The position numbers and the translations under genes are program-made. This document shows, piece after piece, positions 1-64,000 of a DNA stretch of 64,000 nt; within the stretch, counting starts at the first letter, position 1; the number at the start of each line of letters is the position of its first letter. Location: assembly GCA_963793695.1 (NCBI GenBank), contig CAWCBB010000008.1, forward strand, positions 6,833 through 70,832, read 5' to 3'. Source of the stretch: an uncultured Acidobacteriota bacterium (lineage in GTDB: Bacteria > Acidobacteriota > Thermoanaerobaculia > Gp7-AA8). The notes beneath the pieces are model-generated. The model was not told the DNA's origin and did not search any database. It saw only the letters and a list, made by a program, of their open reading frames with translations.

Positions 1-324
1 CGCGCCCGCGCGTAGGGGAGTTCCCCTTCGCCATGTACTGGCGGAGGATCTCGACCGGCTTCGACCCGCGACGAGCATCGAGCCCAGGTTGCGGATGAGC
101 GGCGAGATGACGTCGCCCTTCGAGAAATCGAGCGCGTACGCGGTCGCCACCGATTCCCCTTCCTGGCCGAGGGAGCGGTAGATGCCGCCGATCACTTTGC
201 TCTGGCGGAAGAGGGCGACGATCCGCTCCTCGAGGGCGCGGGTCATGCGAAGGTGATGTGCGATCTCGAGGAGGCGCTCGCGGGTCAGCGCGCCGCCCGT
301 CGCCTCAGGGGCCTGAAGGGTCAA
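1..324 (-). CDS. 2-oxoacid dehydrogenase E1 component alpha subunit (TPP-dependent), N-terminal part; 3' end lies outside the window; one frameshift near nt 65
   Basis: Minus-strand translation from TTG at 324 (SD GAGGT 5 nt upstream) reads MTLQAPEATGGALTRERLLEIAHHLRMTRALEERIVALFRQSKVIGGIYRSLGQEGESVATAYALDFSKGDVISPLIRNLGSMLV, then shifts frame to KPVEILRQYMAKGNSPTRGR. This is the typical E1-alpha N-terminus (the GQE TPP-fold motif). Confidence 0.6.
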   Translation of the reverse strand, partial: MTLQAPEATGGALTRERLLEIAHHLRMTRALEERIVALFRQSKVIGGIYRSLGQEGESVATAYALDFSKGDVISPLIRNLGSMLVAGRSRSRSSASTWRRGTPLRAGA

Positions 325-402
325 TTCATACCTCGGTGTGACCGGAGCGCGGCTCCGGGTAATGCGGCGGCGCCGCGGGTGCGCGCGGCGCCGCTCGAGT
401 CG

Positions 403-1807
403 TTACTGGTGAATCGAGTGACCGTGAACGTCCTCGGCCGCTTCCATCATCGCCTCGGAGAGGGTCGGATGCGCGTGGATCGTCCTCGCGATCGACTCGG
501 CCGTCGCCTCGAGCTCGAGAGCGACACAGGCTTCCGCGATCAGCTCCGTCGCCTTCGGCCCGACGATGTGGACGCCGAGAAGCTCGTCGTACTTCGCGTC
601 GCTGACGAACTTCACCAGGCCGCCCGACTCGCCGATGATCTTCGCTTTCGCGCTCGCGGTGAAGGCGAACTTCCCGATCTTCACCTCATAGCCGCGCTCC
701 TTCGCTTTCGCCTCGGAGAGGCCGACCGACGCGACCTCGGGATCGCTGTACGTCGCGTTCGGGACGTGGTCGTAATTGATCGGCCTCACCTCGAGCCCCG
801 CCATCTGCTCGACCGCGAGGATCCCCTCGGCCGAGGCGACGTGCGCCAGCGCGGGGGTGGGGACGATGTCGCCGATCGCCCAGACGCCCGGCTCGTCCGT
901 CTTCATGAACTTGTCGACCAGGACGAAGCCGCGGTCGAGGCGGACTTTCGTTTTCTCGAGTCCGACGTCTCCGGTGACCGGCCCGCGGCCGACGGCCGAG
1001 AGGACGATCTCCGTCTCCACTTCCTGCTGCTTGCCGTTCTTGAGTGCGATGACGCTCTTCACGCCCCCCTCGGTCGGCGTGCAGCTTTCCACCTTCACGT
1101 CCGTCATGACGTCGATGCCCCGCTTCTTGAAGAGGCGCGTGAACTCCTTCGAGATCTCCTCGTCTTCGATCGGCAGCAGCTGCGGCAGCACTTCGACGAT
1201 CGTCACCTCGGTTCCGAACGAATGGAAGATCGACGCGAACTCGCATCCGACCGCGCCCGCGCCGATGACGAGCATCGACTTCGGCACGCGGTCGATCTGG
1301 AGGATGTGGTCGGAGTTGATGATCTTCTTCCCGTCGGATTTGATGTGGGGGAGATCGCGCGGCACGGACCCCATCGCCAGCAGGATGTTCTTCGTCGAGA
1401 GCTTCCTCGGCTCCGATCCTTCCGCCGTCACTTCCACGAGGCCCTTTCCGGCGATGCGGGCCGAAGCCCTTGATCCGCTCCACCTTGTTCTTCTTGAAGA
1501 GAAACTCGATCCCCTTCGCGTTCTTGTCGACGACCGACTGCTTCCGCGTCTGGACCTGCGCGAAGTCGAGCGTGACGTCGCCGACGGTGATTCCGAATTC
1601 CTTCGACTTCTGGATCTTGTGCCAGATGTCGGCGTTTTCGAGGAGCGCCTTCGTCGGGATGCATCCGCGGTGGAGGCAGGTTCCTCCCACGAACGGGTCC
1701 TTTTCGACGACGGCGACCTTGAGGCCGAGCTGCCCCGCGCGAATGCCGGCGACGTAGCCGCCCGGACCGCTGCCGATGACGATGACGTCGTACTGAGTTT
1801 CTGCCAA
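403..1807 (-). CDS. lpdA: dihydrolipoyl dehydrogenase (E3); one frameshift near nt 1455
   Basis: The N-terminus (AETQYDVIVIGSGPGGYVAGIRAGQLGLKVAVVEKDPFVGGTCLHRGCIPTK) and the C-terminal 340 aa (GVHIVGPKATELIAEA...HAHPTLSEAMMEAAE) are in two frames. The likely start is TTG at 1807, preceded by GGAGGTG. Confidence 0.85.
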
Positions 1808-1907
1808 GAAGGCACCTCCGGTGGGTTTCCGAAGGCCCGCAGCCACGAACGTGTGACGGCCGGCCTTGCGGAGCGGCGTGCATTATACGGGCCGGGGAGA
1901 GACGCGG

Positions 1908-1983
1908 GTAGGGGCGCGCTGCGCGCGCCCGGAATCATGTCTGCGCGTGGACGGAATTCCGGGCGCCCGCAGGGCGCCCCTAC
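1908..1983. repeat. REP-like GC-rich palindromic units in inverted orientation (GTAGGGGCGCGCTGCGCGCGCCC ... GGGCGCCCGCAGGGCGCCCCTAC)
   Basis: An inverted pair flanks ggaatcatgtctgcgcgtggacggaattcc. The same 23-mer, GGGCGCGCGCAGCGCGCCCCTAC, occurs at 29295 and 46844. Confidence 0.6.
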
Positions 1984-2007
1984 AGTAGGGCGGCCGCGGG
2001 CCGCCCG

Positions 2008-5000
2008 CTACTGGCCCGGGATGAACGTCGGATCCTGCGTCATGTTGTCGACCGTCGATCCGTACGCGACGATCTTCCCGTCCCCGCCGACCACGCGGAG
2101 CGCGACGCGCGCGTTGTACGTGGTTCCGGCGTTGAGCGTCTTGAGGATCTGGTTGAACTGGCGGAACTCGTTCGGCTTCAGAGTGAACTCGACGCGCGGG
2201 GTCACCCGCGACTCGGCCGGGAACGCGCTCAGTTCGACGCGCACTTCCTTCCCCGTGACTTCCACGATGCCGAGGTTCGAGCGGATGTTGCTCGACTGCT
2301 CGAGCTGGAGGACCTGCATCGCGCGATCGCCGAGGCCGATCGCGTCCTCCTCGGTGACGGCCGCCATGAACTGTCCGTAGCTGCCCGCTCTCGCGCTGAT
2401 CGTACGTCCGCCCGGTGACGACGAGCTCCGAGTCGGTCGCCGTCGTGATCTGGATCGCGCCTCCCGTGTTGCTCTGCCCCGAACAGCGTCGGGACGATGT
2501 CGCCGAGGGTGCGGATGGTTCCCGGGCCGATCTGGACCGTCGCCGTCTTCGCCGCGGTCGAGGCGCCGACCGGGAAGAACGCGACCGTCGCGCTCACCGA
2601 AGCGAGCCCCGCGTTGAAGACCTGGACGTCGCGTGCGCCACCGCGCCTGACCGGTGTCGAAGTGGGCGATGCCGGGCATCACGTATTTGCGCGCGCCGAT
2701 CTTCGCGAGATCGACCGCGTGCACCTGGAGCGGGTCTCCCGTGACGTTGTCGACGACCGAGGCGTACGCGGCGATCCTGTCCGTCGCCCGAGACGACCTC
2801 GACTTCGGCGCGCGGCGTCGTGACGTTCGTGAGTCCGTTCGTCGGCGAGGACCTGGTTGAGCTGGCGGTGCTCGCCGGGCTTGAGGCTCAGCGGCACGGT
2901 CAGAAGCTCGCCCCGCTCGCCGTCGAAGAAGCGGATCTCGACCGAGACCGGCTGCCCCGATGCTTCAGCCACGCCGACGTTCGTTCGGTAGCCGCTCGAC
3001 TGCGCGAGCTGCTGGAGCGACAGAATGCTCTTCTTCGCTCTCCGGCCGGAGTCGATCCGCCGACGAATGACGCGAACGGGATCGCGGGGATGTACTCGCC
3101 GAGAGTTCCCTGCGGGGTTTTGTTGTACGTCCGCGACGAGGCGAGCGAGACGAGAGAGCGCGTGACCGGAATTGCCTGCGCTCCCTTGCCCGCGCCGCGC
3201 CGTTCCGAGCGGCCGGATCTCGAGCACGCCCGTCGCGCCCTCTCCCGGCAGCGAGCCGAGCCCGTACCACTGCTTGACCACGTCGTCGAGCGCCGCGTTC
3301 TGTCCCGGCGCGAGCTCGAGCTCGCACGTCTTTCCGCCCAGCGTCGCGTCCGTTCCCGTGCTCGTCCAGAGGAGCCGGTACTTCTGCTTCTCCGAACCGA
3401 GATTGAGAACGCGGACGTCCGTTTGCCACTCGGAGTTGACGCCCGTCGCGTGCGCGACCGCCGGGATGATGAGCGATTCGGCCACAGGGGAGTCCTTCCC
3501 CTTGTTCGTGACCGGCGTGACGAGCGTGACCGAGACCGGCGTCGATCCGGTGACGGGGTCGTGTCGAGAGCCTGCTTCGCCGCCGGCGATCGCGATGAAC
3601 GTCATCGTCACCGTCCCGGTGTTCGTTCCGACCGGGAGTCCGACGGGGTTCGTGATGACGGTCACGGTCACTCCGTCCTGGCCGATGGTGCCGCCGGGCG
3701 GCTCGACGCGCATCCAGTCGCGGTCCGTCGTCGCGATGAAGGTGTAGCTCGTCTGCAGGTCCGGAGTGGGGGAGGGGATGAACAGCTGCTGCCGGATCTC
3801 CTCCTCGTTGCCGAACTGCACGACCGTCTCGGCCTCGGTGGAGGCGGGCGGCGGAAGCGGGATGACGACGATCCGGCCGACGCCGGAGAACTCGCATCCC
3901 TGCTGCGCGAGCTTGACGCGGTAGTAGTACGCGCGCGGCTCGCGTCACGCCGTGCTCGAACATCGCGAAGACGAACTCGCCCGTCGGGTCGACTTCGCCT
4001 TCCTTGTCGGCGAGGATGGTCGTGAAGCCGGCCGTGTCGGATTCCTCGAAGAGGTAGCTGCAGCCCGACCGAGACGATCGTCGCGCGAACCTCGATACGG
4101 CTTGTCCGTGGTCACCTCGCCCTGGAGCGAGAGGACCGGCGGGAAGCAGGAGACGTTCACCTGAACGGTGCGCGACTGCAGCGAGCCGCATCCTTCGGGC
4201 AGCACCGCCTCGACGTACCAGGCGAGCGCCGCGCCCGCCGGGAATGTCGGCCGCCAGCGCGGGATCGGCGGCGCTTCCGTCGACCGTCCCCGCGTTCTGG
4301 AACGCGCTTCCGTTGATCGACATGAAGAGGTCGTAACGGGCGGTACCTCACCGGCGCCCAGCGGAAGAGCACCGGCGTCTGCGTCGATCGCGTCGCTCTC
4401 GAGCGGCGCGATCGGCTCCGGAGCCCCGCTCGGGCAATCGCGAACGACGGTGATGAGACGATCCGTCGAGCTGAGGCTCGGACAGCCGTCGGCGAAGTCG
4501 GCGATCACCCGCCAGCTGAACGTGCCGAGAGACATGGAATCGTCGTCGCCATCGTGGCCGGCAGCGGCGCCGCCGGCTGCGGGATCACCGCGATTTCCTC
4601 GAGGCCGCCTTCGGGGCTGAAGATCGCGAGGTGGTACTGCGTCGCGTTCGTCGCAACGGTCCACTCGAACCGGACGTCGGGCGCGAGCTCGGCGCCCGGC
4701 TGCGGCGCGACGAGGAGCGGCGCGGAATTCGGACAGGGTTCGGCGACCGTGAAGCGGACGCACGCCGACTCGGGCGGCGTCGTGCAGCCGCTCTTCTCGG
4801 CGACGACCTTCCAGTCGTATTCGCCGGGCGCGAGGCCGCTGTACGCCATCTGCGTTCCCGTGGTGGTTCCGAGGAGCGTCGCGCAGCCGGATCCCGCGGG
4901 ACCGAGGTAGATCCTGTAGAGGTCCGCGCCGGTTCCGCCGGTCCAGGAGAGCGTCCCGTTGCCTTCGACCTGGGTACCCGAACCGGGAGCGATCGCCGAG

Positions 5001-8000
5001 ACGGCAGCGGGGCAGGGGGCCGTCTGAACGGTCACGGTGACCGTGCCGACCGCCTGCCCACCGGCCCGTCGGAAACCGTGTACGTGAACGAATCCGTCCC
5101 CGCCGAGCCGGCAGGGGTGTACGTGCAGGAGCCGGCGGGCGTGCAGGAGACCGTTCCGATCGAGCCGTTCGTCGATGAGAGAACCGAGAGCGGTCCGCCG
5201 TCGATGTCGCTGTCGTTCGACAGCACGTTGATCAAGACCGGCGCGTTCGCGGTGGTCGTCGCCGCGTCGGCGCCCGCGGTGGGCGGATCGTTGACCGGCG
5301 TCACCGTGATGGTGACCGTGCCGACCGACGAGACGAATCCGTCGCTGACCGTGTAGGTGAACGAGTCGGAACCGTTGAAGTTCGCGTTCGGCGTGTAGGT
5401 GCAGGTCGCCGTTCCGCAGGCGGCGGTCCCGTTCGTCGCCGGTGTGAATCCGGTGATCGTGAGCGGATTGCCGTTCGGATCCGTGTCGTTCAGGAGGACG
5501 TTGATGCCGAGCGACGTGTCCTCCGGATAGGTTCCGGTGTCGGGGTTCGCGACGGGTGCCGCATTCCCGGTGGTCACGAGATCGACGTACGTCGCCCCGG
5601 TCATCACGTTGAGGCTGTTTCCCCCTCCGAGGTCGGTGCCGTTCGTGGTCGCGAACGCGTTGTTCGGCGAGGGAGCGAGCGATCCGAACGTGAGGATCCG
5701 ATACGAGTTCCCGTCCACCGGGACGTACGGTGAGAGGAGCGCCACGTTCAGGGTTCCGCCGAGCGAGGCGGTGCCGGTGACGTTGAGCTGATCGAATTGC
5801 GTGCCCGCGGTGAGACCGGCCAGCTCGACGTCGAGCGAGCCGGAGGCGCCTTGCGTGTAGTTGCCGTCGATCGTGAGCGCGCCGGGCGAGGTGCCTGGCT
5901 TGACCGTGCCGCCGCTGTTGAGGACGTTGCCCGTGAACGTGCCGCCGCCCATCAGCGCGCCGCCCTGGAAATCGACCGCGCCGTTCGAGGCCGCGTTCGC
6001 GCCCGCGGCGATCGAAAAGGCTCCCGCCGTCTGGACGAACGGAGCGGTGGAAAAGTCGAGCGTTCCGGCCTGAACGTCGATCGTTCCGGCGTTCGTGACG
6101 TTCGCCGAGAGGAACTGCGAGGTTGCCGTGCCGTTGCGGACGAACGTCGCGCCGGCCTGGTTCTCGAACCGCGACGCGGCGCCGGTGCAGCAGTAGTAGT
6201 AGAACGCTCCGGTGTCCGAGCGGGTGAGGGTCGCGCCCGCGAGGTTCTCGATCGCGCCACCCTGGTTTCCGTAGACCCACCCGGTGCCGCTCCAGGTGCC
6301 GGAGCCGCCGTTGCGGAGCGTCGCGCCGAGAAGATACTTGGCCCCCGGTCCGGTGAGGTTGACGGCCCCCGGAGACGCCGCGATCTGGACGATGGTCGTT
6401 CCACCGAGGGTACCCGTTGACCAGTTCATCGTGCCGGCGACGCCGATCTGGCTCGAGCCGCCGAGCGTTCCGCCGGTGAGATCGAGGTTCTGCATCGACG
6501 CGGAGGGCGCGGTGAGCGAGAGTGTGCCGCCGGGGATCGAGGTGAGGCCGCTGTTGGCGAATGGGCCAGAGGCGTTCACCGCGCCGGTCGTGACCTCGAT
6601 CGTGCCGTTCGACGAGATCGCGCCCGAGAGCGTGTGCGTGCCGCCCGCGAAGCGCAGGATTCCCGGGGAGGTCACGCCGAACGCACCGGAGCCGGATCCG
6701 CCGCCGCTCAGCGACAGGATTCCCGAGGTGACGGCCACCGTCCCCGTGTTGTTCAGCTGCGGATAGATGGTCGTCGCGGCGGTCCCGCCCGTCTTCTGGA
6801 ACGTGCCGCTGTTGTCGATGCGTGGAGTGCCGACGCCGTTGGAGTAGATGTAGGCGACGTCGGAAGTGATGTCGAAGGTCGCCGCGTTCTGGAGGACGCC
6901 TCCGTTGTAGATGCTCAGATAGTAGGGGCCGCCGCCGTACGTCGCGTTCGAGTTGAGGACGAGGGTACGCCCGTCGAGGTACGCGTAGCCGGTGTCGTTC
7001 GGGAACGCGGCGGAGCCGCCGGCGAGGACGGTCGTGGTCCCCGTCCCGCCGAGCGTCCCGCCGCTGAACGTGAAGGCGCCGCTCACGGTGATCGCCCCGG
7101 ATCCCTGGAGCGTGCCGCCGGCGATCGTGAGGGCGGGGGAGGATGCCGCGGCGTTGAACGTGTGCGCTCCCGCGTCGACGAGCGTCAGGCCGCTCCCGGT
7201 GAGGGCGTAGCTCCCGGCGAGCGTCGTCGTCCCGTTGCTGAAGCGCATCGTTCCGGTTCCGCTCACGGCCGATGGCGCGGTCAGCGAATGCGCGCCGCCG
7301 TTGAAGCGGAGGACGGCGGGCGCGGTGGCCGTGAACATGCCGGGGCTCGTCCCGCCGCCGTTGAAGCTCAGGATTCCCGAGGTGACGGCGGTCGAGCCGC
7401 TGTTGTTGAAGCCGCAGTAGACGATGGTCTCGCCCGTCCCGGCCGTCTTCTGGAACGTACCGCTGTTGTCGATCCGGGGGGAGCCGACGCCGTTGCTGTA
7501 GAGCGGCGCGTCGTTCTGGATGTCGAACGTCCCGCTCGTCGCGAGGACGCCGCCGTTGTAGATGCTGAGGTAATACGGGCCGCCGCCGTACGTCGAGGCG
7601 GCGTTGATCGTGAGCGTCCGGCCGTCGAGGTAGGCGTATCCCGTGTTGTTCGGGAACGCGGCGGAGCCGCTCGCGAGGACGGTCGTGGTCCCCGTCCCGC
7701 CGAGCGTCCCGCCGCTGAACGTGAAGGCGCCGCTCACGGTGATCGCCCCGGATCCCTGGAGCGTGCCGCCGGCGATCGTGAGGGCGGGGGAGGATGCCGC
7801 GGCGTTGAACGTGTGCGCTCCCGCGTCGACGAGCGTCAGGCCGCTCCCGGTGAGGGCGTAGCTCCCGGCGAGCGTCGTCGTCCCGTTGCTGAAGCGCATC
7901 GTTCCGGTTCCGCTCACGGCCGATGGCGCGGTCAGCGAATGCGCGCCGCCGTTGAAGCGGAGGACGGCGGGCGCGGTGGCCGTGAACATGCCGGGGTTCG

Positions 8001-10714
8001 TCCCGCCGCCGTTGAAGCTCAGGGTCCCCGAGGTGACGGCGGTCGAGCCGCTGTTGTTGAAGCCGCAGTAGACGATGGTCTCGCCCGTCCCGGCCGTCTT
8101 CTGGAACGTGCCGCTGTTGTCGATCCGGGGGGAGCCGACGCCGTTGCTGTAGAGCGGCGCGTCGTTCTGGATGTCGAACGTCCCGCTCGTCGCGAGGACG
8201 CCGCCGTTGTAGATGCTGAGGTAATACGGGCCGCCGCCGTACGTCGAGGCGGCGTTGATCGTGAGCGTCCGGCCGTCGAGATAGGAGTAGCCGACGTCGT
8301 TGAGGAACGAGGCCGATCCGCCGGCGAGAACCGTCGTCGTGCCCGTGCCCTTGAGCGTTCCGCCGTGGAAAAGGAAGGGGCCGGTGACGCTCACCGCGCC
8401 GCTGCCCTGCATGATGCCGCCGGAGACGTTGAGCACGCCCGTCGACGCGGCCGCGTCGAACGTCGCCGTGCCGCCGCTGACGATGGTGGTTCCGGTCACC
8501 GTGTACGCGCCGGCGAGGGTGACGCTCCCGGCCGTGAACTCGACCTGTCCCGCGCCGGTGACCGTCGAGCTCGCGCTCAGGGAATGGGTTCCGTTCGAGA
8601 AGCGGAGGATGCCGGTGGAGGCGGTAAAGGTGCCGTTGCTCGTTCCGCCCCCGCTCAGCGCGAGCGTGCCCGAAGCCGCGGTGACGTTGCCGTCGTTGTT
8701 CACGGCGGGAGCGAGGGTCGTCACGAACGTTCCACCGCTCTTCGTGATCGAGCCGGTCGCCGTATTCACGATCAACGGGGTTCCCGTCCCGTATGCGTAG
8801 ATCTGGCTGTCCCCATTCAGCGAGAAGGCGGCGGAGTTCGTGAGCTGCGCTCCGTTCGCGAGGCTGAGATAGTAGGAGGGCTCGTACGTCGTGGGCCCGT
8901 TCACGGCGAGCGTATGCGCGTCGAGCGTCGTATAGCCGTAGCCCGCGGCGACACCGGCCGGGAAGAGAAGGGTCCCCGTCGCCGCGATCGTCGTCGTCGT
9001 CGCCGGGCCGCCGGTGATCGTCCCGCTGCGCCACTCCAGCGTCTTGTTGATGGTCCTGTTGGCGGCCCCGCCGAACGTGCCGCCGGTCAGCCGCAGAACC
9101 GAAACGCTGATCGTCGTGGGGCCATCCGTGTTGAGCGTGCCGGCGGCGAGCTCGGCCTCGCCGGCTCCGCCCAGCGTGCTTCCCGTGAGGAACGTGTGCG
9201 TTCCGCCGTTGAATCTGATGAGGGCGCCGCCGGACATGAGGACCTGCGCGCTGTAGGTTCCCCCGGACATCGGCGTGAGCGCTCCGGCCTGCACGGCGAT
9301 GTTTCCCGTGCTCTCGATCACGGGATAGACGACCGTCTCCGTGCCGACTCCCTGTTTGGCCAGCGTCCCGCTGTTGACGAGCCGGTTCGGGCCGGTACCG
9401 TAGGCGTAGAGGATCGCGGAGCTGGTGATGTAGAAGAGATAGGCGTTGTCGAGCGTCGCGCCGTTCGCGAGGGAGAGGTAGGTGCTCGTCGCCGCGTAGG
9501 TGGCCGTGCCCAGGTTCGTCAGCGTGTGTCCGTCGATGGTCGGGTAGCCGGGGTCTTCGGGGATGTTCAGGACCCCCGTCGACGCCGCGATCGTGGTCGT
9601 CCCGGTGCCGCTGAGCGTCCCTCCGTGAAAGTCGAACTGGTTCGTGACCGTCCGGTTCGCGGCGCCGGTCATGGTGCCGCCGTTGAGGCTGACGATCGCC
9701 GCGTTGATCGTAAGGGGTGACGCGATGTTCATCTGCCCGCTCGCGATCTCGAGCGTCCCGGCCCCGCCGATCGAGCTCGCCGCGTTGAAGGTGTGCGTTC
9801 CTCCGTTCAGCCGCAGCGTCGCGCCGCCGCCGATCGTGAACGCGCCCGTGTGGGAACCGTTCGCGCTCAGCTCGATCGTGCCCGAGCTCGCGGTCACACT
9901 GCCCGCATTGTTGAAGAGCAGATAGATGTTCGTCACGCCGGATGCCGTCGATTTCGTAGAACGAGCCGGTGTTGTCGAACGTGCCGCCCGTCGCTGTGTA
10001 GAGGATGGCATCGCTCACGACGGTGAACGTGTTGGCGTTGGTGAGGACGGCGTTGTTCTGGAGCGCGAAATAGGACGTCGTCAGGCCGTAGGTGATCGCA
10101 CCGGTGTTCGTGAGCGCCCGACCGTCGAGGACCGGGTAGCCGCCCCCCGAGAAGCTGATCGAGCCGGAGGCGGCGACCGTCGTCGATCCCGTCCCCGACA
10201 GGGTACCGCCGCCCCATGCGTAGCCGCCCGAGATCGTCAGCGCCCCCGTGCCGGTGAGGATCCCTCCCGTCTGGGAGAGGGTGCCGCCCGTCAGGACGTT
10301 CGATACGCCGTTCAGCGTGATCGTCGAGCCGGTCTGGGTGATCGTGCCGCCGAAGTCGACCGTGGTCGGTCCGTTGATCGTGAGTGCGGCGCCTGCGACC
10401 GTGAGCGAGATCGAGCTTCCGCACGTGTTGCCGCATCCGACCGTGAGCCCCGCGACCGTGGCAGTCGTGTTCACGACGACCGTGTACGTTCCGGCGCCGG
10501 TGACGTTCGCAACATCCCCCGGGCCGGGAACCACGGCGCCCGACCACTTCGTCGGGTCGTTCCAGTTTCCGGCGCCCCCCGTCCACTGATAGGTCGCGCC
10601 GAAGGAGGGCGCGGCCAGCAGGAGAAGCCCCGAAAGCAGGAGAGCCGCACGAAAAGAAAGCGATGGGGACGAGGCGCTGCGCGCCCCGCGAGTCGTTCCG
10701 TCGAGAACAAGCAT
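2008..10714 (-). CDS. giant secreted adhesin-like protein (about 2,900 aa): signal peptide, long parallel beta-helix-type repeats, cadherin-like Ca-binding repeats, Ig/FN3-like domains. Several frameshifts at the 3' end (nt 2000-5100) and one near 9950
   Basis: The start is around 10714 (MLVLDGTT...RAALLLSGLLLLAAPSFGATYQWTGGAGNWNDPTKWSGAVVPGPGDVANV). There is a repeating period of about 217 aa (GGTL.GTGTTTV.A.G...F..GG.HT..A, YLDGRTLT.N, GTFDIQNDAPLYSNG). There are VNDPPTA...NDSDIDGGPLSV and NDTDPNGNPLTITGF motifs. Two near-identical 651-bp tandem units sit at about 6900-8200. Confidence 0.75.
6900..8200. repeat. near-identical tandem duplication (2 x 651 bp) inside the adhesin gene, embedded in a larger diverged repeat array (about 5700-9900)
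   Basis: The ORF-track pairs 6992-7210 / 7643-7861 and 7235-7420 / 7886-8071 are identical apart from 1-2 residues. The 217-aa protein segments are duplicated. Confidence 0.8.
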
Positions 10715-10976
10715 GCAGGCTCCGGTCGCCGTACAACGGCCGCAAGTAGTGCCCCGCCCGCCCGAACTGCTCACTGTTGGGATCGGGGCAGTATACGGCC
10801 TGATGTGTCATTCGTCACGAGCTGGTGTGAGGTGACGTGCCTCTCGTGATGAAGTACAGCGCTGCCGAGAGAAAGTTGGCCTCCCTCAGAGCCATGCCTG
10901 TCGGAGGAAAAAGGAAAGCGGATCCGAGACGAGGAGCGTCCGAGGCCCGAGGTCTAAGGTCCAAGGCCTACGGTCG

Positions 10977-12120
10977 CTACCGGTACTTATTCGCGCCGGT
11001 ATTGAACAGGACGACGCGCGCATCGCGGGCGATCGCCGCGCGCTCGAGAAGGAGGCGGAGTCCCGCGAGCGCGGCGCCCCCCTCGGGACCGGCGTCGATC
11101 CCTTCCATCGCGCGGATCTCCGCCGCAGCCGGCTCGATCGACTCCTCCGGCACGGCGACCGCGCCTCCGCGCGACTCGCGGAGCGCCGCGAGCATCAGCC
11201 GGTCGCCCACCGCGCGCGGCACGCGGAGGCCCCAGGCCGCCGTCTTCGGGTTCTCCCACTCGGGCGCATTCTCGAGACCCTGCTCGAAGGCGCGGACGAC
11301 GGGCGCGCACCCGCGCGACTGGATGCTGAACATCCGCGGCCGCTCCGGACCGATCCATCCGAGCCGCTCCATCTCGTCGAACGCCTTCCACATCCCGATG
11401 AGGCCCGTCCCTCCGCCGGTCGGGTAGAGGATCGCGTCGGGCACTCCACCGAGCTGCTCGACGAGCTCGTACGCCCATGATCTTCTTTCCCTCGACGCGG
11501 TACGGCTCCTTGAGCGTCGAGAGGTCGAAGCCTCCCCGCTCGCGCAGCACTTCCTGGACGCGCTTTCCCGCGTCCGTGATGACGCCGCGCACCAGCTCGA
11601 CCTCGGCGCCGTACGAGCGGCACTCGTCGATCATGGACGGCGGCGTGTCGTCCGGCATCGCGATGAACACCGGGACGCCGGCGCGCGCGCCGTACGCCGC
11701 GAGGGCCGATCCGGCGTTGCCCGCGGTCGGCGCGGCCAGGAGCTGCGCGCCGAGGCGGCGCGCCATCGTGACGGCCGCGGCCATGCCGCGCGCCTTGAAC
11801 GAGCGCGTCGGGTTGAGCGATTCGTCCTTGATCAGGAGCCCGTTCATCCCGAGAGAGCGTCCGAGGCGGACCGCCGGCAGCAGGGGAGTGTCGCCTTCCC
11901 CGAGGGTGACGATGTCCCTCTGCGGAACGGGCGGGAGGACCTCGCTCCACCGCCACATCCCTCGCGGGCGCGAGCCGATCCGGGCGCGCAGCGGCGGATC
12001 GAGCCCCAGCTCGTACCGGACCAGGATCGGCGCGCCGCACGCGGGGCAGAGGTTGCGCAGGGCGTCGATCGGGGAGGACCCGTCGCAGACGGAGCAGCGG
12101 AGAAGGGCGGGGAAATTCAT
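10977..12120 (-). CDS. thrC: threonine synthase with an N-terminal Zn-ribbon; one frameshift near nt 11455
   Basis: MNFPALLRCSVCDGSSPIDALRNLCPACGAPILVRYEL...KDESLNPTRSFKARGMAAAVTMA (the PLP-lysine motif), then ...PDAILYPTGGGTGLIGMWKAFDEMERLGW in a second frame. Confidence 0.85.
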
Positions 12121-12184
12121 CGTTGATCGCAGATCCTCGATCGTTGCTTGGTTCTTGGTAGTGGTTGCTGATTGGTCGAAGCGT

Positions 12185-12366
12185 GATGTCATCCCGAGCG
12201 TAGCGAGGGATCCGGGTGGGGGCTGCGAAGAACGCAGCGGCGGTGCAGGGCGCGAAAGCCGGCATTCGCTCTGGCCGAAGGCGAATACCGACCCTCGCGC
12301 CCTCCACGGAGCCCGCGTCACGCGTCTCCCCCCGCCCAGATCCCTCGCTACGCTCGGGATGACATC
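12185..12366. mobile_element. MITE-like element, 182 bp, with 28-bp perfect terminal inverted repeats GATGTCATCCCGAGCGTAGCGAGGGATC
   Basis: The TIRs are at 12185-12212 and 12339-12366. A second, inverted copy lies at 27854-28073 with the same termini and a diverged interior. Confidence 0.65.
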
Positions 12367-12405
12367 CTGCCAGGGCGGCGCGGGAACCGCATCTGGCCGA
12401 CTCGA

Positions 12406-12482
12406 TCGCCGCGCAGATTAACACTCCGCGAGGTCGGAGCGCGGTTTTTCAATCTGCAATCTGCAATCCGCAATCTGCAATA
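12406..12482. repeat. heptamer array family B (AATCTGC x4.5), with a single upstream GCAGATT unit and an internal small hairpin
   Basis: caatctgcaatctgcaatccgcaatctgcaat. The same heptamer arrays occur at 20028-20172 and 49544-49650. Confidence 0.7.
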
Positions 12483-12496
12483 GAAAGAGCCGGACA

Positions 12497-12525
12497 AAGG
12501 CCGGCTTTTTCGAGAGGCGCGTGCG
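12497..12525. terminator. probable bidirectional intrinsic terminator hairpin (AGCCGGACAAAGGCCGGCT followed by TTTTT)
   Basis: A GC-rich stem-loop with a T-run on the plus strand and CTTTCT on the minus strand, directly downstream of the lipoprotein stop at 12534. Confidence 0.5.
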
Positions 12526-12533
12526 GCGCGGCC

Positions 12534-13301
12534 CTACTGCTGCGATTTCTGCTGGATGTCCTCGAGCGCCTTCTGCGCCTCGCCCGGCTTATCCTCGAAC
12601 TTCGACATCTCGGTCGCGAGGGCGTTGAGAGTGCTCTCGTACTTGGAGAGCAGCTCGCGGTTGGCCTTGACCGAAGGGTCGACCTGCTCCTGCTGCGCCG
12701 CCATCTCTTTGCGGTTCTTGTCGTACTCGGCGAGCATCCCCGCGAGGGCCTTCTTCGCCTCGGCGTCGGTGGCCGCGTCGTGCTGCTTTTTCAGCTCGTC
12801 GTACGCCTGGTCCATCATCGCCTTCGAGCTCTGCTGGAGCGACTCGGTGAACGCCGCGCCGCTCGCCTCGAGCACGCGCTCCTTCACCCACTGGTACTCG
12901 GCGGTGTTGAAGCCCAGCTCGTGCGCGGCGCGAATGTCCGCGGTCAGGAAGTCGGCGGCCGATCCGAGGGCCTTGAACCCCGCCATGACTCCCGCGATCG
13001 ACTTCTCACCCTTCCCCTCGGCCGATTTCGCCTGCTTCTCCATCTCCTTGCGCGCCACCAGAGCGATCGCCTTTTCCTTCTCCCGGACCTTCAGGTACAT
13101 CTGAATCTGAGCGTCGGTCAGCCGGGCGTCGGCCGGGGGATCGTACGAGTCTTCCGACGTTTTCTCGAGAAGCTCCTTCGTTCCGACGTCTTCGAGGTCG
13201 TCGGAAATCGCGGCCTCATCGACCGCCTTCTTGAGTTTGCATCCAGTGGGGACGAGAAGAAGGAGAAGCAGCCCGAGGGCGAGAGCGATGGAACGACGCA
13301 T
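12534..13301 (-). CDS. hypothetical lipoprotein (lipobox LLVPTGC), charged and coiled-coil-rich
   Basis: MRRSIALALGLLLLLLVPTGCKLKK... The ORF is clean and 255 aa long. Confidence 0.75.
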   Translation of the reverse strand: MRRSIALALGLLLLLLVPTGCKLKKAVDEAAISDDLEDVGTKELLEKTSEDSYDPPADARLTDAQIQMYLKVREKEKAIALVARKEMEKQAKSAEGKGEKSIAGVMAGFKALGSAADFLTADIRAAHELGFNTAEYQWVKERVLEASGAAFTESLQQSSKAMMDQAYDELKKQHDAATDAEAKKALAGMLAEYDKNRKEMAAQQEQVDPSVKANRELLSKYESTLNALATEMSKFEDKPGEAQKALEDIQQKSQQ

Positions 13302-13363
13302 GGATTGATTCCTCCAAATAAGTCACAAAAGTCTACTGAAGCTGCTTCGGGCGTTCAAGCAGC

Positions 13364-14467
13364 TCAGAACTTCCGGCCGAGCTCGCCGAACCCCGTGCGA
13401 AGGAGCTCTTTCAGCTCCGCGTAGTCCTTCCTCAGCGCATGGACGTCCGCGCGGAGCGCCTCGATTTCTCGGCGCAATCCCCCGGCGTCGATTCCCTCCG
13501 ACCGGGGCGCGGTTTTCGCGTCCGGCTCCTCGAACGCGATCGCGACGGGTAGGTCCTCGCCCAGAAGCGCCGCTTCGTCGAGAGCCTCGACGTCGTCGGC
13601 GAGCGCCACCGGGACCGGCACGTCACCGGCGATCGTGGCGGGACGCTCTCGTCCCTCCAGCAGCTGGTCGAGCGAGATCTCCTCGACTTTCTCGTAGCCG
13701 GCCGCGGGATCCCCGAACGGAGCGTCACCGAAGGGAGCGACGTCTTCCGGGGAAAACGAGGCGGCGAAGGGGTTCTGCTCGGGCTCGGTGACGTGCGGGG
13801 CGGGCGCTTCCTGCGTGGCGTGACGCTTGGACTTCTTCTCGTGTTTCGGCTTTGCCGCGGGCTTCGCGGGCGCTTTCCCCTGCAGCTTGTTGATGAGATG
13901 TTTCGCGGTGATCTTCGAGACGAGGGCGAACGTCTCCATCACGCCCTCGCCCTTGATCGCGGAGGATTCCTTCCAGGGGTAGCCTTCGAAGCCGAGCTGC
14001 TCCTCGAGCTCTTCGACCGGGAGGACGCCCGGCAGATCGCGCTTGTTGTACTGGATCACGATCGGGATGTCGTTCGTGTCGATCTCATTCTCACGGAGGT
14101 TCTCCATGAGGTTCTCGAAGCTCTCGCGGTTCGACTCGACGAGCGAGGGCTGGGAATCGGCGACGAAGACGACGGCGTCCGCTCCCTTGAGGACGAGCTT
14201 GCGGGTCTCGTTGTAGAAGACCTGGCCGGGGACCGTGTAGAGCTGGATCTTGAGGTTGAACGCGCCGATCTTGCCCACGTCCACCGGGAGAAGGTCGAAG
14301 AACAGCGTCCGGTCGGTCTTGGTCGCGAGCGAGAGCATCTTGCCGCGAGCCTTCGGGTCGAGCTTGTCGAAGATGACCAGAAGGTTCGTCGTCTTCCCGC
14401 AGAGGCCGGGGCCGTAATAGACGATCTTCGCGGTCATCTCGCGCGTTGCGTGATTGAACAGGACCAT
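13364..14467 (-). CDS. MglA-family Ras-like small GTPase with a C-terminal extension of about 170 aa that is low-complexity and coiled-coil
   Basis: The N-terminal 195 aa align to Myxococcus MglA (KIVYYGPGLCGKTTNL...TDRTLFFDLLP...LYTVPGQVFY...VFVADSQ...IQYNKRDLP). Then comes a KAPAKPAAKPKHEKKSKR... tail ending in a coiled-coil. Confidence 0.8.
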   Translation of the reverse strand: MVLFNHATREMTAKIVYYGPGLCGKTTNLLVIFDKLDPKARGKMLSLATKTDRTLFFDLLPVDVGKIGAFNLKIQLYTVPGQVFYNETRKLVLKGADAVVFVADSQPSLVESNRESFENLMENLRENEIDTNDIPIVIQYNKRDLPGVLPVEELEEQLGFEGYPWKESSAIKGEGVMETFALVSKITAKHLINKLQGKAPAKPAAKPKHEKKSKRHATQEAPAPHVTEPEQNPFAASFSPEDVAPFGDAPFGDPAAGYEKVEEISLDQLLEGRERPATIAGDVPVPVALADDVEALDEAALLGEDLPVAIAFEEPDAKTAPRSEGIDAGGLRREIEALRADVHALRKDYAELKELLRTGFGELGRKF

Positions 14468-14549
14468 CGATCTTCCTTCGAGATTGGCTGGAGGTCAGTA
14501 TCGCACCCGGGGCGGGCGGGGGAAAGGGGAGGGGGGGCAGAGGCAGAGA

Positions 14550-14680
14550 CAAATGCAAAATGCAAAATGCAGAATGCAAAATGAAAAATGCAGAAAGGGC
14601 CCGCGCGACGGTCAGGCCGCGCCCGGCGTGCTCTCGCCCGTTTTTGGACTTTTCATTTTGCATTCTGCATTTTGCATTCG
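14550..14680. repeat. heptamer array family A: inverted pair (AAATGCA)n ... (TGCATTT)n with a 40-nt GC-rich spacer
   Basis: The left arm caaatgcaaaatgcaaaatgcagaatgcaaaatgaaaaatgcagaaaggg and the right arm ccgtttttggacttttcattttgcattctgcattttgcattcg would form a stem of about 30 bp. Confidence 0.8.
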
Positions 14681-14697
14681 TGCGCGGAGCACACGTT

Positions 14698-14988
14698 CTA
14701 TGGGCCGTCATCCTGGCGCAGAACGACCACCGTCGCTCCCCACCCTCCGCCGCTGGCGTCGGCGTCGGCGTAGCTCTCGACGAACTCGAGGCGCTCGAGC
14801 AGGCTGCGGAGGATCCGCCGCTGCACCCCCATGCCTCTGCCGTGGATCAGCCGCACCTGCCGGAATCCCTTCGCCCGCGCCGCCTGGAGGTACTCGCTCG
14901 CCACATCCGCGACCTCGGCGGGACGGAACGGATGGAGGTCGATCGCGTCTTCGATCGGAATCTCGATCGGCTCGTCGGGGTCGCGCAT
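14698..14988 (-). CDS. Smr-domain protein, small and standalone
   Basis: [70 protein letters not shown] is the Smr signature (LDLHG...IHGKG). Confidence 0.7.
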
Positions 14989-15136
14989 GGGAGTGGGGGC
15001 GGCGATGATATCGTTCAGGAGCCGCAGGGGGAAGTCGTCCGGGGAAAGGGAGCTCTGGCACGGTCGCCGGTCCCGTTCCCATGCCCCCTTTCCCCTGACT
15101 ACGTTTCCCCGTCCACTCCAAGAGGAACCAACCCAG

Positions 15137-16127
15137 ATGACTACCCTTCTCGAAGAGCTCCAGCGCGTCGGGAGCTTCGAATATACGGCGGAGGACGCCC
15201 GGCGGTTCGAAGAGCTGCACGAAGAGATCCGCGCGCTCAAGAAGGAGCGGAACGCCGTCATCGTCGCGCACAACTACTACCGGCCCGAGATCCTGAAGGT
15301 CGCCGACTTCGTGGGCGATTCGCTCGAGCTCGCGCTGATGGCCTCGAAGGTGACCGAGGCCGACATCATCGATTTCTGCGGCGTCCACTTCATGGCGGAG
15401 ACCGCGAAGATCGTAAACCCCTCGAAGACGGTCCTCCTGCCCAACCTCCTGGCGGGATGTCAGCTCGCCGACTCGGCGCCTGCCGAGGACCTGGCCGCGA
15501 AGATCGAGGAGCTGAAGCGCGAGTATCCCGGACCTGGCCGTCGTCAGCTACGTCAACACGACCGCGGCCGTCAAAGCGCTCTCCACGATCATCTGCACCT
15601 CCGCGAACGCCGCGCGGATGGTCCGCTCGCTCCCGAACCGCAACATCCTCTTCGTTCCCGACCGCAACCTGGCGAACCACGTCGCCGAGCAGGTGCCGGA
15701 GAAGAACATCATTCCGTGGGACGGTTTCTGCTACGTCCATCAGCAGATCACGCCGGGAGAAGTGCAGCGGATCCGCGAGACCGATCCGGATCTGAAGGTC
15801 CTCGTCCACCCCGAATGCCGCCCCGACGTGGCGAGCCTCGCCGACGCGGTCCTCTCCACCTCCGGGATGGTCCGCTATGCGAAGGAGAACGAAGGGAAGC
15901 GCTTCCTCGTGGTCACCGAGTGCGGACTGTCCGACCGGCTCGCGATGGAAGTCCCCGAAAAGCAGTTCCTCAGGGGATGCCGCCTCTGCACCTTCATGAA
16001 GGTGACCACGCTCGAGGACGTCCGCGATTCGCTCAGGCACGTCCGGTACGAGATCGAAGTCCCCGAGCCGATCCGCGTCGAGGCGGAGCGGGCGCTTCGA
16101 GGGATGTTTCAGGTGGAGCAGCGATGA
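15137..16127 (+). CDS. nadA: quinolinate synthase A; one frameshift near nt 15530
   Basis: [20 protein letters not shown]...[28 protein letters not shown]...[13 protein letters not shown], then [15 protein letters not shown]...[11 protein letters not shown]...VHPECRPDV in a second frame. Confidence 0.85.
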
Positions 16128-16585
16128 GCGGCGCGCGGGCCGCGGAGCACGTGGAAGATCACGTTCCGCTCGAGGGGATCCGCGAGACGATCGAGATGGT
16201 CGTCTCGAGCCATGGAGGAGAAGTCCTCGATGTTTCGGCGCCCGACGCGGTCGCGTTCCGGCTGCCCGTCCGGCAGGGGATCGGCGCGAGCGGCGAGATC
16301 AGCGGGACGATCCGGTGGGAAGGAGATCCGGCGGACGGCGCGCTGCGCATCGTTTCGGACGGCGAGGTCACGCGGCCCCGGTGGTCGCACATCGCCATTC
16401 TCATCGCCGGGACCGTCGGCTCCCTGCTCTTCATCCTCTGGCCGTTCTACCCTGCGCTCGGTCCCGCCTCGTGGGTCGGCGGCGCGCTCGCCTTCGCGGC
16501 GTACTTTCTCACCCTTCGCCGTACCCACGGCGGCACCCTCGCGCGCCTCCTCGGCAACATCGCCGACGCGCAGAGGGAAGAGTAG
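16124..16585 (+). CDS. hypothetical membrane protein (153 aa); ATGA overlap with the nadA stop
   Basis: It sits in the open tail of the 14831-16585 ORF. There are two transmembrane helices ([41 protein letters not shown]). Confidence 0.5.
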
Positions 16586-16648
16586 AAACGTTCTTCGTTC
16601 TTCGTTCGTCGACAACGCCTCCGAGAACGGACCACCGCCCGCGACCGT

Positions 16649-18465
16649 TCAGAACCACGGCGTGGTGATCGCGATCGCGGGGATCGCCGCCACGATCCAT
16701 AGGGCGAGAACGGCGAGAGCCGGCGCCAACCGTCGCTGGCGGACGAGCAGCCAGGCTGCCGCCGGGATGCCGAAGAGAACCACGACGCCGGCGAGGGCCA
16801 CGAGCGGGTTTCCCGAGATCCAGCTCGCGAGCGCGGCGACGATGCCGGCGCCCGCGCCGCTGGCGAGGATCCGCAAAAGTCCGGCGGGGCGTTTCAGCCG
16901 CTTTCGTCCCAACGCGTAGATCGCGGACGCGGCCGCGCTGCAGAGGAGCAGGACGCCCGCCGCCCGCCAGGCGTAGGGAATGAGGACGGATCGAAATTCG
17001 AGGGTGTCCGCTCCCGGAGACTTCCGCAGCGCTTCCATCCCCGCGGCCATTCGCGTGAGGTTTCCGCGCGCTTGTTCGTCCAGGCCCTCGACGCGCACGA
17101 GCTCGTCGAGCGAGGAGAAGGGGGAGGCCTTCTGAATGCGCCGCGCCAGGGGGAGATCCACGCCCGGGATCGTGATGAGGTCGACGAGCGATGCTGCGTT
17201 CAGATCGAACGTGTGAGGTCGCGGCAGACCTCGAAACTGATCGAAGAGCGTCGTTCCGGTCGCGAATCCTTCCGCCGCGAGCCAGATCTCGGGCGGAAGT
17301 TCGAGGCTCTGTCCGGGGAAGACTTCGGCGAGTACCGCGGCGATCGCCGGCGCCTCGTCGGGGAATGCCTCGCCGTAGTCGCGGATCAGGGTCCGCGCAT
17401 CGGCCGCCTTCCGCAGCGCGATCACGTGGAAGATCTTCAGGTAGACGTTCTCCAGAGGCGAGACCTCCTCGGCGGATGTTCCGTATCGCCGTAGAACTCC
17501 GGTTCGCGGTACGTCCGCCGAAGGGTCGGGTCGGTCGCCCACCGCCAGAAGAACGTGCTCATCGCCCCTTCGATCGCGAAGAGCTGGGCCGCCGGACGCA
17601 TCGGTTGCGCCGGATCGCCGAGGATGACGCTCTCCATCAGATAGGCGGGATAGGGATCGCCCGACTCGAGCAGACGCTGCGGCACGTCCGGCTCGCGAAC
17701 GAACGCGTTCCGCTTCACCGCGAAGTAGCGGAGCGCGCGCTCGTCGTTGCTGTACCAGACAGGAAATCCGATGCGCATCCGGCCCACGGACGGGATTCGA
17801 GCGGCCAGCTCGTCGCCGTACTGCTCGAGGTGGCGCGTCGCTGCGTCGTCGAGGTCGCGCGCGCGCGAGAGCGCCCGCGTCTCGGGGGCCGCTCCCGCGT
17901 GGTCCACCGCCATCACCTGGAGATGCTCGGCGAACCCTTCGTCGAACGCGACGTAGCGATCCGTCCTCACCCCGACCGCATGCACCTGGTTCGCGCCGGC
18001 CGTGGCCGGCGCCTCCACGCCGAGCTCGTGGAGAATCGCGTGCGCGAGCTCGTGAGGGAAGATCTGGTCCACGGCCCCGAAGCTGCCGTGAAGAGGCCAC
18101 TCGTGGTGGATGTCGATGAAGGGCGTCCCCGGCTTCTTGAGGTCGCCCAGCCAGAAGCCGTAGCGGGGGAATCCGCCCTCCTCGTTGGACAGCAGGAGGT
18201 ATGCGGGCTCGATCCCGCGCCGCGCCCCGATCTGGAGGAACCGGTAGACCCGGAGCATCTCCGCCGCGACGCCGCGGTCGAGGCTCGCGGCGATGCGCGC
18301 GCTCTCGGTGTGCACCGCCAGCACGGGGAGACCCTCGCGCTCCGCGCCGGTCGGGCTCAGCACGACCAGGAGCGGCGGTTCGGCGACCGGCGCCGCGAAC
18401 GCGGCAGCGGAAGGTGTCGCGAGCGGCAGGATCAGGAGGAGGGCTCCAGCGCGCAGGTCCATCAC
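16649..18465 (-). CDS. secreted or membrane protein with a HExxH motif, a C-terminal helix-hairpin-helix and transmembrane helices; one frameshift near nt 17470
   Basis: Signal peptide MMDLRAGALLLILPLATPSAAAFA. Also ...FPHELAHAILHELG..., and in a second frame LNAASLVDLITIPGVDLPLARRIQKASPFSSLDELVRVEGL (HhH) plus 4 transmembrane helices. Confidence 0.65.
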
Positions 18466-18547
18466 AAACCGAGTACGCAGCGACCGGCCGGATGTTTACA
18501 GCGGGCGAAGAACGAAGAACGCCGAACGAAACGAAGGACGCTTCCCC

Positions 18548-20011
18548 CTACCTCAGCATCACCGTCACCGTCGGACTGACGTTTCCCGTGCGATCGACCG
18601 CGGCTGCCGCAATGGCGACGGGGATCGTCCCGAGAGGGATTTCGCGCAGCTCGCCGGAGACGACGTCCGTGACCCAGCGGCCCCCGACGAGCGCGCGGAT
18701 GACCCAGAACTGCGGCGAATCCGGCTCGCCGGGCGAGATGCCGACCGAGCGGCTGATGTCGTTCCACGTCAGCATCGGAGGCGCCGGCGGCGCGTCGTCG
18801 AGCCAGGGGGAGGAGGGGACGAGGGCCGGCTCGGCATAGAGCGTATCGGCGAGCCGCGTGCCCAGGGCCGCCCGGTCCTCGAGATACGGTTTCATGCTGT
18901 AGTGAATCGTCCCGGCGGCCCCCAGCTCGCGCGCGGAGGCGATCTGATGGAGGATCTCCTCGGGATAGAACGCGGTGCGCGAGCCGTTCGCGACCCGGCT
19001 CGGGGCGATGCCGGGCCAGACGTGACGCCGCTTCGGGTTTTGGTCGAGCCACCATCGGAGAAGGGTGGGGAAGCTCCGCACGGGATCCGCGATCGGCCAG
19101 TAGAGCTGAGGCGCGAGATAGTCCACCCATCCCTCTTCGAGCCATCGCTTCGAGTCCGCGTAGATCCCGCTCCAGGCGTCGAACCCTTCGGAGCCCGGCG
19201 GGCTCCCCGGGCGCCAGATTCCGAACGGCGAGACGCCGAAGCGGACGGTCGGCTTCGCGCGGTGGATCTCGGCGCCGAGCTCGCGGATGAGCCGATCGAC
19301 GTTCTCGCGGCGCCAGTCCTCGCGGGACTGCCGCCCGCCACCGGCGAGGTACTTCTGCCACGACGGCTCGTCGGGGAAATCGATCCTCGTGCCGTCGGCT
19401 GCGTTCTCGGGATAGGGGTAGAAGTAGTCGTCGAGGTGGATCCCGTCGACGTCGTAGCGGCGCGTGACGTCGACGACGACCTCGACGGTGCGCCGCCGAA
19501 CCTCATCCTCGCCCGGGTCCATCCAGAGATACGGGCCGTACTCGCGCACGAGCTGCGGCGAGGCCAGGGAGACGTGGTCCGCGGAGGGAGGAAAGAGCGG
19601 CTCGGTGTGGCGGGCACGGTAGGGATTGAACCAGGCGTGAAGCTCGAGCCCTCGCTCGTGCGCCTTCTGAATCGCGAACGCCAGGGGATCCCATCCGGGA
19701 TCCTCTCCCATCTTCCCGGAGAGGAACTCCGACCACGGCTCGATCCGCGAGCGGTACAGCGCATCGGCTGCGGGGCGGACCTGGAAGATGACGGCGTTGA
19801 AATTCAGCTCCTTCGCCCGGTCGAGGAGAGCGAGCAGCTCGCCCTGCTGCTCGTCCCGGCTCAGCCCCGTCCGCGAGGGCCAGTCGATGTTCTTCACCGT
19901 CGCCACCCAGACGCCGCGAAACTCGCGGGCCATCGGCGGGAGCGGAGCGACGGGGGGAGGGGCGCTCGAGCAGGCCGCGAGAAAGAGAACGAGGGGGAGG
20001 AGGCGTTTCAT
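18548..20011 (-). CDS. glycoside-hydrolase-like family 10 (GHL10/YngK-type TIM barrel) lipoprotein
   Basis: MKRLLPLVLFLAACSS... (lipobox), then FRGVWVATVKNIDWPS...NFNAVIFQVRPAADALYRS..EPWSEFL...HAWFNPYRA...GIHLDDYFYP. The ORF is clean. Confidence 0.8.
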   Translation of the reverse strand: MKRLLPLVLFLAACSSAPPPVAPLPPMAREFRGVWVATVKNIDWPSRTGLSRDEQQGELLALLDRAKELNFNAVIFQVRPAADALYRSRIEPWSEFLSGKMGEDPGWDPLAFAIQKAHERGLELHAWFNPYRARHTEPLFPPSADHVSLASPQLVREYGPYLWMDPGEDEVRRRTVEVVVDVTRRYDVDGIHLDDYFYPYPENAADGTRIDFPDEPSWQKYLAGGGRQSREDWRRENVDRLIRELGAEIHRAKPTVRFGVSPFGIWRPGSPPGSEGFDAWSGIYADSKRWLEEGWVDYLAPQLYWPIADPVRSFPTLLRWWLDQNPKRRHVWPGIAPSRVANGSRTAFYPEEILHQIASARELGAAGTIHYSMKPYLEDRAALGTRLADTLYAEPALVPSSPWLDDAPPAPPMLTWNDISRSVGISPGEPDSPQFWVIRALVGGRWVTDVVSGELREIPLGTIPVAIAAAAVDRTGNVSPTVTVMLR

Positions 20012-20027
20012 GGATGGGATAGTGTAA

Positions 20028-20172
20028 TTGCAGATTGCAGATTGCAGATTGCAGATTGCAGATTGTTTTTCCTCCAAAGCGGCGATGGGACTTTGAGGAT
20101 CGGGCACCGATCAGTGATGATGGATGGGGTCGAGGGGTTTCAATCTGCAATCTGCAATCTGAGATCTGCAAT
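20028..20172. repeat. heptamer array family B: (GCAGATT)x5 ... 72-nt spacer ... (AATCTGC)x4
   Basis: ttgcagattgcagattgcagattgcagattgcagattg at 20028-20066 and caatctgcaatctgcaatctgagatctgcaat at 20141-20172. It lies between the GHL10 start (20011) and tRNA-Leu (20180). Confidence 0.8.
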
Positions 20173-20179
20173 CGAGACG

Positions 20180-20269
20180 GCCCCGGTGGCGGAATCTGGT
20201 AGACGCTGCGGACTTAAAATCCGCTGACCCGAAAGGGTCGTGCCGGTTCGAGTCCGGCCCGGGGCACCA
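20180..20269 (+). tRNA. tRNA-Leu (anticodon UAA), class II with a long variable arm, CCA encoded
   Basis: gccccgg tg gcggaatctggtagacgc tgcgga CTTAAAA tccgc tgacccgaaagggtcgtg gccgg ttcgagt ccggc ccggggc a cca. The acceptor stem pairs over 7 bp and the T-loop reads TTCGAGT. Confidence 0.85.
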
Positions 20270-20502
20270 AGACGAGTCTAGATCGCGAGTCTGCCAAGCA
20301 GTCAAGAGTCGAAGAGAATGAAGAATCTGGAGTCCGGGAGAGGATGATGAGCGGCGGTCCGCCGGCGGATTCGACGATCTGCACTCGGCAATCGTCATTC
20401 GGGCACGTGTGCTGGACCGATCATTCTGACATTCTGCAAAATTCTGCGAATGCGACCGGCGCCGCGGAGGCTCCCCGTCCGGCCCCCAGGAGGCACCTCT
20501 CG

Positions 20503-21682
20503 ATGAGCACCGAAGCCCGCGCCGGAACCGGCGCACCCCTCACGCTGCTTTCTGAAGAAGAGACGATGTTCCAGGAGAGCGTGCGGGACTTCGCGATCGA
20601 GAAGATCCGCCCGCTCGTTCACGACATGGACGAGAAGGCGACGATGGATCCCGGGCTGATCCGGAGCTTCTTCGAGCTCGGCGTCATGGGGATCGAAGTT
20701 CCCGAGACGTTCGGCGGGGCGGGATCGACGTTCTTCAACGCGGTCCTCGTCGTCGAGGAGCTCTCCCACGTCGACGCGTCCTGCGGCGTCCTCGTCGACG
20801 TCCAGAACACGCTCGTCAACAACGCCTTCCTCCGCTGGGGGAACGACGAGCAGAAGGCGCGCTACCTGACCAGGCTGACCCGCGACACGATCGGCGCCTA
20901 CGCCCTCTCGGAGGCCGGCTCCGGCTCCGATGCGTTTGCGCTCGCCACGCGCGCCCGCCAGGACGGCGGCGACTGGGTCCTCGAACGGGCAGAAGCTCTG
21001 GATCACGAACGCCGCCGAGGCGGGGGTGTTCATCGTCTTCGCCAACGCGAACCCCGATGCCGGGTACAAGGGGATCACCGCGTTCCTGGTCGAGCGCGAC
21101 TTCCCGGGCTTCACCGTCGGCAAGAGAGAAGACAAGACCGGCATCCGCGCCTCCTCGACCTGCGAGCTGATCCTCGACAACTGCCGCGTCCCGAAGGAAA
21201 ACGTCCTCGGCGAGGTCGGGAAGGGCTACAAGATCGCGATCGAGACGCTCAACGAAGGGCGCATCGGGATCGGCGCGCAGATGATCGGCGTCGCGCGGGG
21301 CGCCCTCGAGCACGCGATCGCCTACTCGAAGGAGCGCAAGCAGTTCGGCAAGCCCATCTCCGAGTTCCAGGGCGTCCAGTTCCAGATCGCTCAGGCGGCG
21401 ACCGACCTCGAGGCGGCCCGGCTCCTGGTCTACAACGCCGCGCGGCTCAAGGACGCCGGCCGGCCGTTCGTCCGCGAGGCCGCCATGGCCAAGCTCTTCT
21501 CCTCCCAGGTCTGCGAGCGCGTGACCTCCGTCTGCGTCGAGATCTTCGGCGGCAACGGCTACACCAAGGAGTACCCCGTCGAGAAGTTCTGGCGCGACTC
21601 GAAGATCGGCGCGATCTACGAAGGCACCTCCAACATGCAGCTGGCGACCATCGCGAAGACGGTGCTCACCGACAGGCTGTAG
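20503..21682 (+). CDS. acyl-CoA dehydrogenase (short/branched-chain type); one frameshift near nt 20985
   Basis: The start follows AGGAGG and reads [37 protein letters not shown]. The second frame reads ...[17 protein letters not shown]...[24 protein letters not shown]...IYEGTSNMQ. Confidence 0.85.
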
Positions 21683-22125
21683 GGAGCTCGCTGGGACCGG
21701 CTGCGCCGGTCCGTTTCTGGTGTGTCAACCGGCGCGGGAAACGGACCGCCACAGGCGGCCCCTCCACCCGGGCAAGAAAAATATTGCGAAATTCCTCACG
21801 AAAACCTACCATGAATTTGCCCATGAAAACCTGCGGTGCCCCTCCCGGTAATATGCGGACGTCCCGGTGGGTCTTCGTGTGCGCCTCGCGCGTCGTCATC
21901 GCTGAAGGCTCTTTGACATAGTCGACCAGTTCCCGCTCCTCCCCTCCACCCGGGGTGAGAAGGAGCGGCCGATCCGGTCCGCGGCATTCGGTGTGGTGGG
22001 TCACGTTGCTAGCGCGTGATACTTCGGTCGCGGGTCCGCCGGAAATACAAGGGGGAGGAGGTACTGCGTTCGATGAGTGATCACAAATCCAAGGAGGGTC
22101 GGAGTTCCTGACTCTCCTACCCCGA

Positions 22126-22151
22126 AGGGCGCCGGCGACGGCGCCCTTTTT
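22126..22151 (+). terminator. intrinsic terminator (GGGCGCCGGCGACGGCGCCC followed by TTTTT) with no annotated gene upstream
   Basis: A perfect GC stem with a T-run. It is preceded by a second hairpin (ggagggtcggagttcctgactctcc) and about 440 bp of apparently non-coding DNA after the ACAD stop. Confidence 0.55.
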
Positions 22152-22162
22152 ACGTCTAGGGG

Positions 22163-22274
<112 letters not shown>

Positions 22275-22330
22275 AGGTTGGCTGCTCACAGATCTGGCAG
22301 CGAAGCAACCCTCCGTCGACTGCTCCCTGC

Positions 22331-23019
22331 CTACTCCCCCAGGATCGCGTCGGCGCCCGGCGCCTTGAGGTAAAGGCGCCCCACGGCGAGGTCGTCGCTC
22401 CGTACCCTCGCGCGCGGGCCGTGAAGCCCTTCACCCTCAGCAGCGCCACCTTCTTGTAGTGAATCGTGTTCAGCTCCACGTAGACGGGGGTTCCCGCGAA
22501 CCGGCTCACCATGGCGGCCGCCGGCTTCGAGATCGTTCCGGCGAACTCGAGCGCGAGCCGCTGGTACTGCGGGTTTTTCGGGATCGCCGTCGTCGTCCAA
22601 ACGTCCATCGACGACTCCGGCCCCAGCTGGATTCGGTAGCGGAGAGCTTCCAGCCCTCCCACCTTTCCTTTGACCGGCGCGGCGACGGGAAACTCCCCCA
22701 TGCCCGGCATCACTTCCCCCTCGGCGTGCGCGAGCGTGAGGAGCATCGACCGGATCTTCGGGAGCGCCACGTCCGCGTAGAGGCGCGAGAGCGGGCTCAG
22801 GACCGTCACGTGCGGGTCGCCGTTCCGGCTGAACGCGCGGAGGAGAGGGGCCTTCGCCGCGACGCCTCCGGGGTAGAGCGTGATCTCGACCGAGCCGAAT
22901 TTCGAAAGGAAAGGAAACGGGGCGGCGGGGTTCGCCTCGAGCTCGAGCCGGTAGCCGGCGGCCATGAGGGTCGATGGGAGGAGAAGGATCGCGAGGAAGG
23001 GGAGGATGACGCGGTTCAT
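22331..23019 (-). CDS. hypothetical secreted protein; one frameshift near nt 22400
   Basis: Signal peptide MNRVILPFLAILLLPSTLMAAG. There are about 200 aa of clean sequence, then the C-terminus continues in the other frame (DDLAVGRLYLKAPGADAILGE*). Confidence 0.6.
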
Positions 23020-23035
23020 TGTGGAAAGCATACAG

Positions 23036-23248
23036 CGTTCTCCGTTCTCCGTTCTCCGTTGTCCGTTCTCCGATCTCCGTTCGCCGTTCTCCGCGGCACC
23101 TCCCCGCGCCCGCGCCCGAGCCCGGATTCTCTTTCAGTCCGGACGAAACCGCGTCCGAGGTCGCAGTCCACACGATCTGCCGCGGAGAACGGAGAACGGA
23201 CAACGGAGAACGGAGAACGAAGAACGGGGAACGGAGAAACGAAGAACG
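23036..23248. repeat. heptamer array family C: (GTTCTCC)x8 ... 89-nt GC-hexamer spacer ... (GGAGAAC)x9
   Basis: cgttctccgttctccgttctccgttgtccgttctccgatctccgttcgccgttctccg at 23036-23093 and cggagaacggagaacggacaacggagaacggagaacgaagaacggggaacggagaaacgaagaacg at 23183-23248. The spacer contains ccccgcgcccgcgcccgagcccgg. Confidence 0.85.
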
Positions 23249-23338
23249 CCTTTCTCGCGGGTGGAACGTCAAAAGGGAAAACAGAAACGGCCGCGGCTCC
23301 TGTGAGCCGCGGCCGTTTCGTATCGGTTCCCGTGTTTC

Positions 23339-25129
23339 CTAGAACGTCGCGTCGAGGAACGGCCGGAGCTTCTTCGCCCGCGAGGGGTGGCGCAGCTTCC
23401 GCAGCGCCTTCGACTCGATCTGGCGGATCCGCTCGCGGGTGACGTTGAACGAGCGGCCGACCTCCTCGAGCGTGTGCTCGGAGCCCGTCGCCGACGCCGA
23501 AGCGCATCTTGAGGACCTGCTCCTCGCGCGGGGTGAGCGTCTTGAGGACGCGTCGCGTCTGGTCCTGGAGGTTCGAGACGATGACGCGCGTCGATCGGCG
23601 AGACGACGGCGCGGTCCTCGATGAAGTCGCCCAGGTGCGAATCTTCCTCCTCGCCGATCGGCGTCTCGAGGGAGATCGGCTCCTGCGCGATCTTCATGAT
23701 CTTGCGGACCTTGGAGACCGGCATGTCCATCCGCTTGGCGATCTCCTCGGCGTTCGGCTCGCGGCCGAGCTCCTGGACGAGCGAGCGCGAGGTGCGCGTG
23801 AGCTTGTTGATCGTCTCGATCATGTGGACCGGGATGCGGATCGTGCGCGCCTGGTCGGCGATCGCGCGGGTGATCGCCTGGCGGATCCACCACGTCGCGT
23901 ACGTCGAGAACTTGTAGCCGCGGCGGTACTCGAACTTCTCGACCGCCTTCATCAGGCCGATGTTGCCTTCCTGGATGAGGTCGAGGAACTGGAGGCCGCG
24001 GTTCGTGTACTTCTTCGCGATCGAGACGACGAGGCGCAGGTTGGCGACGATCAGCTCCTGCTTGGCCTGGTCGGCCTCCTCCTCGCCCTCGCGGACCTCG
24101 CGGAGCGTCTTCTTGATCGTCCTCGTGCGAGACGCCGAACTTCTGCCTCGAGCTCGCCGAGGCGCTCGCCGGTACTTGGCGATGCGGCGCTTGTAGAAGT
24201 CGCTTGCGGGTGCGGTTCTTCTCCCTCTTGAGCGACTGCTCGTCCTGGCGGATCTGGGAGTTCGGGCAGCGAGAACTGCGGTCGATGTCCTTGAGGATGT
24301 TGATCATCCGGTTCAGCGTCTGCGGGGTGAAGTCGACCGCGCGGATCAGCTTCGCCATCTCGCGAGAGCTTCTCGATCTGTTTGACGAGCCCGGCGGGCT
24401 GCGGGGCTTCTTGGCGGCCTCGATCAGCTTCGCGCTGGCTGTCCTTGATCTTCTCGGTCGAGCTTGCGCGATCTTCTTGAAGATCTTCGAGGATCTCCTC
24501 GATCTTGTTGAGGTTCTTCGCGTCGTTCGGATCGTCTTCCTCGTCGTCCGCGAGCGCGAGGTCGATCATGTCCTTGATGACCTTCGTGGTCCTTCTTGGC
24601 GTTCTCGAGACGGAGGATCTCTTCGAGAACGATCCGGTTCTTCGAGAGCGCCTGGTAGATCCTGCCCTCGCCCTGCTCGATCCGCTTGGCGATTCGACCT
24701 CGCCCTCGCGGTCGAGGAGCTTGACCGTCCCCATCTCGCGCAGGTACATGCGCACGGGGTCGTTCGTCTTCTCGATCAGCCCGGCGGCCGCCGCGGCGAT
24801 CTCCGCCTGGATCTCTTCCCGCTCGCTGACTTCCTTGTCCTCGACCCCATCGGTCGGGCTTCTTTCGGCTCGGGGATCTTGTCGACGTCGTCGACGACCT
24901 CGATCCCGACGTCCGCGAAGCGGATGTAGATCTCGTCGAGCTCTTCCGGGGTGCTGGTTACGTCTTCCGGGAGGATCTCGTAGATCTCGTCGTAGAGCAG
25001 GTATCCCTTTTCCTTGCCGATCGTGATGAGCTGTTTGACTTCCGGGTATTTGTCTTCGACGCTGAGCTCGCCAGCCTCATCGTATGAAGATTCCAGATCG
25101 AGATCCGTTGTCCGCAGACGGGTGCTCAT
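23339..25129 (-). CDS. rpoD: RNA polymerase sigma-70 (primary sigma factor); about 6 frameshifts
   Basis: Segments in three frames: [49 protein letters not shown] (region 1.1), [21 protein letters not shown] (region 1.2), [46 protein letters not shown] (region 2), MRFGVGDG, and [41 protein letters not shown] (region 4). Confidence 0.8.
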
Positions 25130-25295
25130 CGGTATGAGTTCGCTCCTTGAGGGTGAGGTGGGTGGTTCCGGTGAGTGTCGTTGCTCGGTGCGCGCTTTGC
25201 CATTCGGGCTCCGGCCCCCGCGACGACGGCACCGGCGGGGGAACGTCCGGTCGTCTTCGGAAGGAGACACTCACGTAAGCGTATGAGGATAATAA

Positions 25296-27044
25296 TTATT
25301 TCAGCGGGTGAAGCCGTCGGGAGAGCTCGATTTTTTCGCGATCCAGCGCCTGCTCCCGCTCCCCGTCTCCAGCTTCGCGCATTGCCTTGATCTCTGAAGT
25401 GATTTCCTTCAGTCGGCGGTCCAGAAAGCGTCGCTCCATCAGACGGACGGTGTCTCCGATTGAATTTGGTGAGTCGAGCTCCTTCTCGTCAGGCGCGATG
25501 GCAAGTTCGGAGAGTCTCGTCAGCTGCGATTCCCCCCTAAGATCGGTCGCAATCACAGAAAAATCAAGGGGTTGGCCCTCGCGCGCCCGCTCGGCGACCG
25601 CTCGGAAGATCGACCGGCAGTCGGCGTCGTCGAAATACTCCTCCCGGAGGTCCGCCAGCTCGCGCTTCGGGTCGGCGGCGTGGAGCAGCGCCCGGAGGAC
25701 CTCTTTCTCCCCGGTGGAGACCGGCGCGACGACCCCCTTCTCCCGCGAGCCCGCGTCGGGACCTCCCCCCGTCCGGACGCGCGACCAGACCGACGAGAAC
25801 TCCAGCCCCATCCGGTCGGCGACGCGTTGCGCGGCGTCATTCCGGAGGACCGGGTCGGACACGGCCGCGACGAGAGGGACGAGCGCCTCGACGGCCTCGC
25901 TCTTTTCCGCGCCTCGCATCGCCGCGGGATTCGGGGCGATGCGCCGCAGCGCGAAGTCGAAGACGTCGTCCGCGTTGCCGAGCAGCTCGATGAACGCGTC
26001 GAGCCCTTTCTTCCGGAGGAAGGTGTCGGGATCCTCGGAGGCGCCGACGTCGACCACCTCGACCTGCAGCCCCGCCGACAGCAGGATCGGAGCCGCCCGG
26101 AGCGTCGCGCCGCGTCCCGCCTCGTCGCCGTCGTAGGCGACCACGACCCGCTTCGCGAGGCGGCGCATCATCGCGGCCTGGCCGGTCGTGAGCGAGGTCC
26201 CCATCGAGGCGACCACCCCGTCGATCCCGGCGTTGTCGAGCGCGATGCAGTCGAAATATCCCTCGACGAGGATCGCTCGATCGAGCCGCCGCATCGCGTC
26301 GCGCGCGCGATGGAGGTTGTACAGGAGCCGCGACTTGTTGAAGATCTCCGACTCGGGCGAGTTGAGGTATTTCGGGTCGCTCCCGTCGAGCGTCCGCCCC
26401 CCGAAGCCCACGATGCTCCCGCCCTCGGAGTGGATCGGGACGATCAGCCGGTTGCGGAACCGGTCGTAAAAGCCGTCGCCGCTCTTTCGCGGCAGGACCA
26501 GCCCCGCCTCCTCCAGCTGCCTGGGCTGGAACTTCCGCCCCAGCCGCTTGAGGATGTAGTCCCACGAATCGGGCGCGTAGCCGAACCCGTACTTCCGCCA
26601 CAGCTCGGGGTCCACCTCGCGCTTCGTGAGATAGCTTTCCGCCGCGTTCGGCGTCCAGCCCAGCGCCTGATGGAACGCGCCCGCCGCTTCCTCGATCGCC
26701 TCGAGAAGGTTCTCCTTCCCGCTCTCGGACGCCTTCTCCTTCCGGCGGGGGAGCGCGATCCCCGCGCGGGTCGCGACGTACTCGACGGCCTCGGGGAAGG
26801 TGTACCGCTCGGTCAGCATCACGAACTTGAAGACGTCGCCCCCCGTGCCGCAGCCGAAGCAGTAGAAGAACCCTTTGTCCCGATCGACGTGGAACGAGGG
26901 GGTCTTCTCGCGGTGGAAGGGACAGAGCCCCTTGTGGCTCTTCCCCGCCTGCTTCAGAGGCGTGTGCTGCGAGATGATGTCGACGATGTCCGCGGCGCCG
27001 CGCACCTGCGAGATGATCGCGTCATTGAGATCGACGAAGGCCAT
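25296..27044 (-). CDS. dnaG: DNA primase
   Basis: A clean 582-aa ORF with a Zn finger (CPFHREKTPSFHVDRDKGFFYCFGCGTGGDVFKFV), a TOPRIM domain (LVEGYFDCIAL...VVAYDGDEAGRGA) and a C-terminal helicase-binding domain. Confidence 0.9.
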   Translation of the reverse strand: MAFVDLNDAIISQVRGAADIVDIISQHTPLKQAGKSHKGLCPFHREKTPSFHVDRDKGFFYCFGCGTGGDVFKFVMLTERYTFPEAVEYVATRAGIALPRRKEKASESGKENLLEAIEEAAGAFHQALGWTPNAAESYLTKREVDPELWRKYGFGYAPDSWDYILKRLGRKFQPRQLEEAGLVLPRKSGDGFYDRFRNRLIVPIHSEGGSIVGFGGRTLDGSDPKYLNSPESEIFNKSRLLYNLHRARDAMRRLDRAILVEGYFDCIALDNAGIDGVVASMGTSLTTGQAAMMRRLAKRVVVAYDGDEAGRGATLRAAPILLSAGLQVEVVDVGASEDPDTFLRKKGLDAFIELLGNADDVFDFALRRIAPNPAAMRGAEKSEAVEALVPLVAAVSDPVLRNDAAQRVADRMGLEFSSVWSRVRTGGGPDAGSREKGVVAPVSTGEKEVLRALLHAADPKRELADLREEYFDDADCRSIFRAVAERAREGQPLDFSVIATDLRGESQLTRLSELAIAPDEKELDSPNSIGDTVRLMERRFLDRRLKEITSEIKAMREAGDGEREQALDREKIELSRRLHPLK

Positions 27045-27059
27045 GGCGAGTAGTCAGGG

Positions 27060-27437
27060 AGCAGTAGTCAGGGGGAAGGGTACAACGGACGAAATCGCCG
27101 TTGGAAACGGATGAAGCCGCGGCAGGATTTCGAGGGCTGGTTCCGGGCCTGCAGGTTGAAGCGATCCGACGTGACGGCTCCCTCACGGGGAGGCCGGAGC
27201 TCGCCTGGTGTCGGAATGGCGCGAAACTGCTATGCGCGTCAGCGCGCGATCGACTTCACGAGCGAACTCATTGCTGCGGTAGCGCTCCGCTCAAGATACC
27301 AGTCTGTCGCGAGCAGCAACTCGGCTCTCGCTGAGGGATGAAAGCTAACGCTTCTCTCTTGTTTCGATACCAAGCCCGTTCGTGTTCGATTTCGAAGGGA
27401 CAGCGCGCCTCTTCGAAGAATCGAAGACGCGGGCTCA
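27060..27437 (-). pseudogene. ParE/RelE-family toxin-like gene, badly frameshifted (multiple indels)
   Basis: The minus strand from ATGA at 27437 reads MSPRLRFFEEARCPFEIEHERAWYRNKREALAF.. Fragments such as AELLLATDWYLER and EILPRLHP resemble the ParE core and its ..EILRVLHGARD C-terminus. Coordinates are approximate. Confidence 0.35.
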
Positions 27438-27673
27438 TCGATCAGATCGGTAGAGCTGGGCGCGAAGCTCTTGCCAGGAGACCGTCTTCACGCGTCCTGC
27501 GTCGAAACTCAGCCATTCGGTTCTCGACCTCGGACTGCCCATGCCTGCTCGATCTCGTCGGTTGGTCCGCTGCCCTCGTCGAGACTTTCGAGAAGAAGCG
27601 CCTCAAGTTCCGCCCGGTCTTCGGGTGCCAGCTCCGATGCGCGTTCGTACAGGTCTTGGATCGCCCGGTTCAT
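27435..27673 (-). pseudogene. addiction-module antitoxin-like small protein (TIGR02574-type) with 2 frameshifts
   Basis: MNRAIQDLYERASELAPEDRAELEALLLESLDEGSGPTDEIEQAWA in one frame, .EVENRMAEF in a second, and DAGRVKTVSWQELRAQLYRSDR* in a third. The stop overlaps the downstream toxin-like ATG. Confidence 0.45.
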
Positions 27674-27853
27674 GCTCGCATTCTACTCGCGCGCTCGGAT
27701 GATCGGCCAGGCCGCCCAACGGTTTGCCGCTGAGCCGCGGCCACCGCGCGCGAGAAAGTATAGATCTCGGAAGGCAGTAACGCAGCGGTTGGCGCGCGGT
27801 GCAGCGGCCGAGTTCGACGCAATGGCCTTAAGGTAAGCGATGGTTTCGACGAC

Positions 27854-28073
27854 GATGTCATCCCGAGCCCTCACGTCGCGCTTCGCGCTCCTCAGGGCAG
27901 GCTCCGCGAGGGATCTGGGCGGGTGGGTTACGCGTGACGCGGCACCGAAGCACGGCGGCAGGATCGAGATTCGCCTGCGATCACGAAGCGAATGCCGATC
28001 CTGCCTGCCCTGCACCGGCGCCGCGTTCTTTCGCAGCCCCCGCCCAGATCCCTCGCGTACGCTCGGGATGACA
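27854..28073. mobile_element. second, inverted copy of the MITE-like element (termini GATGTCATCCCGAGC... / ...GATCCCTCGCGTACGCTCGGGATGACA)
   Basis: It has the same 28-bp termini as 12185-12366. The interior is about 70% similar (acgcgtgacgcgg...gcgaatgccg...ccctgcaccg.cgc.gcgttctt). Confidence 0.6.
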
Positions 28074-29164
28074 GCTTCGACGGGCAACTCGCGTTAAGTT
28101 AAGGCCATTGGAGTTAGACGGCGCCCACATGCCTCGTGGCCTCTTCGCGTCGGTTGAGATAAACAGCTACCGCAGGTAGAACCGACCAGGGCGAGAACCA
28201 CATAGAACATCGCTGAGATACCGGAATGACGACAAAGAGCTGCGTGACCGTAACCGAGATACAGGCCGCAGTAGAAGCAGTCGTACAGTGCAAGCGGCGC
28301 GCTGAGAGTTGCAGCGCCAGACCGAGCTCGCTCGCGAAACCGGGGCTGATTGGAATCGGAAGAATGCTGCCGGTGACCGCGCCGAAACGCTGCGTCCGGA
28401 ATCGCTTCTAACGGCGTGGGCACGGCATTTTGGCGGGCCGCGGCCCCTGCAAGCGATCGAGTTAGCGGTGACCTGCACTTCCCCTTCTCGGCCTCAGGAA
28501 GGCTCCCACGGAGTCGCGCACCGGTACCAATGGGGCGACGAAGAAGGCGGGAGCGCGTCGCCCGCAGCGCAGGATCGCCTGGAGAGCGCAGGGACTGCAG
28601 GCTGAGCCGCGATCCTCGCGGAGCCTCCCCGAGGGGCGGCACGATAGGCCGGCGACGGCGAAAGCATCTACGCGCGCTAGAACGCCGGTCGCAGCCACCA
28701 TGAAGCGCTCCAAACCGCGGAATACGGGAACGGAAGCGTGTAAACGGTCAGAGCAGAAGGCCACCGCAGCTCCGCCATCCTGGACCTGAGCGTTCACCTG
28801 CGCGATGGTGCCGGCAGCATAGGTGAGAAGCAAGGAGCCAGCGTCGCAGCTCAGCGTTCTGCCCGCCGGTCATGCTGCGCGAATTAGGCCGTCGTCTGGT
28901 CAGTGCGATTGGTCGGCCTGACTATTCATCCATGGATTACCGGGACCGAGGATATCTGGGACGAGTTGTGCCACGTGTATCCTCGGAGGCCCTGATTCGA
29001 AGATTCTACCGCTACCAGTTCAGCTGGTGAGGGTTCCGGTGGGGCGACGAGCTCGTCGTTCGGGTCTGTTCGGACCGATTCGGTCGCGTATCCCGTCGCC
29101 GGCGGAGCGGGCGCGGTGGGGCCGGGCAGTCGATCCGCCGGCCGCACTTCCCGGCCGCGGGTTC

Positions 29165-29292
29165 GTTCCTCACTTGCGTGTAGATCAGGTCGTCGTCAGA
29201 TCGGCGTGTCGAGAAGCTTCTGGACCGTCAGGATGTCGTACCGGTCCTCGTGTGCTGCGCGATGACGTCCTTCGGTTCGCGGAAAACGAGAG
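29165..29292 (-). pseudogene. tyrosine recombinase (phage-integrase family) C-terminal fragment, 5'-truncated and frameshifted
   Basis: The minus strand reads ..GRHRAAHEDRYDILTVQKLLDTPI* and, one frame over, DDDLIYTQV. This matches the ..RHTfA..L...G.DI.TVQ.LLGHsd..TT.IYTHV box II/catalytic Tyr region. Nothing upstream, because the mutS2 stop is at 29315. Confidence 0.4.
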
Positions 29293-29294
29293 GC

Positions 29295-29317
29295 CGGGCG
29301 CGCGCAGCGCGCCCCTA
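29295..29317. repeat. REP-like palindrome GGGCGCGCGCAGCGCGCCCCTAC, overlapping the mutS2 stop codon
   Basis: An exact 23-mer, also at 46844-46866 and, reverse-complemented, at 1908-1930. Confidence 0.7.
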
Positions 29318-31681
29318 CACGTCCATGAACACGATCGTCGCGCCATCTCCCCCTTCATTCGGGTTCCCCGGCCGGAATGACCGCACGCCCGCGTGCTTCT
29401 TGAGCTGCTCGCGAAGCGCGTTCCGCAGCGCGCCGGTGCCGTGGCCGTGGATGAGGCGGACGGCTCCGCGTCCCGCGAGGAGCGCCTGGTCGAGGAACTT
29501 TTCGACTTCGTCGATCGCGTCGTCGACGCGCCGCCCGATCAGGTTCAGCTCGGCCGACACGGCCGGCTCCTCTTCGCTCGAGTCGAGCCGCACGCTGGAG
29601 CGAAGGGCCGTTTTCGCTTTCGGTTTGCTGTCGCTGGGACGGAGGTCTTCGAGCGACGCGTGCATCTTCTTGCCGGCGACGGCGAGGGTGACCTTCGTGC
29701 CGTCGATCGAGAGGATGTCGCCGGTGAAGCGAAGCGTCCTGTGCTCGGCGCGGTCTCCGACCTGGAGAGGGCGGGCGGAGGTCTCCTCGCGCGGCTCGGC
29801 GCGGTCGATCGGAAGCGTGACACTCTCGAACGACGTCTTCGCGTCCGCCTTCTTTCTCTCTTCCTTGTCGAGCTCCTTGAGGCGGCGGAGCTCCGCCTGC
29901 AGATTCCGCGAGACCTCCGCGCGCACGCGGTCCATCTCGTCCCGCCATTTCGATGCGAGCTTCTTTTTCTCTTCGGTCACGGCTGCGAGCTCCCGCTCGA
30001 GCTCGCGCTGCCGTTTCTCCATCGCCCCTTCCGCCGCCGAGAGCTCCTCGCGCCGCCGCACGACGTCCGCGAGACCTTTCTGCAGCTCGCCGACCATCTG
30101 GTCGATGTCGCCGTACCACCCGCCGAGCTTCTCGCGCGCCCGGTCGACGACCGCGCGAGGCATCCCCATCATCGATGCGATCTCGATCGCGCGGCTCCGC
30201 CCCGGAACGCCGGGGAGCATCCGGAAGGTCGGCCGCCCCGACTCGCCGTCGAACTCCATCGAGGCGTTCGCGACGCGGGGATCGCCGACCGCGAAGCTCT
30301 TGACCGCGGCGAGATGCGTCGTGACGACGAGCAGCGACCCGACGTCGAGGACGTGCTCGATGACCGCGGCGGCCAGCGCGCCCCCTTCCTCCGGATCGGT
30401 CCCCGACCCGAGCTCGTCGAGAAGGACGAGCGAGCGGTCGGTCGCGCGCGCGATCATGCGGCTCAGGCGGACGAGGTCTGCCGAGAAGGTCGAGAGGTGC
30501 TCCATCACGCTCTGGTCGTCGCCGATCAGCACGTGCACGTCGTCGACGATCGGGACGATCGATCCGTCCGCGGCGGGGAGAGGAAGACCCGAGAGGGCCA
30601 TCGCGGTGAGCAGCCCCGCGGTCTTGAGCGCGACCGTCTTTCCTCCCGCGTTCGGCCCGCTGATGACGAGCGCCGGCTTGTCCGGGGTCAGCTCGATCGA
30701 GGTCGGGATCACGCGCTGGGGGCTGTCGCTGTCGCCGAGGACCGAGCGGCGGAGCTCGGCGAGGCGCTCGTCGAGGAGCGGATGGCGCGCCTGGATCAGC
30801 CGCATCTCCCTCGCCTCGCTGAACGCCGGCCGGACCGAGCCGAGGATCGACCCGGTGATCGCCGCGGCCTGGATCGCGTCGAGCTCTCCGCCGAGCCGCG
30901 TCGCGTCGAGGATCTCGTCGCGCGCCGCGAGAAGGAGCTGGGCGAGGTGCCGCATGATCCGGACGATCTCCTCGCGCTCCTGGATGAGCAGATCCGCGAG
31001 ATCGTTGTTGAGCTCGACCGCCCCCATCGGCTCGATGAAGAAGGACGCGCCGGAGCCGGAGCGGCCGTGGAGGATGCCGGGGACTTCGCTCCGCCTCTCC
31101 GCCTTCACCGGCACCACGTACCGGTCCGCGCGGAGGGTGACGATCGGCTCCTGCAGCGCGTCCGCGTGGCGCGTCAGCACGTCGGCGAGCGCGCGCTGGA
31201 TCTGCGCGCGCTTCTGCTGCATGCGCGTCCGGATGCTCCGGAGCTCCGCGGAGGCTTCCTCTCGCAGCTTGCCGTCCTTCGTGAAGAAGCGGCCGACGGC
31301 GGAGGAGACCGCCCCCAGGTCGGGGATCGCCGAGGCGATCCGATGGAGGCGGGGAAGAGGGGGATCGAGGCGGGTCAGCGTTTCGCGAAGAGCCTGCGTC
31401 GCGCGGATCGAGCGGAGGACCTGCCACGAGTCTTCGAGCTCGAGCGCTTCGCGCGCGAGGATCGGCTCCGGGTCGATCAACCCGGCGAGCGGCACCTGCC
31501 CCTCGGTATGGTAGAAGCGGGTCATCTCCGCGAGCTCCCCCTGGAGGCGCTCTGCCTCGTCGAGGGAAGCCGCGGGACGGCGGGCGAGGAGCGCGCGTTT
31601 GCCGGGCCCGGTTCGCGCCTGCGCGGCGACCAGCTCGAGGACGCGATCGAATTCGAGGGAGCGGAGGCCTGAATCAGTCAT
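29315..31681 (-). CDS. mutS2: endonuclease MutS2 (MutS domain with a C-terminal Smr domain)
   Basis: A clean 788-aa ORF with a Walker A (LVISGPNAGGKTVALKT) and a C-terminal Smr (LNLIGRRVDDAIDEVEKFLDQALLAGRGAVRLIHGHGTGALRNALREQL). Confidence 0.9.
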   Translation of the reverse strand: MTDSGLRSLEFDRVLELVAAQARTGPGKRALLARRPAASLDEAERLQGELAEMTRFYHTEGQVPLAGLIDPEPILAREALELEDSWQVLRSIRATQALRETLTRLDPPLPRLHRIASAIPDLGAVSSAVGRFFTKDGKLREEASAELRSIRTRMQQKRAQIQRALADVLTRHADALQEPIVTLRADRYVVPVKAERRSEVPGILHGRSGSGASFFIEPMGAVELNNDLADLLIQEREEIVRIMRHLAQLLLAARDEILDATRLGGELDAIQAAAITGSILGSVRPAFSEAREMRLIQARHPLLDERLAELRRSVLGDSDSPQRVIPTSIELTPDKPALVISGPNAGGKTVALKTAGLLTAMALSGLPLPAADGSIVPIVDDVHVLIGDDQSVMEHLSTFSADLVRLSRMIARATDRSLVLLDELGSGTDPEEGGALAAAVIEHVLDVGSLLVVTTHLAAVKSFAVGDPRVANASMEFDGESGRPTFRMLPGVPGRSRAIEIASMMGMPRAVVDRAREKLGGWYGDIDQMVGELQKGLADVVRRREELSAAEGAMEKRQRELERELAAVTEEKKKLASKWRDEMDRVRAEVSRNLQAELRRLKELDKEERKKADAKTSFESVTLPIDRAEPREETSARPLQVGDRAEHRTLRFTGDILSIDGTKVTLAVAGKKMHASLEDLRPSDSKPKAKTALRSSVRLDSSEEEPAVSAELNLIGRRVDDAIDEVEKFLDQALLAGRGAVRLIHGHGTGALRNALREQLKKHAGVRSFRPGNPNEGGDGATIVFMDV

Positions 31682-31727
31682 GAGTCGGGAGTCGGGAGTC
31701 TGTCGGGAGTCTCGAGTCGAAAGTCTT
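31682..31727. repeat. family D heptamer array (GGGAGTC)x4-5 abutting the mutS2 start codon
   Basis: gagtcgggagtcgggagtctgtcgggagtctcgagtcg. On the mRNA strand this is (GACTCCC)n immediately 5' of ATG, with no canonical SD. Confidence 0.75.
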
Positions 31728-31893
31728 GAGCCGGAGCGAAGTCTACGACACGTAGGGCCGCGTTGCGCGCGGCCGCTCTCCGGTCGGATCAGGATCTAAA
31801 CCCGGGGGAACGACCGCACGCAGTGCGGCCCTACGGGCAAAAGCAAACGGACCCCAGATGCGGGGTCCGTTCAGAGATTCGCTGTTCGCGGGA

Positions 31894-32100
31894 TCAGTAG
31901 TTCGTTCGCCGGTCTTCCGCGAGCTTTCTGAGAACTTTCTTGCGCGCCGCGATCGCTTTGCGCTTTCTCTTTTCGCTCGGCTTTTCGTAGTGCTGGCGTT
32001 TCTTGAGCTCGGAAAGGACTCCGGACTTTTCGCACTTGCGCTTGAATCGGCGGAGTGCGTTCTCGAACGACTCGTCTTCTTTGACGTGTACGAGAGGCAT
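31894..32100 (-). CDS. rpsU: 30S ribosomal protein S21
   Basis: [55 protein letters not shown]. Confidence 0.9.
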
Positions 32101-32385
32101 GCCTGAATTCCCCCCCTTCTTTAGCCCCAGGCCCCTGCAAAATTCTAGGAGGCCCGCCGGGCGAGGTCAACCAAAGAGCGGCGGCTCCACGCCGGTTCGC
32201 TCCGGGCGGGTGTAACCGGCGGGGGGGAGGGGGGCATTCCCTCGGAAGGAGTCAGGGAGAGGTAGGCAGGGGAAAGGGGTTCGGCGGCTCTTTTCTTAGT
32301 GTGGTCGACTCAGATCCACGTTCGGCTTGGCCAGGACGGGCGGGAGGGGGCCCTTCACCCTGACTCCTTCACCCTGACGACTCCG

Positions 32386-33006
32386 TCAAACCAGCAGCCC
32401 CTCGACCCTCGCGATGATGGCGTCGATCGCGACCCGGTTCTCTCCACCCTCGGGGATGATCAGGTCGGCGAAGCGTTTGGAGGGCTCGACGAACTCCTCG
32501 TGCATCGGGCGGACGGTGTGGAGGTACTGGTGGACGACCGACTCGAGGCTCCGGCCGCGGGTCTGGACGTCGCGGATGAGGCGGCGGACGAACCGGATGT
32601 CGGGCGGGGTATCGACGAAGAGCTTGATGTCGATCCGCTTGCGCAACTCCGGCTCGGCGAGGACGAGGATCCCTTCGACGATGACGACCTTCTTCGGCTC
32701 GACCCGCTGCGTGGCGGCCGCGCGCGAGTGGGTCGTGAAGTCGTAGATGGGCGTCTCGACCGCGCGCCCGGCGATGAGGCTGTCGAGGTGCTCGGCGAGC
32801 AGGCCCGTCTCGAGCGAGTCGGGATGGTCGAAGTTGATCCGGTGGCGCGACTCCGGATCGAGGTCCTTGAAGTCGCGGTAGTAGGAGTCGTGAGAGATCC
32901 ACTCGATCCGGTCGCGGCCCACGCGGCTGCAGATCGCCCCGGCGACGGTCGTCTTTCCCGATCCGGTTCCTCCGGCGATGCCGATGATGACGGGGCCGGA
33001 TTTCAT
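32386..33006 (-). CDS. udk: uridine kinase
   Basis: MKSGPVIIGIAGGTGSGKTTVA...ISHDSYYRD...INFDHPDSLE..., clean. Confidence 0.85.
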   Translation of the reverse strand: MKSGPVIIGIAGGTGSGKTTVAGAICSRVGRDRIEWISHDSYYRDFKDLDPESRHRINFDHPDSLETGLLAEHLDSLIAGRAVETPIYDFTTHSRAAATQRVEPKKVVIVEGILVLAEPELRKRIDIKLFVDTPPDIRFVRRLIRDVQTRGRSLESVVHQYLHTVRPMHEEFVEPSKRFADLIIPEGGENRVAIDAIIARVEGLLV

Positions 33007-33105
33007 GATCGTCGTTGATCGTTGATCGTAGATCGCTAAGTGAAGAAAGAGAGGTTGCCGGGGCAATGACTGCAAGACCGACGATCGAAACAAACGACCA
33101 ATCGA

Positions 33106-33270
33106 TCATGCCCCCGCCTGCTCGTCGTAGTCGGCGTCGGTCATGAAATCGTCCAGGTTGTCGTTGCCGCATGTCTGGCACATCGCGGAGGTGAGCTTTC
33201 CAGCTTCCCACTCGAACACGTAGGTCGGCGTGTCGCAGTTGAGGCAGACCAGGTATTCAGGCTCGGACAT
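33106..33270 (-). CDS. small zinc-ribbon protein (54 aa, two CxxC pairs)
   Basis: MSEPEYLVCLNCDTPTYVFEWEAGKLTSAMCQTCGNDNLDDFMTDADYDEQAGA. Confidence 0.5.
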   Translation of the reverse strand: MSEPEYLVCLNCDTPTYVFEWEAGKLTSAMCQTCGNDNLDDFMTDADYDEQAGA

Positions 33271-33350
33271 CAGGCGAAGAATAACAGGAAGAGCCGGGGC
33301 CGCACAGTGCTTTGGATCCGCCGGTTTTCCGTTTTCCGATTGCTCCCACC

Positions 33351-34190
33351 TCACCGCGGAAACGCGAGCGGCATCACGAAGGTCCCCGCGTGCGTGTCGT
33401 TGCTCAGGACCACGGCGTACGCGAAGGTCCTCATCGCGACGCTGTCGACGACGAGCGAGAAATTGCCGGCGTCTTCGACGAGAGGGAAGAGAAGGTTGAG
33501 CGGGACGTGAAAGGAGGTCTCGGGCGGCACGACGACGGTCTGCATCGCGATCGGCCGCTCGTCGAGCCGCTGGAGGGCGAGTGTGAACATCGCCGGATCC
33601 TCTCCCAGATTGATCACGCCGATGTTGGTCCGCGCGCCCTCGGTCATCGGAAGGCCGCGGAGATGCTGGACGGACGGCGGAAGCTCGCCGTAGAGGACCG
33701 GAAGGATGATCGTCGGCGTGAGCTTTCCTTCCTTGAGCCCGTACGCGGTGGCGAAGACCGTGACCGAGCGCCGCGCGAGCGTCTGGACCAGGAGCGGCAC
33801 CACGCCGCTGCCGATCCCGAACGAGTCGCCGACGTTCGTGAAGAGGATCGATTCACCCGGCTCGAGGGTCCTCATCTGAAAGGCGTCGGGCATCGGAAGG
33901 GGGCTGACGACGACGGTCGCCGGCTCGCGGGAATCGTTGACGAGGGCGACGTCGCTCCGCCAGAGGACGCCCTGCATGCCGATGATCTGTCCGACCGCCG
34001 GCACGAGGGCGCGCGAGACGACGAAGTCCGGATCGGGGGCGGGCGCCTCCTGCGCGAGCGCGCGGCCGCCGGAAAGCAGCAGAGCCAGAAGAAGCGGCGC
34101 CCAAAAGGGGCCGCGGATTCCGCCTCCGCCCGCCCGTTCCCGCGCCCCCGCGATCCGCCGATTTCTGCTCACTCTCCGTGGGACGTTCAT
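33351..34190 (-). CDS. hypothetical secreted protein
   Basis: Signal peptide ...GPFWAPLLLALLLSGGRALAQEA. The ORF is clean and 279 aa long. Confidence 0.6.
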   Translation of the reverse strand: MNVPRRVSRNRRIAGARERAGGGGIRGPFWAPLLLALLLSGGRALAQEAPAPDPDFVVSRALVPAVGQIIGMQGVLWRSDVALVNDSREPATVVVSPLPMPDAFQMRTLEPGESILFTNVGDSFGIGSGVVPLLVQTLARRSVTVFATAYGLKEGKLTPTIILPVLYGELPPSVQHLRGLPMTEGARTNIGVINLGEDPAMFTLALQRLDERPIAMQTVVVPPETSFHVPLNLLFPLVEDAGNFSLVVDSVAMRTFAYAVVLSNDTHAGTFVMPLAFPR

Positions 34191-34209
34191 CGGGCGCTCG
34201 TCGTTCTCC

Positions 34210-35064
34210 TCAGACGAAGTGCGGGTCGAAGACCCGCGCCGCCACCACGCGGATCTTCTCTCCCTTCGAGAGGGCCACGCGCCTCCGGAGGGGAGCCAGC
34301 GGCTCCTTCCGGATCTTGGCCAGCACGCGCGCGTAGACGGAGCCCATGAGGAGCGTCGGGAACCGCGCGTCGAACCTCAGCTCCCCGAGCAGCGGTTCCG
34401 CGCGGCGGAAGTACTCCTCGGCGCGCCCGATCTGGAACAGGATCAGCCGCTCGAGCTCGGCCGTCGGTCTTCGCGCGATCAGATCCTCCTCGCGGACGCC
34501 GAACCGCTCGAGCTCCTCCGCCGGCAGGTAGATGCGGTCGCGCTCGAGGTCGTCGCCCACGTCGCGCGTGATGTTCGTCAGCTGCAGCGCCGTCGCGAGC
34601 GCGCGGCCGTGGTCGATCGCCCTTTCTCCTTCGTATCCGAAGATCGAGAGCGAGATGTCGGAGATCGACGTCGCGACGAGATGACAGTAGTAGAGCAGAT
34701 CTTCGAAGGTCGCGTAACGGCGCTTGACCGTGTCCTGCCGGCACCCTTCGATGAGATCGAGAAACGCGCTCTTGGGGATCGCGAAGTGCCCCAGCGAATC
34801 GGCGAGCGCGATCGTGATCGCGTGGCGCGGAGAGCCCGTGTAGCAGCGGTCGAGCTCCCGTTCCCATTCGTCGAGCCGCTCGGCCACGTTCGTCCCCGGA
34901 TCGTCCGCGATGTCGTCCGCCCACCGGCAGTACGCGTACGCCGCATGGACCGCCCGCCGCTTCTCCCGCGGCAGGAATCGGAAGCCGACCGAGAAGTTCG
35001 CCCCATGCCGGTGCGTGATCGTGCGGCAGAAGGCGTAGGCCTCGGGGACGGTCGGAAGGGCCAT
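34210..35064 (-). CDS. squalene/phytoene synthase family protein (HpnC/HpnD/CrtB-like)
   Basis: YAFCRTITHRHGANFSVGFRFLPREKRRAVHAAYAYCRWADDIADD...YCHLVA...ITRDVGDDLERDRIYLP. These are the isoprenoid-synthase Asp-rich motifs. Confidence 0.8.
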   Translation of the reverse strand: MALPTVPEAYAFCRTITHRHGANFSVGFRFLPREKRRAVHAAYAYCRWADDIADDPGTNVAERLDEWERELDRCYTGSPRHAITIALADSLGHFAIPKSAFLDLIEGCRQDTVKRRYATFEDLLYYCHLVATSISDISLSIFGYEGERAIDHGRALATALQLTNITRDVGDDLERDRIYLPAEELERFGVREEDLIARRPTAELERLILFQIGRAEEYFRRAEPLLGELRFDARFPTLLMGSVYARVLAKIRKEPLAPLRRRVALSKGEKIRVVAARVFDPHFV

Positions 35065-35099
35065 CGAGTTCAGTCTAACGGAACGCCGCCTGCGGCGGC

Positions 35100-35215
35100 G
35101 AAATGCAAAATGCAGAATGCAAAATGTAAAGTCCCCAAAGGCGGTCGCCGGGCGGTCTCCTTTTTGGATTTTTCATTTTGTATTTTGCCCGGGTCCGAGA
35201 TCCGAGGTCCGAGGT
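35100..35215. repeat. heptamer array family A inverted pair (AAATGCAAAATGCAGAATGCAAAATG ... CATTTTGTATTTTGC), followed by (TCCGAGR)x3
   Basis: The arms are at 35100-35135 and 35157-35188, and tccgagatccgaggtccgaggt is at 35191-35215. It is intercistronic, 35 bp upstream of the squalene-synthase-like start and just after the oxidoreductase stop. Confidence 0.8.
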
Positions 35216-35230
35216 GCATTTTTCTTCTGA

Positions 35231-36409
35231 TCACGAGGCCGGCCCGAGCGGCGGAACCTTCATGTGCGTGTCCCGCGCCCGGCACCAGTGCGCGCCCGGC
35301 TTGTGCTGGCACGAGCCCCTCTGTCGCCAGAGCGCGCGCACCACGGGCGCCGCGAGCCGCTTCCACCAGCGGTCCTGGTGCCACGCGGAGAGATACGCGT
35401 TGAAGTCCTTCGCCTTCGCCGCCTGCCGCACGAAGGACGAGAGGCCGAAGTTTCCGCCTCGCTCGTAGAGAAAGCGGTTGACGAGGCTCGTCCGCTGCTT
35501 CGCGCCGAGCTCGGCTTCCCACAGCTCGTCGAACGAGCGCTCCTCGAGGATCGATCGCGCGGCGAGCCACCCGCTCTTGAGCGCGTAGCGGATGCCGAGG
35601 CCGAAGAGGTAGTCCTGAAAGCCGGCCGCCTCGCCGGCGTAGCGGGCGTTGCCCGAGACCGCCGTGCTCTTGAGGTGGAAGTTCATGTACGAATAGCCGG
35701 TCTTCCGGTCGCGCCCCAGCTCGACGGCGCGGATGCTCTGCGCGCGCGCGAGCGAAGCGTCGAAGTACTCGTCGATCCGCTTGAAGTCGGACACGATCGC
35801 GCAGCCGAACGTCCCGACCCCGTCGAGGATGAAGAGGTACGAGTAGCCGCCGGGGGAGAGGCGGTGATCGAAGTAGACCTCGACGCGCTCCTGCTCGTCG
35901 GACGAGAAGGTGATCTCCTTGGCCAGGCCGTCGGGACTCGCCGGGCCGGTGGCGACGATGTCGGCCTCTTCGGGCTCGAGCCGGCTTCCGAACCGGACGT
36001 CGACGCCGAGGGCCCGGGCCTGCGCGAGAAGGCCGCGGTCGAGCGAGCCGTCGAAGGGGCCGCGGCGGATGAAGAAGCCGTACGGGGTCGCCGCCTTCAC
36101 CTCGTGCGGCGTAGGGGCGGCCTGCGGCCGCCCGGAACCTGGGTCGAGCGACGGCGCGTAGAAGCGCGCTTCGGTCACGGGGCGGAAGTAGAAGTTCCGC
36201 TCGATCCCGATCCGGTCGAGGAAGGCGCGGACGTCCTCCGCCTCCGACGAGTTCTCCAGGATCTGGAGGTCGCCGATGAAGCGCGCGCCGACGTCGCTCT
36301 TCGCCTCGTGGACCTCGACGCGCCGTCCGCCGCGCGCGAGCGTGATCGCCGCGGCCAGTCCCGCCGGCCCGGCGCCGGCGATGCGGATCGGATCGAGGGA
36401 GCTTGTCAT
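35231..36409 (-). CDS. FAD-dependent oxidoreductase (geranylgeranyl-reductase-like family)
   Basis: MTSSLDPIRIAGAGPAGLAAAITLARGGRRVEVHE (a Rossmann GxGxxG fold), clean. Confidence 0.75.
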   Translation of the reverse strand: MTSSLDPIRIAGAGPAGLAAAITLARGGRRVEVHEAKSDVGARFIGDLQILENSSEAEDVRAFLDRIGIERNFYFRPVTEARFYAPSLDPGSGRPQAAPTPHEVKAATPYGFFIRRGPFDGSLDRGLLAQARALGVDVRFGSRLEPEEADIVATGPASPDGLAKEITFSSDEQERVEVYFDHRLSPGGYSYLFILDGVGTFGCAIVSDFKRIDEYFDASLARAQSIRAVELGRDRKTGYSYMNFHLKSTAVSGNARYAGEAAGFQDYLFGLGIRYALKSGWLAARSILEERSFDELWEAELGAKQRTSLVNRFLYERGGNFGLSSFVRQAAKAKDFNAYLSAWHQDRWWKRLAAPVVRALWRQRGSCQHKPGAHWCRARDTHMKVPPLGPAS

Positions 36410-36538
36410 CGAGCGTGAGCCACGATACCGCGAACGGGGAGGTCCCGCGCGCGGTCCGCGCATGGTCTACACTTTCCTCGCCGCCGGCGCGCAACCCCAC
36501 GCCTCCGGCTCGAATTCCGCAGAGCGAGACGCGCGCGC

Positions 36539-38191
36539 ATGGATTCTCCGAACAAGAACGCCGCTTCGCCCCGCACGGGCGGCCACGCGCTGTTCGTCGC
36601 CGCCGGGATCTTCCTGAGCCGCATCGCCGGCCTCCTCCGCCAGGGCGTCCTCTCGTACTTTCTCGGCACCACCGGAGCGATGAGCGCCTTCACGGCGGCC
36701 ATGCGCATTCCGAACTTCCTCCAGAACCTGCTGGGCGAAGGGGTCCTCTCGGCGTCGATGATCCCGGTCTACTCGCGCCTGCTCGCGGAGAAGGACGAGG
36801 AGACGGCGGGGAAGGTCGCGGGGACCGTCGCATCGCTGCTCGCCCTGATCACCGCCGTGGTCGTCGTCGCAGGCGTCCTCGCCGCGCCGCTCCTGGTGCG
36901 TCTGCTTGCGCCGGGGTTCGACGCTGAGACGAGCGCGCTCACCACGACCATCGTCCGGATTCTCTTCCCGGGGATCGGCCTGCTCGTCCTCTCCGCCTGG
37001 TGCCTCGCGGTGCTCAACAGCCACCGCCTCTTCTTCGTCCCGTATGTGGCGCCCGTGCTCTGGAACGCCGCGATCATCGCCGCGCTCCTGATCTTCGGGT
37101 GGCGGGAGAGCGCGGGGCGGGTGGCGGTGATCGCCGGTTGGGGCGTGGTCGCCGGTTCGGTCCTCCAACTCGGCATTCAGATCCCGTTCGTGCGGCGCGT
37201 CGCGCCGCGAATGAAGGGGTCGCTTTCGATCGCACTCGCGCCGGTGCGGCAGGTGTTCCGTAACTTCGGCCCCGTCGTCGTCGGTCGCGGGGTCGTCCAG
37301 GTCAGCGCGTTCGTCGACGAGATCTTCGCCAGCTATCTGACGCGCGCGGCCATCGGCGCGATCGGATACGCGTACACCATCTATCTGCTGCCGTTCAGCC
37401 TCTTCGGCATGTCGGTCTCTGCCGCGGAGCTGCCGGCGATGTCGAGCGCGACCGGCTCGGCCGAGCAGATTCATGCGACGCTGCGGGAGCGTCTGCGCGC
37501 CGGGCTGCGGCAGATCGCCTTTTTCGTCGTCCCGTCGGTATTCGCCTTCTTCGCGATCGGCGACCTTCTCGTCGCAGCGCTCTATCAGCGCGGCGTCTTC
37601 TCCCGCGGGTCCACGCTCTACGTCTGGTACATCCTGATGGGCTACGCGTTGGGGCTTCTACCGGGGACACTCTCCCGGCTGTACTCGTCCGGGTTCTACG
37701 CGCTGAACGACACCAAGACGCCGCTCTACTTCGCCCTCGCGCGCGTCACGCTTTCGGCGGCGATCGGATGGCTCCTCGCGTTTCCGCTCCGGCCGTTCGT
37801 CGTCTCGTTTCTGACCGGAACCCTCGCCCTTCCGCTGCCGCGGCTCCGGGAGGCTGATGCGGCGGTGGCGCTCGGCGCGGTGGGACTCTCGGCCGCGTCG
37901 GGGGTGGTCAGCTGGATCGAGTTCGGTCTGCTCCGAGCGACGCTGCGGCGCCGGATCGGAGCGGTCCCGGCGGACTTCGGATTCCTCGCGCGGATCGCTG
38001 GGGGCGCCAGCGCCGCCGCGGCGGCGGGCGTCGCGATCGCGCGGGTCGCGATTCCCCGGCTCGCGCCGGCCCTTCACCCGATCCCCGCGGCGATCCTCGC
38101 GGCCGGGGTGTTCGGGGCGGTCTACCTCGGCCTGGCGATCGTTCTGCGCGTCCCGGAGGTTCGGGCGATCACGCGCAGGTTGAAGCGGTAG
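36539..38191 (+). CDS. murJ: lipid II flippase MurJ (MviN)
   Basis: [61 protein letters not shown]...; 14 transmembrane helices; clean. Confidence 0.85.
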
Positions 38192-38283
38192 CGCGGCGCA
38201 CCCCGACCGTGGCCGTGCGCACGGCACGGGCGACGTCCGCCGCGCCGGCTGGCACCTTTCTTTCTTGTTACGATGGATCTTCG

Positions 38284-39345
38284 ATGCCGAGCGCGCACAC
38301 CGCAGCAACGCAGCCCGCGATCCGGGTCCCCGCACCGCGTCCCGGCCGGGAGCCGCTGCTCGAGATCCGCGGACTCCGGACCTCGTTCTCCACCGACGAG
38401 GGGCTCGCTCACGCCGTCGACCAGGTCTCGTTCGCGATCGGCCGGGGTGAAGCGGTCGCTCTCGTGGGAGAGTCGGGCTCCGGCAAGAGCGTCACGGCCC
38501 TCTCGATCATGGGCCTTCTCCCTTCCGCGGGACGGATCACCGGCGGGGAGATCCTCTTCCGCGGCAGGGATCTCGTTCCCATGCCGGAGAAGGAGATGAT
38601 GAAGATCCGCGGCGACGACATCGCGATGATCTTCCAGGAGCCGATGACCTCGCTCAACCCCGTGTTCACGGTCGGCAACCAGGTCGCGGAAGCGATCCGG
38701 ATCCACCGGCACGTGGGAAAGAAGGAGGCGAGGCGGCAGGCCGCGGAGATGCTCGACCTGGTCGCGATCCCCGATCCCCACAAGAGGCTCGACGACTATC
38801 CGCACCAGATGTCGGGAGGGATGCGCCAGCGCGTGATGATCGCGATGGCCCTCTCGTGCAATCCCGATCTGCTGATCGCGGACGAGCCGACGACCGCGCT
38901 CGACGTCACGATCCAGGCGCAGATCATGGAGATCCTCGCCGGCCTCCAGCAGAAGCTCGGCCTCGCGATCCTCCTCATCACGCACGACCTCGGCGTGGTC
39001 GCCGAGTTCTGCGAGCGCGTCATCGTCATGTACACCGGACGCATCGTCGAAGAGTCGCCGGTGCACGCGCTCTTCGACGATCCCAGCCATCCCTACACGC
39101 GCGGCCTTCTCCGCTCGCTGCCGAAGCTGAACGAGTCGGAAGGCGAGCGCTCGCGGCTCGAGACGATCGCCGGCATCGTCCCGCCGATCACCAATCTCCC
39201 GAAGGGATGCAAGTTCAACACGAGGTGTCCCGACGTCATGGAGATCTGCTACGGGCTCGAGCCCGCGCGGATGATGGTCGGCGAGGACCACGACGCGCGC
39301 TGCTACCTCCACGGCGATCTCGCCGATCCGGAGAGGTCCGAATGA
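38284..39345 (+). CDS. oligopeptide/dipeptide ABC transporter ATP-binding protein (OppD/DppD-type)
   Basis: [26 protein letters not shown]...[10 protein letters not shown]...[12 protein letters not shown]...[11 protein letters not shown]..., plus the C-terminal oligopeptide_C domain. Confidence 0.85.
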
Positions 39346-40454
39346 GCCTGATGGCCCCCGACCAGGCTGCCCCCGCGGGAGACGCCCAGGGTCCCCCGGG
39401 GAGCGGGGGAGCCGCTTCTTCTGGTCCGCGACCTCCGGAAGTACTTTCCCGTGCAGCGCGGCCTTCTGGCGCGCACCGTGGGCCAGGTCAAGGCGGTGGA
39501 CGGCGTCACCTTCGCGATCGCGCGCGGCGAGACCCTCGGGCTGGTCGGCGAGTCGGGCTCGGGGAAGACGACCGTCGGTCGCTGCATCCTCCGTCTCATC
39601 GAGCCGACCGACGGCGAGATCTCCTTCGACGGCGCGGACGTCCGCGCGATGGGAGATCGCGAGCTCCGGCGGCTGCGGCGACACATGCAGATCGTTTTTC
39701 AGGACCCGTACGGGTCGCTCAACCCGAGGATGACCATCGGCGACATCATCGCGGAGCCGCTCGTGATCCACGGCAACGGCAACCGCGCGGAGCGCCGCGA
39801 TCGCGTCGCCGAGCTCCTCCGGAAGGTCGGGCTCGACCCTGACTACCGGAAGCGCTACCCGCACGAGTTCTCGGGAGGGCAGCGCCAGCGCATCGGCGTC
39901 GCCCGGGCGATCGCGACCAGCCCCCGAAGTTCCTCGTCCTCGACGAGCCGGTCTCCGCGCTCGACGTCTCCGTCCAGGCGCAGGTCGTCAACCTCCTGCA
40001 GGACCTCCAGGCGGAGCTCGGGCTCACGTACCTCTTCATCGCGCACGACCTGGCCGTCGTGGAGCACATCTCCACGCGCGTCGCCGTCATGTACCTCGGG
40101 AAGATCATGGAGCTGGCCGGCCGCGACGATCTCTACCGGGACGCGCTTCATCCCTACACGCAGGCCCTCCTCTCGGCCGTGCCCGTGCCCGATCCACGCG
40201 TCAGGAAGACGCGGATCATTCTTCGGGGCGACATCCCGACCCCGCTTCGCCCCCCGACCGGCTGCGTCTTCCACACCCGCTGCCCGATCGCCCGCTTCCC
40301 GATCTGCTCCGACGAAGTCCCCCCTCTGCTCGAGCATCGCCCGGCCCAGTTCGCCGCCTGCCATTTCGCGGGAGAGAAGGTGCCGGAGGTGAAGGAGCTG
40401 TCGGCCGAGGGGCGGGAGGGGCACGTCGAGGGGGCGGGCGTGCCGAAGGCATGA
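39342..40454 (+). CDS. oligopeptide/dipeptide ABC transporter ATP-binding protein (OppF/DppF-type); frameshifts near nt 39400 and 39915
   Basis: [59 protein letters not shown], and LVLDEP...[25 protein letters not shown]...HPYTQALL, in three frames. Confidence 0.8.
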
Positions 40455-40457
40455 TCA

Positions 40458-40582
40458 AAAAAATGCAAAATGCAGAATGCAAAATGAAAAATACAAAAAG
40501 GGCGTGATGCTCACGTCTCGCAGGAAAGCCCCGATTCCCTCCTCTTTTTGTGTTTGACATTTTGCATTTTGCATTCTGCATT
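40458..40582. repeat. heptamer array family A inverted pair
   Basis: aaaaaaatgcaaaatgcagaatgcaaaatgaaaaatacaaaaaggg ... cctctttttgtgtttgacattttgcattttgcattctgcatt, between oppF and the tolC-like gene. Confidence 0.85.
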
Positions 40583-40795
40583 GGGCCGCCGAAGGCGGTC
40601 GTTCGCTTTCAGCGCCCCCCTCCACCCGCTACAATGTCGCCGGCCCCGGTTCCGGCCGCGAAACTCTTCCATTCGTTCGTCGTATCCCGTAAAGGAAGTC
40701 CGCTCCCCCATCGGAGCGGCGTTTCACGGCCGCCGCGCGGGTCGAAACCGAAACCTGCCGGATGGGTACAAAGGCTCGGTCCAGGAGGAACTTGC

Positions 40796-42445
40796 ATGTT
40801 GAAATCGGTGCGTGTCGTGATGGCCCTCGGCCTGCTCGCCTCGCCGTTCGCAGCCATCGCGCAGGAGCAGCCCACGGCCGCGAAGACGCCGGCCGCGACC
40901 CGGACCACGCCGGTCCCGGAGGCGCGGGACGACGATGCGGATCCGCGCGCTCTCCGTCTGAGCCTCGCCGACGCGATCCGCGGGACGGTCGAGAACAATC
41001 TCGGCATCCGGCTCCAGCGCTACGACTATCAGATGACCGGTTGGACGGCGCGCTCGCAGTTCGGCCGCTTCGATCTGTTCAGCTTCGGGACGTTCTCCAC
41101 GGGTGACCGGCAGCCGGCCGCCGAGGGAGCGCCGAACATCGGCGACCTGACGGCGAACGTCGGCGTCCGCCAGGCCCTCTCCACGGGCGCGTCCTACCAG
41201 CTTTCGTTCAACAACAACGAAACGACGGTTCTCGAGCCGGCCTACAGCTCCGACATCCGGTTCGGCCTCAACCAGCCCCTGCTTCGCGACTTCGGCGTGG
41301 ACGTCAACCGACGCCTGGTGAACATCGCGCGGAACAACCTCGGGATCAGCGAGGGGGCGTTCGAGACGGCGCTCCTGGTCGGCGTCCTCGGGGCGGAGCA
41401 GGCGTACTACGACCTGATCTACGCGCGGCAGAACATGGCCGTCCGGCGGCAGTCGCTCGACCTGGCGCGCGACCAGGAGCGGATCACGCAGATCCGGATC
41501 GACGTGGGCGCTTCGGCGCCTCTCGACATCCTCGAGCCGCGGGTTGCGATCGCGACCCGAGAAGAAGAAGTGATCGTGGCCGAGGCCTCGATCCGCGACG
41601 CCGAGGACCGGCTGCGCCGGCTGATGAACCTTCCCGCCTCGGAGTGGGATCGCCCGATCGTCCCGACCGAGCCGATCACCTTCACCCCCGTGACCGTGGA
41701 TCTCGAAGCCTCGGTCGCGCGCGCGTTCGAGCTCCGGCCCGAGATCAAGCAGGCCGGACTCGGGGTGGAGAACGACGAGATCGAGTATCTCTACGCCCGC
41801 AACCAGGTGCTCCCCGAGCTGGACTTCAACGTCAACTACGGCGTGGCGGGCCTCGGCGGCGCGCAGATCATCCGCGATCCGCTCACGAACGAGCCGATCG
41901 GCATCATCGGCGGCGCGTTCAGCGACGCGATCAACCAGGTCTTCGGCATGGACTATCCGAACTGGTCGACGAGCTTCACGGTCGGCGTGCCGATCCGGAA
42001 CATCGGCGCGCGCTCCGAGCGGCGCCGGGCCGAGCTGAACCTCGAGCGGTCCGTCCAGGACAAGGCGGACGTCGAACAGTTCGTGGCCATCCAGGTACGC
42101 CAGGCGGCGCGTGACATCGAGACCGGATCGAGGCAGATCGCCGCCAGCAGCGCGGCGCGGGACGCGGCCGAGCAGAACCTCGAGGCCGAGCGGCGCCGCT
42201 TCGAGAACGGGATGAGCACGAACTTCGACGTCCTGCGCGTCCAGCAGGCGCTCTCCGACGCGCGCAGCCGCGAGATCCAGGCGCTCGTGAGCTACAACAA
42301 GGCCGTCGCGGCCTACCACCGCGCCGTCGGCGACCTGCTCGAGGTGCGAGGGATCGCCGTCGGCGAGCAGACGCCCGAGTTCGACATGCCGCGCAGCTCT
42401 CTCGAGAAGGTCGACTGGCTCAGGTACGGCCGCTGGGCGGACTGA
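40796..42445 (+). CDS. TolC-family outer-membrane efflux protein
   Basis: AGGAGG then ATG. Signal peptide MLKSVRVVMALGLLASPFAAIAQ. Two OEP repeats with coiled-coil character. Clean. Confidence 0.8.
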   Translation: MLKSVRVVMALGLLASPFAAIAQEQPTAAKTPAATRTTPVPEARDDDADPRALRLSLADAIRGTVENNLGIRLQRYDYQMTGWTARSQFGRFDLFSFGTFSTGDRQPAAEGAPNIGDLTANVGVRQALSTGASYQLSFNNNETTVLEPAYSSDIRFGLNQPLLRDFGVDVNRRLVNIARNNLGISEGAFETALLVGVLGAEQAYYDLIYARQNMAVRRQSLDLARDQERITQIRIDVGASAPLDILEPRVAIATREEEVIVAEASIRDAEDRLRRLMNLPASEWDRPIVPTEPITFTPVTVDLEASVARAFELRPEIKQAGLGVENDEIEYLYARNQVLPELDFNVNYGVAGLGGAQIIRDPLTNEPIGIIGGAFSDAINQVFGMDYPNWSTSFTVGVPIRNIGARSERRRAELNLERSVQDKADVEQFVAIQVRQAARDIETGSRQIAASSAARDAAEQNLEAERRRFENGMSTNFDVLRVQQALSDARSREIQALVSYNKAVAAYHRAVGDLLEVRGIAVGEQTPEFDMPRSSLEKVDWLRYGRWAD

Positions 42446-42549
42446 CGCGCGGGGGAGAGGGGCGATCGGATCACGGCGCAGACGGAAGCGAGTGTGCTAA
42501 AAGAGGCGCTGCCGTCCGTCCGTCCGATCGGCCGGAACAAGGAGATCCC

Positions 42550-43281
42550 ATGACTTCCTCCGCGGAAATCACCCCTCCGCCCACGCCCGCGCGCCGCCCC
42601 AACCCCTTCGCCAGGATCGCGGGACTCGTCAGCAACCCCTCCTCGACGATGGCGGACGTGGCCGAGCGCCCCGACTGGCTCGTCCCCTTCCTTCTGATCG
42701 TCGTCATCTCGATGGCGGCCAACTTCTTCGCCGCGCCGCACATGGATCTCGAGACGGGCCTGCGCGAGGAGCTCTCCGAGCGCGGCCTCAACGATCAGCA
42801 GATCGAGGATGCGATCGGCCGCGTGGCGACGTTCCAGAAGTTCGGCGCGCCGGTCACCGCGATCACCGTCGCCATCGTGCTCCTCGCGGTCGCGGCGCTC
42901 TACATGCTCCTCTCGCGGCTCTTCGGCGGGGAGGGGACGTTCCGGCAGTACTTCGCCGTGACGAACTACGCGTGGCTGCCGCAGCTCCTCAAGGGGGTGC
43001 TGCTCGTGCTGCTCCTCGTGCGCGCGGGATCGCTCGTGCCCGAACAGATGGGCAGCCTTCTGAAATCGAATCTCGGGTTTCTCGCGGACCCGACCGATCA
43101 GCCGATCCTCTCCGCGTTCCTGACCAGCATCGATCTGTTCAACTTCGCGGCGCTGGCCCTGATGATCTTCGGCTACGGCCGCGCCTCGAAGCTCGGGAAG
43201 CAGAAGATGGCGGTCATCGTGATCGCTTCGTATCTCGTCTGGATCGGCGTTCGGGTCGGCATCGCGGCGCTGAAGGCATGA
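42550..43281 (+). CDS. Yip1-domain membrane protein
   Basis: Five transmembrane helices, and DWLVPFLLIVVISMAANFFAAPHM. Confidence 0.65.
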   Translation: MTSSAEITPPPTPARRPNPFARIAGLVSNPSSTMADVAERPDWLVPFLLIVVISMAANFFAAPHMDLETGLREELSERGLNDQQIEDAIGRVATFQKFGAPVTAITVAIVLLAVAALYMLLSRLFGGEGTFRQYFAVTNYAWLPQLLKGVLLVLLLVRAGSLVPEQMGSLLKSNLGFLADPTDQPILSAFLTSIDLFNFAALALMIFGYGRASKLGKQKMAVIVIASYLVWIGVRVGIAALKA

Positions 43282-43300
43282 GTCGGGTGAGGACGAGACC

Positions 43301-44581
43301 TTGAAGCGCTGGATCTGGATCGGAGCCGGGGTCGCGCTCGTCGCGATCATCGTGATCGCGAGCGTCGCGAGCGGCGGCGAGAAGGGGGAGAAGGTCTACG
43401 TCGAGCCCGTCGGCCGCCGCGACATCCAGGCGGTCGTCTCCGCTCCCGGCCAGATCGACCCCAAGGTCAAGGTCAACATCAGCGCCCACGTCATCGGGAA
43501 GATCGAGAAGCTCTATTTCGAAGAGGGGCAGACGGTCCGGCGGGGCGATCGGCTCGTCGATCTCGAGAAGATCGCATTCACCGCGGCGGCGGATCAGGCA
43601 GCCTCCCTCGTCGCGAACCGCCGGATCGAGGTCCGGAGGACGCGCAACAATCTCGAGAACGCGCAGCGCGTTCTGGTCAGGGCCGAGAGCCTGAGTCGCG
43701 AAGGCGTCCTCAACCAGGAGTTGTTGGACCGCTCACGCCTCGAGCACGACACGGCCCGCACCTCGCTCGCCTCTGCCGAGGAAGGCGTCCGCCAGGCGGA
43801 AGCGGCGCTGCGCCAGGCGAGAGAGGACCTGCAGCGGACCACGATCGTCGCTCCCATCAGCGGCCGGATCGTCCAGAAGAACGCGCAGGAGGGGGAAGTC
43901 GTCATCACCGGGACCATGAACAACCCCGGATCGGTGATCGCGATCCTCGCGGACCTCTCCGAGGTGCTCGTCGAAGCCGACGTCGGGGAGACCGAGGTCG
44001 TCAAGGTGCGCGTGGGCCAGTCGGCCGAGATCCGGGTCGATGCGATCCCCGACGCCGTCTTCAAGGGGAGCGTCGTGGAGATCGGCAGCTCGGCCTCGCA
44101 GCGCGCGGGCGTGAGCACGGGCATCCGGTACTTCAAGGTGAAGATCGCGATCATCGCGCCCGACGAGCGGCTCCGGCCGGGGATGACGGCCCAGGTCGAC
44201 ATCATCACGAGCGCGCTGCGGCAGGCGCTGTCGGTCCCCGTGCAGAGCGTCGTCGAGCGGACAGCCGAGGAGCTCGTCAAGGGTAGGAAGTCGCGCGTGA
44301 GCGGCCCTTCGGACGCGCTGAAGGACAAATTCGTTTTCGTCGTCCGGGACGGCGTCGCCGAGGCGGTGAAGGTCACGACCGGCATCAGCAACGCGACGCA
44401 CGTGGCGGTCCTCTCGGGCCTCAAAGGCGGCGAGAGCATCGTCACCGGTCCCTTCCGGACGCTCCGCAACCTGAAGAAGGGTGACAAGGTCCGAATCGAC
44501 ACCGGGGAAGAGAAGGAACGCCCAAAGGATGATGCGAAGGACGGGAACGACGAGAAGGGCGAGGACGAGAAGGGCGAATAG
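43301..44581 (+). CDS. efflux periplasmic adaptor (HlyD/MacA membrane-fusion protein)
   Basis: An N-terminal transmembrane helix, a coiled-coil hairpin, TTIVAPISGRIV, and a beta-barrel/MPD domain. Clean. Confidence 0.8.
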   Translation: MKRWIWIGAGVALVAIIVIASVASGGEKGEKVYVEPVGRRDIQAVVSAPGQIDPKVKVNISAHVIGKIEKLYFEEGQTVRRGDRLVDLEKIAFTAAADQAASLVANRRIEVRRTRNNLENAQRVLVRAESLSREGVLNQELLDRSRLEHDTARTSLASAEEGVRQAEAALRQAREDLQRTTIVAPISGRIVQKNAQEGEVVITGTMNNPGSVIAILADLSEVLVEADVGETEVVKVRVGQSAEIRVDAIPDAVFKGSVVEIGSSASQRAGVSTGIRYFKVKIAIIAPDERLRPGMTAQVDIITSALRQALSVPVQSVVERTAEELVKGRKSRVSGPSDALKDKFVFVVRDGVAEAVKVTTGISNATHVAVLSGLKGGESIVTGPFRTLRNLKKGDKVRIDTGEEKERPKDDAKDGNDEKGEDEKGE

Positions 44582-44590
44582 AGGCGTTTC

Positions 44591-44717
44591 CCGTTCTCCG
44601 TTCTCCGTTCTCCGGAAACCAAGGGCCTCTGGCGTGCGTACAGGAGAATGGACGAAAAGCCGGGCCCGGGCCCGGGCGCGGGTGGGGGCGGAGAACGAAG
44701 AACGGAGAACGAAGGAC
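44591..44717. repeat. heptamer array family C inverted pair (GTTCTCC)x3 ... (GGGCCC)n spacer ... (GAGAACG)x4
   Basis: ccgttctccgttctccgttctccgg, a spacer with gggcccgggcccgggcgcgggtggggg, then gcggagaacgaagaacggagaacgaaggac. It lies between the macA-like and macB-ATPase genes. Confidence 0.8.
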
Positions 44718-44734
44718 GCCTCTCCAGGAATGAC

Positions 44735-45430
44735 ATGACGGATCAAGCGAACACCAACGGCAAGCACCTGATCGAGATGCACGAGCTGGTCAGGGTGTAT
44801 GAAATGGGCGCGGAGAAGGTGTACGCGCTCCGCGGCGTGAATCTCACGGTCGAACACGCGGAGTACGTGGCGATCATGGGGCCGTCCGGGTCGGGGAAAT
44901 CGACGCTGATGAACATCATCGGCTGTCTCGACTCGCCGAGCTCGGGCCGGTACCTCCTCGACGGGACCTCCGTCGACACGATGAACGAGGACGAGCTCGC
45001 GGCGGTACGGAACAAGAAGATCGGCTTCGTCTTCCAGACCTTCAACCTCTTGGCGCGGACGACGGCGCTCCACAATGTCGAGCTCCCGCTCATTTACGCG
45101 CGCATTCCCCGCGCGGAGCGGCGCGCGCGCGCCGAGCAGGTGCTGGCCGAAGTCGGCCTCGCCGACCGGATGCATCACCAGCCCAACGAGCTCTCCGGCG
45201 GGCAGCGGCAGCGGGTCGCGATCGCGCGCGCCCTGGTGAACCGCCCCTCGCTGCTCCTGGCCGACGAGCCGACCGGAAATCTCGACTCGAAGACCGGCCG
45301 GGAGATCCTCGACCTGTTCCGCAACCTCGCCGACCGCGGCAACTCGATCATCCTGGTCACGCACGAGGAAGACGTCGCCGCCGAGGCGACGAGGATCATC
45401 CACATCCGCGACGGGATCATCGCGAACTGA
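44735..45430 (+). CDS. MacB/LolD-type ABC transporter ATP-binding protein
   Basis: [49 protein letters not shown]...[15 protein letters not shown]...[11 protein letters not shown]. Confidence 0.85.
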
Positions 45431-45550
45431 GGGTCTGGGAGTCTCGGCGTCTGGGGAGTCGCTTCGCCTATACCCGTGATTCATGTCTCTATGGCTCGAA
45501 CCGCTCAGGTGCAGACTCTGTATTGGCCGAGGCCTAGTCTCCTAGACGCC
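45430..45550. repeat. family D inverted pair (GGGTCTGGGAGTCTCGGCGTCTGGGGAGTC ... CTAGTCTCCTAGACGCCTAGACTTCCAGACGCG)
   Basis: Intercistronic between the macB ATPase stop and the permease start (45568). Confidence 0.65.
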
Positions 45551-45567
45551 TAGACTTCCAGACGCGC

Positions 45568-46794
45568 ATGTTCTCCGAAAACCTCAAGATCGCGCTCAAG
45601 GCCCTCTGGGCCAACAAGATGCGCTCGATCCTCACGACGCTGGGGATCATCATCGGCGTCGCGTCGGTCATCGCCGTGGTCTCGCTGGTTCAGGGGATGG
45701 AGCACGGCATCGCGACCGAGCTCGAGGGCGTCGGCGCGACCTACATCCGGGTCGTCCCCGACGCCGGCGAGCAGCGGAACACCTTCAACCCGAAGATCCC
45801 CTCTCTCACGTACGACGACGGCGTCGCGGTCCTGAACGGGTCGCCGGAGATCGTCGAGTTCACGCCGATCTTCTTCCGCAACGCCGAGCTGCGGATCGGC
45901 GACACGCGCCACTCCGCGACCATGCTCGGCGTGAGCGAGTCCTACCAGGACGTCGTGAACCACTGGGTGGACCGCGGTCGTTTCTTCACGCCGCTCGACA
46001 TCGCCGAGAAGAAGCGCGTCGCCACGATCGGCATCGAAGCCGCCCGGAAGCTCGGGATCGGCGACGAACCGATCGGGAAGCTCGTCCGGATCGAGGGGAA
46101 CGCCTTCACGATCGTCGGCACGATGGAAAAGAAGGGCCAGATGTTCGCGCAGGACCAGGACGACCTGGTCCTGATCCCCTTCACGACGTCGAGCGCCCTC
46201 TACGGCCCCGAGGCCGTGCGCACGCTGATCCTCGACTTCCAGGCGGCCTCGGCCAGCTCGACCGACCTCGCCCGCGAGCAGATCCGGGACATCCTCCGCT
46301 CCCGCCACGGCCTTCGAAAGGAAGAGCAGAAGGACGACTTCCGGATCGTCCTCCAGGAAGAGATCCTCGAAGCCGTCGGCAAGGCGCTCATGATGACGTC
46401 CCTCATCATGGCCGCGATCGTCGGGATCGCGCTCCTCGTCGGCGGCATCGGCATCATGAACATCATGCTGGTGTCCGTCACCGAGCGGACGCGCGAGATC
46501 GGCGTGCGGAAGGCGGTCGGCGCGCGGCGGCAGGACGTCCTGCTGCAGTTCCTCATCGAGGCGATCGCGCTCTCGGGACTCGGCGGGGTGGTCGGCATCG
46601 GGCTGGGCGTGGGGCTCGCCATGGCCGTCCGCCAACTCCTCACGAAGTGGGTCACCTTCCCGCCCGTCCACACGCCCCTCTGGGCGATCGTCCTCGCGTT
46701 CACCTTCTGCGGCGCGCTGGGGATCATCTTCGGGATCTATCCCGCGGCCAAAGCCTCGAAGCTCGATCCGATCGACGCGCTCCGCTACGAGTAG
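45568..46794 (+). CDS. MacB-type ABC transporter permease (FtsX family)
   Basis: MacB periplasmic domain plus 4 transmembrane helices. ...GIGIMNIMLVSVTERTREIGVRKAVGA... Clean. Confidence 0.85.
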   Translation: MFSENLKIALKALWANKMRSILTTLGIIIGVASVIAVVSLVQGMEHGIATELEGVGATYIRVVPDAGEQRNTFNPKIPSLTYDDGVAVLNGSPEIVEFTPIFFRNAELRIGDTRHSATMLGVSESYQDVVNHWVDRGRFFTPLDIAEKKRVATIGIEAARKLGIGDEPIGKLVRIEGNAFTIVGTMEKKGQMFAQDQDDLVLIPFTTSSALYGPEAVRTLILDFQAASASSTDLAREQIRDILRSRHGLRKEEQKDDFRIVLQEEILEAVGKALMMTSLIMAAIVGIALLVGGIGIMNIMLVSVTERTREIGVRKAVGARRQDVLLQFLIEAIALSGLGGVVGIGLGVGLAMAVRQLLTKWVTFPPVHTPLWAIVLAFTFCGALGIIFGIYPAAKASKLDPIDALRYE

Positions 46795-46821
46795 GGGCGC
46801 CCTGCGGGCGCCGCGGCCCTG

Positions 46822-46900
46822 CGGAGAACGAAGAACGAAGAACGGGCGCGCGCAGCGCGCCCCTACGATGACGAAATCGGTCTTGCCGATTTCGTCATTT
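46822..46900. terminator. composite 3' region: a GAGAACG heptamer array, a REP-like palindrome (46844-46866) and a perfect 11-bp hairpin GACGAAATCGG-tcttgc-CCGATTTCGTC
   Basis: It lies between the convergent macB permease (+) and efp (-) genes. gcggagaacgaagaacgaagaacgg is adjacent to the REP. Confidence 0.5.
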
Positions 46901-47452
46901 GGCCCGCTCGATGTAGCTGTTGTCGCTCGGGTCGATGATCAGCTCCGTTCCCTCGTCGATGAACGGGGGAACCTGGACCACGATCCCGTTCTCGAGCGTG
47001 GCGGGCTTGTACGAGGCGGAGGCGGTCGCCCCCTTCACGAGCGGCTGGGTCTCGGCGACCTTCGCGCGGATCGTCTTCGGCAGCTCGACCCCGATCGGCC
47101 GCTGCTCGTAGAACTGCACCTGGAGCTTGAGACCCGGAGAGAGCCACTGCGCCGCCGGGCCGAGGTCCTGAGCGGAGATCTCGACCTGCTCGTAGCTTTC
47201 CGTGTTCAGGAAGTGATGGGCCGCCGCGTCGGAGTACATGTGCTCCATCTCGTGGGTCTCGATGAACGCCTGTTCGATCGTGTCGCCCGACCGGAACCGA
47301 TGCTCGAACTGGTTTCCCGTCCGGAGATTCCGGAGCTTCGCCTGAACCATCGCGCGAAGGTTTCCGGGGGTGTGATGGCGGAACTCCATCACTTTGCACA
47401 GGTCTCCGTTGAACAGGATCACCATGCCGTTGCGAAGATCGTTTGCCTGCAT
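46895..47452 (-). CDS. efp: elongation factor P
   Basis: MQANDLRNGMVILFNGDLCKVMEFRHHTPGNLRAMVQAKLRNLRTGNQFEHRF..., 185 aa, clean. Confidence 0.9.
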   Translation of the reverse strand: MQANDLRNGMVILFNGDLCKVMEFRHHTPGNLRAMVQAKLRNLRTGNQFEHRFRSGDTIEQAFIETHEMEHMYSDAAAHHFLNTESYEQVEISAQDLGPAAQWLSPGLKLQVQFYEQRPIGVELPKTIRAKVAETQPLVKGATASASYKPATLENGIVVQVPPFIDEGTELIIDPSDNSYIERAK

Positions 47453-47658
47453 CGGTCAGCCCTTCTTTTCTGAGGTTGCGCGCCGCGCGCGGCGGCCACC
47501 CACGTCCGTCGCGCCAAACCGGCGCGGAGAAGGAGGTTATTCCGGGTGGCATCGGACGCGGACCCTGGGACCGATGGGGCGGATCGGTCTGGCGTCCTCA
47601 TGAGGAGGAAGCTGGCATCCTTCCGGTGACGCCCGTTACGCGACTTCGGCGGGGACGC

Positions 47659-47664
47659 GCTACA
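47659..47664 (+). promoter_or_regulatory. candidate -10 hexamer (TACAAT) in the divergent efp/pilT intergenic region
   Basis: cgcgcTACAATcctcg, about 60 nt upstream of the pilT GTG start. No clean -35 was found. Confidence 0.2.
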
Positions 47665-47722
47665 ATCCTCGTAACTTTCCAGCGTATTTTGGGCCAACAA
47701 CGGAAACATCCGAGGTGATTCG

Positions 47723-48903
47723 GTGCACATCAACGACCTTCTGAAGATCGCCGCCGAGCGGCGCGCGTCCGACCTCCACATCAAGGTCGGCTCCCATCCC
47801 GTCATCCGCGTCGACGGCGAGCTGATCCCGCTCGTCGAGCTCAAGCGCCTCATGCAGGAAGACACCATCGCGATGGCGTTCTCGATGATGTCCTCCCGGC
47901 AGAAGGAGAAGTTCAAGAACAACTTCGAGATCGACTTCGCCTACTCGGTCCCCGGCCTCGGCCGGTTCCGCTGCAACATCTTCCAGCAGCGCGGCACGGT
48001 CGGCCTCGTCCTCCGCGTCATTCCCGGTGAAGATCAACTACGATCCGCGAGCTGATGCTCCCGAACATCCTCGAGAAGATCTGCGAGGAGCGGCGCGGGC
48101 TGATCCTCTGCACCGGGACGACGGGCTCGGGCAAGTCGACCACGCTCGCGGCGATGATCGACTACATCAACTCGCACCGCACCGAGCACATCATCACCGT
48201 CGAGGACCCGATCGAGTTCCTCCACCGCGACAAGAAGTCGATCGTCAATCAGCGCGAGGTCGAGGTCGACACGAAGAGCTTCTCGCAGGCCCTCCGCTCG
48301 GCCCTCCGCCAGGACCCCGACGTCATCCTCGTCGGCGAGATGCGCGACTACGAGACGATCGAGACGGCGCTGACCGCCGCCGAGACCGGCCACCTCGTCC
48401 TCTCGACGCTCCACACCCTCGACGCGACCGAGACGATCAACCGCATCATCTCCGTCTTCCCGCCGCACCAGCAGAAGCAGATCCGCCTGCAGCTCGCGGC
48501 CGTCCTCAAGGCGGTCGTCTCGCTCCGCCTCCTCCCGCGCGCGGACGGTCTGGGCCGCGTGCCGGCGGCCGAGGTCCTGATCAGCACGAACTACATCCGG
48601 GACTGCATCGAGAACAAGGAAAAGACGAAGCTGATCAAGGACGCGATCACGCAGGGGACCTCGCAGTACGGGATGCAGACGTTCGACCAGTCGATCTACA
48701 CGCTCTATCGCAACGGCCTGATCACCCTCGACGAGGCGCTGCGCCGCGCCACGAACCCGGACGAGTTCAAGCTCAAGATCCAGGGCGTCCAGTCGACCTC
48801 CGACATTGCGCGCGAGGAGATGGACGGGCAGCTCAAGGTCGCCTCCGACAACGATCCGTTCAGCGAGGAGTCGCCGTTCGATTTCGGGAACCAGCTGCCG
48901 TAG
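47723..48903 (+). CDS. pilT: type IV pilus twitching-motility ATPase PilT; one frameshift near nt 48030
   Basis: GTG start after GAGGTGA. MHINDLLKIAAERRASDLHIKVGSHPVIRVDGELIPL... Second frame: LILCTGTTGSGKSTTLAAMIDYIN...VEDPIEFLHRDKKSIVNQREV...MQTFDQSIYTLYRNGLITLDEAL. Confidence 0.85.
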
Positions 48904-48933
48904 GGCAGCTGGTTCCTGAACGCGCCTGCGGCG

Positions 48934-49034
48934 CAAATGCAAAATGCAAAATGCAAAATGAAAAATACAAAAAGGGGCTGATGCCATAATCCCCCTTTTG
49001 GACTTTTCATTTTGCATTTTGCATTTTGCATTTG
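48934..49034. repeat. heptamer array family A inverted pair with a near-perfect 40-bp stem and a 13-nt loop
   Basis: caaatgcaaaatgcaaaatgcaaaatgaaaaatacaaaaagggg ctgatgccataat ccccttttggacttttcattttgcattttgcattttgcatttg, between pilT and recX. Confidence 0.9.
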
Positions 49035-49041
49035 TCTTCTG

Positions 49042-49545
49042 ATGGCGATGTCCGACCAATCTCCCGAGGACCGCTGCTACCACGCCGCCCTCCGCCTGCT
49101 CGGCTACCGCTTCCGGAGCGAGGCCGAGCTGCGCAAGCGGCTCCGCGAGAAGGAGCACGAGGCCGAGGCGATCGACACGGCGCTCGCGCGGCTCCGCGGC
49201 GAGGGTTGGATCGACGACGCCCGGTTCGCGAGCGTGCTCGCCGAATCGAAGAGCCGGAAGGGAATCGGCCCGAAACGCGTCGGGCTCGAGCTGCGGCGCC
49301 TCGGCGTCGACGACGAGATCGCGGGCGCAGCCATCCACGGCGCCGATCCGGAGACGGCCGAGAGCGACCTTGCCTCCCTCGTCCGGAAGCGCATCCGGAT
49401 CCTCGGCCGCAGCCACGGTCCCGGATGGGTGCCCGGCGAAGGACGACCGAAAGAAATTGCTGGTGTATCTGTTACGGCAGGGATACGAGTACGCCGCCGC
49501 CGGTCAGGCGCTCGACGCAGGCCTCGAAGAAGGGACGCGATTGTT
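49042..49545 (+). CDS. recX: regulatory protein RecX; one frameshift near nt 49420; the 3' end is uncertain because the reading frame runs into the heptamer array
   Basis: MAMSDQSPEDRCYHAALRLLGYRFRSEAELRKRLREKEHEAEAIDTALARLRGEGWIDDARFASVLAES..., then DDRKKLLVYLLRQGYEYAAAGQALDAGLEEG in a second frame. Confidence 0.7.
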
Positions 49546-49650
49546 GCAGATCGCAGATTGCAGATTGCAGTTGGAATCGCCGCATGATTCCGAACGACAT
49601 GGCGAACGTCCGAGCGATGGTTTCAATCTGCAATCTGCGACAATCTGCAA
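49544..49650. repeat. heptamer array family B inverted pair, (GCAGATY)x4 ... 50 nt ... (AATCTGC)x3, ending 10 nt before the alaS ATG
   Basis: ttgcagatcgcagattgcagattgcag ... tcaatctgcaatctgcgacaatctgcaag. Confidence 0.8.
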
Positions 49651-49657
49651 GCGCTGA

Positions 49658-52342
<2,685 letters not shown>

Positions 52343-52346
52343 TCGG

Positions 52347-53174
52347 ATGAAGGGCTTCCCCCAACTCCAACTCCGCACCCGAGCGCGAATCGCCCACCTC
52401 CGGTTCCTGGACGCGTGGGACGTGGTCACGCGCCGCAAAGCGCCGATGACGCCTTCGCGCGTTCGGGTCGCCGCCGTCGGAGGGGGCGACTTTCACGAGA
52501 TCGGCGGACATCTCGCGCGGCTGGTCATCGACGTCGCCGGGCTCCAGCCCCACGAGCGTGTCCTCGACGTCGGCTGCGGCGTGGGCCGCGTCGCCGTGCC
52601 GTTGACGCGCTACCTCACGAGAGGGGAGTACACCGGGTTCGACGTATCGACGTCGGCGATCGCGTGGTGCCGCCGCGAGATTTCCTCGCGCCATCCGAAT
52701 TTCTCGTTCATCCCGGTCGACATCTTCAACAGCCACTACAACCCGCGCGGGACGGTGCAGCCGACCGAGTTCACGTTTCCGTGCGCCGACGGATCGGTCG
52801 ACGTGGCGTTTCTCGGCTCGCTCCTGACGCATCTCACGCCGGGGGCGGCGGCTCAGTACGTCGCCGAGACCTCCCGGGTCCTCAAGCCCGGGGGACGCGC
52901 CGTGATGACCTTTTTTCTCCTCGACGACGAGGTCCGCGCCAAGTCGCGTCGCCTCGAGCTCACGCCGTCGTTCCAGACCTTCCCCGAGCCATGGTGGGCG
53001 GTGCAGGACCCGGACGATCCGGAAGCCGCGGTCGCGTACGACCTGCCGGCGGTGGAGGCCGCTCTCGCGGGTCGGGGCCTCGAGGTCCTGGAGATCTCGC
53101 GCGGCGGCTGGTCGGGCCATGCGAGCTCGCGGACGTATCAGGACCTCGTCCTGGCGAGAAAAAGGCCGGCGTAA
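52347..53174 (+). CDS. class I SAM-dependent methyltransferase
   Basis: VLDVGCGVGRVAVPL (motif I)...VDVAFLGSLLTHL...LKPGGRAVMTFF. Clean. Confidence 0.75.
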   Translation: MKGFPQLQLRTRARIAHLRFLDAWDVVTRRKAPMTPSRVRVAAVGGGDFHEIGGHLARLVIDVAGLQPHERVLDVGCGVGRVAVPLTRYLTRGEYTGFDVSTSAIAWCRREISSRHPNFSFIPVDIFNSHYNPRGTVQPTEFTFPCADGSVDVAFLGSLLTHLTPGAAAQYVAETSRVLKPGGRAVMTFFLLDDEVRAKSRRLELTPSFQTFPEPWWAVQDPDDPEAAVAYDLPAVEAALAGRGLEVLEISRGGWSGHASSRTYQDLVLARKRPA

Positions 53175-53234
53175 TCGCGGGAAGGCGACGGGACCCGGAC
53201 CCGAAACGGCTGGCCGAATTTTCGCGCGGCCGCG

Positions 53235-53432
53235 GTGTACGATGGGCTCGATGCTCCTTCTCTTTCTCCCTTCCCCCCCATGCTCGTCGCGCTCATCGTC
53301 GCCTTCATCGTCACGGCCGCGCGCGTCGACGCGACGGCTGCCGCCCTCTTCCTTCCGTACGCGCTCTGGGTCGCGTTCGCCACCGCGCTCAACTTCGCGA
53401 TCTGGCGGCTGAATCCGGTCGCCGGCGCCTGA
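53235..53432 (+). pseudogene. TspO/MBR-family C-terminal fragment (about 50 aa), N-terminally truncated
   Basis: AALFLPYALWVAFATALNFAIWRLN matches the conserved TspO C-terminus (..YL.WV.FA..LN..IW.LN). Only 258 bp are available after the methyltransferase stop. Confidence 0.4.
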
Positions 53433-53445
53433 TCGCGGCGAGACC

Positions 53446-53880
53446 ATGCGCCTCTGGACCCTCCATCCCCGCTATCTCGACGCGAAGGGACTCGTCGCCG
53501 CGTGGCGGGAATCGCTCCTGGCTCAGAAAGTCCTGCGCGGGGAGACGCGCGGCTATCGCCGGCATCCGCAGCTCGAGCGCTTTCGCCTCCATGACGATCC
53601 CGCCGCCATGATCGCCTCGTATCTCCGGCCGCTCCGCGCGGAAGCGCTCGCGCGCGGGTACCGGTTCGATGGCTCCAGGATCGTCAGCGCGGCCTCCTGC
53701 GGCGCCGTCGAGGAGACCGAGGGTCAGTTGCTCTTCGAGTGGGGTCATCTGCTCGGGAAGCTGGCGGTCCGTGCGCCGGCGCTCCACCGCGAGCTGCTCT
53801 CGGTCGCGCATCCGGAGCCGCATCCTCTGTTCACGATCGTCGCGGGGCCGAAGCGGGATTGGGAGAAGGCGGGCGGCTGA
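53446..53880 (+). CDS. pyrimidine-dimer DNA glycosylase family protein (T4 endonuclease V-like)
   Basis: MRLWTLHPRYLDAKGLVAAWRESLLAQKVLRGETRGYRRHPQLERF is the conserved N-terminus of this family. Confidence 0.65.
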   Translation: MRLWTLHPRYLDAKGLVAAWRESLLAQKVLRGETRGYRRHPQLERFRLHDDPAAMIASYLRPLRAEALARGYRFDGSRIVSAASCGAVEETEGQLLFEWGHLLGKLAVRAPALHRELLSVAHPEPHPLFTIVAGPKRDWEKAGG

Positions 53881-53952
53881 TCTTGCGCGCCGGGTCCTGA
53901 GAGAGCGATGAGGATCGGACGCGGTATGCCGCAGGCGGGACGGCAGCGGACT

Positions 53953-56629
53953 TCAGTTCTTCTTCACGAGCGCTTCGAACCGCGCGTTGCCGCGGAGCGG
54001 GATGAAGTTCGGGTCGACGCGCAGCCACGCTCGCGTCATCGGGTGGAAAACGGTCAGCAGTCGCTGGAGCGTGTCGACAGCCTCGTCGTAGTTCTCCGAG
54101 CCGAACCTGCGCTACCGCGACCGTCTCGAGAACCCAGCCGAGAGGGAGGTCGTTGACGCGGGGCGCGAGAGCGATCGCGCGCTCGATGTGGTGCTCCGCT
54201 TCCTGTCTTCGTCCGAGGAGCGCGGCAACGCGCGCGATCGAGGCGTGAAGGAGAGCTTCATCTCCCTTCGACGCGAGCTCTTCGAGATAAGCCTTGCGGG
54301 CCTCTTCCGCGTATCGTCCGCGCCTCGGTCTCGTTTCCACGAAGCATCTGCTCGGAGGCCAGCGCGTCACCCCATCGCCCCCGATTTCCGTCGAACGCGC
54401 CGGCCGGCAATCGCGTGATCAGCTCTCGTTGCGCCTGGTCGAACACCCACGTATTGGCCGGATAGAGCCGGAGGTACGAGCCGAGCGCGCGCGGCTCCTC
54501 GGCGTCGGCGATCGACGCTGCCGTGGCGTGCGCCGAGGCGACGTCGCCTTCCTGCAGGAACGTCGAGACCTTCTCGAAAACGAAGTAGTCCCGGGTCGGG
54601 TGGATCTCCAGGGCCCGGTCGATTTCCACCCGCGCTTCGCGGGGCTTCTTGAGGAGGATGAGCGTCGACGCGAGCGTGGCGGGGTTCTCCCACTTGCGCG
54701 GATCGAGCTCCGCGGCGCGGCGGAGCAGGGCGAGCGCCTCGGTTACTGCCCCAGCTCGCGTTCCGAGAGCCGAGGTTCCGCAACAGGTCGGCGTTGTCGG
54801 GGGCGAGCTCGACTCCCCGCCTGAAGGAGGCGAGCGCCGCGGCGGAGTCCCTGGCGATGACGCGATGGTAGATCCCCATCGCGAGGTGAGCCTGCGGAAG
54901 GTCCGGCGCGAGCTCGATCGCCCTCTGGACGGCCACGCGCGCGCGATCGGCGGCGCCCGGGTCACGGACCAGCTGCTTCGCGAGTCGCGCGAGCACTTCC
55001 CCGAGACTCGCCCAGGCGAGAGCGAACTGCGGGTCGAGCGCCACGGCCTCTTCGAAATGGGCGGCCGCTTCACGGTGCACGGCAGGTCCCCATTCGCGGT
55101 CGTAGGCCGCGCGGCCGCGCATGTACGCATCGTAGGCCGCGAGGTTCGACGTCGGGCGGGCGCCGATGCGCTTCGCGTCGCCCGCGCCGATCGCGATCTC
55201 CAGCGCCTGTGCGACCTGCGTCGCGATGCGGCCCTGCACCTCGAACACGTCGGCGAGATCCGCCTCGTAGGCGTGCTGCCACCGCGTGACGGGCGCGCTC
55301 TTCCCCGACACCTCGACCAGCTCGGGGGAGACGAGAATGCGGCTGGTCTCTCCCGATTTCTGCCATCGCACCGTCCCGTCAGCAGGTGCGACACGCCGAG
55401 CTCGCGGGCGATCTCGGCGGGAGAGCGGGTCGTCTGCCTGTAGGTGTTCGAGCTGGCGCGCGCGATGACCGCGAGCCCTTCAGCGCCGACGAGCTTCCCG
55501 CGCACTTCGTCCGTCATCCCATCGGCGAAATAGCCGTCCTCCGGCGCGCCGAGGTTCTCGAAGGGGAGGACGGCGATGCGCGTCTCCGCCGTCGAGGGTG
55601 CAGCCGGCGGATGCCGGCACCGCGCTCGGCGGACTCGCGCTTCGCTCCCGCAGCATCACGAAAGCGCCGGCAGCGATCGCGAGCAGGACGACGGCGGCGG
55701 CGATCGCCGGAAGCGCGCGGCGCAGCGGCTTCGACGCGGGGGGAGCCACGTCGACGGCGGGGGAGGAGCCGTCGCGGCGCAGGCGGAGGAGCTGGGCGCG
55801 GATCTCGGCGGCGCTCTGGATCCGGAGCTCGCGCTGTTTCTCCAGAGCGCCGAGGATGACCTGATCGAGAGCGGGAGGGATCGCCGGGTTGAGCCGCGAC
55901 GGCGGATCCGGGTGCTGGTTGAGGATCCCCGCGAGGATCACGGCGGCCGTCGCACCGCGAAAGGGGGGAACGCCGGTCGCCATTTCGTAAAGGACCGCGC
56001 CGAACGAGAAGAGGTCGGCGCGGGCGTCGACCGGTTCGCCGCGCGCCTGCTCGGGCGACATGTAGGCGGTCGTCCCTATCGTCGTTCCTGGAGATGTGAG
56101 CTCCTCCGGGGCGATGAACGTGCTGCCGTCCGGATCGCTCTCTCTCGCGGCGTCCGGCGACCGCTCGAGTCTCGCGAGTCCGAAATCGAGCAGTTTCGCG
56201 TCGCCTCGCTTCGTCACGAACAGGTTCGCCGGCTTCACGTCGCGGTGGACGATTCCGGCGCCGTGCGCGGCGGCGAGCGCGTCGGCGATCTCGCTTCCGA
56301 TCGCGAGGAGCCGCTCGAGAGGCAGCAGGCTTGCCGCCGATGACGCTTCGCAGCGTCTCTCCTTCGAGCTTCTCCATGACGATGAAGGGGCGCCCCTCGT
56401 GCTCGCCGATGTCGTGGATCGTGCAGATGTGAGGGTGATTGAGCCCGGACGCCGCCTCCGCTTCGCGCCGGAAGCGCTGAAGCGCGGCGTCGTCCGCGAT
56501 GTGCTCCGGAAGAAACTTGAGCGCGACGCGCCGGCGCAGGCGAACATCCTCGGCGTCGTAGACGACGCCCATTCCGCCGCCGCCGAGCTTCGAGAGCACG
56601 CGATAGTGCGAGACCATTTCGCCGATCAT
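53953..56629 (-). CDS. Ser/Thr protein kinase, then a transmembrane helix, a TolB_N-like domain and TPR repeats; 4 or more frameshifts
   Basis: [36 protein letters not shown], then [11 protein letters not shown]...DFGLA...YMSPEQ. A transmembrane helix ([22 protein letters not shown]), then [27 protein letters not shown] (TolB_N-like), TPR repeats ([21 protein letters not shown]), and the C-terminus ..[16 protein letters not shown]. Confidence 0.75.
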
Positions 56630-56797
56630 GGGGACTTCGAAGGATGATACGCGCACTCTGCCGGATTACACGTCAGCACCGGCATGGGGCGGATGCGTGC
56701 GCCGCAGCTGGTCGTCATCCCCATGGTGTGCGTGGGGCTCCCGATCGCGCTCGCGGCCGTCGCCGCAGGCCATGACGGGAAAACTGCAGCCGACGTG

Positions 56798-57190
56798 ATG
56801 ATCGACACGCCTTCGCGTAAACGTCGGGATTCCTCGGGGCGTCCAATCGCGGTGCTGGTGCGCTGTCTCGTCTTCGTCGTTCTTTTTCTCGCCGCGGCGG
56901 TTCCCGCCGGTGGCGAGCGGAGGCGGCCAGTGGTTCGGACGCAAGTCGAGATCGAGATCGTTCGCGACGTGACGTACGGCGTCGTCGGATCGACCGCGCT
57001 GAAGCTCGACATCGTCCGGCCGAAGACGAACGCAATAATCCCCGCAGTGGTCTTCATCCATGGCGGCGGGTGGGTATCGGGAGACAAGGGCGGCGGCATC
57101 GCTTCCCTCATGCCGCTCGCGCGCCGCGGCTATTTCGGCGCGACGATCCCAGAGATCCGGGAGATTGAGTTCGATACGGGAAGCGGCGGG
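56798..57190 (+). pseudogene. alpha/beta-hydrolase (esterase/lipase) N-terminal fragment, truncated after about 125 aa
   Basis: Signal peptide, then DVTYGVVGSTALKLDIVRPKTNAIIPAVVFIHGGGWVSGDK. The expected continuation through the nucleophile elbow is absent. Confidence 0.4.
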
Positions 57191-57264
57191 TGGTCACTGA
57201 TGGCGCTTGCGGCGGGTCCTCGTCGCCGGCTGCTATCATTCGAATCGCTCGAAAGGGGGATCCC

Positions 57265-58645
57265 GTGCTCTCGACCCGACTCACGATCATCGCCGCGCTG
57301 TCGTTCTGCGCCGCCTCAGCCGCGCGCGCGGATGCCATCGACGACTACGTCAAGGAGCGGATGCGGCAGTTGCGCCTGCCGGGCCTCGCGCTCGCCGTCG
57401 TCCGCGACGGCGCCGTGGTCACGACCCGGACCTACGGCTCGGCCGATCTCGAGCGGAAGGCGCCGGTCACGCGCGACACCGTCTTCGAGCTCGGTTCGGT
57501 GACCAAGCAATTCACGGCGATGGCGGTCATGATGCTCGTCGAGGAAGGAAAGGTCTCTCTCGATGCGAGCATCGCGACATATCTTCCCGACGTCCCGGAT
57601 CACTGGCGGCGCATCACCGTCCGTCATCTGCTCACGCACTCGTCCGGGATCCAGGAGTATCTGAGCGTCCCCGACCTCGCCGAGAAGGTGCACGCGGCGG
57701 CCGACCACGACGAAATTACGCGGATCCTCTTCGAGAGCCTGCCGCTCGAGTTCGCCCCGGGCGACACCTGGGCCTACAGCAACAGCGGCTATTTGCTCCT
57801 CGGGAACATCATCGAGCGCGTGAGCGGAAAGTCGTACTGGGAGTTCCTGAGAGAGCGCGTGTTCGAGCCGCTCGAAATGCGCTCGACGCGCAGCAGCGAT
57901 CCGCGTGCGAAGATCAGGAATCGCGCGGCCGGCTACGGGTGGGCCGAGGGCCGTTTCGAATCGCGCGAGCCCGTGGCCGAGAACGCCTACGCGGCCGGCG
58001 CCATCGTGAGCACGATCCAGGACATGGCGAGGTGGGAAGCCGCGCTCCACTCGCGGCGGTTGCTGAAGGAGGCGAGCTACGAGGAGATGTGGACGCCCCT
58101 GAGCCTCAGCCGCGGCGGCACGCCGCCGTTCAGCTATGGATTCGGCTGGGTCATCGACAGGCACCATGGAGAGCCGGTGGTTCTCCACAGCGGCGGGACG
58201 CCCGGGTTCTCGTCGGCGATCCACCGCTATCTGAAGGACGGGGTCTCGGTGATCGTCCTCGCGAACGCCGGCGATCGGATCGTCGACCATCTCGCGCTCG
58301 ACATCGCCGGGCTCGCGGTTCCGGAGCTCGCCCGAGGGCGCTCGAGCGATCCGGATCGGGTTCGGACGGCGAGGCTCCTGAGGGCGATGCGGGATCTCAT
58401 CGGCGGCGAGCCGGACCCGGAGCTCTTCACCCCTGCGATGCAGCTCTTCCTGCGGACGGCGGCGGGCCGCGGCCTCTGGGAATGGGTCGGCTCGCATGGC
58501 GAGCTCACGGCCCTCACGTATGCGGGATCGAGCGGCGGGCGACGATGCGAAGCTGCGCTATCGCGCGCGCCTCGGCGACGCTCTGGTGTGGTTCAGCATC
58601 ACGGTGACGAAGCGCGGCGAGATCGCGCAGATCTACTGGTGGTGA
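57265..58645 (+). CDS. serine hydrolase, beta-lactamase class C / PBP family; one frameshift near nt 58535
   Basis: GTG start after AAGGGGGA. Signal peptide. FELGSVTKQFTAMAV (the SxxK motif)...YSNSGY... The C-terminus in a second frame is ...RYRARLGDALVWFSITVTKRGEIAQIYWW*. Confidence 0.8.
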
Positions 58646-58707
58646 TAACGGCCGATCGCGGGCTGCCCGCGGTGCGCGCGGCCGCGCAGGGCGTCTTCTC
58701 TCCCGTC

Positions 58708-59629
58708 TCACGCTGCAGCCGGAAGAATCTCACGGCGTTGTCGTAGAGAATGGCCGTCCTCTGCTCGTCGGTCAGATAGTCCGCCTGCTGAATCGCTTCG
58801 ATTCCCTGCCGCAGCTCGCTCACGCCACTGTCGGATCCGAGCATGACGCGGTCGGCGTATCCCGCCTCGACGATCCTTCGAAGCGCGGCGTGGAACGCCG
58901 GCCGGGGAATCGCCCACTGCAACACGGCGACGTCGACGTAGACCTGTGGATCGCTGGTGTAGATCGTCTCATCTCACCCCCCTGCATGATCGAAACGCGC
59001 AGGCGCTTGTGCCGCAGGAGCATGTCCTAGAAGAAGCGGGCTCCCGGCGGTCGCCCGGAAATTCGGCCGATTTCACTGCCGCGGGACTCGACGGATATGC
59101 GGCGCCGGGAGGCCCGAGGCCGAGATGGATCAGGACGGGGATGTCGAATTCCTCGGCGAGAGCGAAGTAGGGCTCGAGGCGCGGATCGTCCGGCGGGATC
59201 CCCAGGTATTGCGCGGTGATCTCACCGAGCGCGCGGATCCGACCGGCTTTCACTTCCTCGCGGAGCCATCCGATGTCGGGGAAGACCGCGCCCCCGGGAA
59301 AACAGGCTCTTCCCCAATTCGGCGCTTTGCCGTTTACAGGGGAAGAGCAATGCCGGGATGACGCGGTCGGGAAATTCCTTGCGCCAGACCGCGATCGCGT
59401 CGGGGACGCCGTTGACCACGAGATAGCTCACATTCATCGCGTCGAGCTCAGCCATCGTTTTCTGTCGCTTGCTCTTCGCCTCCGCGGTGTCGAGGTCCCC
59501 GGGGGCGAGGTCGGCATGCCAGTGGGCGTCGATGACGTGGGGTACCTCCGGAGCCGCGCTCTGAGCCGAGGCGATGGTCGTCGTGGTCGAGGGCCGCCAC
59601 AGAAATTTTCCATGATTCCTCCTCCGCAC
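58708..59629 (-). CDS. amidohydrolase-2 (TIM-barrel metal-dependent hydrolase) family protein; 2-3 frameshifts
   Basis: HVIDAHWHADLAP...VSYLVVNG, ..LGEITAQYLGIPPDDPRLEPYFALAEEFDIPVLIHLG, and ..VMLGSDSGVS...YDNAVRFFRLQR*, in three frames. Confidence 0.65.
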
Positions 59630-59979
59630 GGGGTCCCTCCTACCGCGCTCTTTGGGGTTCGAAGGGAGTATCTCGCCTCAGGGCCGCCCGCGCAAAACGG
59701 CGGCGACACGAAATCCTTTGACAATGTAACCACGGGATCCTGCGTTCCTCCTCCCACGAGCAGCGATCACCACGACACTGGCAAAGCCCCGGCGACGAGG
59801 CGGGCGTGACGTACCGGGCGAACGGGTGGTACGGGGGCCTCGCCGGCGCCGCTGCGCGAGGACGGGAGACGTCGCGGGGGAATGCGACGACTCGTGAACC
59901 CCGGCGGAACGACGGCCGCCGACTACCGTCTCGCCGCCGACTCGACGCGCACGGATTCAGTGGGCTGTAAAGTCGAGTG

Positions 59980-60015
59980 CTGTGCGGCGTGGGAAGCGCC
60001 GCGCCGCACAGCTAC
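59980..60015 (-). terminator. stem-loop AGCTGTGCGGCG-n10-CGCCGCACAGCT downstream of the dctQM stop
   Basis: A perfect 12-bp GC-rich inverted repeat 20 nt after the stop at 60037. There is no strong U-tract. Confidence 0.35.
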
Positions 60016-60036
60016 TGAATTCGATCGCGATGCGCA

Positions 60037-61877
60037 TCAGCGCACCAGTCTCGGAAGCGCCGTCGTCATCGCCGGGATGTACGTGATCAGGAGCACGCCG
60101 ATGAGCAGAACGCCGAGCATCGGCAGGACCGCTCGATACACCTCCGACAGTGGCACCTTGAACCGGTATGAGGAGAGAAAGAGGTTCATGCCGACCGGAG
60201 GCGTGAGGTAGCCAAGCTGCAGGTTCGCGATGAAGATGATCCCGAGGTGGACCGGATCGATTCCGAACGCCGCGCCGAGCGGAACGATCAACGGCACGAC
60301 GACGACGGTCGCGGAGAAGATGTCCATGAGGCAGCCGACCACCAGCAGGAAGAGATTCAGCAGGAGAAGGAAGAGAAGCTTCGATTGGATCGAGGCGGCA
60401 GTCCAGGCGACGAGCGCGGAAGGGATCTCGGCGTCGATCAGAAACCCGGCGAACCCGAGCGCGACCCCGAGAATCAGCAGGACTCCTCCGACGAGCAGGC
60501 CGCACTCCGCCAGAACGCGCGCCACGTCTCCGAAGCCTTTGTAGTCGCGATAGACGAGAGTCTCGATGACCAGTGCGTAGAGCGCGGTCAGAGCGGACGC
60601 TTCGACCGCCGTGGCGAACCCTCCGAAGAGAGCGACGAGGACGATCACCGGGAGGAGCAGCTCCCATTTTGCCGTCCATACCGCCGTCCATGCGCGGCGA
60701 AGCTCGAGCTCTCCCGCCCCGTCCGAACGGCGCGGGGCCCGGCGGACTCCCCACGCGATCGTCAGTGCCACGAGCAGCACGCCCGGGATGATTCCTCCGA
60801 GAAACATCTCTTCGAGCGCGACGCCGGCGACGACTGCGTAGAGGATCAGGGGAAGGCAGGGGGGAAGAGCAGGCCGAGCGATCCGGCGCCGGTGAGGAGC
60901 CCGAGGGAATCGCGGCGCGAGTAGCCCGAGGCGATGAGGACCGGCATGAGAAGACCGCCGAGCGCGAGAATCGTCACCCCCGAGCCGCCGGTGAACGAAG
61001 TGAAGAACGCGCAGGCGAGCGCCGTCACGATCGCGGCGCCGCCGCGGAGCCGGCCGAGGAGCGCATCGAAGACCGCGACGAGGCGCTTCGAGGCGCCTCC
61101 TTCCGCGAGCAGGTATCCCGCGAGGGTGAACAGCGGAATCGCGGGAAGCGACGCATTGGTGACGAGGGAGTAATGATTGACCGAGATCGCGCTGATCGGC
61201 ACGTCGGAGCCGTAGAACAGGATGACAGCGGCGCCGCCGAGGATGACGAAGATCGGCGTGCCGAGGATCGCGGCGCAGCCGAGGAGGACCAGCGCCGGGA
61301 TGACGAGCTGTGACGGCTCGACGGGAACGGCGAACGGTAGGGCGGTGACGAGGGCCGTCAGAGTGAGAGCGACGATCCGCGGCCGCCACCGCTCGCCGGA
61401 GAGCCACAGCAGCCGGAGCGCGATCGCGGCGAAGCCGAGCGGAAGAACGCACTGAACCGTCCACGTCGGAATGGAGTAGGCGATGGTCGTCTCGCTCTCC
61501 CGCTCCGAGAGGACGAGCTGAATGCTTCCGAGCGCGAGGAAGAATGAGATGCTCGCCGCGACCGCCCCGCTGAAGACGCGCGCGACGTCCAGCGTGCGTC
61601 CCTTCATGAACTCCGTAGTCGCGAGAGAGAGGAGGCGCCCCTCACGCGCCGCGATCGCCGCGCCCAGCATGCTCACGAGGAGTGTCAGGTGCTGCACGAT
61701 CGCCATCGATCCGGAGATCCCGATTCCCGCGATTCGCCGCAGGGCGGCCTCGAGGAGCGGGATCGCGACCATCGCGACGAGGACGAGCGAGACGGCGGCG
61801 TCCTCGACCGCCCGCAGCCGCGCGAAGCGCGGGACCGGTGAGCCGGGACATGCGGCGCCGAACGCGGAGTCAGTCAT
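60037..61877 (-). CDS. TRAP transporter fused small/large permease (DctQ-DctM fusion); one frameshift near nt 60855
   Basis: MTDSAFGAA.. DctQ-like (4 transmembrane helices), then DctM (..GGSGVTILALGGLLMPVLIASGY / ..FLSSYRFKVPLSEVYRAVLPMLG). Confidence 0.8.
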
Positions 61878-61898
61878 CGGGAACGCTCCTCGCGGAGA

Positions 61899-62972
61899 TC
61901 ACTTCGGCGCGCTCGGCGCGCTCTTTCCCTTCCGGAGATCCTGCAGCATTGCCTGGACCTCGTCGAAAAGCGGCGCCGGGACGATCGCGCCGCGAATCTG
62001 CCTGTAGCTCTTCTCCGCTTCGCGGATCCACTCCGCCTCGATCTCGGGCGTGACCTTGTGAACGGTCAGGCCCCGTTTGGCCATCGCCGCGACGGCCGAC
62101 TCGGCGGCGGCGTGGTTCTCCGCCTGCATCCTGCGGCCGGCGTTCGTCGCGACCCCGGCCAGCGTCTTCTGGAGCGCGGGATCGAGCTTGTTCCACGCCT
62201 GCTCCCGGATCACGACGGCGCCCACGAGCGGAGCCCATTTCAGATCGAGCATGTGCCCGGCGGGCTTCGGCGCGATCTGCAACGCATTCGCGGCGACCGG
62301 CGGAAGCACGACCGTGTCGATCATGCCGCTGAGCAGAGAGGGATGGATGTCGCTCGTCTCCAGAGACACCGGCTGGTAGCCGCTCTTCTTGTAGATGTCG
62401 ACCGTCGCCGGGTCCCCGGCCCAGGTGAAGATCTTCGCCCTCTTCAGATCCGCCGGATGGACGATCGGCTTCGTCGAGAAGAAGTGGACCCATCCGACGT
62501 CGGCCCAGAAGAGAACGACGAATTTCTTGCCGCGCAACGTGGAAGCCAGGCGAGGCTGGAGAGTCCGCCCGACCGCATCGACCTCCTCGTACGAACGGAA
62601 CATCATCGGCATGCTCTGGAGCGCCTGGACGGATTTATCGATGTCCGACAGGCCGACCACGGTCAGCATTCCGGCGTCGAGGATTCCGCCCCGCATCTCG
62701 CGCACCATCTGCGCCTCGCCGCCTCGCGCGCCGTCGGCGAAGATCTTGACCTCGAGCTTTCCGCCCGAGGCGCGCTCCCATTCGGTCGCCATGTCGCGCA
62801 GGATCTTCTCGAACGTGGAGCCGGTCGGGGCGAGCGTCCCGATCTTGATCGTCACGTCGGGTTTCGGCTTCGCGGCCTTCTTCGGCGGTCCTTTCTGCGC
62901 GGCGGTGAGAGGGAAGGCCAGCAGCAGCGCTGCGACCACCAGCAGGAGGGAACGAACCGGCTTTCGCTTCAT
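61899..62972 (-). CDS. dctP: TRAP transporter substrate-binding protein
   Basis: Signal peptide MKRKPVRSLLLVVAALLLAFPLTAAQ. DctP-family periplasmic domain. Clean. Confidence 0.8.
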   Translation of the reverse strand: MKRKPVRSLLLVVAALLLAFPLTAAQKGPPKKAAKPKPDVTIKIGTLAPTGSTFEKILRDMATEWERASGGKLEVKIFADGARGGEAQMVREMRGGILDAGMLTVVGLSDIDKSVQALQSMPMMFRSYEEVDAVGRTLQPRLASTLRGKKFVVLFWADVGWVHFFSTKPIVHPADLKRAKIFTWAGDPATVDIYKKSGYQPVSLETSDIHPSLLSGMIDTVVLPPVAANALQIAPKPAGHMLDLKWAPLVGAVVIREQAWNKLDPALQKTLAGVATNAGRRMQAENHAAAESAVAAMAKRGLTVHKVTPEIEAEWIREAEKSYRQIRGAIVPAPLFDEVQAMLQDLRKGKSAPSAPK

Positions 62973-64000
62973 GATGCGGCCTCCTCGGCCACTGGATGTG
63001 ATGCGGACGGGGGCGGAGGCGTCGCGGGTTCTTCGGCCTCCGCCGGCTGCGCCTCGGGCCCTTCGGGCTGCTCGTCCAGGATGAAAAAGTCGTCGATGTG
63101 GTCCAGGAGCCACTGCGCGCGCCGTTGCGAGAGAAGGTTGGCCACTCGCCACTCCGGCCGCGCGTCGACGTCGAGCTTCAGCGCCGCCTCGAGGAGCTCG
63201 CGGAACCGTTCATCGTCCTGCTCCTTCACGGCGACCGTCTCGGCGAGCGCAACGTACGGAGACACGAGCATTCCTCCCGAGAGCTCGACCGCCCGATCGA
63301 AGTGCTGCCTCGACCTCTCGGCCGGCGTCCCGGCCCCACCGGCGCGCGCTGACTCGTACGTGATGAGGAACGAGTGGATGGCTCCGCCGTCCCAGCTCTC
63401 GTCCAGCGCGAGCGCGCGGTCGATCAACGCCTCCACGAGAGGGAGATCCGCGACCATCTCGGGGTCGTCCTTCGCGAGCGAGATCGCGAGACCCCACGAC
63501 GCGGCCGTCCAGTAGAGGAGCGGGACATCGGCGCGCGTCGCCGTCACGACCGCGCTGCTGGTATCGCTCGCGAGAGCGGACGAAAAGCCGGGGTGCGCGG
63601 CGTCCAGGCCCCGCAATCCATATCCCCTGGCTCGAAGGTAGAGGCGCCTGGCGCGGTCCCGCTGATGGTCGGCCTCCTCCGGCTCGTCGTCCGCGATCTC
63701 CTCCGCCGGGAGCTGCACCCATCCGTACGCGTACTGGGTGAAGCCGGACGCGGTCGCGGTGAGAAGGCCGCGATGGTTCGGCGAATCCGCCAGGAGGCTC
63801 TCCATCAGCTTGAGGCTGAACGGCAGGGCGTCTCCGACGAGGTCGGGATCGTCATCGGCGGCGAACGTGGTGCCGCCCCGAGCGAGCGCGTCGCCGATGC
63901 GGTTCACGGCCATCGTCTGGATCGAGCAGCCGGAGAGGAAGAGAATCGAGAAGGATGCTGCCAGAAGGTTTCGGGCGAACCTGCTGCCCGCCGGTCGCTC
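62969..64000 (-). CDS. TRAP-transporter-associated TPR-like protein (TatT family); 5' end lies outside the window or at its edge
   Basis: Lipobox ..LFLSGCS. ...LPFSLKLMESLLADSPNHRGLLTATASGF...LPLVEALIDRALALDESWDGGAIHSFLITYES. Adjacent to dctP and dctQM. Confidence 0.6.
   Translation of the reverse strand, partial: ERPAGSRFARNLLAASFSILFLSGCSIQTMAVNRIGDALARGGTTFAADDDPDLVGDALPFSLKLMESLLADSPNHRGLLTATASGFTQYAYGWVQLPAEEIADDEPEEADHQRDRARRLYLRARGYGLRGLDAAHPGFSSALASDTSSAVVTATRADVPLLYWTAASWGLAISLAKDDPEMVADLPLVEALIDRALALDESWDGGAIHSFLITYESARAGGAGTPAERSRQHFDRAVELSGGMLVSPYVALAETVAVKEQDDERFRELLEAALKLDVDARPEWRVANLLSQRRAQWLLDHIDDFFILDEQPEGPEAQPAEAEEPATPPPPSASHPVAEEAAS

Follow-up and report, generated by a model that had tools for sequence, protein, structure and literature searches.

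The window, the 64,000-nt stretch of DNA analysed here, contains four (AAATGCA)n…(TGCATTT)n palindromes, all between genes, which we call family A. A1 (14548–14681) lies between genes for a small GTPase and an Smr protein, A2 (35098–35188, with a piece of its outer arm displaced to 35216–35234) between an NAD-binding oxidoreductase gene and an SQS_PSY gene, A3 (40459–40583) between the oligo_HPY ABC ATPase gene oppF and the OEP gene tolC, and A4 (48933–49036) between a T2SSE (PilT-like) gene and recX. Assigned domains and families (Smr, SQS_PSY, OEP, T2SSE, RecX) thus bear out the neighbours that an earlier note on this DNA had guessed. With up to two mismatches the 14-mer AAATGCAAAATGCA occurs 27 times, confined to these four loci, as compared to 0.01 occurrences expected from shuffles. 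The left arms of A1 to A4 hold 6.0, 4.3, 5.6 and 5.4 units and the right arms 3.7, 3.9, 4.1 and 5.4 (TRF); inverted-arm identity is 90% over 41 nt in A1, 87% over 39 nt in A3 and 90% over 50 nt in A4. The arms form AT-rich islands in 67% GC DNA (window GC 0.63–0.70).

The four hairpin loci claimed in the earlier note are present as stated, with predicted folds of −39 to −72 kcal/mol. Folding is strong for A1 (−71.1 and −72.3 kcal/mol on the two strands; z −8.6 and −8.4), A3 (−54.2 kcal/mol; z −7.0) and A4 (−57.1 kcal/mol; z −9.4), and weaker for A2 (−39.3 kcal/mol on the plus strand, z −3.6; −26.3 kcal/mol on the transcribed minus strand, z −1.6). The inner arm ends read AAAAAGG(G)-core-(C)CCTTTTT; the exact end proposed earlier, ...AAAATGAAAAATACAAAAAGGG, holds for A3 and A4, while A1 and A2 carry variants of it.

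Each copy can be divided into the same parts, with the arms described here on the plus strand. In A1, a degenerate CAGAGAC flank lies just upstream of the A-rich left arm (14548–14599), which has an alpha-type inner end; a GC-rich core with its own sub-hairpin (14600–14637) and the T-rich right arm (14638–14681) follow, and then a small GC hairpin, GTGCGCGGAGCAC (14680–14694). A2 opens with its small GC-hairpin flank, GCCGCCTGCGGCGGC (35086–35100), and continues with a beta-type left arm, a short core (35142–35158) and the alpha-type inner part of the right arm (35101–35188 in all). A nested (GGTCCGA)3 array (35189–35217, plus strand) splits this right arm, which is contiguous in the orthologue of the relative L120, and separates it from the displaced outer end with its TCTTCTGATCA flank (35216–35234), whose reverse complement supplies the TGA stop of the oxidoreductase gene. 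A3 comprises a TGATCA flank, the TGA of which is the oppF stop codon, with an alpha-type left arm (40452–40502), a variable core (40503–40543), and a right arm (40544–40583) continued by a small GC-hairpin flank, GGCCGCCGAAGGCGGTC, and its T-rich tail (40544–40600 together). In A4, a small GC-hairpin flank, GCGCCTGCGGCGC, and an alpha-type left arm (48922–48977) are joined through a 13-nt loop (48978–48990) to the right arm with its GTCTTCTGAT flank (48991–49043), which overlaps the recX ATG at 49042.

Comparing these copies with those of relatives revealed a master sequence of ~45 nt common to 16 arms (8 elements in 5 different gene gaps). Alpha and beta inner arm variants are paired in most elements, producing recurring stem mismatches; two flank motifs recur among the elements, and the variant ATACA is found in A3 and A4 only. 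Judged by their sequences, the family A copies are paralogues of one discrete, asymmetric element of ~100–150 bp: a flank of the TGATCAGAAGA type is followed by the A-rich arm, a core free of constraint, the T-rich arm and, in most copies, a small GC hairpin. This supports the claim that the repeats are a structured family scattered over intergenic sites, with arms conserved while the centre varies.

Family A is not a special case but one of several unit families with the same architecture. The window holds 22 period-7 arrays, as compared to 0.5 in shuffles, and none at periods 8–11; they fall into several unit families, and many are likewise inverted pairs. ATTGCAG, CGTTCTC, CGTTGAT and GACTCCC units share the family A architecture, as do 8–9-mers in relatives. 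Inverted pairs are formed by (ATTGCAG)n/(CAATCTG)n in the divergent gap between a minus-strand gene start and tRNA-Leu (20025–20173; −74 kcal/mol), by (CGTTCTC)9/(GAGAACG)9, whose arms measure 61 nt, downstream of the canonical rpoD terminator (23033–23248; terminator 23319–23284, minus strand), by (CGTTCTC)n/(GAGAACG)n within an MFP-ABC-FtsX efflux gene cluster (44585–44723; −86.6 kcal/mol), and by (TTGCAGA)n/(CAATCTG)n in the recX/alaS gap (49544–49661). A (CGTTCTT)n array (16587–16612) has its inverted partner, (CGAAGAA)n, 1.9 kb away at 18506–18528 with a gene between them. Single arrays include (GACTCCC)n directly upstream of mutS2 (31676–31703) and (TCGTTGA)n (33009–33036), and two form the T-rich tails of canonical hairpins: a (CGTTCTT)n array behind the GC-rich hairpin downstream of efp (46821–46862, minus strand), and a (CAATCTG)n array (12446–12506) abutting a canonical hairpin and T-run (12488–12506) in the spacer upstream of a minus-strand gene 3' end. 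The left-hand ORF of this last spacer is doubtful, so its convergent arrangement is uncertain. GTAG-tagged REP-like palindromes are also present in the genome.

The same gaps carry arrays in the window and in the relatives L120, L121, L122, L178 and L179, often with differing units. The CGTTCTC unit of the pair at 23033–23248 recurs at the orthologous site in L120; the gap of the TCGTTGA array is filled by other units in L118 and L120, and in L121 by an inverted pair of TCGTTGA; and in L178 the recX/alaS gap is occupied by (ATGCAGA)n/(TCTGCAT)n, which differs from the window's pair by a single substitution in each unit. Units differ by single substitutions along whole arrays (ATGCAAA, ATGCAGA, TTGCAGA). 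In the gap between the S21 gene and mutS2, which has the GACTCCC array in the window, L120 and L121 alone carry a family A copy, placed behind a canonical terminator of S21; at the tolC and recX gaps, only the window has family A. In the closest relative the A2 copy is replaced; this and the decay of the window's copy on the strand that is transcribed (z −1.6) speak against strong selection at this site. The divergent murJ/oxidoreductase promoter gap had no array in any relative examined. Family A belongs to a broader class of palindromes made of paired tandem repeats, which evolve fast and fill intergenic gaps.

Against a background nucleotide identity of 81–86%, orthologous arms are 83–100% identical, as compared to 55–63% at four-fold sites and 46–62% in the core, a pattern that speaks for constraint on the arms or their homogenisation; the core drifts at about the neutral rate. 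The arms also show a compensatory change, from G-C to A-T, between L120 or the window and L121. By alignment, the core of one orthologue (L121) is inverted, giving 22.5–23 against the reverse complement of the L120 and window cores and 12.5–15.5 in direct alignment.

Across many phyla, 25 of 26 AAAATGC pairs place the A-rich arm first (one is T-first), an order that yields a hairpin followed by a U-run from either strand; all inverted pairs outside the window divide into 37 A-first and 7 T-first. CGTTCTC-type pairs, with the architecture and distribution of AAAATGC pairs, have the opposite polarity (pyrimidine-first in 3 of 3). This polarity, and the presence of one such pair inside an efflux operon, mean that termination alone cannot explain the shared architecture. 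AAAATGC pairs lie mostly between co-directional genes: with a crude gene caller, 17 of 20 gaps were tandem, 2 divergent and 1 convergent, so convergent gaps are not enriched. Some family A copies directly follow stop codons, and several lie 0–36 nt from the downstream start codon.

We consider it about an even chance that the family A copies are dispersed palindromes like REP/BIME elements, with heptamer simple-sequence arms, which act as terminators or 3'-end hairpins when transcribed. In its host, a Thermoanaerobaculia lineage, similar palindromes appear to fill most non-promoter intergenic gaps. Units would be gained, lost and homogenised by slipped-strand replication, while arm-to-arm templated copying or gene conversion would keep the two arms alike, as suggested by the compensatory changes and slow arm evolution; recombination between arms would flip the centre, as seen in the one orthologue, and copies would have been duplicated into new gaps. 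A transcript of either strand is predicted to form a 30–45-bp hairpin with GCAUUUU units repeated along its 3' arm, a stem and then U-runs. At gene or operon boundaries, in either orientation, an A-type copy could thus serve as a factor-independent terminator or attenuator and as a barrier against 3' exonucleases; CGTTCTC-type pairs, which have no U-run, would be stabilising or processing hairpins only. The A-first polarity, the placement mainly in tandem gaps, the single arrays that form hairpin tails and the terminator-like segments of A1 and A3 favour this RNA-level part, for which the transcribed Xanthomonas pairs are a precedent; the short distances to start codons, the copy behind the S21 terminator, the low share of convergent gaps and the opposite polarity of CGTTCTC-type pairs weigh against it.

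Less probably, family A is a non-autonomous mobile element of MITE or REPIN type, its arms being terminal inverted repeats, or else hairpins, that are recognised by a trans-acting transposase, such as a RAYT or IS200/IS605-type Y1 enzyme acting on single-stranded hairpins and encoded elsewhere, with any RNA effects incidental. Copies in unrelated gaps share the arm master, stem mismatches and flanks, occur in both orientations relative to transcription and vary in presence among relatives; the restriction of ATACA to A3 and A4 suggests recent copying; arms are conserved far above the neutral rate around a free core; one array is nested within an arm; and the same genome has the GTAG-tagged palindromes. 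REP, BIME and REPIN sequences of E. coli and Pseudomonas are likewise short, dispersed, imperfect, intergenic palindromes, frequently located within operons or at their ends, with conserved stem mismatches, both orientations and proposed roles in termination or mRNA stabilisation (PMC3116915, PMC3733652). However, REPs measure 20–40 bp, are tagged with GTAG or CGTC and are associated with RAYT transposases (PMC3116915, PMC3733652), and their stems are not tandem arrays, whereas family A arms are 35–50 nt of tandem heptamers without either tag. Bacterial MITEs (Correia/NEMIS, ERIC, RUP) resemble family A in being 100–200-bp, non-coding, multicopy and intergenic, with terminal inverted repeats foldable as RNA hairpins that can affect termination or processing, but their copies share internal sequence and have target-site duplications, and their arms are not tandem repeats of variable unit number. 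The centre of family A is unconserved, and flanks inspected by eye showed no target-site duplication around any copy. Nor did we find a clean empty site (the alternative alleles carry other arrays) or a transposase among the ~40 window ORFs scanned against Pfam; MITE- or RAYT-type mobility is not supported by these observations. At least five other unit families and array-wide substitutions fit simple-sequence-repeat dynamics better than many MITE families, and in viral contigs exact arrays of control heptamers reach about the same frequency as those of AAATGCA (27, 18 and 9 loci).

It is somewhat more doubtful still that the copies are dedicated, selected bidirectional intrinsic terminators, in which GCAUUUU repeats behind a growing stem give successive chances of termination in a GC-rich genome. 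Like such terminators, they have an A-tract, a GC-clamped hairpin and a T-tract, with hairpin and U-run on both strands, and lie after stop codons; the 25:1 and 37:7 polarities, the inner arm ends, arm conservation and a conserved −10-like box of tolC's own downstream of A3 agree with this reading. On the transcribed strand, the A1 core followed by its U-rich arm (minus strand) and the A3 GC-hairpin flank with its T-run have terminator-like scores, but A2 and A3 also have terminator-like sub-hairpins on the non-transcribed strand. Family A stems are mostly A-U and, at 30–45 bp, far longer than this genome's canonical terminators (8–16 GC-rich pairs), and the copy in L120 and L121 sits behind a canonical terminator, where it is redundant and dispensable for termination; both points uphold the earlier view that these are not ordinary terminators. 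Efficient termination 0–36 nt from a start codon would leave little room for a promoter, and the low share of convergent gaps, the loss or replacement of copies in close relatives and the opposite-polarity families also count against dedicated terminators.

We think it very unlikely that the arms are primarily arrays of binding sites in a 7-nt register for a sequence-specific DNA- or RNA-binding protein, for example a cold-shock/OB-fold protein binding the RNA or a nucleoid protein binding AT-rich DNA, with the hairpin secondary. Arm conservation among paralogues and orthologues exceeds what pairing in a hairpin needs, so a sequence-recognising protein may be involved; the arms are AT-rich islands, and CspB reportedly binds heptamer repeats, one protein per heptamer (discussed in PMC4679880). 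However, many unrelated units (91 canonical units among the loci retrieved) swap in equivalent gaps with no single recognition sequence kept per site. Adapter or vector concatemers or long-read fold-back errors, which the many frameshifted window genes typical of an error-prone long-read assembly might suggest, were rejected, as the elements are strictly intergenic, orthologous sites carry the same elements in independent NCBI, JGI and Logan assemblies (L120 from NCBI, L121 from JGI), and MAGs produced with different assembly tools gave matching arrays in a genome scan.

The earlier note matched family A to no described element, but the literature already records inverted heptamer arrays from Xanthomonas and heptamer repeats from cyanobacteria and Beggiatoaceae, never with an explanation. 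Xanthomonas genomes each hold 70–75 convergent (inverted) pairs of intergenic GGGAATC repeats, most of which are transcribed and whose pair type is kept from species to species (Rehm et al. 2015, PMC4692102). Both systems comprise tandem heptamers, almost all intergenic, in a GC-rich genome; both include many close inverted array pairs able to form stem-loops, located mainly in co-directional and seldom in divergent gaps; both keep position and pair type between related species while length varies; and the function of both is unexplained. Xanthomonas nevertheless belongs to a different phylum, its G-rich unit was studied as a G-quadruplex former whereas the family A unit is AT-rich with no G-tract, and its report describes no shared arm master and flanks, arm asymmetry, core inversion or fixed-gap unit replacement, all found in family A. 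The cyanobacterial STRR (short tandemly repeated repetitive heptanucleotides) and the TAACTGA repeats of Beggiatoaceae and cyanobacteria are, like family A, dispersed tandem heptamers between genes, of which each genome favours a few units; they too occur in distant phyla and spread by an unexplained mechanism (PMC4679880). They are mainly direct arrays (one inverted case in 170 sets in BOGUAY), whereas family A consists of paired palindromes with a core, and TAACTGA arrays carry stop codons and lie just upstream of start codons (PMC4679880).

Four palindromes in the window share one plan, an A-rich left arm, a GC-rich core and a T-rich right arm (family A: A1, 14548–14681; A2, 35098–35188 with an outer piece at 35216–35234; A3, 40459–40583; A4, 48933–49036). 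The arrays could be read directly at all four loci reported in the earlier note, and an ORF and Pfam scan returned the flanking genes guessed there: Smr and a small GTPase (A1), an oxidoreductase and hpnD (A2), oppF and tolC (A3), and pilT and recX (A4), each pair co-directional. All eight arms have a period of 7 with 3.7–6.0 units each (TRF), the head-to-tail 7-nt units in at least three copies that mark heptamer simple-sequence repeats (SSR/STRR-like). A search with the arm 14-mer, allowing up to two mismatches, gave 27 matches, all inside A1–A4, where 0.01 were expected. The window has a GC content of 63–70%; its many frameshifts mean that homopolymer lengths within the arms may be slightly off. 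Assembly artefact was rejected as the origin of the elements, which recur in independent assemblies.

The inverted arms are complementary at 87–90% over 39–50 nt, as terminal inverted repeats of a MITE are, and the hairpins envisaged in the earlier note are predicted to be strong for A1 (−71.1 and −72.3 kcal/mol, one per strand), A3 (−54.2 kcal/mol) and A4 (−57.1 kcal/mol), with z from −7.0 to −9.4 across the three. A2 folds more weakly, at −39.3 kcal/mol on the plus strand (z −3.6) and −26.3 kcal/mol on the transcribed strand (z −1.6). GCAUUUU units either follow the full hairpins or close them. Scanning the whole window against Rfam 15 at gathering score returned a tRNA-Leu as the sole match, and no family fits the hairpins.

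Aligning 16 arms from eight elements (A1–A4 and the hpnD and mutS2 copies of the syntenic contigs L120 and L121) revealed a number of shared features: firstly, a master arm, (C/A)AAATGCA AAATGCA (G/A)AATGCA AAATG(A/T)A AA(A/G)T(C/A)CA AAAAGG; secondly, two variants of the inner arm end, alpha (ATGAAAAAT[A/C]CA) and beta (ATGTAAA[G/A]TCC), which are paired in most elements and so produce recurring stem mismatches; thirdly, arms that start with (C/A)AAATGCA next to flanks of TGATCAGAAGA or GCCGCCGCAGGCGGC. The first flank motif reads (T)GATCAGAAGA; in A2 and A3 the upstream gene stops at the TGA within it. The second, GCCGCCGCAGGCGGC, folds as a small GC hairpin and is missing from the mutS2 copies, which have local sequence beside the arm. 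Both orientations relative to transcription occur. Together, the shared master arm, the recurring mismatches and the flank motifs show that the family A copies are paralogues of one discrete asymmetric element.

Family A is part of a wider population of arrays. The window holds 22 period-7 arrays as compared to 0.5 in shuffles, while the same criterion applied to periods 8–11 found none there. They fall into three main and several minor unit families, those other than family A being ATTGCAG/CAATCTG, CGTTCTC/GAGAACG (with CGTTCTT), TCGTTGA, GACTCCC and GGTCCGA, and all are intergenic, apart from one arm that runs over the end of the recX ORF. Several of these families also form inverted pairs, with predicted folds of −51 to −87 kcal/mol: one pair is in a divergent gap between a gene start and tRNA-Leu, one is downstream of the canonical rpoD terminator, and one is within an MFP-ABC-FtsX efflux gene cluster. 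The inverted (CGTTCTT)n and (CGAAGAA)n arrays at 16587–16612 and 18506–18528 are 1.9 kb apart, with a whole gene rather than a short core between them. Downstream of efp and at 12488–12506, canonical GC hairpins each have a single array for a T-rich tail. The arrays are thus dispersed and intergenic, with a few favoured units per genome and the same unit repertoire in relatives; about half of the intergenic gaps in this lineage hold array palindromes.

Homologues of HpnD assign the window to Thermoanaerobaculia (Acidobacteriota). To follow individual gaps we compared syntenic contigs ranked by HpnD identity (L118 and L119, 97%; L120, 84%; L121, 83%; L122 and L123, 75%), adding two recX contigs, L178 (from the same MAG as L120) and L179; a search for recX relatives among metagenome contigs found none. 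Across 13 syntenic gaps the same ones are occupied in different genomes, and gaps vacant in one genome are vacant in all, a divergent promoter gap included. The unit at an occupied gap often differs; it is kept at ABC|MFP, rpoD|next and oxidoreductase|hpnD. The last of these holds a family A hairpin in the window, L120 and L121, and none in L122 (heptamer arrays are scarce in L122-like relatives); in the closest relative a different inverted array of 9-nt period stands there instead, with a short arm remnant left. A (CCTCGGA)3 array is nested inside an arm of the window copy, and this arm is contiguous in L120. Between the canonical S21 terminator and the mutS2 start, L120 and L121 carry an extra family A copy, in place of which the window has a GACTCCC array. 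At tolC|oppF, family A in the window corresponds to an inverted (GGAGTCTAG)n pair with ~60-nt arms in L120. Inverted arrays of 8–9-nt units, with arms of up to ~120 nt, were also seen in L120 (4175–4601), L122 (11521–11864), L179 (270–420) and L118 (930–1010), with units GGAGTCTAG, GGCGTCTGG, GGTCTAGG and CCGATGGGA; the 9-mer GACTCCCTA resembles the 7-mer GACTCCC plus 2 nt. At recX|alaS, a (TTGCAGA)n pair in the window faces (ATGCAGA)n in L178, of equal polarity and one substitution apart in every unit, so that the ATTGCAG family differs from family A by two unit-wide substitutions. Orthologous gaps thus vary in how many units they hold and in which unit it is, with substitutions running along whole arrays, as slippage dynamics would produce; in the retained A2 and mutS2 copies the unit count is unchanged.

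Arms and cores evolve at different rates. Orthologous arms are 83–100% identical, as compared to 55–63% at four-fold degenerate sites of hpnD and 46–62% in the core, with an overall nucleotide identity of 81–86%. The slow arms and drifting core mean that the arms are under constraint or else continually homogenised, and that the core is free. Where G-C was replaced by A-T, the two arms changed in compensation. Moreover, the core of L121 matches the reverse complement of the L120 and window core (score 22.5–23 versus 12.5–15.5), and its arm variants are swapped as well; the centre of this copy has thus been inverted through exchange between the arms.

The best-supported reading is that family A is a REP/BIME-like palindromic repeat made of heptamer simple-sequence arrays. 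At the DNA level, slippage, copying from arm to arm and inversion would mould the element, which would now and then be duplicated into new gaps; these dynamics are partly shown, by the inversion, compensatory change, turnover and nesting seen among relatives. At the RNA level, we infer a function from the polarity, the placement and the link between arrays and terminator tails: a long hairpin whose 3′ units are U-rich would bring about termination or attenuation of transcription at gene boundaries, and would also block 3′ exonucleases there. Were this role real, the arrays would constitute a major unannotated layer of operon punctuation in Acidobacteriota.

The main rival to the REP/BIME-like reading is a MITE- or REPIN-like element mobilised in trans, which would account for the arms and flanks that copies have in common and for the presence/absence differences between genomes. 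Target-site duplications, a tag and a candidate enzyme were not found: inspection outside the two flank motifs of A1–A4 revealed no target-site duplication (in a comparison that had no clean empty site), the GTAG/CGTC tag of REP/REPIN elements is not on the arms or flanks, and no transposase family was present among the ~40 ORFs scanned in the 64 kb of the window. Furthermore, cores are unrelated among paralogues and, even among orthologues, diverged to the 46–62% identity seen above, rather than forming the shared interior of a MITE.

Several points count against a simple terminator role for the hairpins. One site already has a canonical terminator, making a second redundant; downstream start codons are very close; convergent gaps are not enriched; copies have decayed or been replaced in close relatives; and families of reversed polarity share the architecture. 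On the transcribed strand, a simple terminator-consensus scan flagged only A1 (minus strand) and the GC-hairpin flank of A3, its core matches in A2 and A3 being antisense. A promoter role for the AT-rich arms was dropped because a sigma-70 scan found no promoter-like site within or near the elements.

Beyond the lineage, a 26-nt arm pattern matched more than 117 genome stretches in many phyla (the 80 matches listed are all MAGs), with the inverted-pair form in many of the Acidobacteriota, Gemmatimonadota and Planctomycetota matches. This distribution is probably not that of one element, because in viral contigs exact three-unit arrays of two control heptamers matched in composition come close in frequency to those of AAATGCA (27, 18 and 9 loci) and 91 different canonical units were counted in the fetched loci; a single cross-phylum mobile element was on these grounds rejected as the default. 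Giant-virus MAG contigs (GVMAG), among the viral contigs L124–L150, hold many exact (AAATGCA)n arrays, some up to five per contig, so that heptamer arrays also occur outside bacteria.

Where pairs occur, their order is far from even. AAAATGC pairs place the A-rich arm first in 25 of 26 cases, and outside the window 37 of 44 inverted pairs have the arm with more A on the 5′ side, these loci having been found through the array search itself, which was strand-symmetric, and a few pairs being orthologous. Only the A-first order yields a hairpin followed by a U-run on both strands. By a crude classification that relied on rough gene calls in foreign loci, 17 A-type pairs lie in tandem gaps, 1 in a convergent and 2 in divergent gaps. 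A universal A-first rule was rejected, since the CGTTCTC pairs of this lineage are pyrimidine-first in 3 of 3; it is one family that has strong terminator-type polarity, and it keeps this in other phyla too.

Short tandemly repeated repetitive sequences (STRRs) have been on record since 1990, and in 2007 it was reported that, in many bacteria, no other long simple-sequence repeats are as over-represented as heptamers, with polymerase slippage proposed as their source (Mrazek, 2007, as cited in PMC4679880 and PMC4692102). The earlier note could match the elements to nothing described; an analogue is in fact on record. The closest is the set of inverted heptamer pairs of Xanthomonas, whose genomes each hold 183–186 GGGAATC arrays, 70–75 convergent pairs among them, mostly between co-directional genes and with position and pair type kept across species (PMC4692102). 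Both systems consist of two same-unit arrays that are convergent, close and intergenic, but the Xanthomonas unit is G-rich and of G-quadruplex type, whereas AAAATGC has no G-tract. The STRRs of cyanobacteria and the TAACTGA repeats form direct arrays for the most part, unlike the family A pairs, and REPs, as 20–40-bp palindromes, differ in size, tag and RAYT association. New here are the lineage itself, an AT-rich unit and a discrete element that is asymmetric, together with the contrast in rate between arm and core, the flipped core, gap occupancy that persists through unit turnover, and the polarity rule.

A bolder proposal, which we think improbable, is that paired heptamer arrays are the product of an active, cross-phylum mechanism for building long hairpins at gene boundaries, the 7-nt period reflecting polymerase or RNA polymerase geometry, the polarity reflecting termination (a U-run after a stem), and the conserved arms reflecting a putative protein, an enzyme or a binding factor, dedicated to copying, homogenising or recognising them. 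If true, repeats would be generated or propagated by a new class of system rather than by passive slippage, which would explain the long-noted heptamer excess in bacteria. For heptamer repeats in general, arrays in the present lineage are unusually dense and lend themselves well to study: gaps stay occupied while units turn over, arms change more slowly than four-fold sites, and centres flip.

Other palindromes share this genome. GTAG-tagged examples at 1908–1983 and ~31760–31850 of the window and ~290–365 of L178 (GTAGGGGCGCGC...GCGCCCCTAC; cgtagggccgc...gcggccctacg) form a separate REP family that looks canonical beside the elements treated in PMC3733652. A second dispersed palindrome, with 38-nt arms (GATGTCATCCCGAGCGTAGCGAGGGATC...), has two copies in the window (12185–12366 and 27847–28082) and similar motifs in the fetched contigs L038 and L016. 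Between mutS2 and dnaG lies a ~2.3-kb segment (27044–29315) where L120 has 142 nt and L122 344 nt; it holds one copy of the GATGTCATCCCGAGC palindrome, and its ORFs, checked for a mobilising enzyme, gave no Pfam match. An ARAGORN 'tRNA-???' with a 4-base anticodon inside dnaG (26072–26165), which has no Rfam support, is probably spurious.

Several genes are split over frames (pilT, 47723–48903; alaS, 49660–52202; nadA, 15618–16127; acyl-CoA dehydrogenase, 20344–21921; oppF, 38856–40454), which suggests long-read indel errors in housekeeping genes, or pseudogenes. The recX ORF (49042–49587, 181 aa) continues into the ATTGCAG array, while its relatives have 164–165 aa. No reading frame through the arrays contains a stop codon, and they have therefore extended or created ORF calls, as in recX of the window and a 38-aa 'gene' over the L121 hairpin; they are a source of mis-called ORFs. 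Downstream of elements we noted conserved −10-like boxes, at ~35070–35078 (minus strand) and ~40630–40640 in the window and at orthologous sites in L120, L121, L118 and L122, and upstream of tolC a GCTACAATG / GCTAGAATGG box. In four relatives TAGACT precedes the hpnD start codon by 7 nt (L122 has CAGACT), so the mRNA may be leaderless.

Follow-up and report, generated by a model that had tools for sequence, protein, structure and literature searches.

Short intergenic hairpin elements whose two arms both consist of tandem 7-base repeats, here called family C, are abundant in a soil lineage of Acidobacteria. We analyzed them in a 64,000-nt stretch of a Thermoanaerobaculia (Acidobacteriota) contig (the window), which has at least four families of arrays of inverted short tandem repeats, family C among them. 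We cautiously favor the reading that family C belongs to a clade-wide set of dispersed REP/MITE-like palindromic elements with tandem-heptamer arms, transcribed as 5′-UTR or intercistronic hairpins.

A reading of the sequence alone had proposed the inverted (GTTCTCC)n...(GGAGAAC)n arrays as a family, and this family is real. Matches to GTTCTYCGTTCTYC with at most one mismatch occur 22 times in the window against 0.18 expected (maximum 2 in 100 dinucleotide shuffles), and TRF picked up the heptamer arrays independently. Furthermore, non-orthologous copies in the clade have boundaries in common, with GAGAAAGGC or AGAGGC on the outside and GCGGCA on the inside, and paired copies keep a constant arm order, GTTCTCC first. 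The copies measure 130-230 nt, with these conserved outer and inner motifs as terminal inverted repeats, and their arms are direct heptamer arrays without self-complementarity. A full copy reads outer motif (GAGAAAGGC/AGAGGC)-(GTTCTCC)n-GCGGCA-locus-specific loop-TGCCGC-(GGAGAAC)n-complementary outer motif, in which the loop often holds a (GSGCCC)n hexamer run and a T-rich tail next to one arm.

We rejected an assembly artefact as the source of the arrays, because independent short-read assemblies of relatives (L119, L121, L140, L145) carry homologous or analogous elements. Frameshifts are numerous in the window (rpoD, nadA, alaS, an acyl-CoA dehydrogenase gene and the gene at 16649-18462), so exact unit counts could be off by an indel. 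Rfam returned no family for any element. A pattern scan of genome contigs found at least 118 loci with the heptamer pattern, from many phyla. Among the matches listed, none is from the window's own genome, and loci beyond the clade have the heptamer alone in common and not its flanks; this is convergence on a common repeat class and no evidence of horizontal spread. A metagenome scan with a MacA-like protein as query gave only two useful loci.

Composition and placement of the elements

The element C1 is (GTTCTCC)8-91 nt-(GGAGAAC)9 at 23037-23248, and C2 is (GTTCTCC)3-76 nt-(GGAGAAC)4 at 44593-44717 (table). The unit numbers, 8 + 9 and 3 + 4, had been read correctly from the sequence, but the spacers had been put at 89 and 73 nt. 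Three of the eight GTTCTCC units in the left arm of C1 carry one substitution each, and one of the nine GGAGAAC-type units on the right is 8 nt long. The left arm of C2 (44593-44613) has three perfect units, with a degenerate GTTTCCC just ahead of it. A GTTGTCC variant is found in both arms of C1; we dropped arm-to-arm copying as its explanation, as the variant is out of pairing register by two units, and we take the probability of such a coincidence by chance to be near 0.4.

Features of family C elements and their neighbors in the window
Feature	Coordinates	Strand	Remarks
(GTTCTTC)3	16590..16610	+	remnant of a hairpin element 3′ of the 16649-18462 gene
(GAAGAAC)-type array, (GTTCTTC)n on the minus strand	18507..18539	+	5′ region of the 16649-18462 gene; orthologous to L145 1775-1930
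(GGGCTC)8 then (GGGCCC/GGGCGC)6	22198..22274	-	3′ UTR of the 227-aa protein gene; same hexamer family as the spacers; expanded in place
Gene for a 227-aa secreted hypothetical protein	22331..23019	-	ATG (23019) 17 nt from the C1 arm
C1 left arm, (GTTCTCC)8	23037..23092	+	direct reading, TRF, pattern count
C1 spacer, 91 nt	23093..23183	.	ends are a GCGGCA + TGCCGC pair; inverted relative to flanking genes in L140
C1 hexamer run, GGGCKC-type on the minus strand	23102..23124	-	G-quadruplex motif on the flanking genes' sense strand
C1 right arm, (GGAGAAC)9	23184..23248	+	direct reading, TRF, pattern count
C1 outer terminal motif GCCTTTCTCGCGGG (reverse complement CCCGCGAGAAAGGC)	23249..23262	+	also in relatives' other family C copies
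rpoD intrinsic terminator hairpin	23284..23319	-	directly upstream of C1 on the transcribed strand; kept in L140, L141, L147
C2 outer stem (AGGCGTTTCCC) and left arm, (GTTCTCC)3	44582..44613	+	begins right after the macA-like stop codon (44579-44581)
C2 spacer, 76 nt	44614..44689	.	homologs in L119 and L121 have the same orientation
C2 hexamer run, (CCGGGC)n	44660..44688	+	G-quadruplex motif on the sense strand; antisense strand terminator-like
C2 right arm, (GGAGAAC/GAAGAAC)4, and outer stem GCCTCT	44690..44725	+	right arm itself 44690-44717
Lone array, GGAGAAC GAAGAAC GAAGAAC	46823..46843	+	between convergent genes (permease, efp)

All heptamer arrays in the window are intergenic (23/23), as are 34 of the 39 in five loci of relatives, where intergenic DNA makes up 15.9% of sequence; period-9 and period-12 arrays in the relatives' loci are mostly coding. 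Both C1 and C2 leave exactly 17 nt between their end and a start codon, in the case of C2 that of the macB-like ATPase gene (ATG at 44735). Similarly, 3′ arms in relatives end 0-30 nt ahead of start codons. The arrays abut start codons irrespective of the Shine-Dalgarno sequence. The window copy of the 227-aa protein gene has a frameshift near its 3′ end.

C1 folds at -147 kcal/mol (z = -9.1) and C2 at -82 kcal/mol (z = -5.0), and 45% of 33 intergenic regions tested in relatives have a folding z below -3. These low energies are no proof of selection, because any inverted pair of arrays folds well. At the C2 site, double changes between lineages affect 7 of the 26 predicted pairs, with only two lineages independent of each other.

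Both spacers carry G/C hexamer runs where the sequence-only reading had quoted them (23102-23124 and 44660-44688). Such a run followed by GG(A/C)TTTTC, directly 3′ of (GTTCTCC)n, occurs at five non-orthologous loci (C1, C2, L140 902-960, L140 1738-1810 and L145 1775-1870) and is therefore a recurrent module of family C. Beyond this module the C1 and C2 spacers are unrelated, and each is conserved only with its own ortholog. The idea that the spacer is part of the element thus stands for the hexamer module and fails for the spacer as a whole, whose remainder is locus-specific. The copy number of the module is labile, with ~4 units in the C2 run of the window versus ~2 in L121, where the (CCGGGC) expansion is absent. 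The array at 22198-22274 has 14 units in the window versus 2 in L140; this array and L140 5890-5983 are hexamer arrays without heptamers.

On the sense strand, the hexamer runs read as canonical G-quadruplex motifs, and nothing else in family C elements matches this motif, GGAGAAC having no G3 tract. A terminator scan flagged the C2 run on the antisense strand. Copies rich in GGGCCC form 8-12-bp hairpins, whereas the weak C1 copy of the window forms none such, and a terminator reading of the module is valid for some copies only. A scan of the spacers for sigma-70-type promoters gave no match to a consensus that may not be this phylum's.

The lone array, which had been placed beside a REP-like palindrome, is flanked by two GC palindromes (46795-46812 and 46844-46862). 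On the minus strand it forms a T-rich tail behind a GC hairpin, and it is absent from the same site in L122/L123. Lone arrays and decayed copies exist at 46823, 16590 and 20300-20470.

Turnover at orthologous sites

In relatives, the corresponding intergenic sites are also occupied by hairpin arrays, with other copy numbers and often from other families. Orthologous counterparts were found for C1 in L140 and for C2 in L119 and L121. Between rpoD and the 227-aa protein gene, GGAGAAC units occur in the window and L140, the 9-mer GATAGGACN in L141/L142, GGTCTGA in L144 and a half element in L147. At the macB-to-permease site, each of four lineages (4/4) has inverted arrays of a different unit. 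Between macA and macB, L119 and L121 have the same family as the window and L122 a drifted version, whereas L120 has a different 14-mer hairpin even though its macA is 98.4% identical to that of the window. More distant relatives have no element at the macA-macB site (L125, L126) or upstream of the 227-aa protein gene (L146), and the elements are therefore dispensable.

The C1 spacer is 85% identical to that of L140 when flipped and 60% in the same orientation, and the BLAST match is also inverted. These comparisons show that the arms recombine or template-switch, flipping the loop, and that arm length differs between relatives, consistent with replication slippage. Whole stop-to-start spacers are likewise replaced by hairpins from a different repeat family, and this happens even inside one species. 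We found no target-site duplication and no mobilizing enzyme for family C, saw no parent insertion sequence with the same ends, and detected no RAYT gene among the window ORFs scanned. Elsewhere in the window, at 35192-35215, the arm of a different element contains an inserted (GGTCCGA)3, an insertion lacking in L121; it is flanked by a possible 3-nt TGC, and no clean filled-versus-empty pair was found with which to call a target-site duplication.

The gene at 16649-18462, whose product is a ~600-aa HExxH/helix-hairpin-helix membrane protein, has arrays on both sides. These are mutually inverted, as the sequence-only reading had it, at slightly offset coordinates (16590-16610 and 18507-18539). 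Its further suggestion, that arrays starting at 16583 and 18490 delimit an insertion, met with mixed evidence from synteny. The 1.97-kb segment 16579-18549 is missing from L141, where the neighboring genes lie ~17 nt apart, and the gene is more diverged (66-70% aa identity) than its neighbors (80-91%). Together with the inverted arrays, these observations would suit terminal inverted repeats of a mobile unit that brought the gene here. In L145, however, the gene is at the same place, colinear and alignable end to end (75% nt, 66-70% aa), with larger family C arrays on both sides. The downstream arrays there form their own hairpin complex, in which the partner of (GTTCTTC)4 is (GAAGAAC)4 rather than the upstream array; upstream of the gene, the arrays have direct orientation. 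What the window retains at 16590 and 18507 are therefore the remains of two distinct intergenic elements. The gene product has no transposase or recombinase domain, no target-site duplication was found around the segment, and homologues of the gene are widespread single-copy genes in Acidobacteriota. We rejected the arrays as transposon ends on synteny with L145, and regard such a mobile unit as very improbable.

Candidate roles and origins

The elements probably sit inside transcription units, with C2 separating the macA-like cistron from the macB-like one and C1 belonging to the 5′ leader of the secreted-protein gene, and so would be transcribed into near-perfect RNA hairpins of 25-60 bp. 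Hairpins of this kind would be natural RNase III substrates and may block exonucleases, and their most likely effect would be to control the processing and stability of neighboring cistrons. By analogy with the (ATCTTTC)n 5′-UTR hairpin of Haemophilus influenzae hmw1A, repeat number could serve as a fast-mutating dial; the position and folding of C1 and C2 fit a heptamer arm in a putative 5′ UTR.

Loop flips and element swaps without obvious constraint fit neutral or selfish DNA as well as they fit function. A purely selfish or neutral origin, with no role for the cell, is a serious alternative that we nonetheless think unlikely. On this view, repeats prone to form hairpins would be seeded in intergenic DNA and lengthen by slippage. 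Intrastrand template switching (quasi-palindrome correction) would keep them symmetric, ectopic recombination or some transposase would spread them, and they would be tolerated only where coding sequence is spared. Such an origin is favored by the fast turnover of unit sequence and family at one site, by relatives without elements, by decayed and half copies, by (GGTCCGA)3 inside another element's arm at 35192-35215 but not in L121, by the in-place expansion of hexamer runs, and by arrays that abut start codons in disregard of the Shine-Dalgarno sequence. Against it, a hairpin array of some kind is kept at the macB-permease site in 4/4 lineages that share no element sequence, and 3′ arms lie consistently near start codons, though neither point is decisive. 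The flipped C1 spacer raises the prospect of an inverton, in which the heptamer arms would be recombinase inverted repeats and a 91-nt flip would change the hexamer strand facing the downstream gene, giving phase variation. The two known orientations (window versus L140), the asymmetry of a hexamer module that is terminator-like in one of them and the position 17 nt upstream of a secreted-protein gene are in keeping with this. We nevertheless consider it improbable: both orientations are seen only between lineages ~15% diverged and not within a population, a flip is seen in just 1 of ~5 orthologous spacers that can be compared, the window copy has a weak hexamer hairpin, the C1 spacer has no sigma-70-like promoter (by a consensus that may not be this phylum's), no recombinase gene is among the annotated neighbors, and a segment of 91 bp is short to be looped by a recombinase. 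In plastid DNA, the flipping of hairpin loops is known as a neutral kind of mutation.

We give still less credence to the arrays as binding sites for a protein reading 7 nt (a cold-shock/S1-type RNA binder or a nucleoid protein), or as acting via G-quadruplexes. The 7-nt unit predominates over other periods, each CspB molecule binds a single heptamer (cited in PMC4679880), and the hexamer runs are G-quadruplex motifs on the sense strand. However, no single sequence-specific binder fits, because at least four unrelated unit sequences (periods 7, 8, 9 and 14) occupy equivalent sites; the heptamers lack G3 tracts, and GGGCCC runs would form duplex instead. It is also improbable that a dedicated activity (a recombinase, RAYT-like enzyme or template-switching polymerase) installs, flips and replaces leader hairpins in an actively maintained, genome-wide system of expression dials. 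If it does, hundreds of genes would have heritable, rapidly mutable dials in the number of repeats and in the way the hexamer module, G-quadruplex or terminator-like, is oriented.

Relation to known repeats

Among long simple repeats, heptamers have reportedly been recognized since 2007 as the most over-represented class in many bacteria, and we know of no accepted function or origin for them. Neisseria Correia elements and enterobacterial ERIC are intergenic inverted-repeat MITEs that are co-transcribed, with RNase III cutting their hairpins and altering mRNA stability. In MITEs of this type the terminal repeats are of unique sequence, the target duplication is TA and the interior is conserved, whereas the spacers here are unrelated apart from the hexamer module. 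Eukaryotic Foldback (FB) transposons have inverted arms of variable-number tandem short repeats around a variable loop; they are kilobase-sized, and some have a transposase.

The closest precedents are the GGGAATC inverted pairs of Xanthomonas, in which the inverted tandem-heptamer architecture has already been described, and the hmw heptamer hairpin of H. influenzae. In the GC-rich Xanthomonas, tandem GGGAATC heptamers are 89-93% intergenic, form 70-75 inverted pairs (close arrays on opposite strands) per genome, mostly keep their gene context between species while varying in length, and are mostly transcribed, with function unknown (Rehm et al. 2015, PMC4692102). The elements studied here are likewise intergenic 7-nt tandem arrays of at least 2-3 copies in close opposite-strand pairs (C1, C2). 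Xanthomonas, however, has one G-rich unit with a proposed G-quadruplex, against several non-G-rich units here (GTTCTCC, AAATGCA, ATTGCAG) along with periods 8, 9 and 14, and its arrays lie nearer the end of the upstream gene (~28 nt), whereas here the 3′ arm is beside the downstream start codon. The Xanthomonas work describes no replacement of one family by another at orthologous sites, no inverted loops and no attached hexamer module, all of which are seen here (PMC4692102). At H. influenzae hmw1A/hmw2A, transcribed 5′-UTR (ATCTTTC)n heptamers of variable number are an arm of a long hairpin that RNase III cuts, which sets expression (PMC12721329). This is a single contingency locus in a pathogen and no dispersed family, its right arm is a G-rich non-repeat region rather than an inverted array, and for the window elements we only infer RNase III action.

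REP/BIME elements and REPINs with RAYT (PMC3116915) are likewise dispersed and intergenic, ~100-200 nt long and present as several families per genome. The folds of C1 and C2 share the REPIN plan of two inverted arms, a less conserved ~70-nt spacer and a hairpin. REP arms are 20-40-nt imperfect palindromes of unique sequence, whereas those here are variable-number tandem repeats without self-complementarity, with no RAYT seen. Cyanobacterial STRR and Beggiatoaceae TAACTGA repeats, patchy across phyla, are also heptamer arrays, overwhelmingly intergenic and often ending at a start codon (PMC4679880). In contrast to the inverted pairs here, they are almost always direct, with 1 inverted case in 170 sets, in a Beggiatoaceae genome (PMC4679880).

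The Thermoanaerobaculia clade offers a dense natural data set of several families, nearly all of them inverted pairs by start codons. At orthologous sites the hairpin architecture is kept while its sequence is rewritten, even within a species. Taken together with the flipped loop and the recent RNase III finding in H. influenzae, this contrast makes the hypothesis of a mutable RNA-hairpin regulator directly testable. In practical terms, short-read assemblies break at these elements, and gene callers are misled into translating them as protein ends of low complexity.

Family C arrays and their genomic setting

The family C arrays described in the sequence-only reading were all found on direct reading of the sequence: two paired copies, C1 and C2, in which inverted (GTTCTCC)n and (GGAGAAC)n arms flank a spacer, a lone array beside a palindrome, and the related arrays starting at 16590 and 18507. 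The G/C hexamer runs quoted in that reading are likewise present in both the C1 and C2 spacers, and the lone array proved to have a palindrome on either side. With up to one mismatch allowed, a two-unit pattern matches the window at 22 places, where shuffled sequence would give 0.18. The window's 23 heptamer arrays all lie between genes, as do 34 of 39 in relatives' loci (60 kb with called genes), though intergenic DNA makes up 15.9% of the latter; period-9 and period-12 arrays in those loci are mostly coding. Family C is real and specific to the clade, a set of palindromic elements between genes whose arms are built of repeats.

Coordinates of repeat elements and related features (window positions unless an L-numbered locus from another contig is named)
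Feature	Position	Remark
C1 left arm, (GTTCTCC)8	23037-23092	read directly in sequence
C1 spacer, 91 nt	23093-23183	
C1 right arm, (GGAGAAC)9	23184-23248	
C2 left arm, (GTTCTCC)3	44593-44613	
C2 spacer, 76 nt	44614-44689	
C2 right arm, four GGAGAAC/GAAGAAC units	44690-44717	
Lone three-unit array	46823-46843	flanked by two GC palindromes
(GTTCTTC)3	16590-16610	
GAAGAAC-type array	18507-18539	inverted relative to 16590-16610
Hexamer module	C1; C2; L140 902-960; L140 1738-1810; L145 1775-1870	
Family A, (AAATGCA)n...(TGCATTT)n	14548-14679, 35098-35188, 40459-40583, 48933-49036	
Family B, (ATTGCAG)n...(CTGCAAT)n	20025-20168, 49544-49661	lone array at 12446-12481
8-nt family, inverted arrays GGAGTCT/GGCGTCT ... 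GCCTAGAC	45431-45567	between macB-like ATPase and permease genes
Lone pyrimidine-rich arrays	31682-31719, 33009-33036, 27045-27080	(GACTCCC)n before mutS2; (GATCAAC)n before a uridine-kinase-like gene; CCCTGACTAC 14-mer before dnaG
REP-like palindromes GCGCC-TGC-GGCGC	35084-35100, 48922-48934, 46795-46812	short; directly outside several tandem-repeat elements
Palindromic element, arms GATGTCATCCCGAGCG(G/T)AGCGAGGGATC	12185-12366, 27906-28081; L145 8380-8571; L125 8395; L146 45-75	dispersed; unrelated to the tandem-repeat families
Frame-split spans	23339-25130, 14831-16585, 20344-21921, 49700-52200, 16649-18462	first four include essential genes

C2 takes up the whole interval, stop codon to start codon, that separates a macA-like adaptor gene from a macB-like ATPase gene, and C1 lies on the minus strand, downstream of the rpoD terminator hairpin and upstream of the gene for a 227-aa secreted hypothetical protein. 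In each, the purine-rich arm stops exactly 17 nt upstream of the ATG; in relatives, 0-30 nt separate the end of the 3′ arm from the start codon. RNA folding energies are -147 kcal/mol for C1 (z = -9.1) and -82 kcal/mol for C2 (z = -5.0), and 45% of 33 intergenic regions in relatives' loci fold with z < -3. The outer motif (GAGAAAGGC or AGAGGC) is common to family C copies, as is the inner motif GCGGCA, and their arm order is fixed in the clade, with GTTCTCC first. The lone pyrimidine-rich arrays lie right against start codons, where a Shine-Dalgarno sequence is lacking; some (e.g. 31682-31719 and 33009-33036) touch the ATG itself. They resemble the TAACTGA repeats of Beggiatoaceae.

The window has a G+C content of 67%. 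Its MacA-like protein (gene 43301-44581) shows 100% identity to one encoded on a 223-kb contig, and the closest named relatives are Thermoanaerobaculia (Acidobacteriota). Reading frames are split in rpoD, nadA, alaS, an acyl-CoA dehydrogenase gene and gene 16649-18462. Because genes, essential ones included, are divided over frames, the window assembly carries many indel errors, probably from long reads, and heptamer unit counts may be slightly off as a result. Relatives' independent short-read contigs have the same or analogous hairpin-array structures, so the elements themselves are real despite the indel errors. Array interiors are also the end points of several relatives' contigs, as expected from real repeats. 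ARAGORN's call of a tRNA with a 4-base anticodon (26072-26165, minus strand) falls within dnaG coding sequence and is most probably spurious.

Turnover at orthologous sites

At the macA-macB site, relatives carry a range of C2 counterparts. In locus L119 (97.5% nucleotide identity) the element is the same but for a single altered unit. L121 (~82%) has a homologous element of 2 + 4 units whose spacer is the same and co-oriented; its hexamer run has about 2 units and lacks the (CCGGGC) expansion. In L122 and L123 the arms have drifted to AGTTCTCG / CGAGAAC, a compensating change, and no element was found at this site in the more distant L125 and L126. The most informative case of turnover is L120: its identity to the window is 98.4% across macA and 93% where macB begins, yet its entire stop-to-start spacer is replaced (155 nt versus 153 nt) by a different hairpin of 14-nt units. 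Strains with 97-98% identity to the window in the macA region are present in samples SRR34294545 and SRR30681586. In a covariation count at the C2 site, double changes affect 7 of 26 predicted pairs, with only two independent lineages behind the figure.

Similarly, the site between rpoD and the 227-aa gene holds family C in L140, (GATAGGACN)9...(GTCCTATCN)4 in L141 and L142, (GGTCTGA)n in L144, half an element in L147 and none in L146. Inverted arrays occupy the macB-permease site in all four lineages, each with a different unit: the 8-nt family in the window, an 8-mer in L121, a 9-mer in L122 and the 7-mer CTAGGGG in L125. These comparisons show that arm copy number changes between relatives and that one family is replaced by another at the same site. 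Overall, a site keeps its hairpin architecture even as the sequence there is rewritten.

The arrays at 16590-16610 and 18507-18539 had been raised as possible limits of an insertion. Synteny bears this out only in part. Window positions 16579-18549 are missing in L141, where the neighbouring genes lie ~17 nt apart. In L145, however, the ortholog of gene 16649-18462 is at the same place, colinear and 75% identical in nucleotides, with large family C arrays on both sides, of which the downstream ones pair among themselves. The two window arrays are remnants of two separate intergenic elements. For the gene, which sits between the GHL10 and nadA genes, gain is no more likely than loss in the L141 lineage. 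The gene product, a ~600-aa HExxH/helix-hairpin-helix membrane protein, is widespread in Acidobacteriota.

Spacers and other repeat families

The earlier suggestion that the spacer is part of the element is supported for the hexamer module: a GCGCCC/GGGCCC run followed by GG(A/C)TTTTC, directly 3′ of (GTTCTCC)n, recurs at five non-orthologous places in the clade, whereas outside the module the conservation of each spacer does not reach beyond its ortholog. Hexamer copy number is labile (14 units at 22198-22274, 2 units there in L140), and hexamers also occur without heptamers, both in this array and in an inverted pair of hexamer arrays at L140 5890-5983. Read on the sense strand of neighbouring genes, the runs match the canonical G-quadruplex motif, and they make up 3 of only 11 such motifs in the window. 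GGGCCC-rich copies are predicted to fold into GC hairpins followed by T's, resembling terminators; this folding is absent from the window's C1 copy.

An inverted BLAST match links the C1 spacers of L140 and the window, which are 85% identical when reverse-complemented versus 60% when co-oriented relative to flanking genes. Because the L140 spacer matches best when flipped, the C1 arms have recombined or template-switched, flipping the loop. A clear flip appears in only one of about five comparable spacer pairs, and is observed between lineages only, not within a population.

Besides family C, the window has three more families of inverted short-repeat arrays. Family A, AT-rich within a 67% G+C genome, consists of (AAATGCA)n, a conserved inner stem (AAATGAAAAATCCAAAAAGG), a variable loop and (TGCATTT)n, with asymmetric flanks; its sites partly differ in relatives (L121 1591-1690, L140 3370-3485, L141 9544-9646). 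Families C and A are dispersed units rather than independent slippage products. At 35192-35215, the right arm of one family A element contains a (GGTCCGA)3 array. Since the L121 ortholog has ordinary TGCATTT units at that spot, one repeat family has been inserted within another, and 3 nt (TGC) may have been duplicated in the process.

The family B copy at 20025-20168 occupies nearly the entire divergent gap between a GHL10 glycosidase start (20011) and tRNA-Leu (20180), so both promoters must be inside the element; it is kept in L141 and L145. Beside the same tRNA, a decayed GAATGCA/TTCTGCA element (20300-20470), intact in L140 and L141, shows that repeat elements erode as well as turn over.

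Possible function and wider distribution

Family C elements are shown here to be intergenic and next to start codons, with strong hairpin potential, loop inversion and a recurrent hexamer module. We infer that they are transcribed; their RNA would form stem-loops relevant to RNase III or exonucleases, with length acting as a mutable dial. In the 5′ UTR of H. influenzae hmw1A, an (ATCTTTC)n repeat forms a long hairpin that RNase III cuts, and expression varies with repeat number (PMC12721329). A strong rival reading is that family C is neutral or selfish in origin and without function. Among the element copies and the annotated genes of the window and its neighbours, we found no target-site duplication, conserved interior or mobilising gene.

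Family C belongs to a kind that is known but poorly understood, of which it is a new variant. In many bacteria, no other long simple repeats are as over-represented as heptamers (Mrazek 2007, cited in PMC4679880 and PMC4692102). Xanthomonas genomes each carry 70-75 inverted GGGAATC array pairs, 89-93% of them intergenic, whose gene context is kept between species (PMC4692102). A pattern scan of genome contigs found (GTTCTYC) arrays of three or more units at at least 118 loci in many phyla. The matches listed include inverted pairs from Gemmatimonadota, Planctomycetota and other Acidobacteriota; outside the window's clade, the flanks bear no relation to those seen within it, and the arms often come in the opposite order. 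This distribution looks like the recurrence of a general class. The (GTTCTCC)4 arrays of Kiritimatiellaeota MAGs (L001, L004, L051, L108), which have their own conserved flanks (CAGGGGCGYTCT ... GGGGCG-hairpin), are an independent dispersed family sharing the heptamer with family C.

A non-coding block of ~300 nt (about 21830-22155, plus strand) ends in a perfect intrinsic terminator. It is ~95% identical in L147, where adjoining coding DNA is ~85% identical, and its conservation is similar by eye in L140 and L146. Rfam does not match it (best E = 0.07); the block is a candidate for a small RNA not yet described.

In a Vicinamibacterales MAG (L030 3920-4240), three tandem-repeat families are arranged symmetrically around a terminator-like hairpin in a nested palindrome, which suggests that hairpins grow outward through added repeat arrays.

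Follow-up and report, generated by a model that had tools for sequence, protein, structure and literature searches.

Remnants of selfish and mobile genes in the mutS2-dnaG spacer of an uncultured Thermoanaerobaculia bacterium

In the E. coli-type macromolecular synthesis operon, the genes are ordered rpsU-dnaG-rpoD; divergence upstream of dnaG is likewise known in Gram-positives (PMC2824700). Type II modules of a ParE toxin (PF05016) and a PF09720/TIGR02574 antitoxin have the antitoxin gene first and a stop/start overlap between the two genes. Acidobacteriota relatives carry a family of GTCATCC(C/T)GAGC-ended miniature inverted-repeat elements (MITEs), which are ~180-220 bp in size, non-coding and multicopy, with long terminal inverted repeats. 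The integron integrase (IntI, TIGR02249) is marked by an additional domain near patch III, for which the intI_Cterm profile is used (Cury et al. 2016, PMC4889954).

The DNA analysed here (the window, a stretch of 64,000 nucleotides) shares with the E. coli-type operon the adjacency of dnaG and rpoD and an rpsU gene close by on the same strand, but differs in that mutS2 lies natively between rpsU and dnaG. The flanking genes were verified as mutS2, dnaG, rpsU and udk. A comparison of synteny and spacer length took in at least 13 relatives: the order udk-rpsU-mutS2-dnaG-rpoD is kept in every Thermoanaerobaculia relative compared, and mutS2-dnaG-rpoD is retained even in distant Acidobacteriota. 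An earlier note on this DNA had taken adjacency of rpsU and dnaG as the normal state, which is wrong for this lineage, and had named mutS2 among what separates them here; mutS2 is native and not part of an insertion. Expectations derived from E. coli are thus misleading here, since the rpsU-dnaG 'operon' natively includes mutS2. What sets the locus apart is the mutS2-dnaG spacer, which measures 2270 bp (27045-29314, between the dnaG start at 27044 and the mutS2 stop codon at 29315-29317) and only 164-353 bp in most Thermoanaerobaculia relatives; in one relative it is 813 bp long, with a DUF1499 gene inside. The comparison shows that ~2 kb at this site is DNA absent from the nearest sampled relatives.

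The spacer has probably gained ~2.2 kb of DNA by horizontal transfer, which later decayed to non-coding sequence. The evidence supports a spacer in which remnants of selfish or mobile genes can still be recognised beside anonymous non-coding DNA, and the following features were distinguished, from the mutS2 side to the dnaG side:

29295-29318, minus strand: REP-like 24-nt unit (CGGGCGCGCGCAGCGCGCCCCTAC), including the mutS2 stop codon (CTA, 29315-29317)
29249-29269 and 26961-26981, no strand: 21-nt direct repeat D2, 19/21 identical, the second copy in the dnaG 5' coding region
~29112-29275, minus strand: 5'-truncated C-terminal stub of a tyrosine recombinase, ~50 of ~320 codons, from frameshift-aware alignment
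28123-29111, no strand: anonymous non-coding DNA of ~1 kb, without codon periodicity
27812-28122, no strand: MITE-like palindromic repeat within a second palindrome, the MITE proper at 27854-28073
27674-27737, minus strand: upstream region of the toxin-antitoxin (TA) module, presumed promoter, conserved with intact homologous loci
27438-27673, minus strand: TIGR02574/PF09720 antitoxin gene, its frame split into three segments (27536-27673, 27505-27534 and 27438-27503)
27353-27438, minus strand: cognate toxin of the ParE family, an N-terminal stub of ~26-35 codons whose start overlaps the antitoxin stop (ATGA)
27158-27343, minus strand: tentative second ParE-like remnant, FHPSARAELLLATDWYLERS..EFAREVDRALTRIA.. 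with frame changes
27049-27076, no strand: two tandem 14-nt units (AGTAGTCAGGGAGC; direct repeat D8), just upstream of the dnaG start

Read along the minus strand, the acquired pieces would run from mutS2 to dnaG as recombinase stub, ~1 kb of anonymous DNA, MITE in its palindrome, antitoxin and toxin stub, possibly followed by a second ParE gene whose body is eroded. They may have arrived via site-specific or illegitimate recombination in a spacer that is presumably permissive to insertion; in relatives, this position is taken by other repeats, MITEs or a gene. It is likely that none of the pieces acts today, with the possible exception of an active orphan antitoxin, should its two 1-nt insertions be assembly errors, which the indels of rpoD and alaS make plausible. 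The nearest relative found has a DnaG identity of only ~76%, which counts against this account. The biological weight of the case is small: it adds to the spacers beside essential genes that gather and erode selfish DNA.

With regard to composition, the earlier description of ~2.2 kb of low-GC and nearly non-coding DNA holds for the coding capacity and less so for the GC content. The GC fraction of the spacer is 0.637, compared with 0.671 in the window, 0.671 in dnaG and 0.699 in mutS2, a modest drop that is common to other intergenic stretches. Three-base GC periodicity is absent: the best-phase mean GC (0.72) and the phase difference (0.18) are the same as in a shuffled spacer (0.718 and 0.164), while dnaG and mutS2 reach 0.89-0.91 and 0.44-0.45, respectively. 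For the anonymous stretch at 28123-29111, six-frame translation gave no protein match at E<=10, no Rfam match and no similarity to the loci of relatives were found, and the RNA folding z-scores (+1.2 and +0.3) indicate no unusual structure. A 182-aa ORF at 28094-28642 (minus strand) had a single weak match among 1.84 billion representatives, which was judged spurious, the query stretch being of low complexity.

Frame changes have to be read with caution in this contig. The rpoD gene contains 16 indel runs (13 of 1 nt, two of 2 nt and one ambiguously aligned run of 1 nt), and alaS, in the same window, also shows many frame changes; in both genes codon periodicity and protein conservation are nevertheless intact, which points to assembly error. 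Because the same 1-nt indels occur in genes whose coding signals are intact, frameshifts cannot be taken as signs of decay, and many of the 'frameshifts' in the spacer may be assembly errors as well; the antitoxin gene (2 indels in 236 nt) and the integrase stub have about the same indel density as rpoD. The evidence that does show decay consists of truncations, namely of the integrase 5' end and the toxin C-terminus, and of lost periodicity. Patchy indels in essential genes thus make frameshift-based pseudogene calls unsafe in this contig. The error-prone patches also count against the account of a decayed acquisition, as some of the apparent damage could be artefact, conceivably including the join. 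Taken further, the spacer would be wholly or partly chimeric or mis-joined, a product of error-prone metagenome or long-read assembly in which mobile DNA of other community members was collapsed into the contig. The patchy indels themselves, their similar density in the antitoxin and stub, and the absence of the exact DnaG sequence from the public collection searched would fit such an artefact. It is nonetheless very unlikely, as both spacer ends carry native-looking features (the REP unit and the 14-nt repeats) that are continuous with the flanking genes, the MITE inside the spacer has a family member elsewhere in the window, and indel noise, as rpoD and alaS show, does not yield truncations and lost periodicity.

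Relative to three intact homologues, the antitoxin gene is interrupted by two 1-nt insertions only, near 27535 and 27504, and it therefore lacks an uninterrupted open reading frame, although, with assembly indels present in rpoD and alaS, the insertions may not be real. With the three segments joined, the translation matches PF09720 at E=9.7e-13 and 48.4 bits (cut-off 23.3) and TIGR02574 at 37.2 bits (cut-off 31.9), in agreement with the earlier proposal of a TIGR02574-like antitoxin; the single-frame ORF by itself scores 17.8 bits, below the cut-off. The protein is 86% identical, over the full length, to intact 77-aa proteins, whose toxin partners match PF05016 above the cut-off. At the DNA level, 27353-27737 is 81-84% identical to homologous loci L082, L084 and L085 over 363-388 nt, and 27435-27692 is 87% identical to L083.

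The homology to intact TA loci breaks off at 27353-27356, within the toxin gene. Aligned with the L084 toxin, the toxin stub reached a frameshift-aware score of 112 (shuffles at 43.5+-4.7, 0/200 as high), whereas the C-terminal 61 aa are absent (score 36 versus 37.9 for shuffles), showing that the C-terminal two-thirds of the cognate ParE-family toxin has been deleted. The second ParE-like remnant scored 66 against a standard ParE (L082, 3329-3625), with shuffles at 45.0+-5.8 and 2/200 as high; it has no Pfam or PDB match and no codon periodicity, and its marginal status counts against the decayed-acquisition account. Profile and BLAST searches of the spacer against Pfam, NCBIfam and PDB gave no match to a ParE toxin, and there is no full-length PF05016 toxin. 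Of the heavily frameshifted ParE/RelE-like toxin gene that had been proposed from the sequence, the N-terminal stub is solid, the second ParE-like stretch is marginal, and the frameshifting is an unreliable character, as rpoD and alaS are full of 1-nt indels. The module retains the gene order and overlap of intact type II modules but differs from them in that the toxin ends after 26-35 codons and the antitoxin frame is interrupted; at best, it is an orphan antitoxin. The deletion that removed the toxin C-terminus may also have fused two tandem TA modules, and toxin loss would have ended addiction and allowed further erosion. The locus thus offers a case of a TA pair in which the toxin went before the antitoxin.

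The MITE-like repeat at 27854-28073 has terminal inverted repeats (GATGTCATCCCGAGC...GCTCGGGATGAC), and its assignment in the earlier note as copy 2 of a MITE is confirmed by the other copy, at 12185-12366. These are the only two copies in the 64 kb; they are 182 and 220 nt in size, and the terminal repeats of copy 1 are 38 nt long and 95% complementary. Small size, terminal inverted repeats, lack of coding sequence and occurrence in several copies are the characters of a MITE, and related elements are present in the same spacer of two relatives (L009 and L012). The DNA fold of the region is strong (-112 kcal/mol, z=-10; inverted repeats I1, I2 and I7). The repeat departs from the family of the relatives in that no clear target-site duplication is seen and that the spacer copy has a ~36-nt internal insertion and lies inside another palindrome; TTCGACG occurs on either side of copy 2, 2-3 nt off the termini, with nothing comparable evident at copy 1. 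The arms of the outer palindrome are CAATGGCCTTAA / TTAAGGCCATTG (27820-27836 and 28094-28110). The MITE may have arrived independently of the other pieces.

The recombinase stub reads RH..H..YDILTVQKLL(G)HADLTTT(M)IYTQV...GVR-PADRL, with three frame changes and small deletions. Against the verified IntI1 C-terminus, the frameshift-aware score was 77 (shuffles 34.9+-4.3, maximum 51), the top match in the whole 64 kb window, where the next best score was 46; against IntI1 residues 292-335, it was 85. The highest score, 88 (z=12.9), was obtained with the C-terminal 60 aa of the integron integrase of Gemmatirosa. When IntI1 and E. coli XerD were compared, IntI1 gave 74 (z=9.6) and XerD 58 (z=5.3), and the XerD alignment ended at IYTHV while the IntI alignments extend through the GVRSPLD tail. 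Compared with plasmid DNA, the spacer has a single match: 29165-29242 shares 77.5% identity with the Gemmatirosa intI gene (TIGR02249 423 bits). Searches for the stub in Pfam, NCBIfam, PDB, a plasmid tblastn and a large protein database were all negative, and with the threshold relaxed to E<=10, PF00589 still matched neither the frames nor the reconstructed fragment. The 5'-truncated tyrosine-recombinase C-terminus suggested earlier is therefore clear in frameshift-aware alignment and invisible to standard profile and BLAST searches; short frameshifted stubs that profile searches miss can be shown rigorously by such alignment with shuffling controls. By its sequence, the stub is closer to IntI than to XerC/XerD-type recombinases and closest to integron integrases, as an integron-integrase-like tyrosine recombinase with the C-terminal box II region and tail YDIRT[VI]Q.LLGH.DV.TTMIYTHV....G.GV.SP.D recognisable. 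The stub amounts to only about 15% of the gene; the deleted part includes the IntI-specific domain near patch III, and membership of IntI thus cannot be demonstrated. Pseudogenes of intI are a known phenomenon. The truncation is at the 5' side of the gene, beside the native REP-like hairpin of mutS2.

The affinity of the stub raises the possibility that the spacer is an eroded chromosomal integron of the inverted type, with the integrase pointing into a co-oriented cassette array: the stub would be the intI remnant, followed downstream by an eroded attI and cassettes, the TA module would be one cassette, and a dead attC would be seen in the palindrome that the MITE interrupts. An inverted integron-integrase group has been described (PMC4889954). 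The closest identifiable relative, Gemmatirosa plasmid 1, has at least 25 attC sites, every one of them situated downstream of the 3' end of intI, and its array includes a PF09720/ParE TA cassette on the intI strand, which is the geometry of the window. The outer palindrome lies upstream of the TA module; read on the minus strand, it opens with the canonical R'' box GTCTAAC (28116-28122), and without the MITE its layout is attC-like; its 3' box, however, is the non-canonical GTCGAAC instead of GTTAGAC. The region 26900-29500 contains no RYYYAAC...GTTRRRY core pair, covariance model R1 (19 Gemmatirosa attC sites) returned generic hairpins only (E>=0.03), no attC follows the TA module, and the same module is found elsewhere in non-integron contexts. 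The locus also differs from integron or In0 loci in its lack of detectable attC and attI and in the position of the stub between housekeeping genes of a Thermoanaerobaculia genome. An integron relic is therefore unlikely; if true, it would be a counterpart, in Thermoanaerobaculia (Acidobacteriota), of the intact 25+-cassette integron of Gemmatirosa kalamazoonensis plasmid 1.

The earlier note had favoured the scar of one integrated element. The extra DNA with selfish-gene remnants agrees with this, while the single element with integrase and TA cargo is an assumption, as the stub is of integron type and there is no tRNA target, attC or clear att site. Such an island would have carried a phage-type integrase, inserted site-specifically and then decayed. 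Its remnants are all co-oriented and restricted to DNA that relatives are without, and a 19/21 direct repeat lies near both ends (26961-26981 and 29249-29269). The recombinase, though, is neither a phage nor an island integrase, and integron-type integrases are not known to integrate islands. The locus has no tRNA or tmRNA as a target, the sole real tRNA of the window being at 20180, and the repeat copies lie inside the recombinase remnant and 64 nt inside dnaG, which gives no simple attL/attR layout. Measured against what usually defines a genomic island, the locus offers absence from relatives, a stub integrase, no nearby tRNA and only an oddly placed repeat. A single island is very unlikely, and a decayed acquisition is preferred.

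The 21-nt repeat scores 32 in local alignment (shuffles 17.4+-2.3), and the match ends at 21 nt; whether it reflects chance, microhomology or an att-like core is unexplained, and it counts against the decayed-acquisition account as left unaccounted for. At the dnaG side, the tandem 14-nt units resemble the dnaG-adjacent arm in L001; they probably correspond to one arm of a native repeat hairpin present in relatives, and they mark the native end of the spacer. The native end on the mutS2 side is marked by the REP-like 24-nt unit, which bears out the REP-like palindrome noticed earlier at the mutS2 stop. Within it, an 8-bp GC stem closes a 3-nt loop (29296-29314), the fold being ordinary for its composition (z=0.07), and the unit is found with identical sequence at three sites of the window (29295-29318, 46843-46866 and, in reverse orientation, 1908-1931). 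The copy at 46843-46866 also adjoins the stop of a minus-strand ORF, and the stop codon is in the same register at both sites.

In the Thermoanaerobaculia, the order udk-rpsU-mutS2-dnaG-rpoD is kept in every relative whose fetched locus was compared with the window's proteins by tblastn, and four distant Acidobacteriota loci (L018, L041, L064, and L066) also keep mutS2-dnaG-rpoD. mutS2 is therefore native at this locus, and the premise of the earlier note, that rpsU and dnaG are normally contiguous, is inapplicable to this lineage. In Gram-positives, too, the region upstream of dnaG has been described as divergent (PMC2824700). The window belongs to a Thermoanaerobaculia-like acidobacterium whose best DnaG relatives are MAGs (72-76% identity), and an exact look-up did not find the DnaG protein of the window in the public collection. 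The genes and remnants concerned are as follows.

23339-25129 (-), rpoD, primary sigma factor
25296-27044 (-), dnaG, with a TIGR01391 match
27045-29314, mutS2-dnaG spacer
27343 to 27158, tentative second ParE-like stretch
27438 to ~27302, N-terminus of the first ParE-like toxin
27438-27673 (-), antitoxin
27854-28073, MITE copy 2
28123-29111, anonymous 1 kb
~29112-29275 (-), recombinase C-terminus (stub)
29315-31681 (-), mutS2, with a TIGR01069 match (716 bits)
31894-32100 (-), rpsU, flanking gene, verified
udk, flanking gene, verified

The spacer measures 2270 bp, compared with 164-353 bp in ten relatives, so the extra DNA reported between mutS2 and dnaG is real; in L005, a relative with a DUF1499 gene at this place, it is 813 bp long, and two distant genomes have only 5-20 bp. 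The spacers of five relatives (L001, L003, L004, L006, and L008) are occupied by tandem repeats with units of 7, 8, or 14 nt in inverted arrays, and palindromic elements of the GTCATCC(C/T)GAGC type occur in those of L009 and L012. The mutS2-dnaG site is a repeat hot spot that tolerates insertions. No relative had spacer or locus content similar to the window's spacer, a blastx search with the spacer matched none of the ORFs from 80 related loci, and a metagenome scan with MutS2 returned just three loci, all distant.

The coding capacity of the spacer was assessed by three-base GC periodicity, expressed as mean best-phase GC and phase difference.

GC periodicity of the spacer and of reference sequences (mean best-phase GC; phase difference)
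Spacer: 0.72; 0.18
Shuffled spacer: 0.718; 0.164
dnaG and mutS2: 0.89-0.91; 0.44-0.45
Antitoxin: 0.78; 0.31
Integrase stub: 0.77; 0.28

The near absence of coding capacity is thus borne out, since the periodicity of the spacer is close to that of its shuffled version and, within it, exceeds the shuffled level in the antitoxin and the stub only. The lower GC content that had been noted holds in number (0.637 versus 0.671 for the window), but the drop is modest and common to other intergenic stretches. A six-frame Pfam scan of 27000-29400 gave only weak matches to Smr (the end of mutS2) and the antitoxin, and the six-frame concatenate of 28075-29314 matched nothing at E<=10 among 5.8 billion proteins. 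No relevant match was obtained in Rfam at gathering and E-value thresholds or in a phage database, and a promoter and terminator scan remained at chance level. The anonymous 1 kb showed no protein homologue, RNA family, or periodicity, and its RNA folding was unremarkable.

The frameshifts in the toxin gene had been taken as a sign of decay, a use for which they are untrustworthy here, because rpoD and alaS carry the same indel pattern. rpoD lacks an intact ORF, and its translation contains at least seven frame jumps. Against three relatives it has 16 indel runs (13 of 1 nt, two of 2 nt, and one further 1-nt run at 24855 whose alignment is ambiguous), besides a few in-frame 3-nt gaps, and the indels cluster in 24119-24860. 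Its third-position GC still lies at 0.85-1.0 in every segment, and the protein core is 96-97% identical to relatives. alaS (~49660-52100, +) is split many times over all three frames and an acyl-CoA dehydrogenase gene (~20491-21720, +) changes frame once, near 20970; codon periodicity is strong in both. dnaG and mutS2 are free of such changes. Since essential genes carry many indels with their codon structure undamaged, the rpoD indels are almost certainly assembly or consensus errors of a patchy kind rather than decay. Frameshifts are therefore unusable as evidence of pseudogenisation in this contig, while truncations and lost periodicity can still serve. Further phase-switch patches were seen at ~2600-4800, 11086-11775, 15136-16530, and 54391-56670.

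The antitoxin consists of three frame segments with one extra base between each. When joined (78 aa), they match the PF09720 and TIGR02574 models over their whole length (E 9.7e-13 and 48.4 bits for the former; 37.2 bits, exceeding the cut-off, for the latter), in agreement with the TIGR02574-like assignment made earlier, and show 86% identity to intact 77-aa proteins across 100% of their length. In the contigs that carry these intact homologues, the antitoxin forms an operon with a 100-aa toxin, which is a PF05016 ParE above cut-off. At the DNA level, 27353-27737 shares 81-84% identity with three intact loci (363-388 nt aligned) and 27435-27692 shares 87% with a fourth; compared with all four, the antitoxin carries exactly two 1-nt insertions. 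Homology to the intact loci stops at 27353-27356, approximately 26 codons into the toxin.

The ParE/RelE-like toxin was confirmed in its N-terminal part, which gave a frameshift-aware score of 112 (43.5+-4.7 in 200 shuffles), but searches of the toxin peptides against Pfam, NCBIfam, and PDB returned nothing. The C-terminal 61 aa had no frameshift-aware match (36 versus 37.9). The second ParE-like stretch tentatively corresponds, with several frame changes, to residues 7-66 of a standard ParE (3329-3625 of L082, a metagenomic contig locus from GCA_964476845.1); its score of 66 (versus 45.0+-5.8) was reached by 2 of 200 shuffles. In the simplest reading, a deletion would have removed the C-terminus of the toxin, possibly fusing two tandem modules, and would have left an orphan antitoxin. 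L082 itself contains two PF09720/ParE modules (3114-3628 and 6001-6533) 2.4 kb apart, and its two toxin types are the same as those of the possibly fused remnants.

The peptides of the proposed 5'-truncated tyrosine recombinase are present in the window sequence, but all standard searches with them were empty. No match was found in Pfam, NCBIfam, or PDB; a corrected peptide gave one candidate and no match in the 5.8-billion protein set; and tblastn matches in plasmids included no integrase. Because IntI1 gave no significant match to the window in a single-frame tblastn search (18.5 bits), a frameshift-aware dynamic programme was written to align to DNA the IntI1 C-terminus, which is 100% identical in at least 5000 annotated intI1 genes (full gene in locus L081). 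It scored 77 at 29127 (-), whereas shuffles within the spacer gave 34.9+-4.3 with a maximum of 51 and the next best hit on both strands of the whole 64 kb reached 46. The traceback pairs YDILTVQKLL / HADLTTT / IYTQVRNEPAAG V R-PADRLPGPTA of the window with YDIRTVQDLL G HSDVSTT M IYTHVLKVGGAG V RSPLDALPPLTS of IntI1, with three frame changes in 43 residues. Independently, the entire spacer has just one match in plasmid DNA (29165-29242, 77.5% identical, E=1e-4), to a gene of Gemmatirosa kalamazoonensis plasmid 1 that encodes an integron integrase (TIGR02249, 423 bits).

Frameshift-aware alignment of the stub with the C-terminal 60 residues of three recombinases (score; z)
Gemmatirosa IntI: 88; 12.9
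IntI1: 74; 9.6
E. coli XerD: 58; 5.3; alignment ends at IYTHV

The stub is thus the C-terminus of an integron-type recombinase. The 5' 85% of the gene is missing, and with it the IntI-specific domain by which the family is defined (PMC4889954).

It is conceivable, but in our view unlikely, that the spacer is an integron relic, with an intI stub followed by co-oriented toxin-antitoxin remnants. The Gemmatirosa locus (L091; NZ_CP007129.1, 835000-875000), a large integron in a record without annotation in the plasmid collection searched, has intI at 21828-22787 (-) and, at 596-20148, at least 25 highly similar attC sites of ~97 nt, every one of them located downstream of the 3' end of intI, an 'inverted' architecture (PMC4889954). 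Its array holds a PF09720/ParE cassette (10267-10805) on the intI strand, and the window shares this geometry of a stub with co-oriented remnants downstream. However, a regular expression found no RYYYAAC...GTTRRRY core pair in 26900-29500, and a covariance model from 19 Gemmatirosa attC sites detected generic hairpins only. Immediately upstream of the toxin-antitoxin remnants, the palindrome interrupted by the MITE has a canonical GTCTAAC start but a GTCGAAC end, and the same module occurs in non-integron contexts, the four loci with intact homologues (L082-L085) being without attC cores. The many short, scattered tblastx matches between the spacer and the Gemmatirosa array were read as GC-rich noise.

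All features described in the earlier note are present, and its view of a decayed integrated element is right in kind: selfish DNA was acquired and has decayed within a conserved neighbourhood. That one island carried both integrase and cargo is nevertheless unproven, because the recombinase is of integron type and att, attC, and tRNA landmarks are absent. The content of the spacer is an ordinary finding.

The MITE is real, with long terminal inverted repeats, a strong hairpin (z=-10), and another copy at 12185-12366, relative to which it has a ~36-nt internal insertion; it is nested in another palindrome. The palindrome at the mutS2 stop belongs to a 24-nt GC-rich unit (CGGGCGCGCGCAGCGCGCCCCTAC), identical at 1908-1931, 29295-29318, and 46843-46866. 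At the latter two sites it supplies or abuts, in the same register, the TAG stop of a minus-strand gene, so that 'REP-like' is a fair label; its fold is unexceptional for its composition. A related palindrome (GTAGGGGCGCCCTGCGGGCGCC) lies ~49 nt away from the units at 1908 and 46795. Two tandem 14-nt units (27049-27076) adjoin the dnaG start and resemble one arm of the L001 repeat hairpin. Near both spacer edges, a 21-nt direct repeat (19/21 identical, without extension) lies inside the dnaG 5' coding region (26961-26981) and the recombinase remnant (29249-29269), which could reflect chance, microhomology, or an att-like core.

In many intergenic regions, inverted pairs of tandem 7-nt arrays (AAATGCA, ATTGCAG, CGGAGAA, and others) form long hairpins (23036-23093/23183-23248, 20027-20065/20141-20173, 14544-14607/14636-14693, 35101-35130/35162-35188, 40450-40509/40540-40597, and 48934-48983/48985-49034; also 12441-12481 and 49544-49583). 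Analogous arrays of other units lie in the mutS2-dnaG spacers of the five repeat-bearing relatives. These hairpins look like a lineage-wide intergenic repeat system and are perhaps terminators. An ARAGORN 'tRNA-???' with a 4-base anticodon (26072-26165, -), inside dnaG and without Rfam support, is probably a false positive. GCCCGA is repeated 13 times at 22198-22274, between the ORF at 22156-23031 and upstream DNA, with GS/RA dipeptides in overlapping ORFs. In addition, 6764-9410 comprises three to four tandem units of ~651 bp, 89% and 72% identical to the first, and is probably a gene for a repeat-domain protein.
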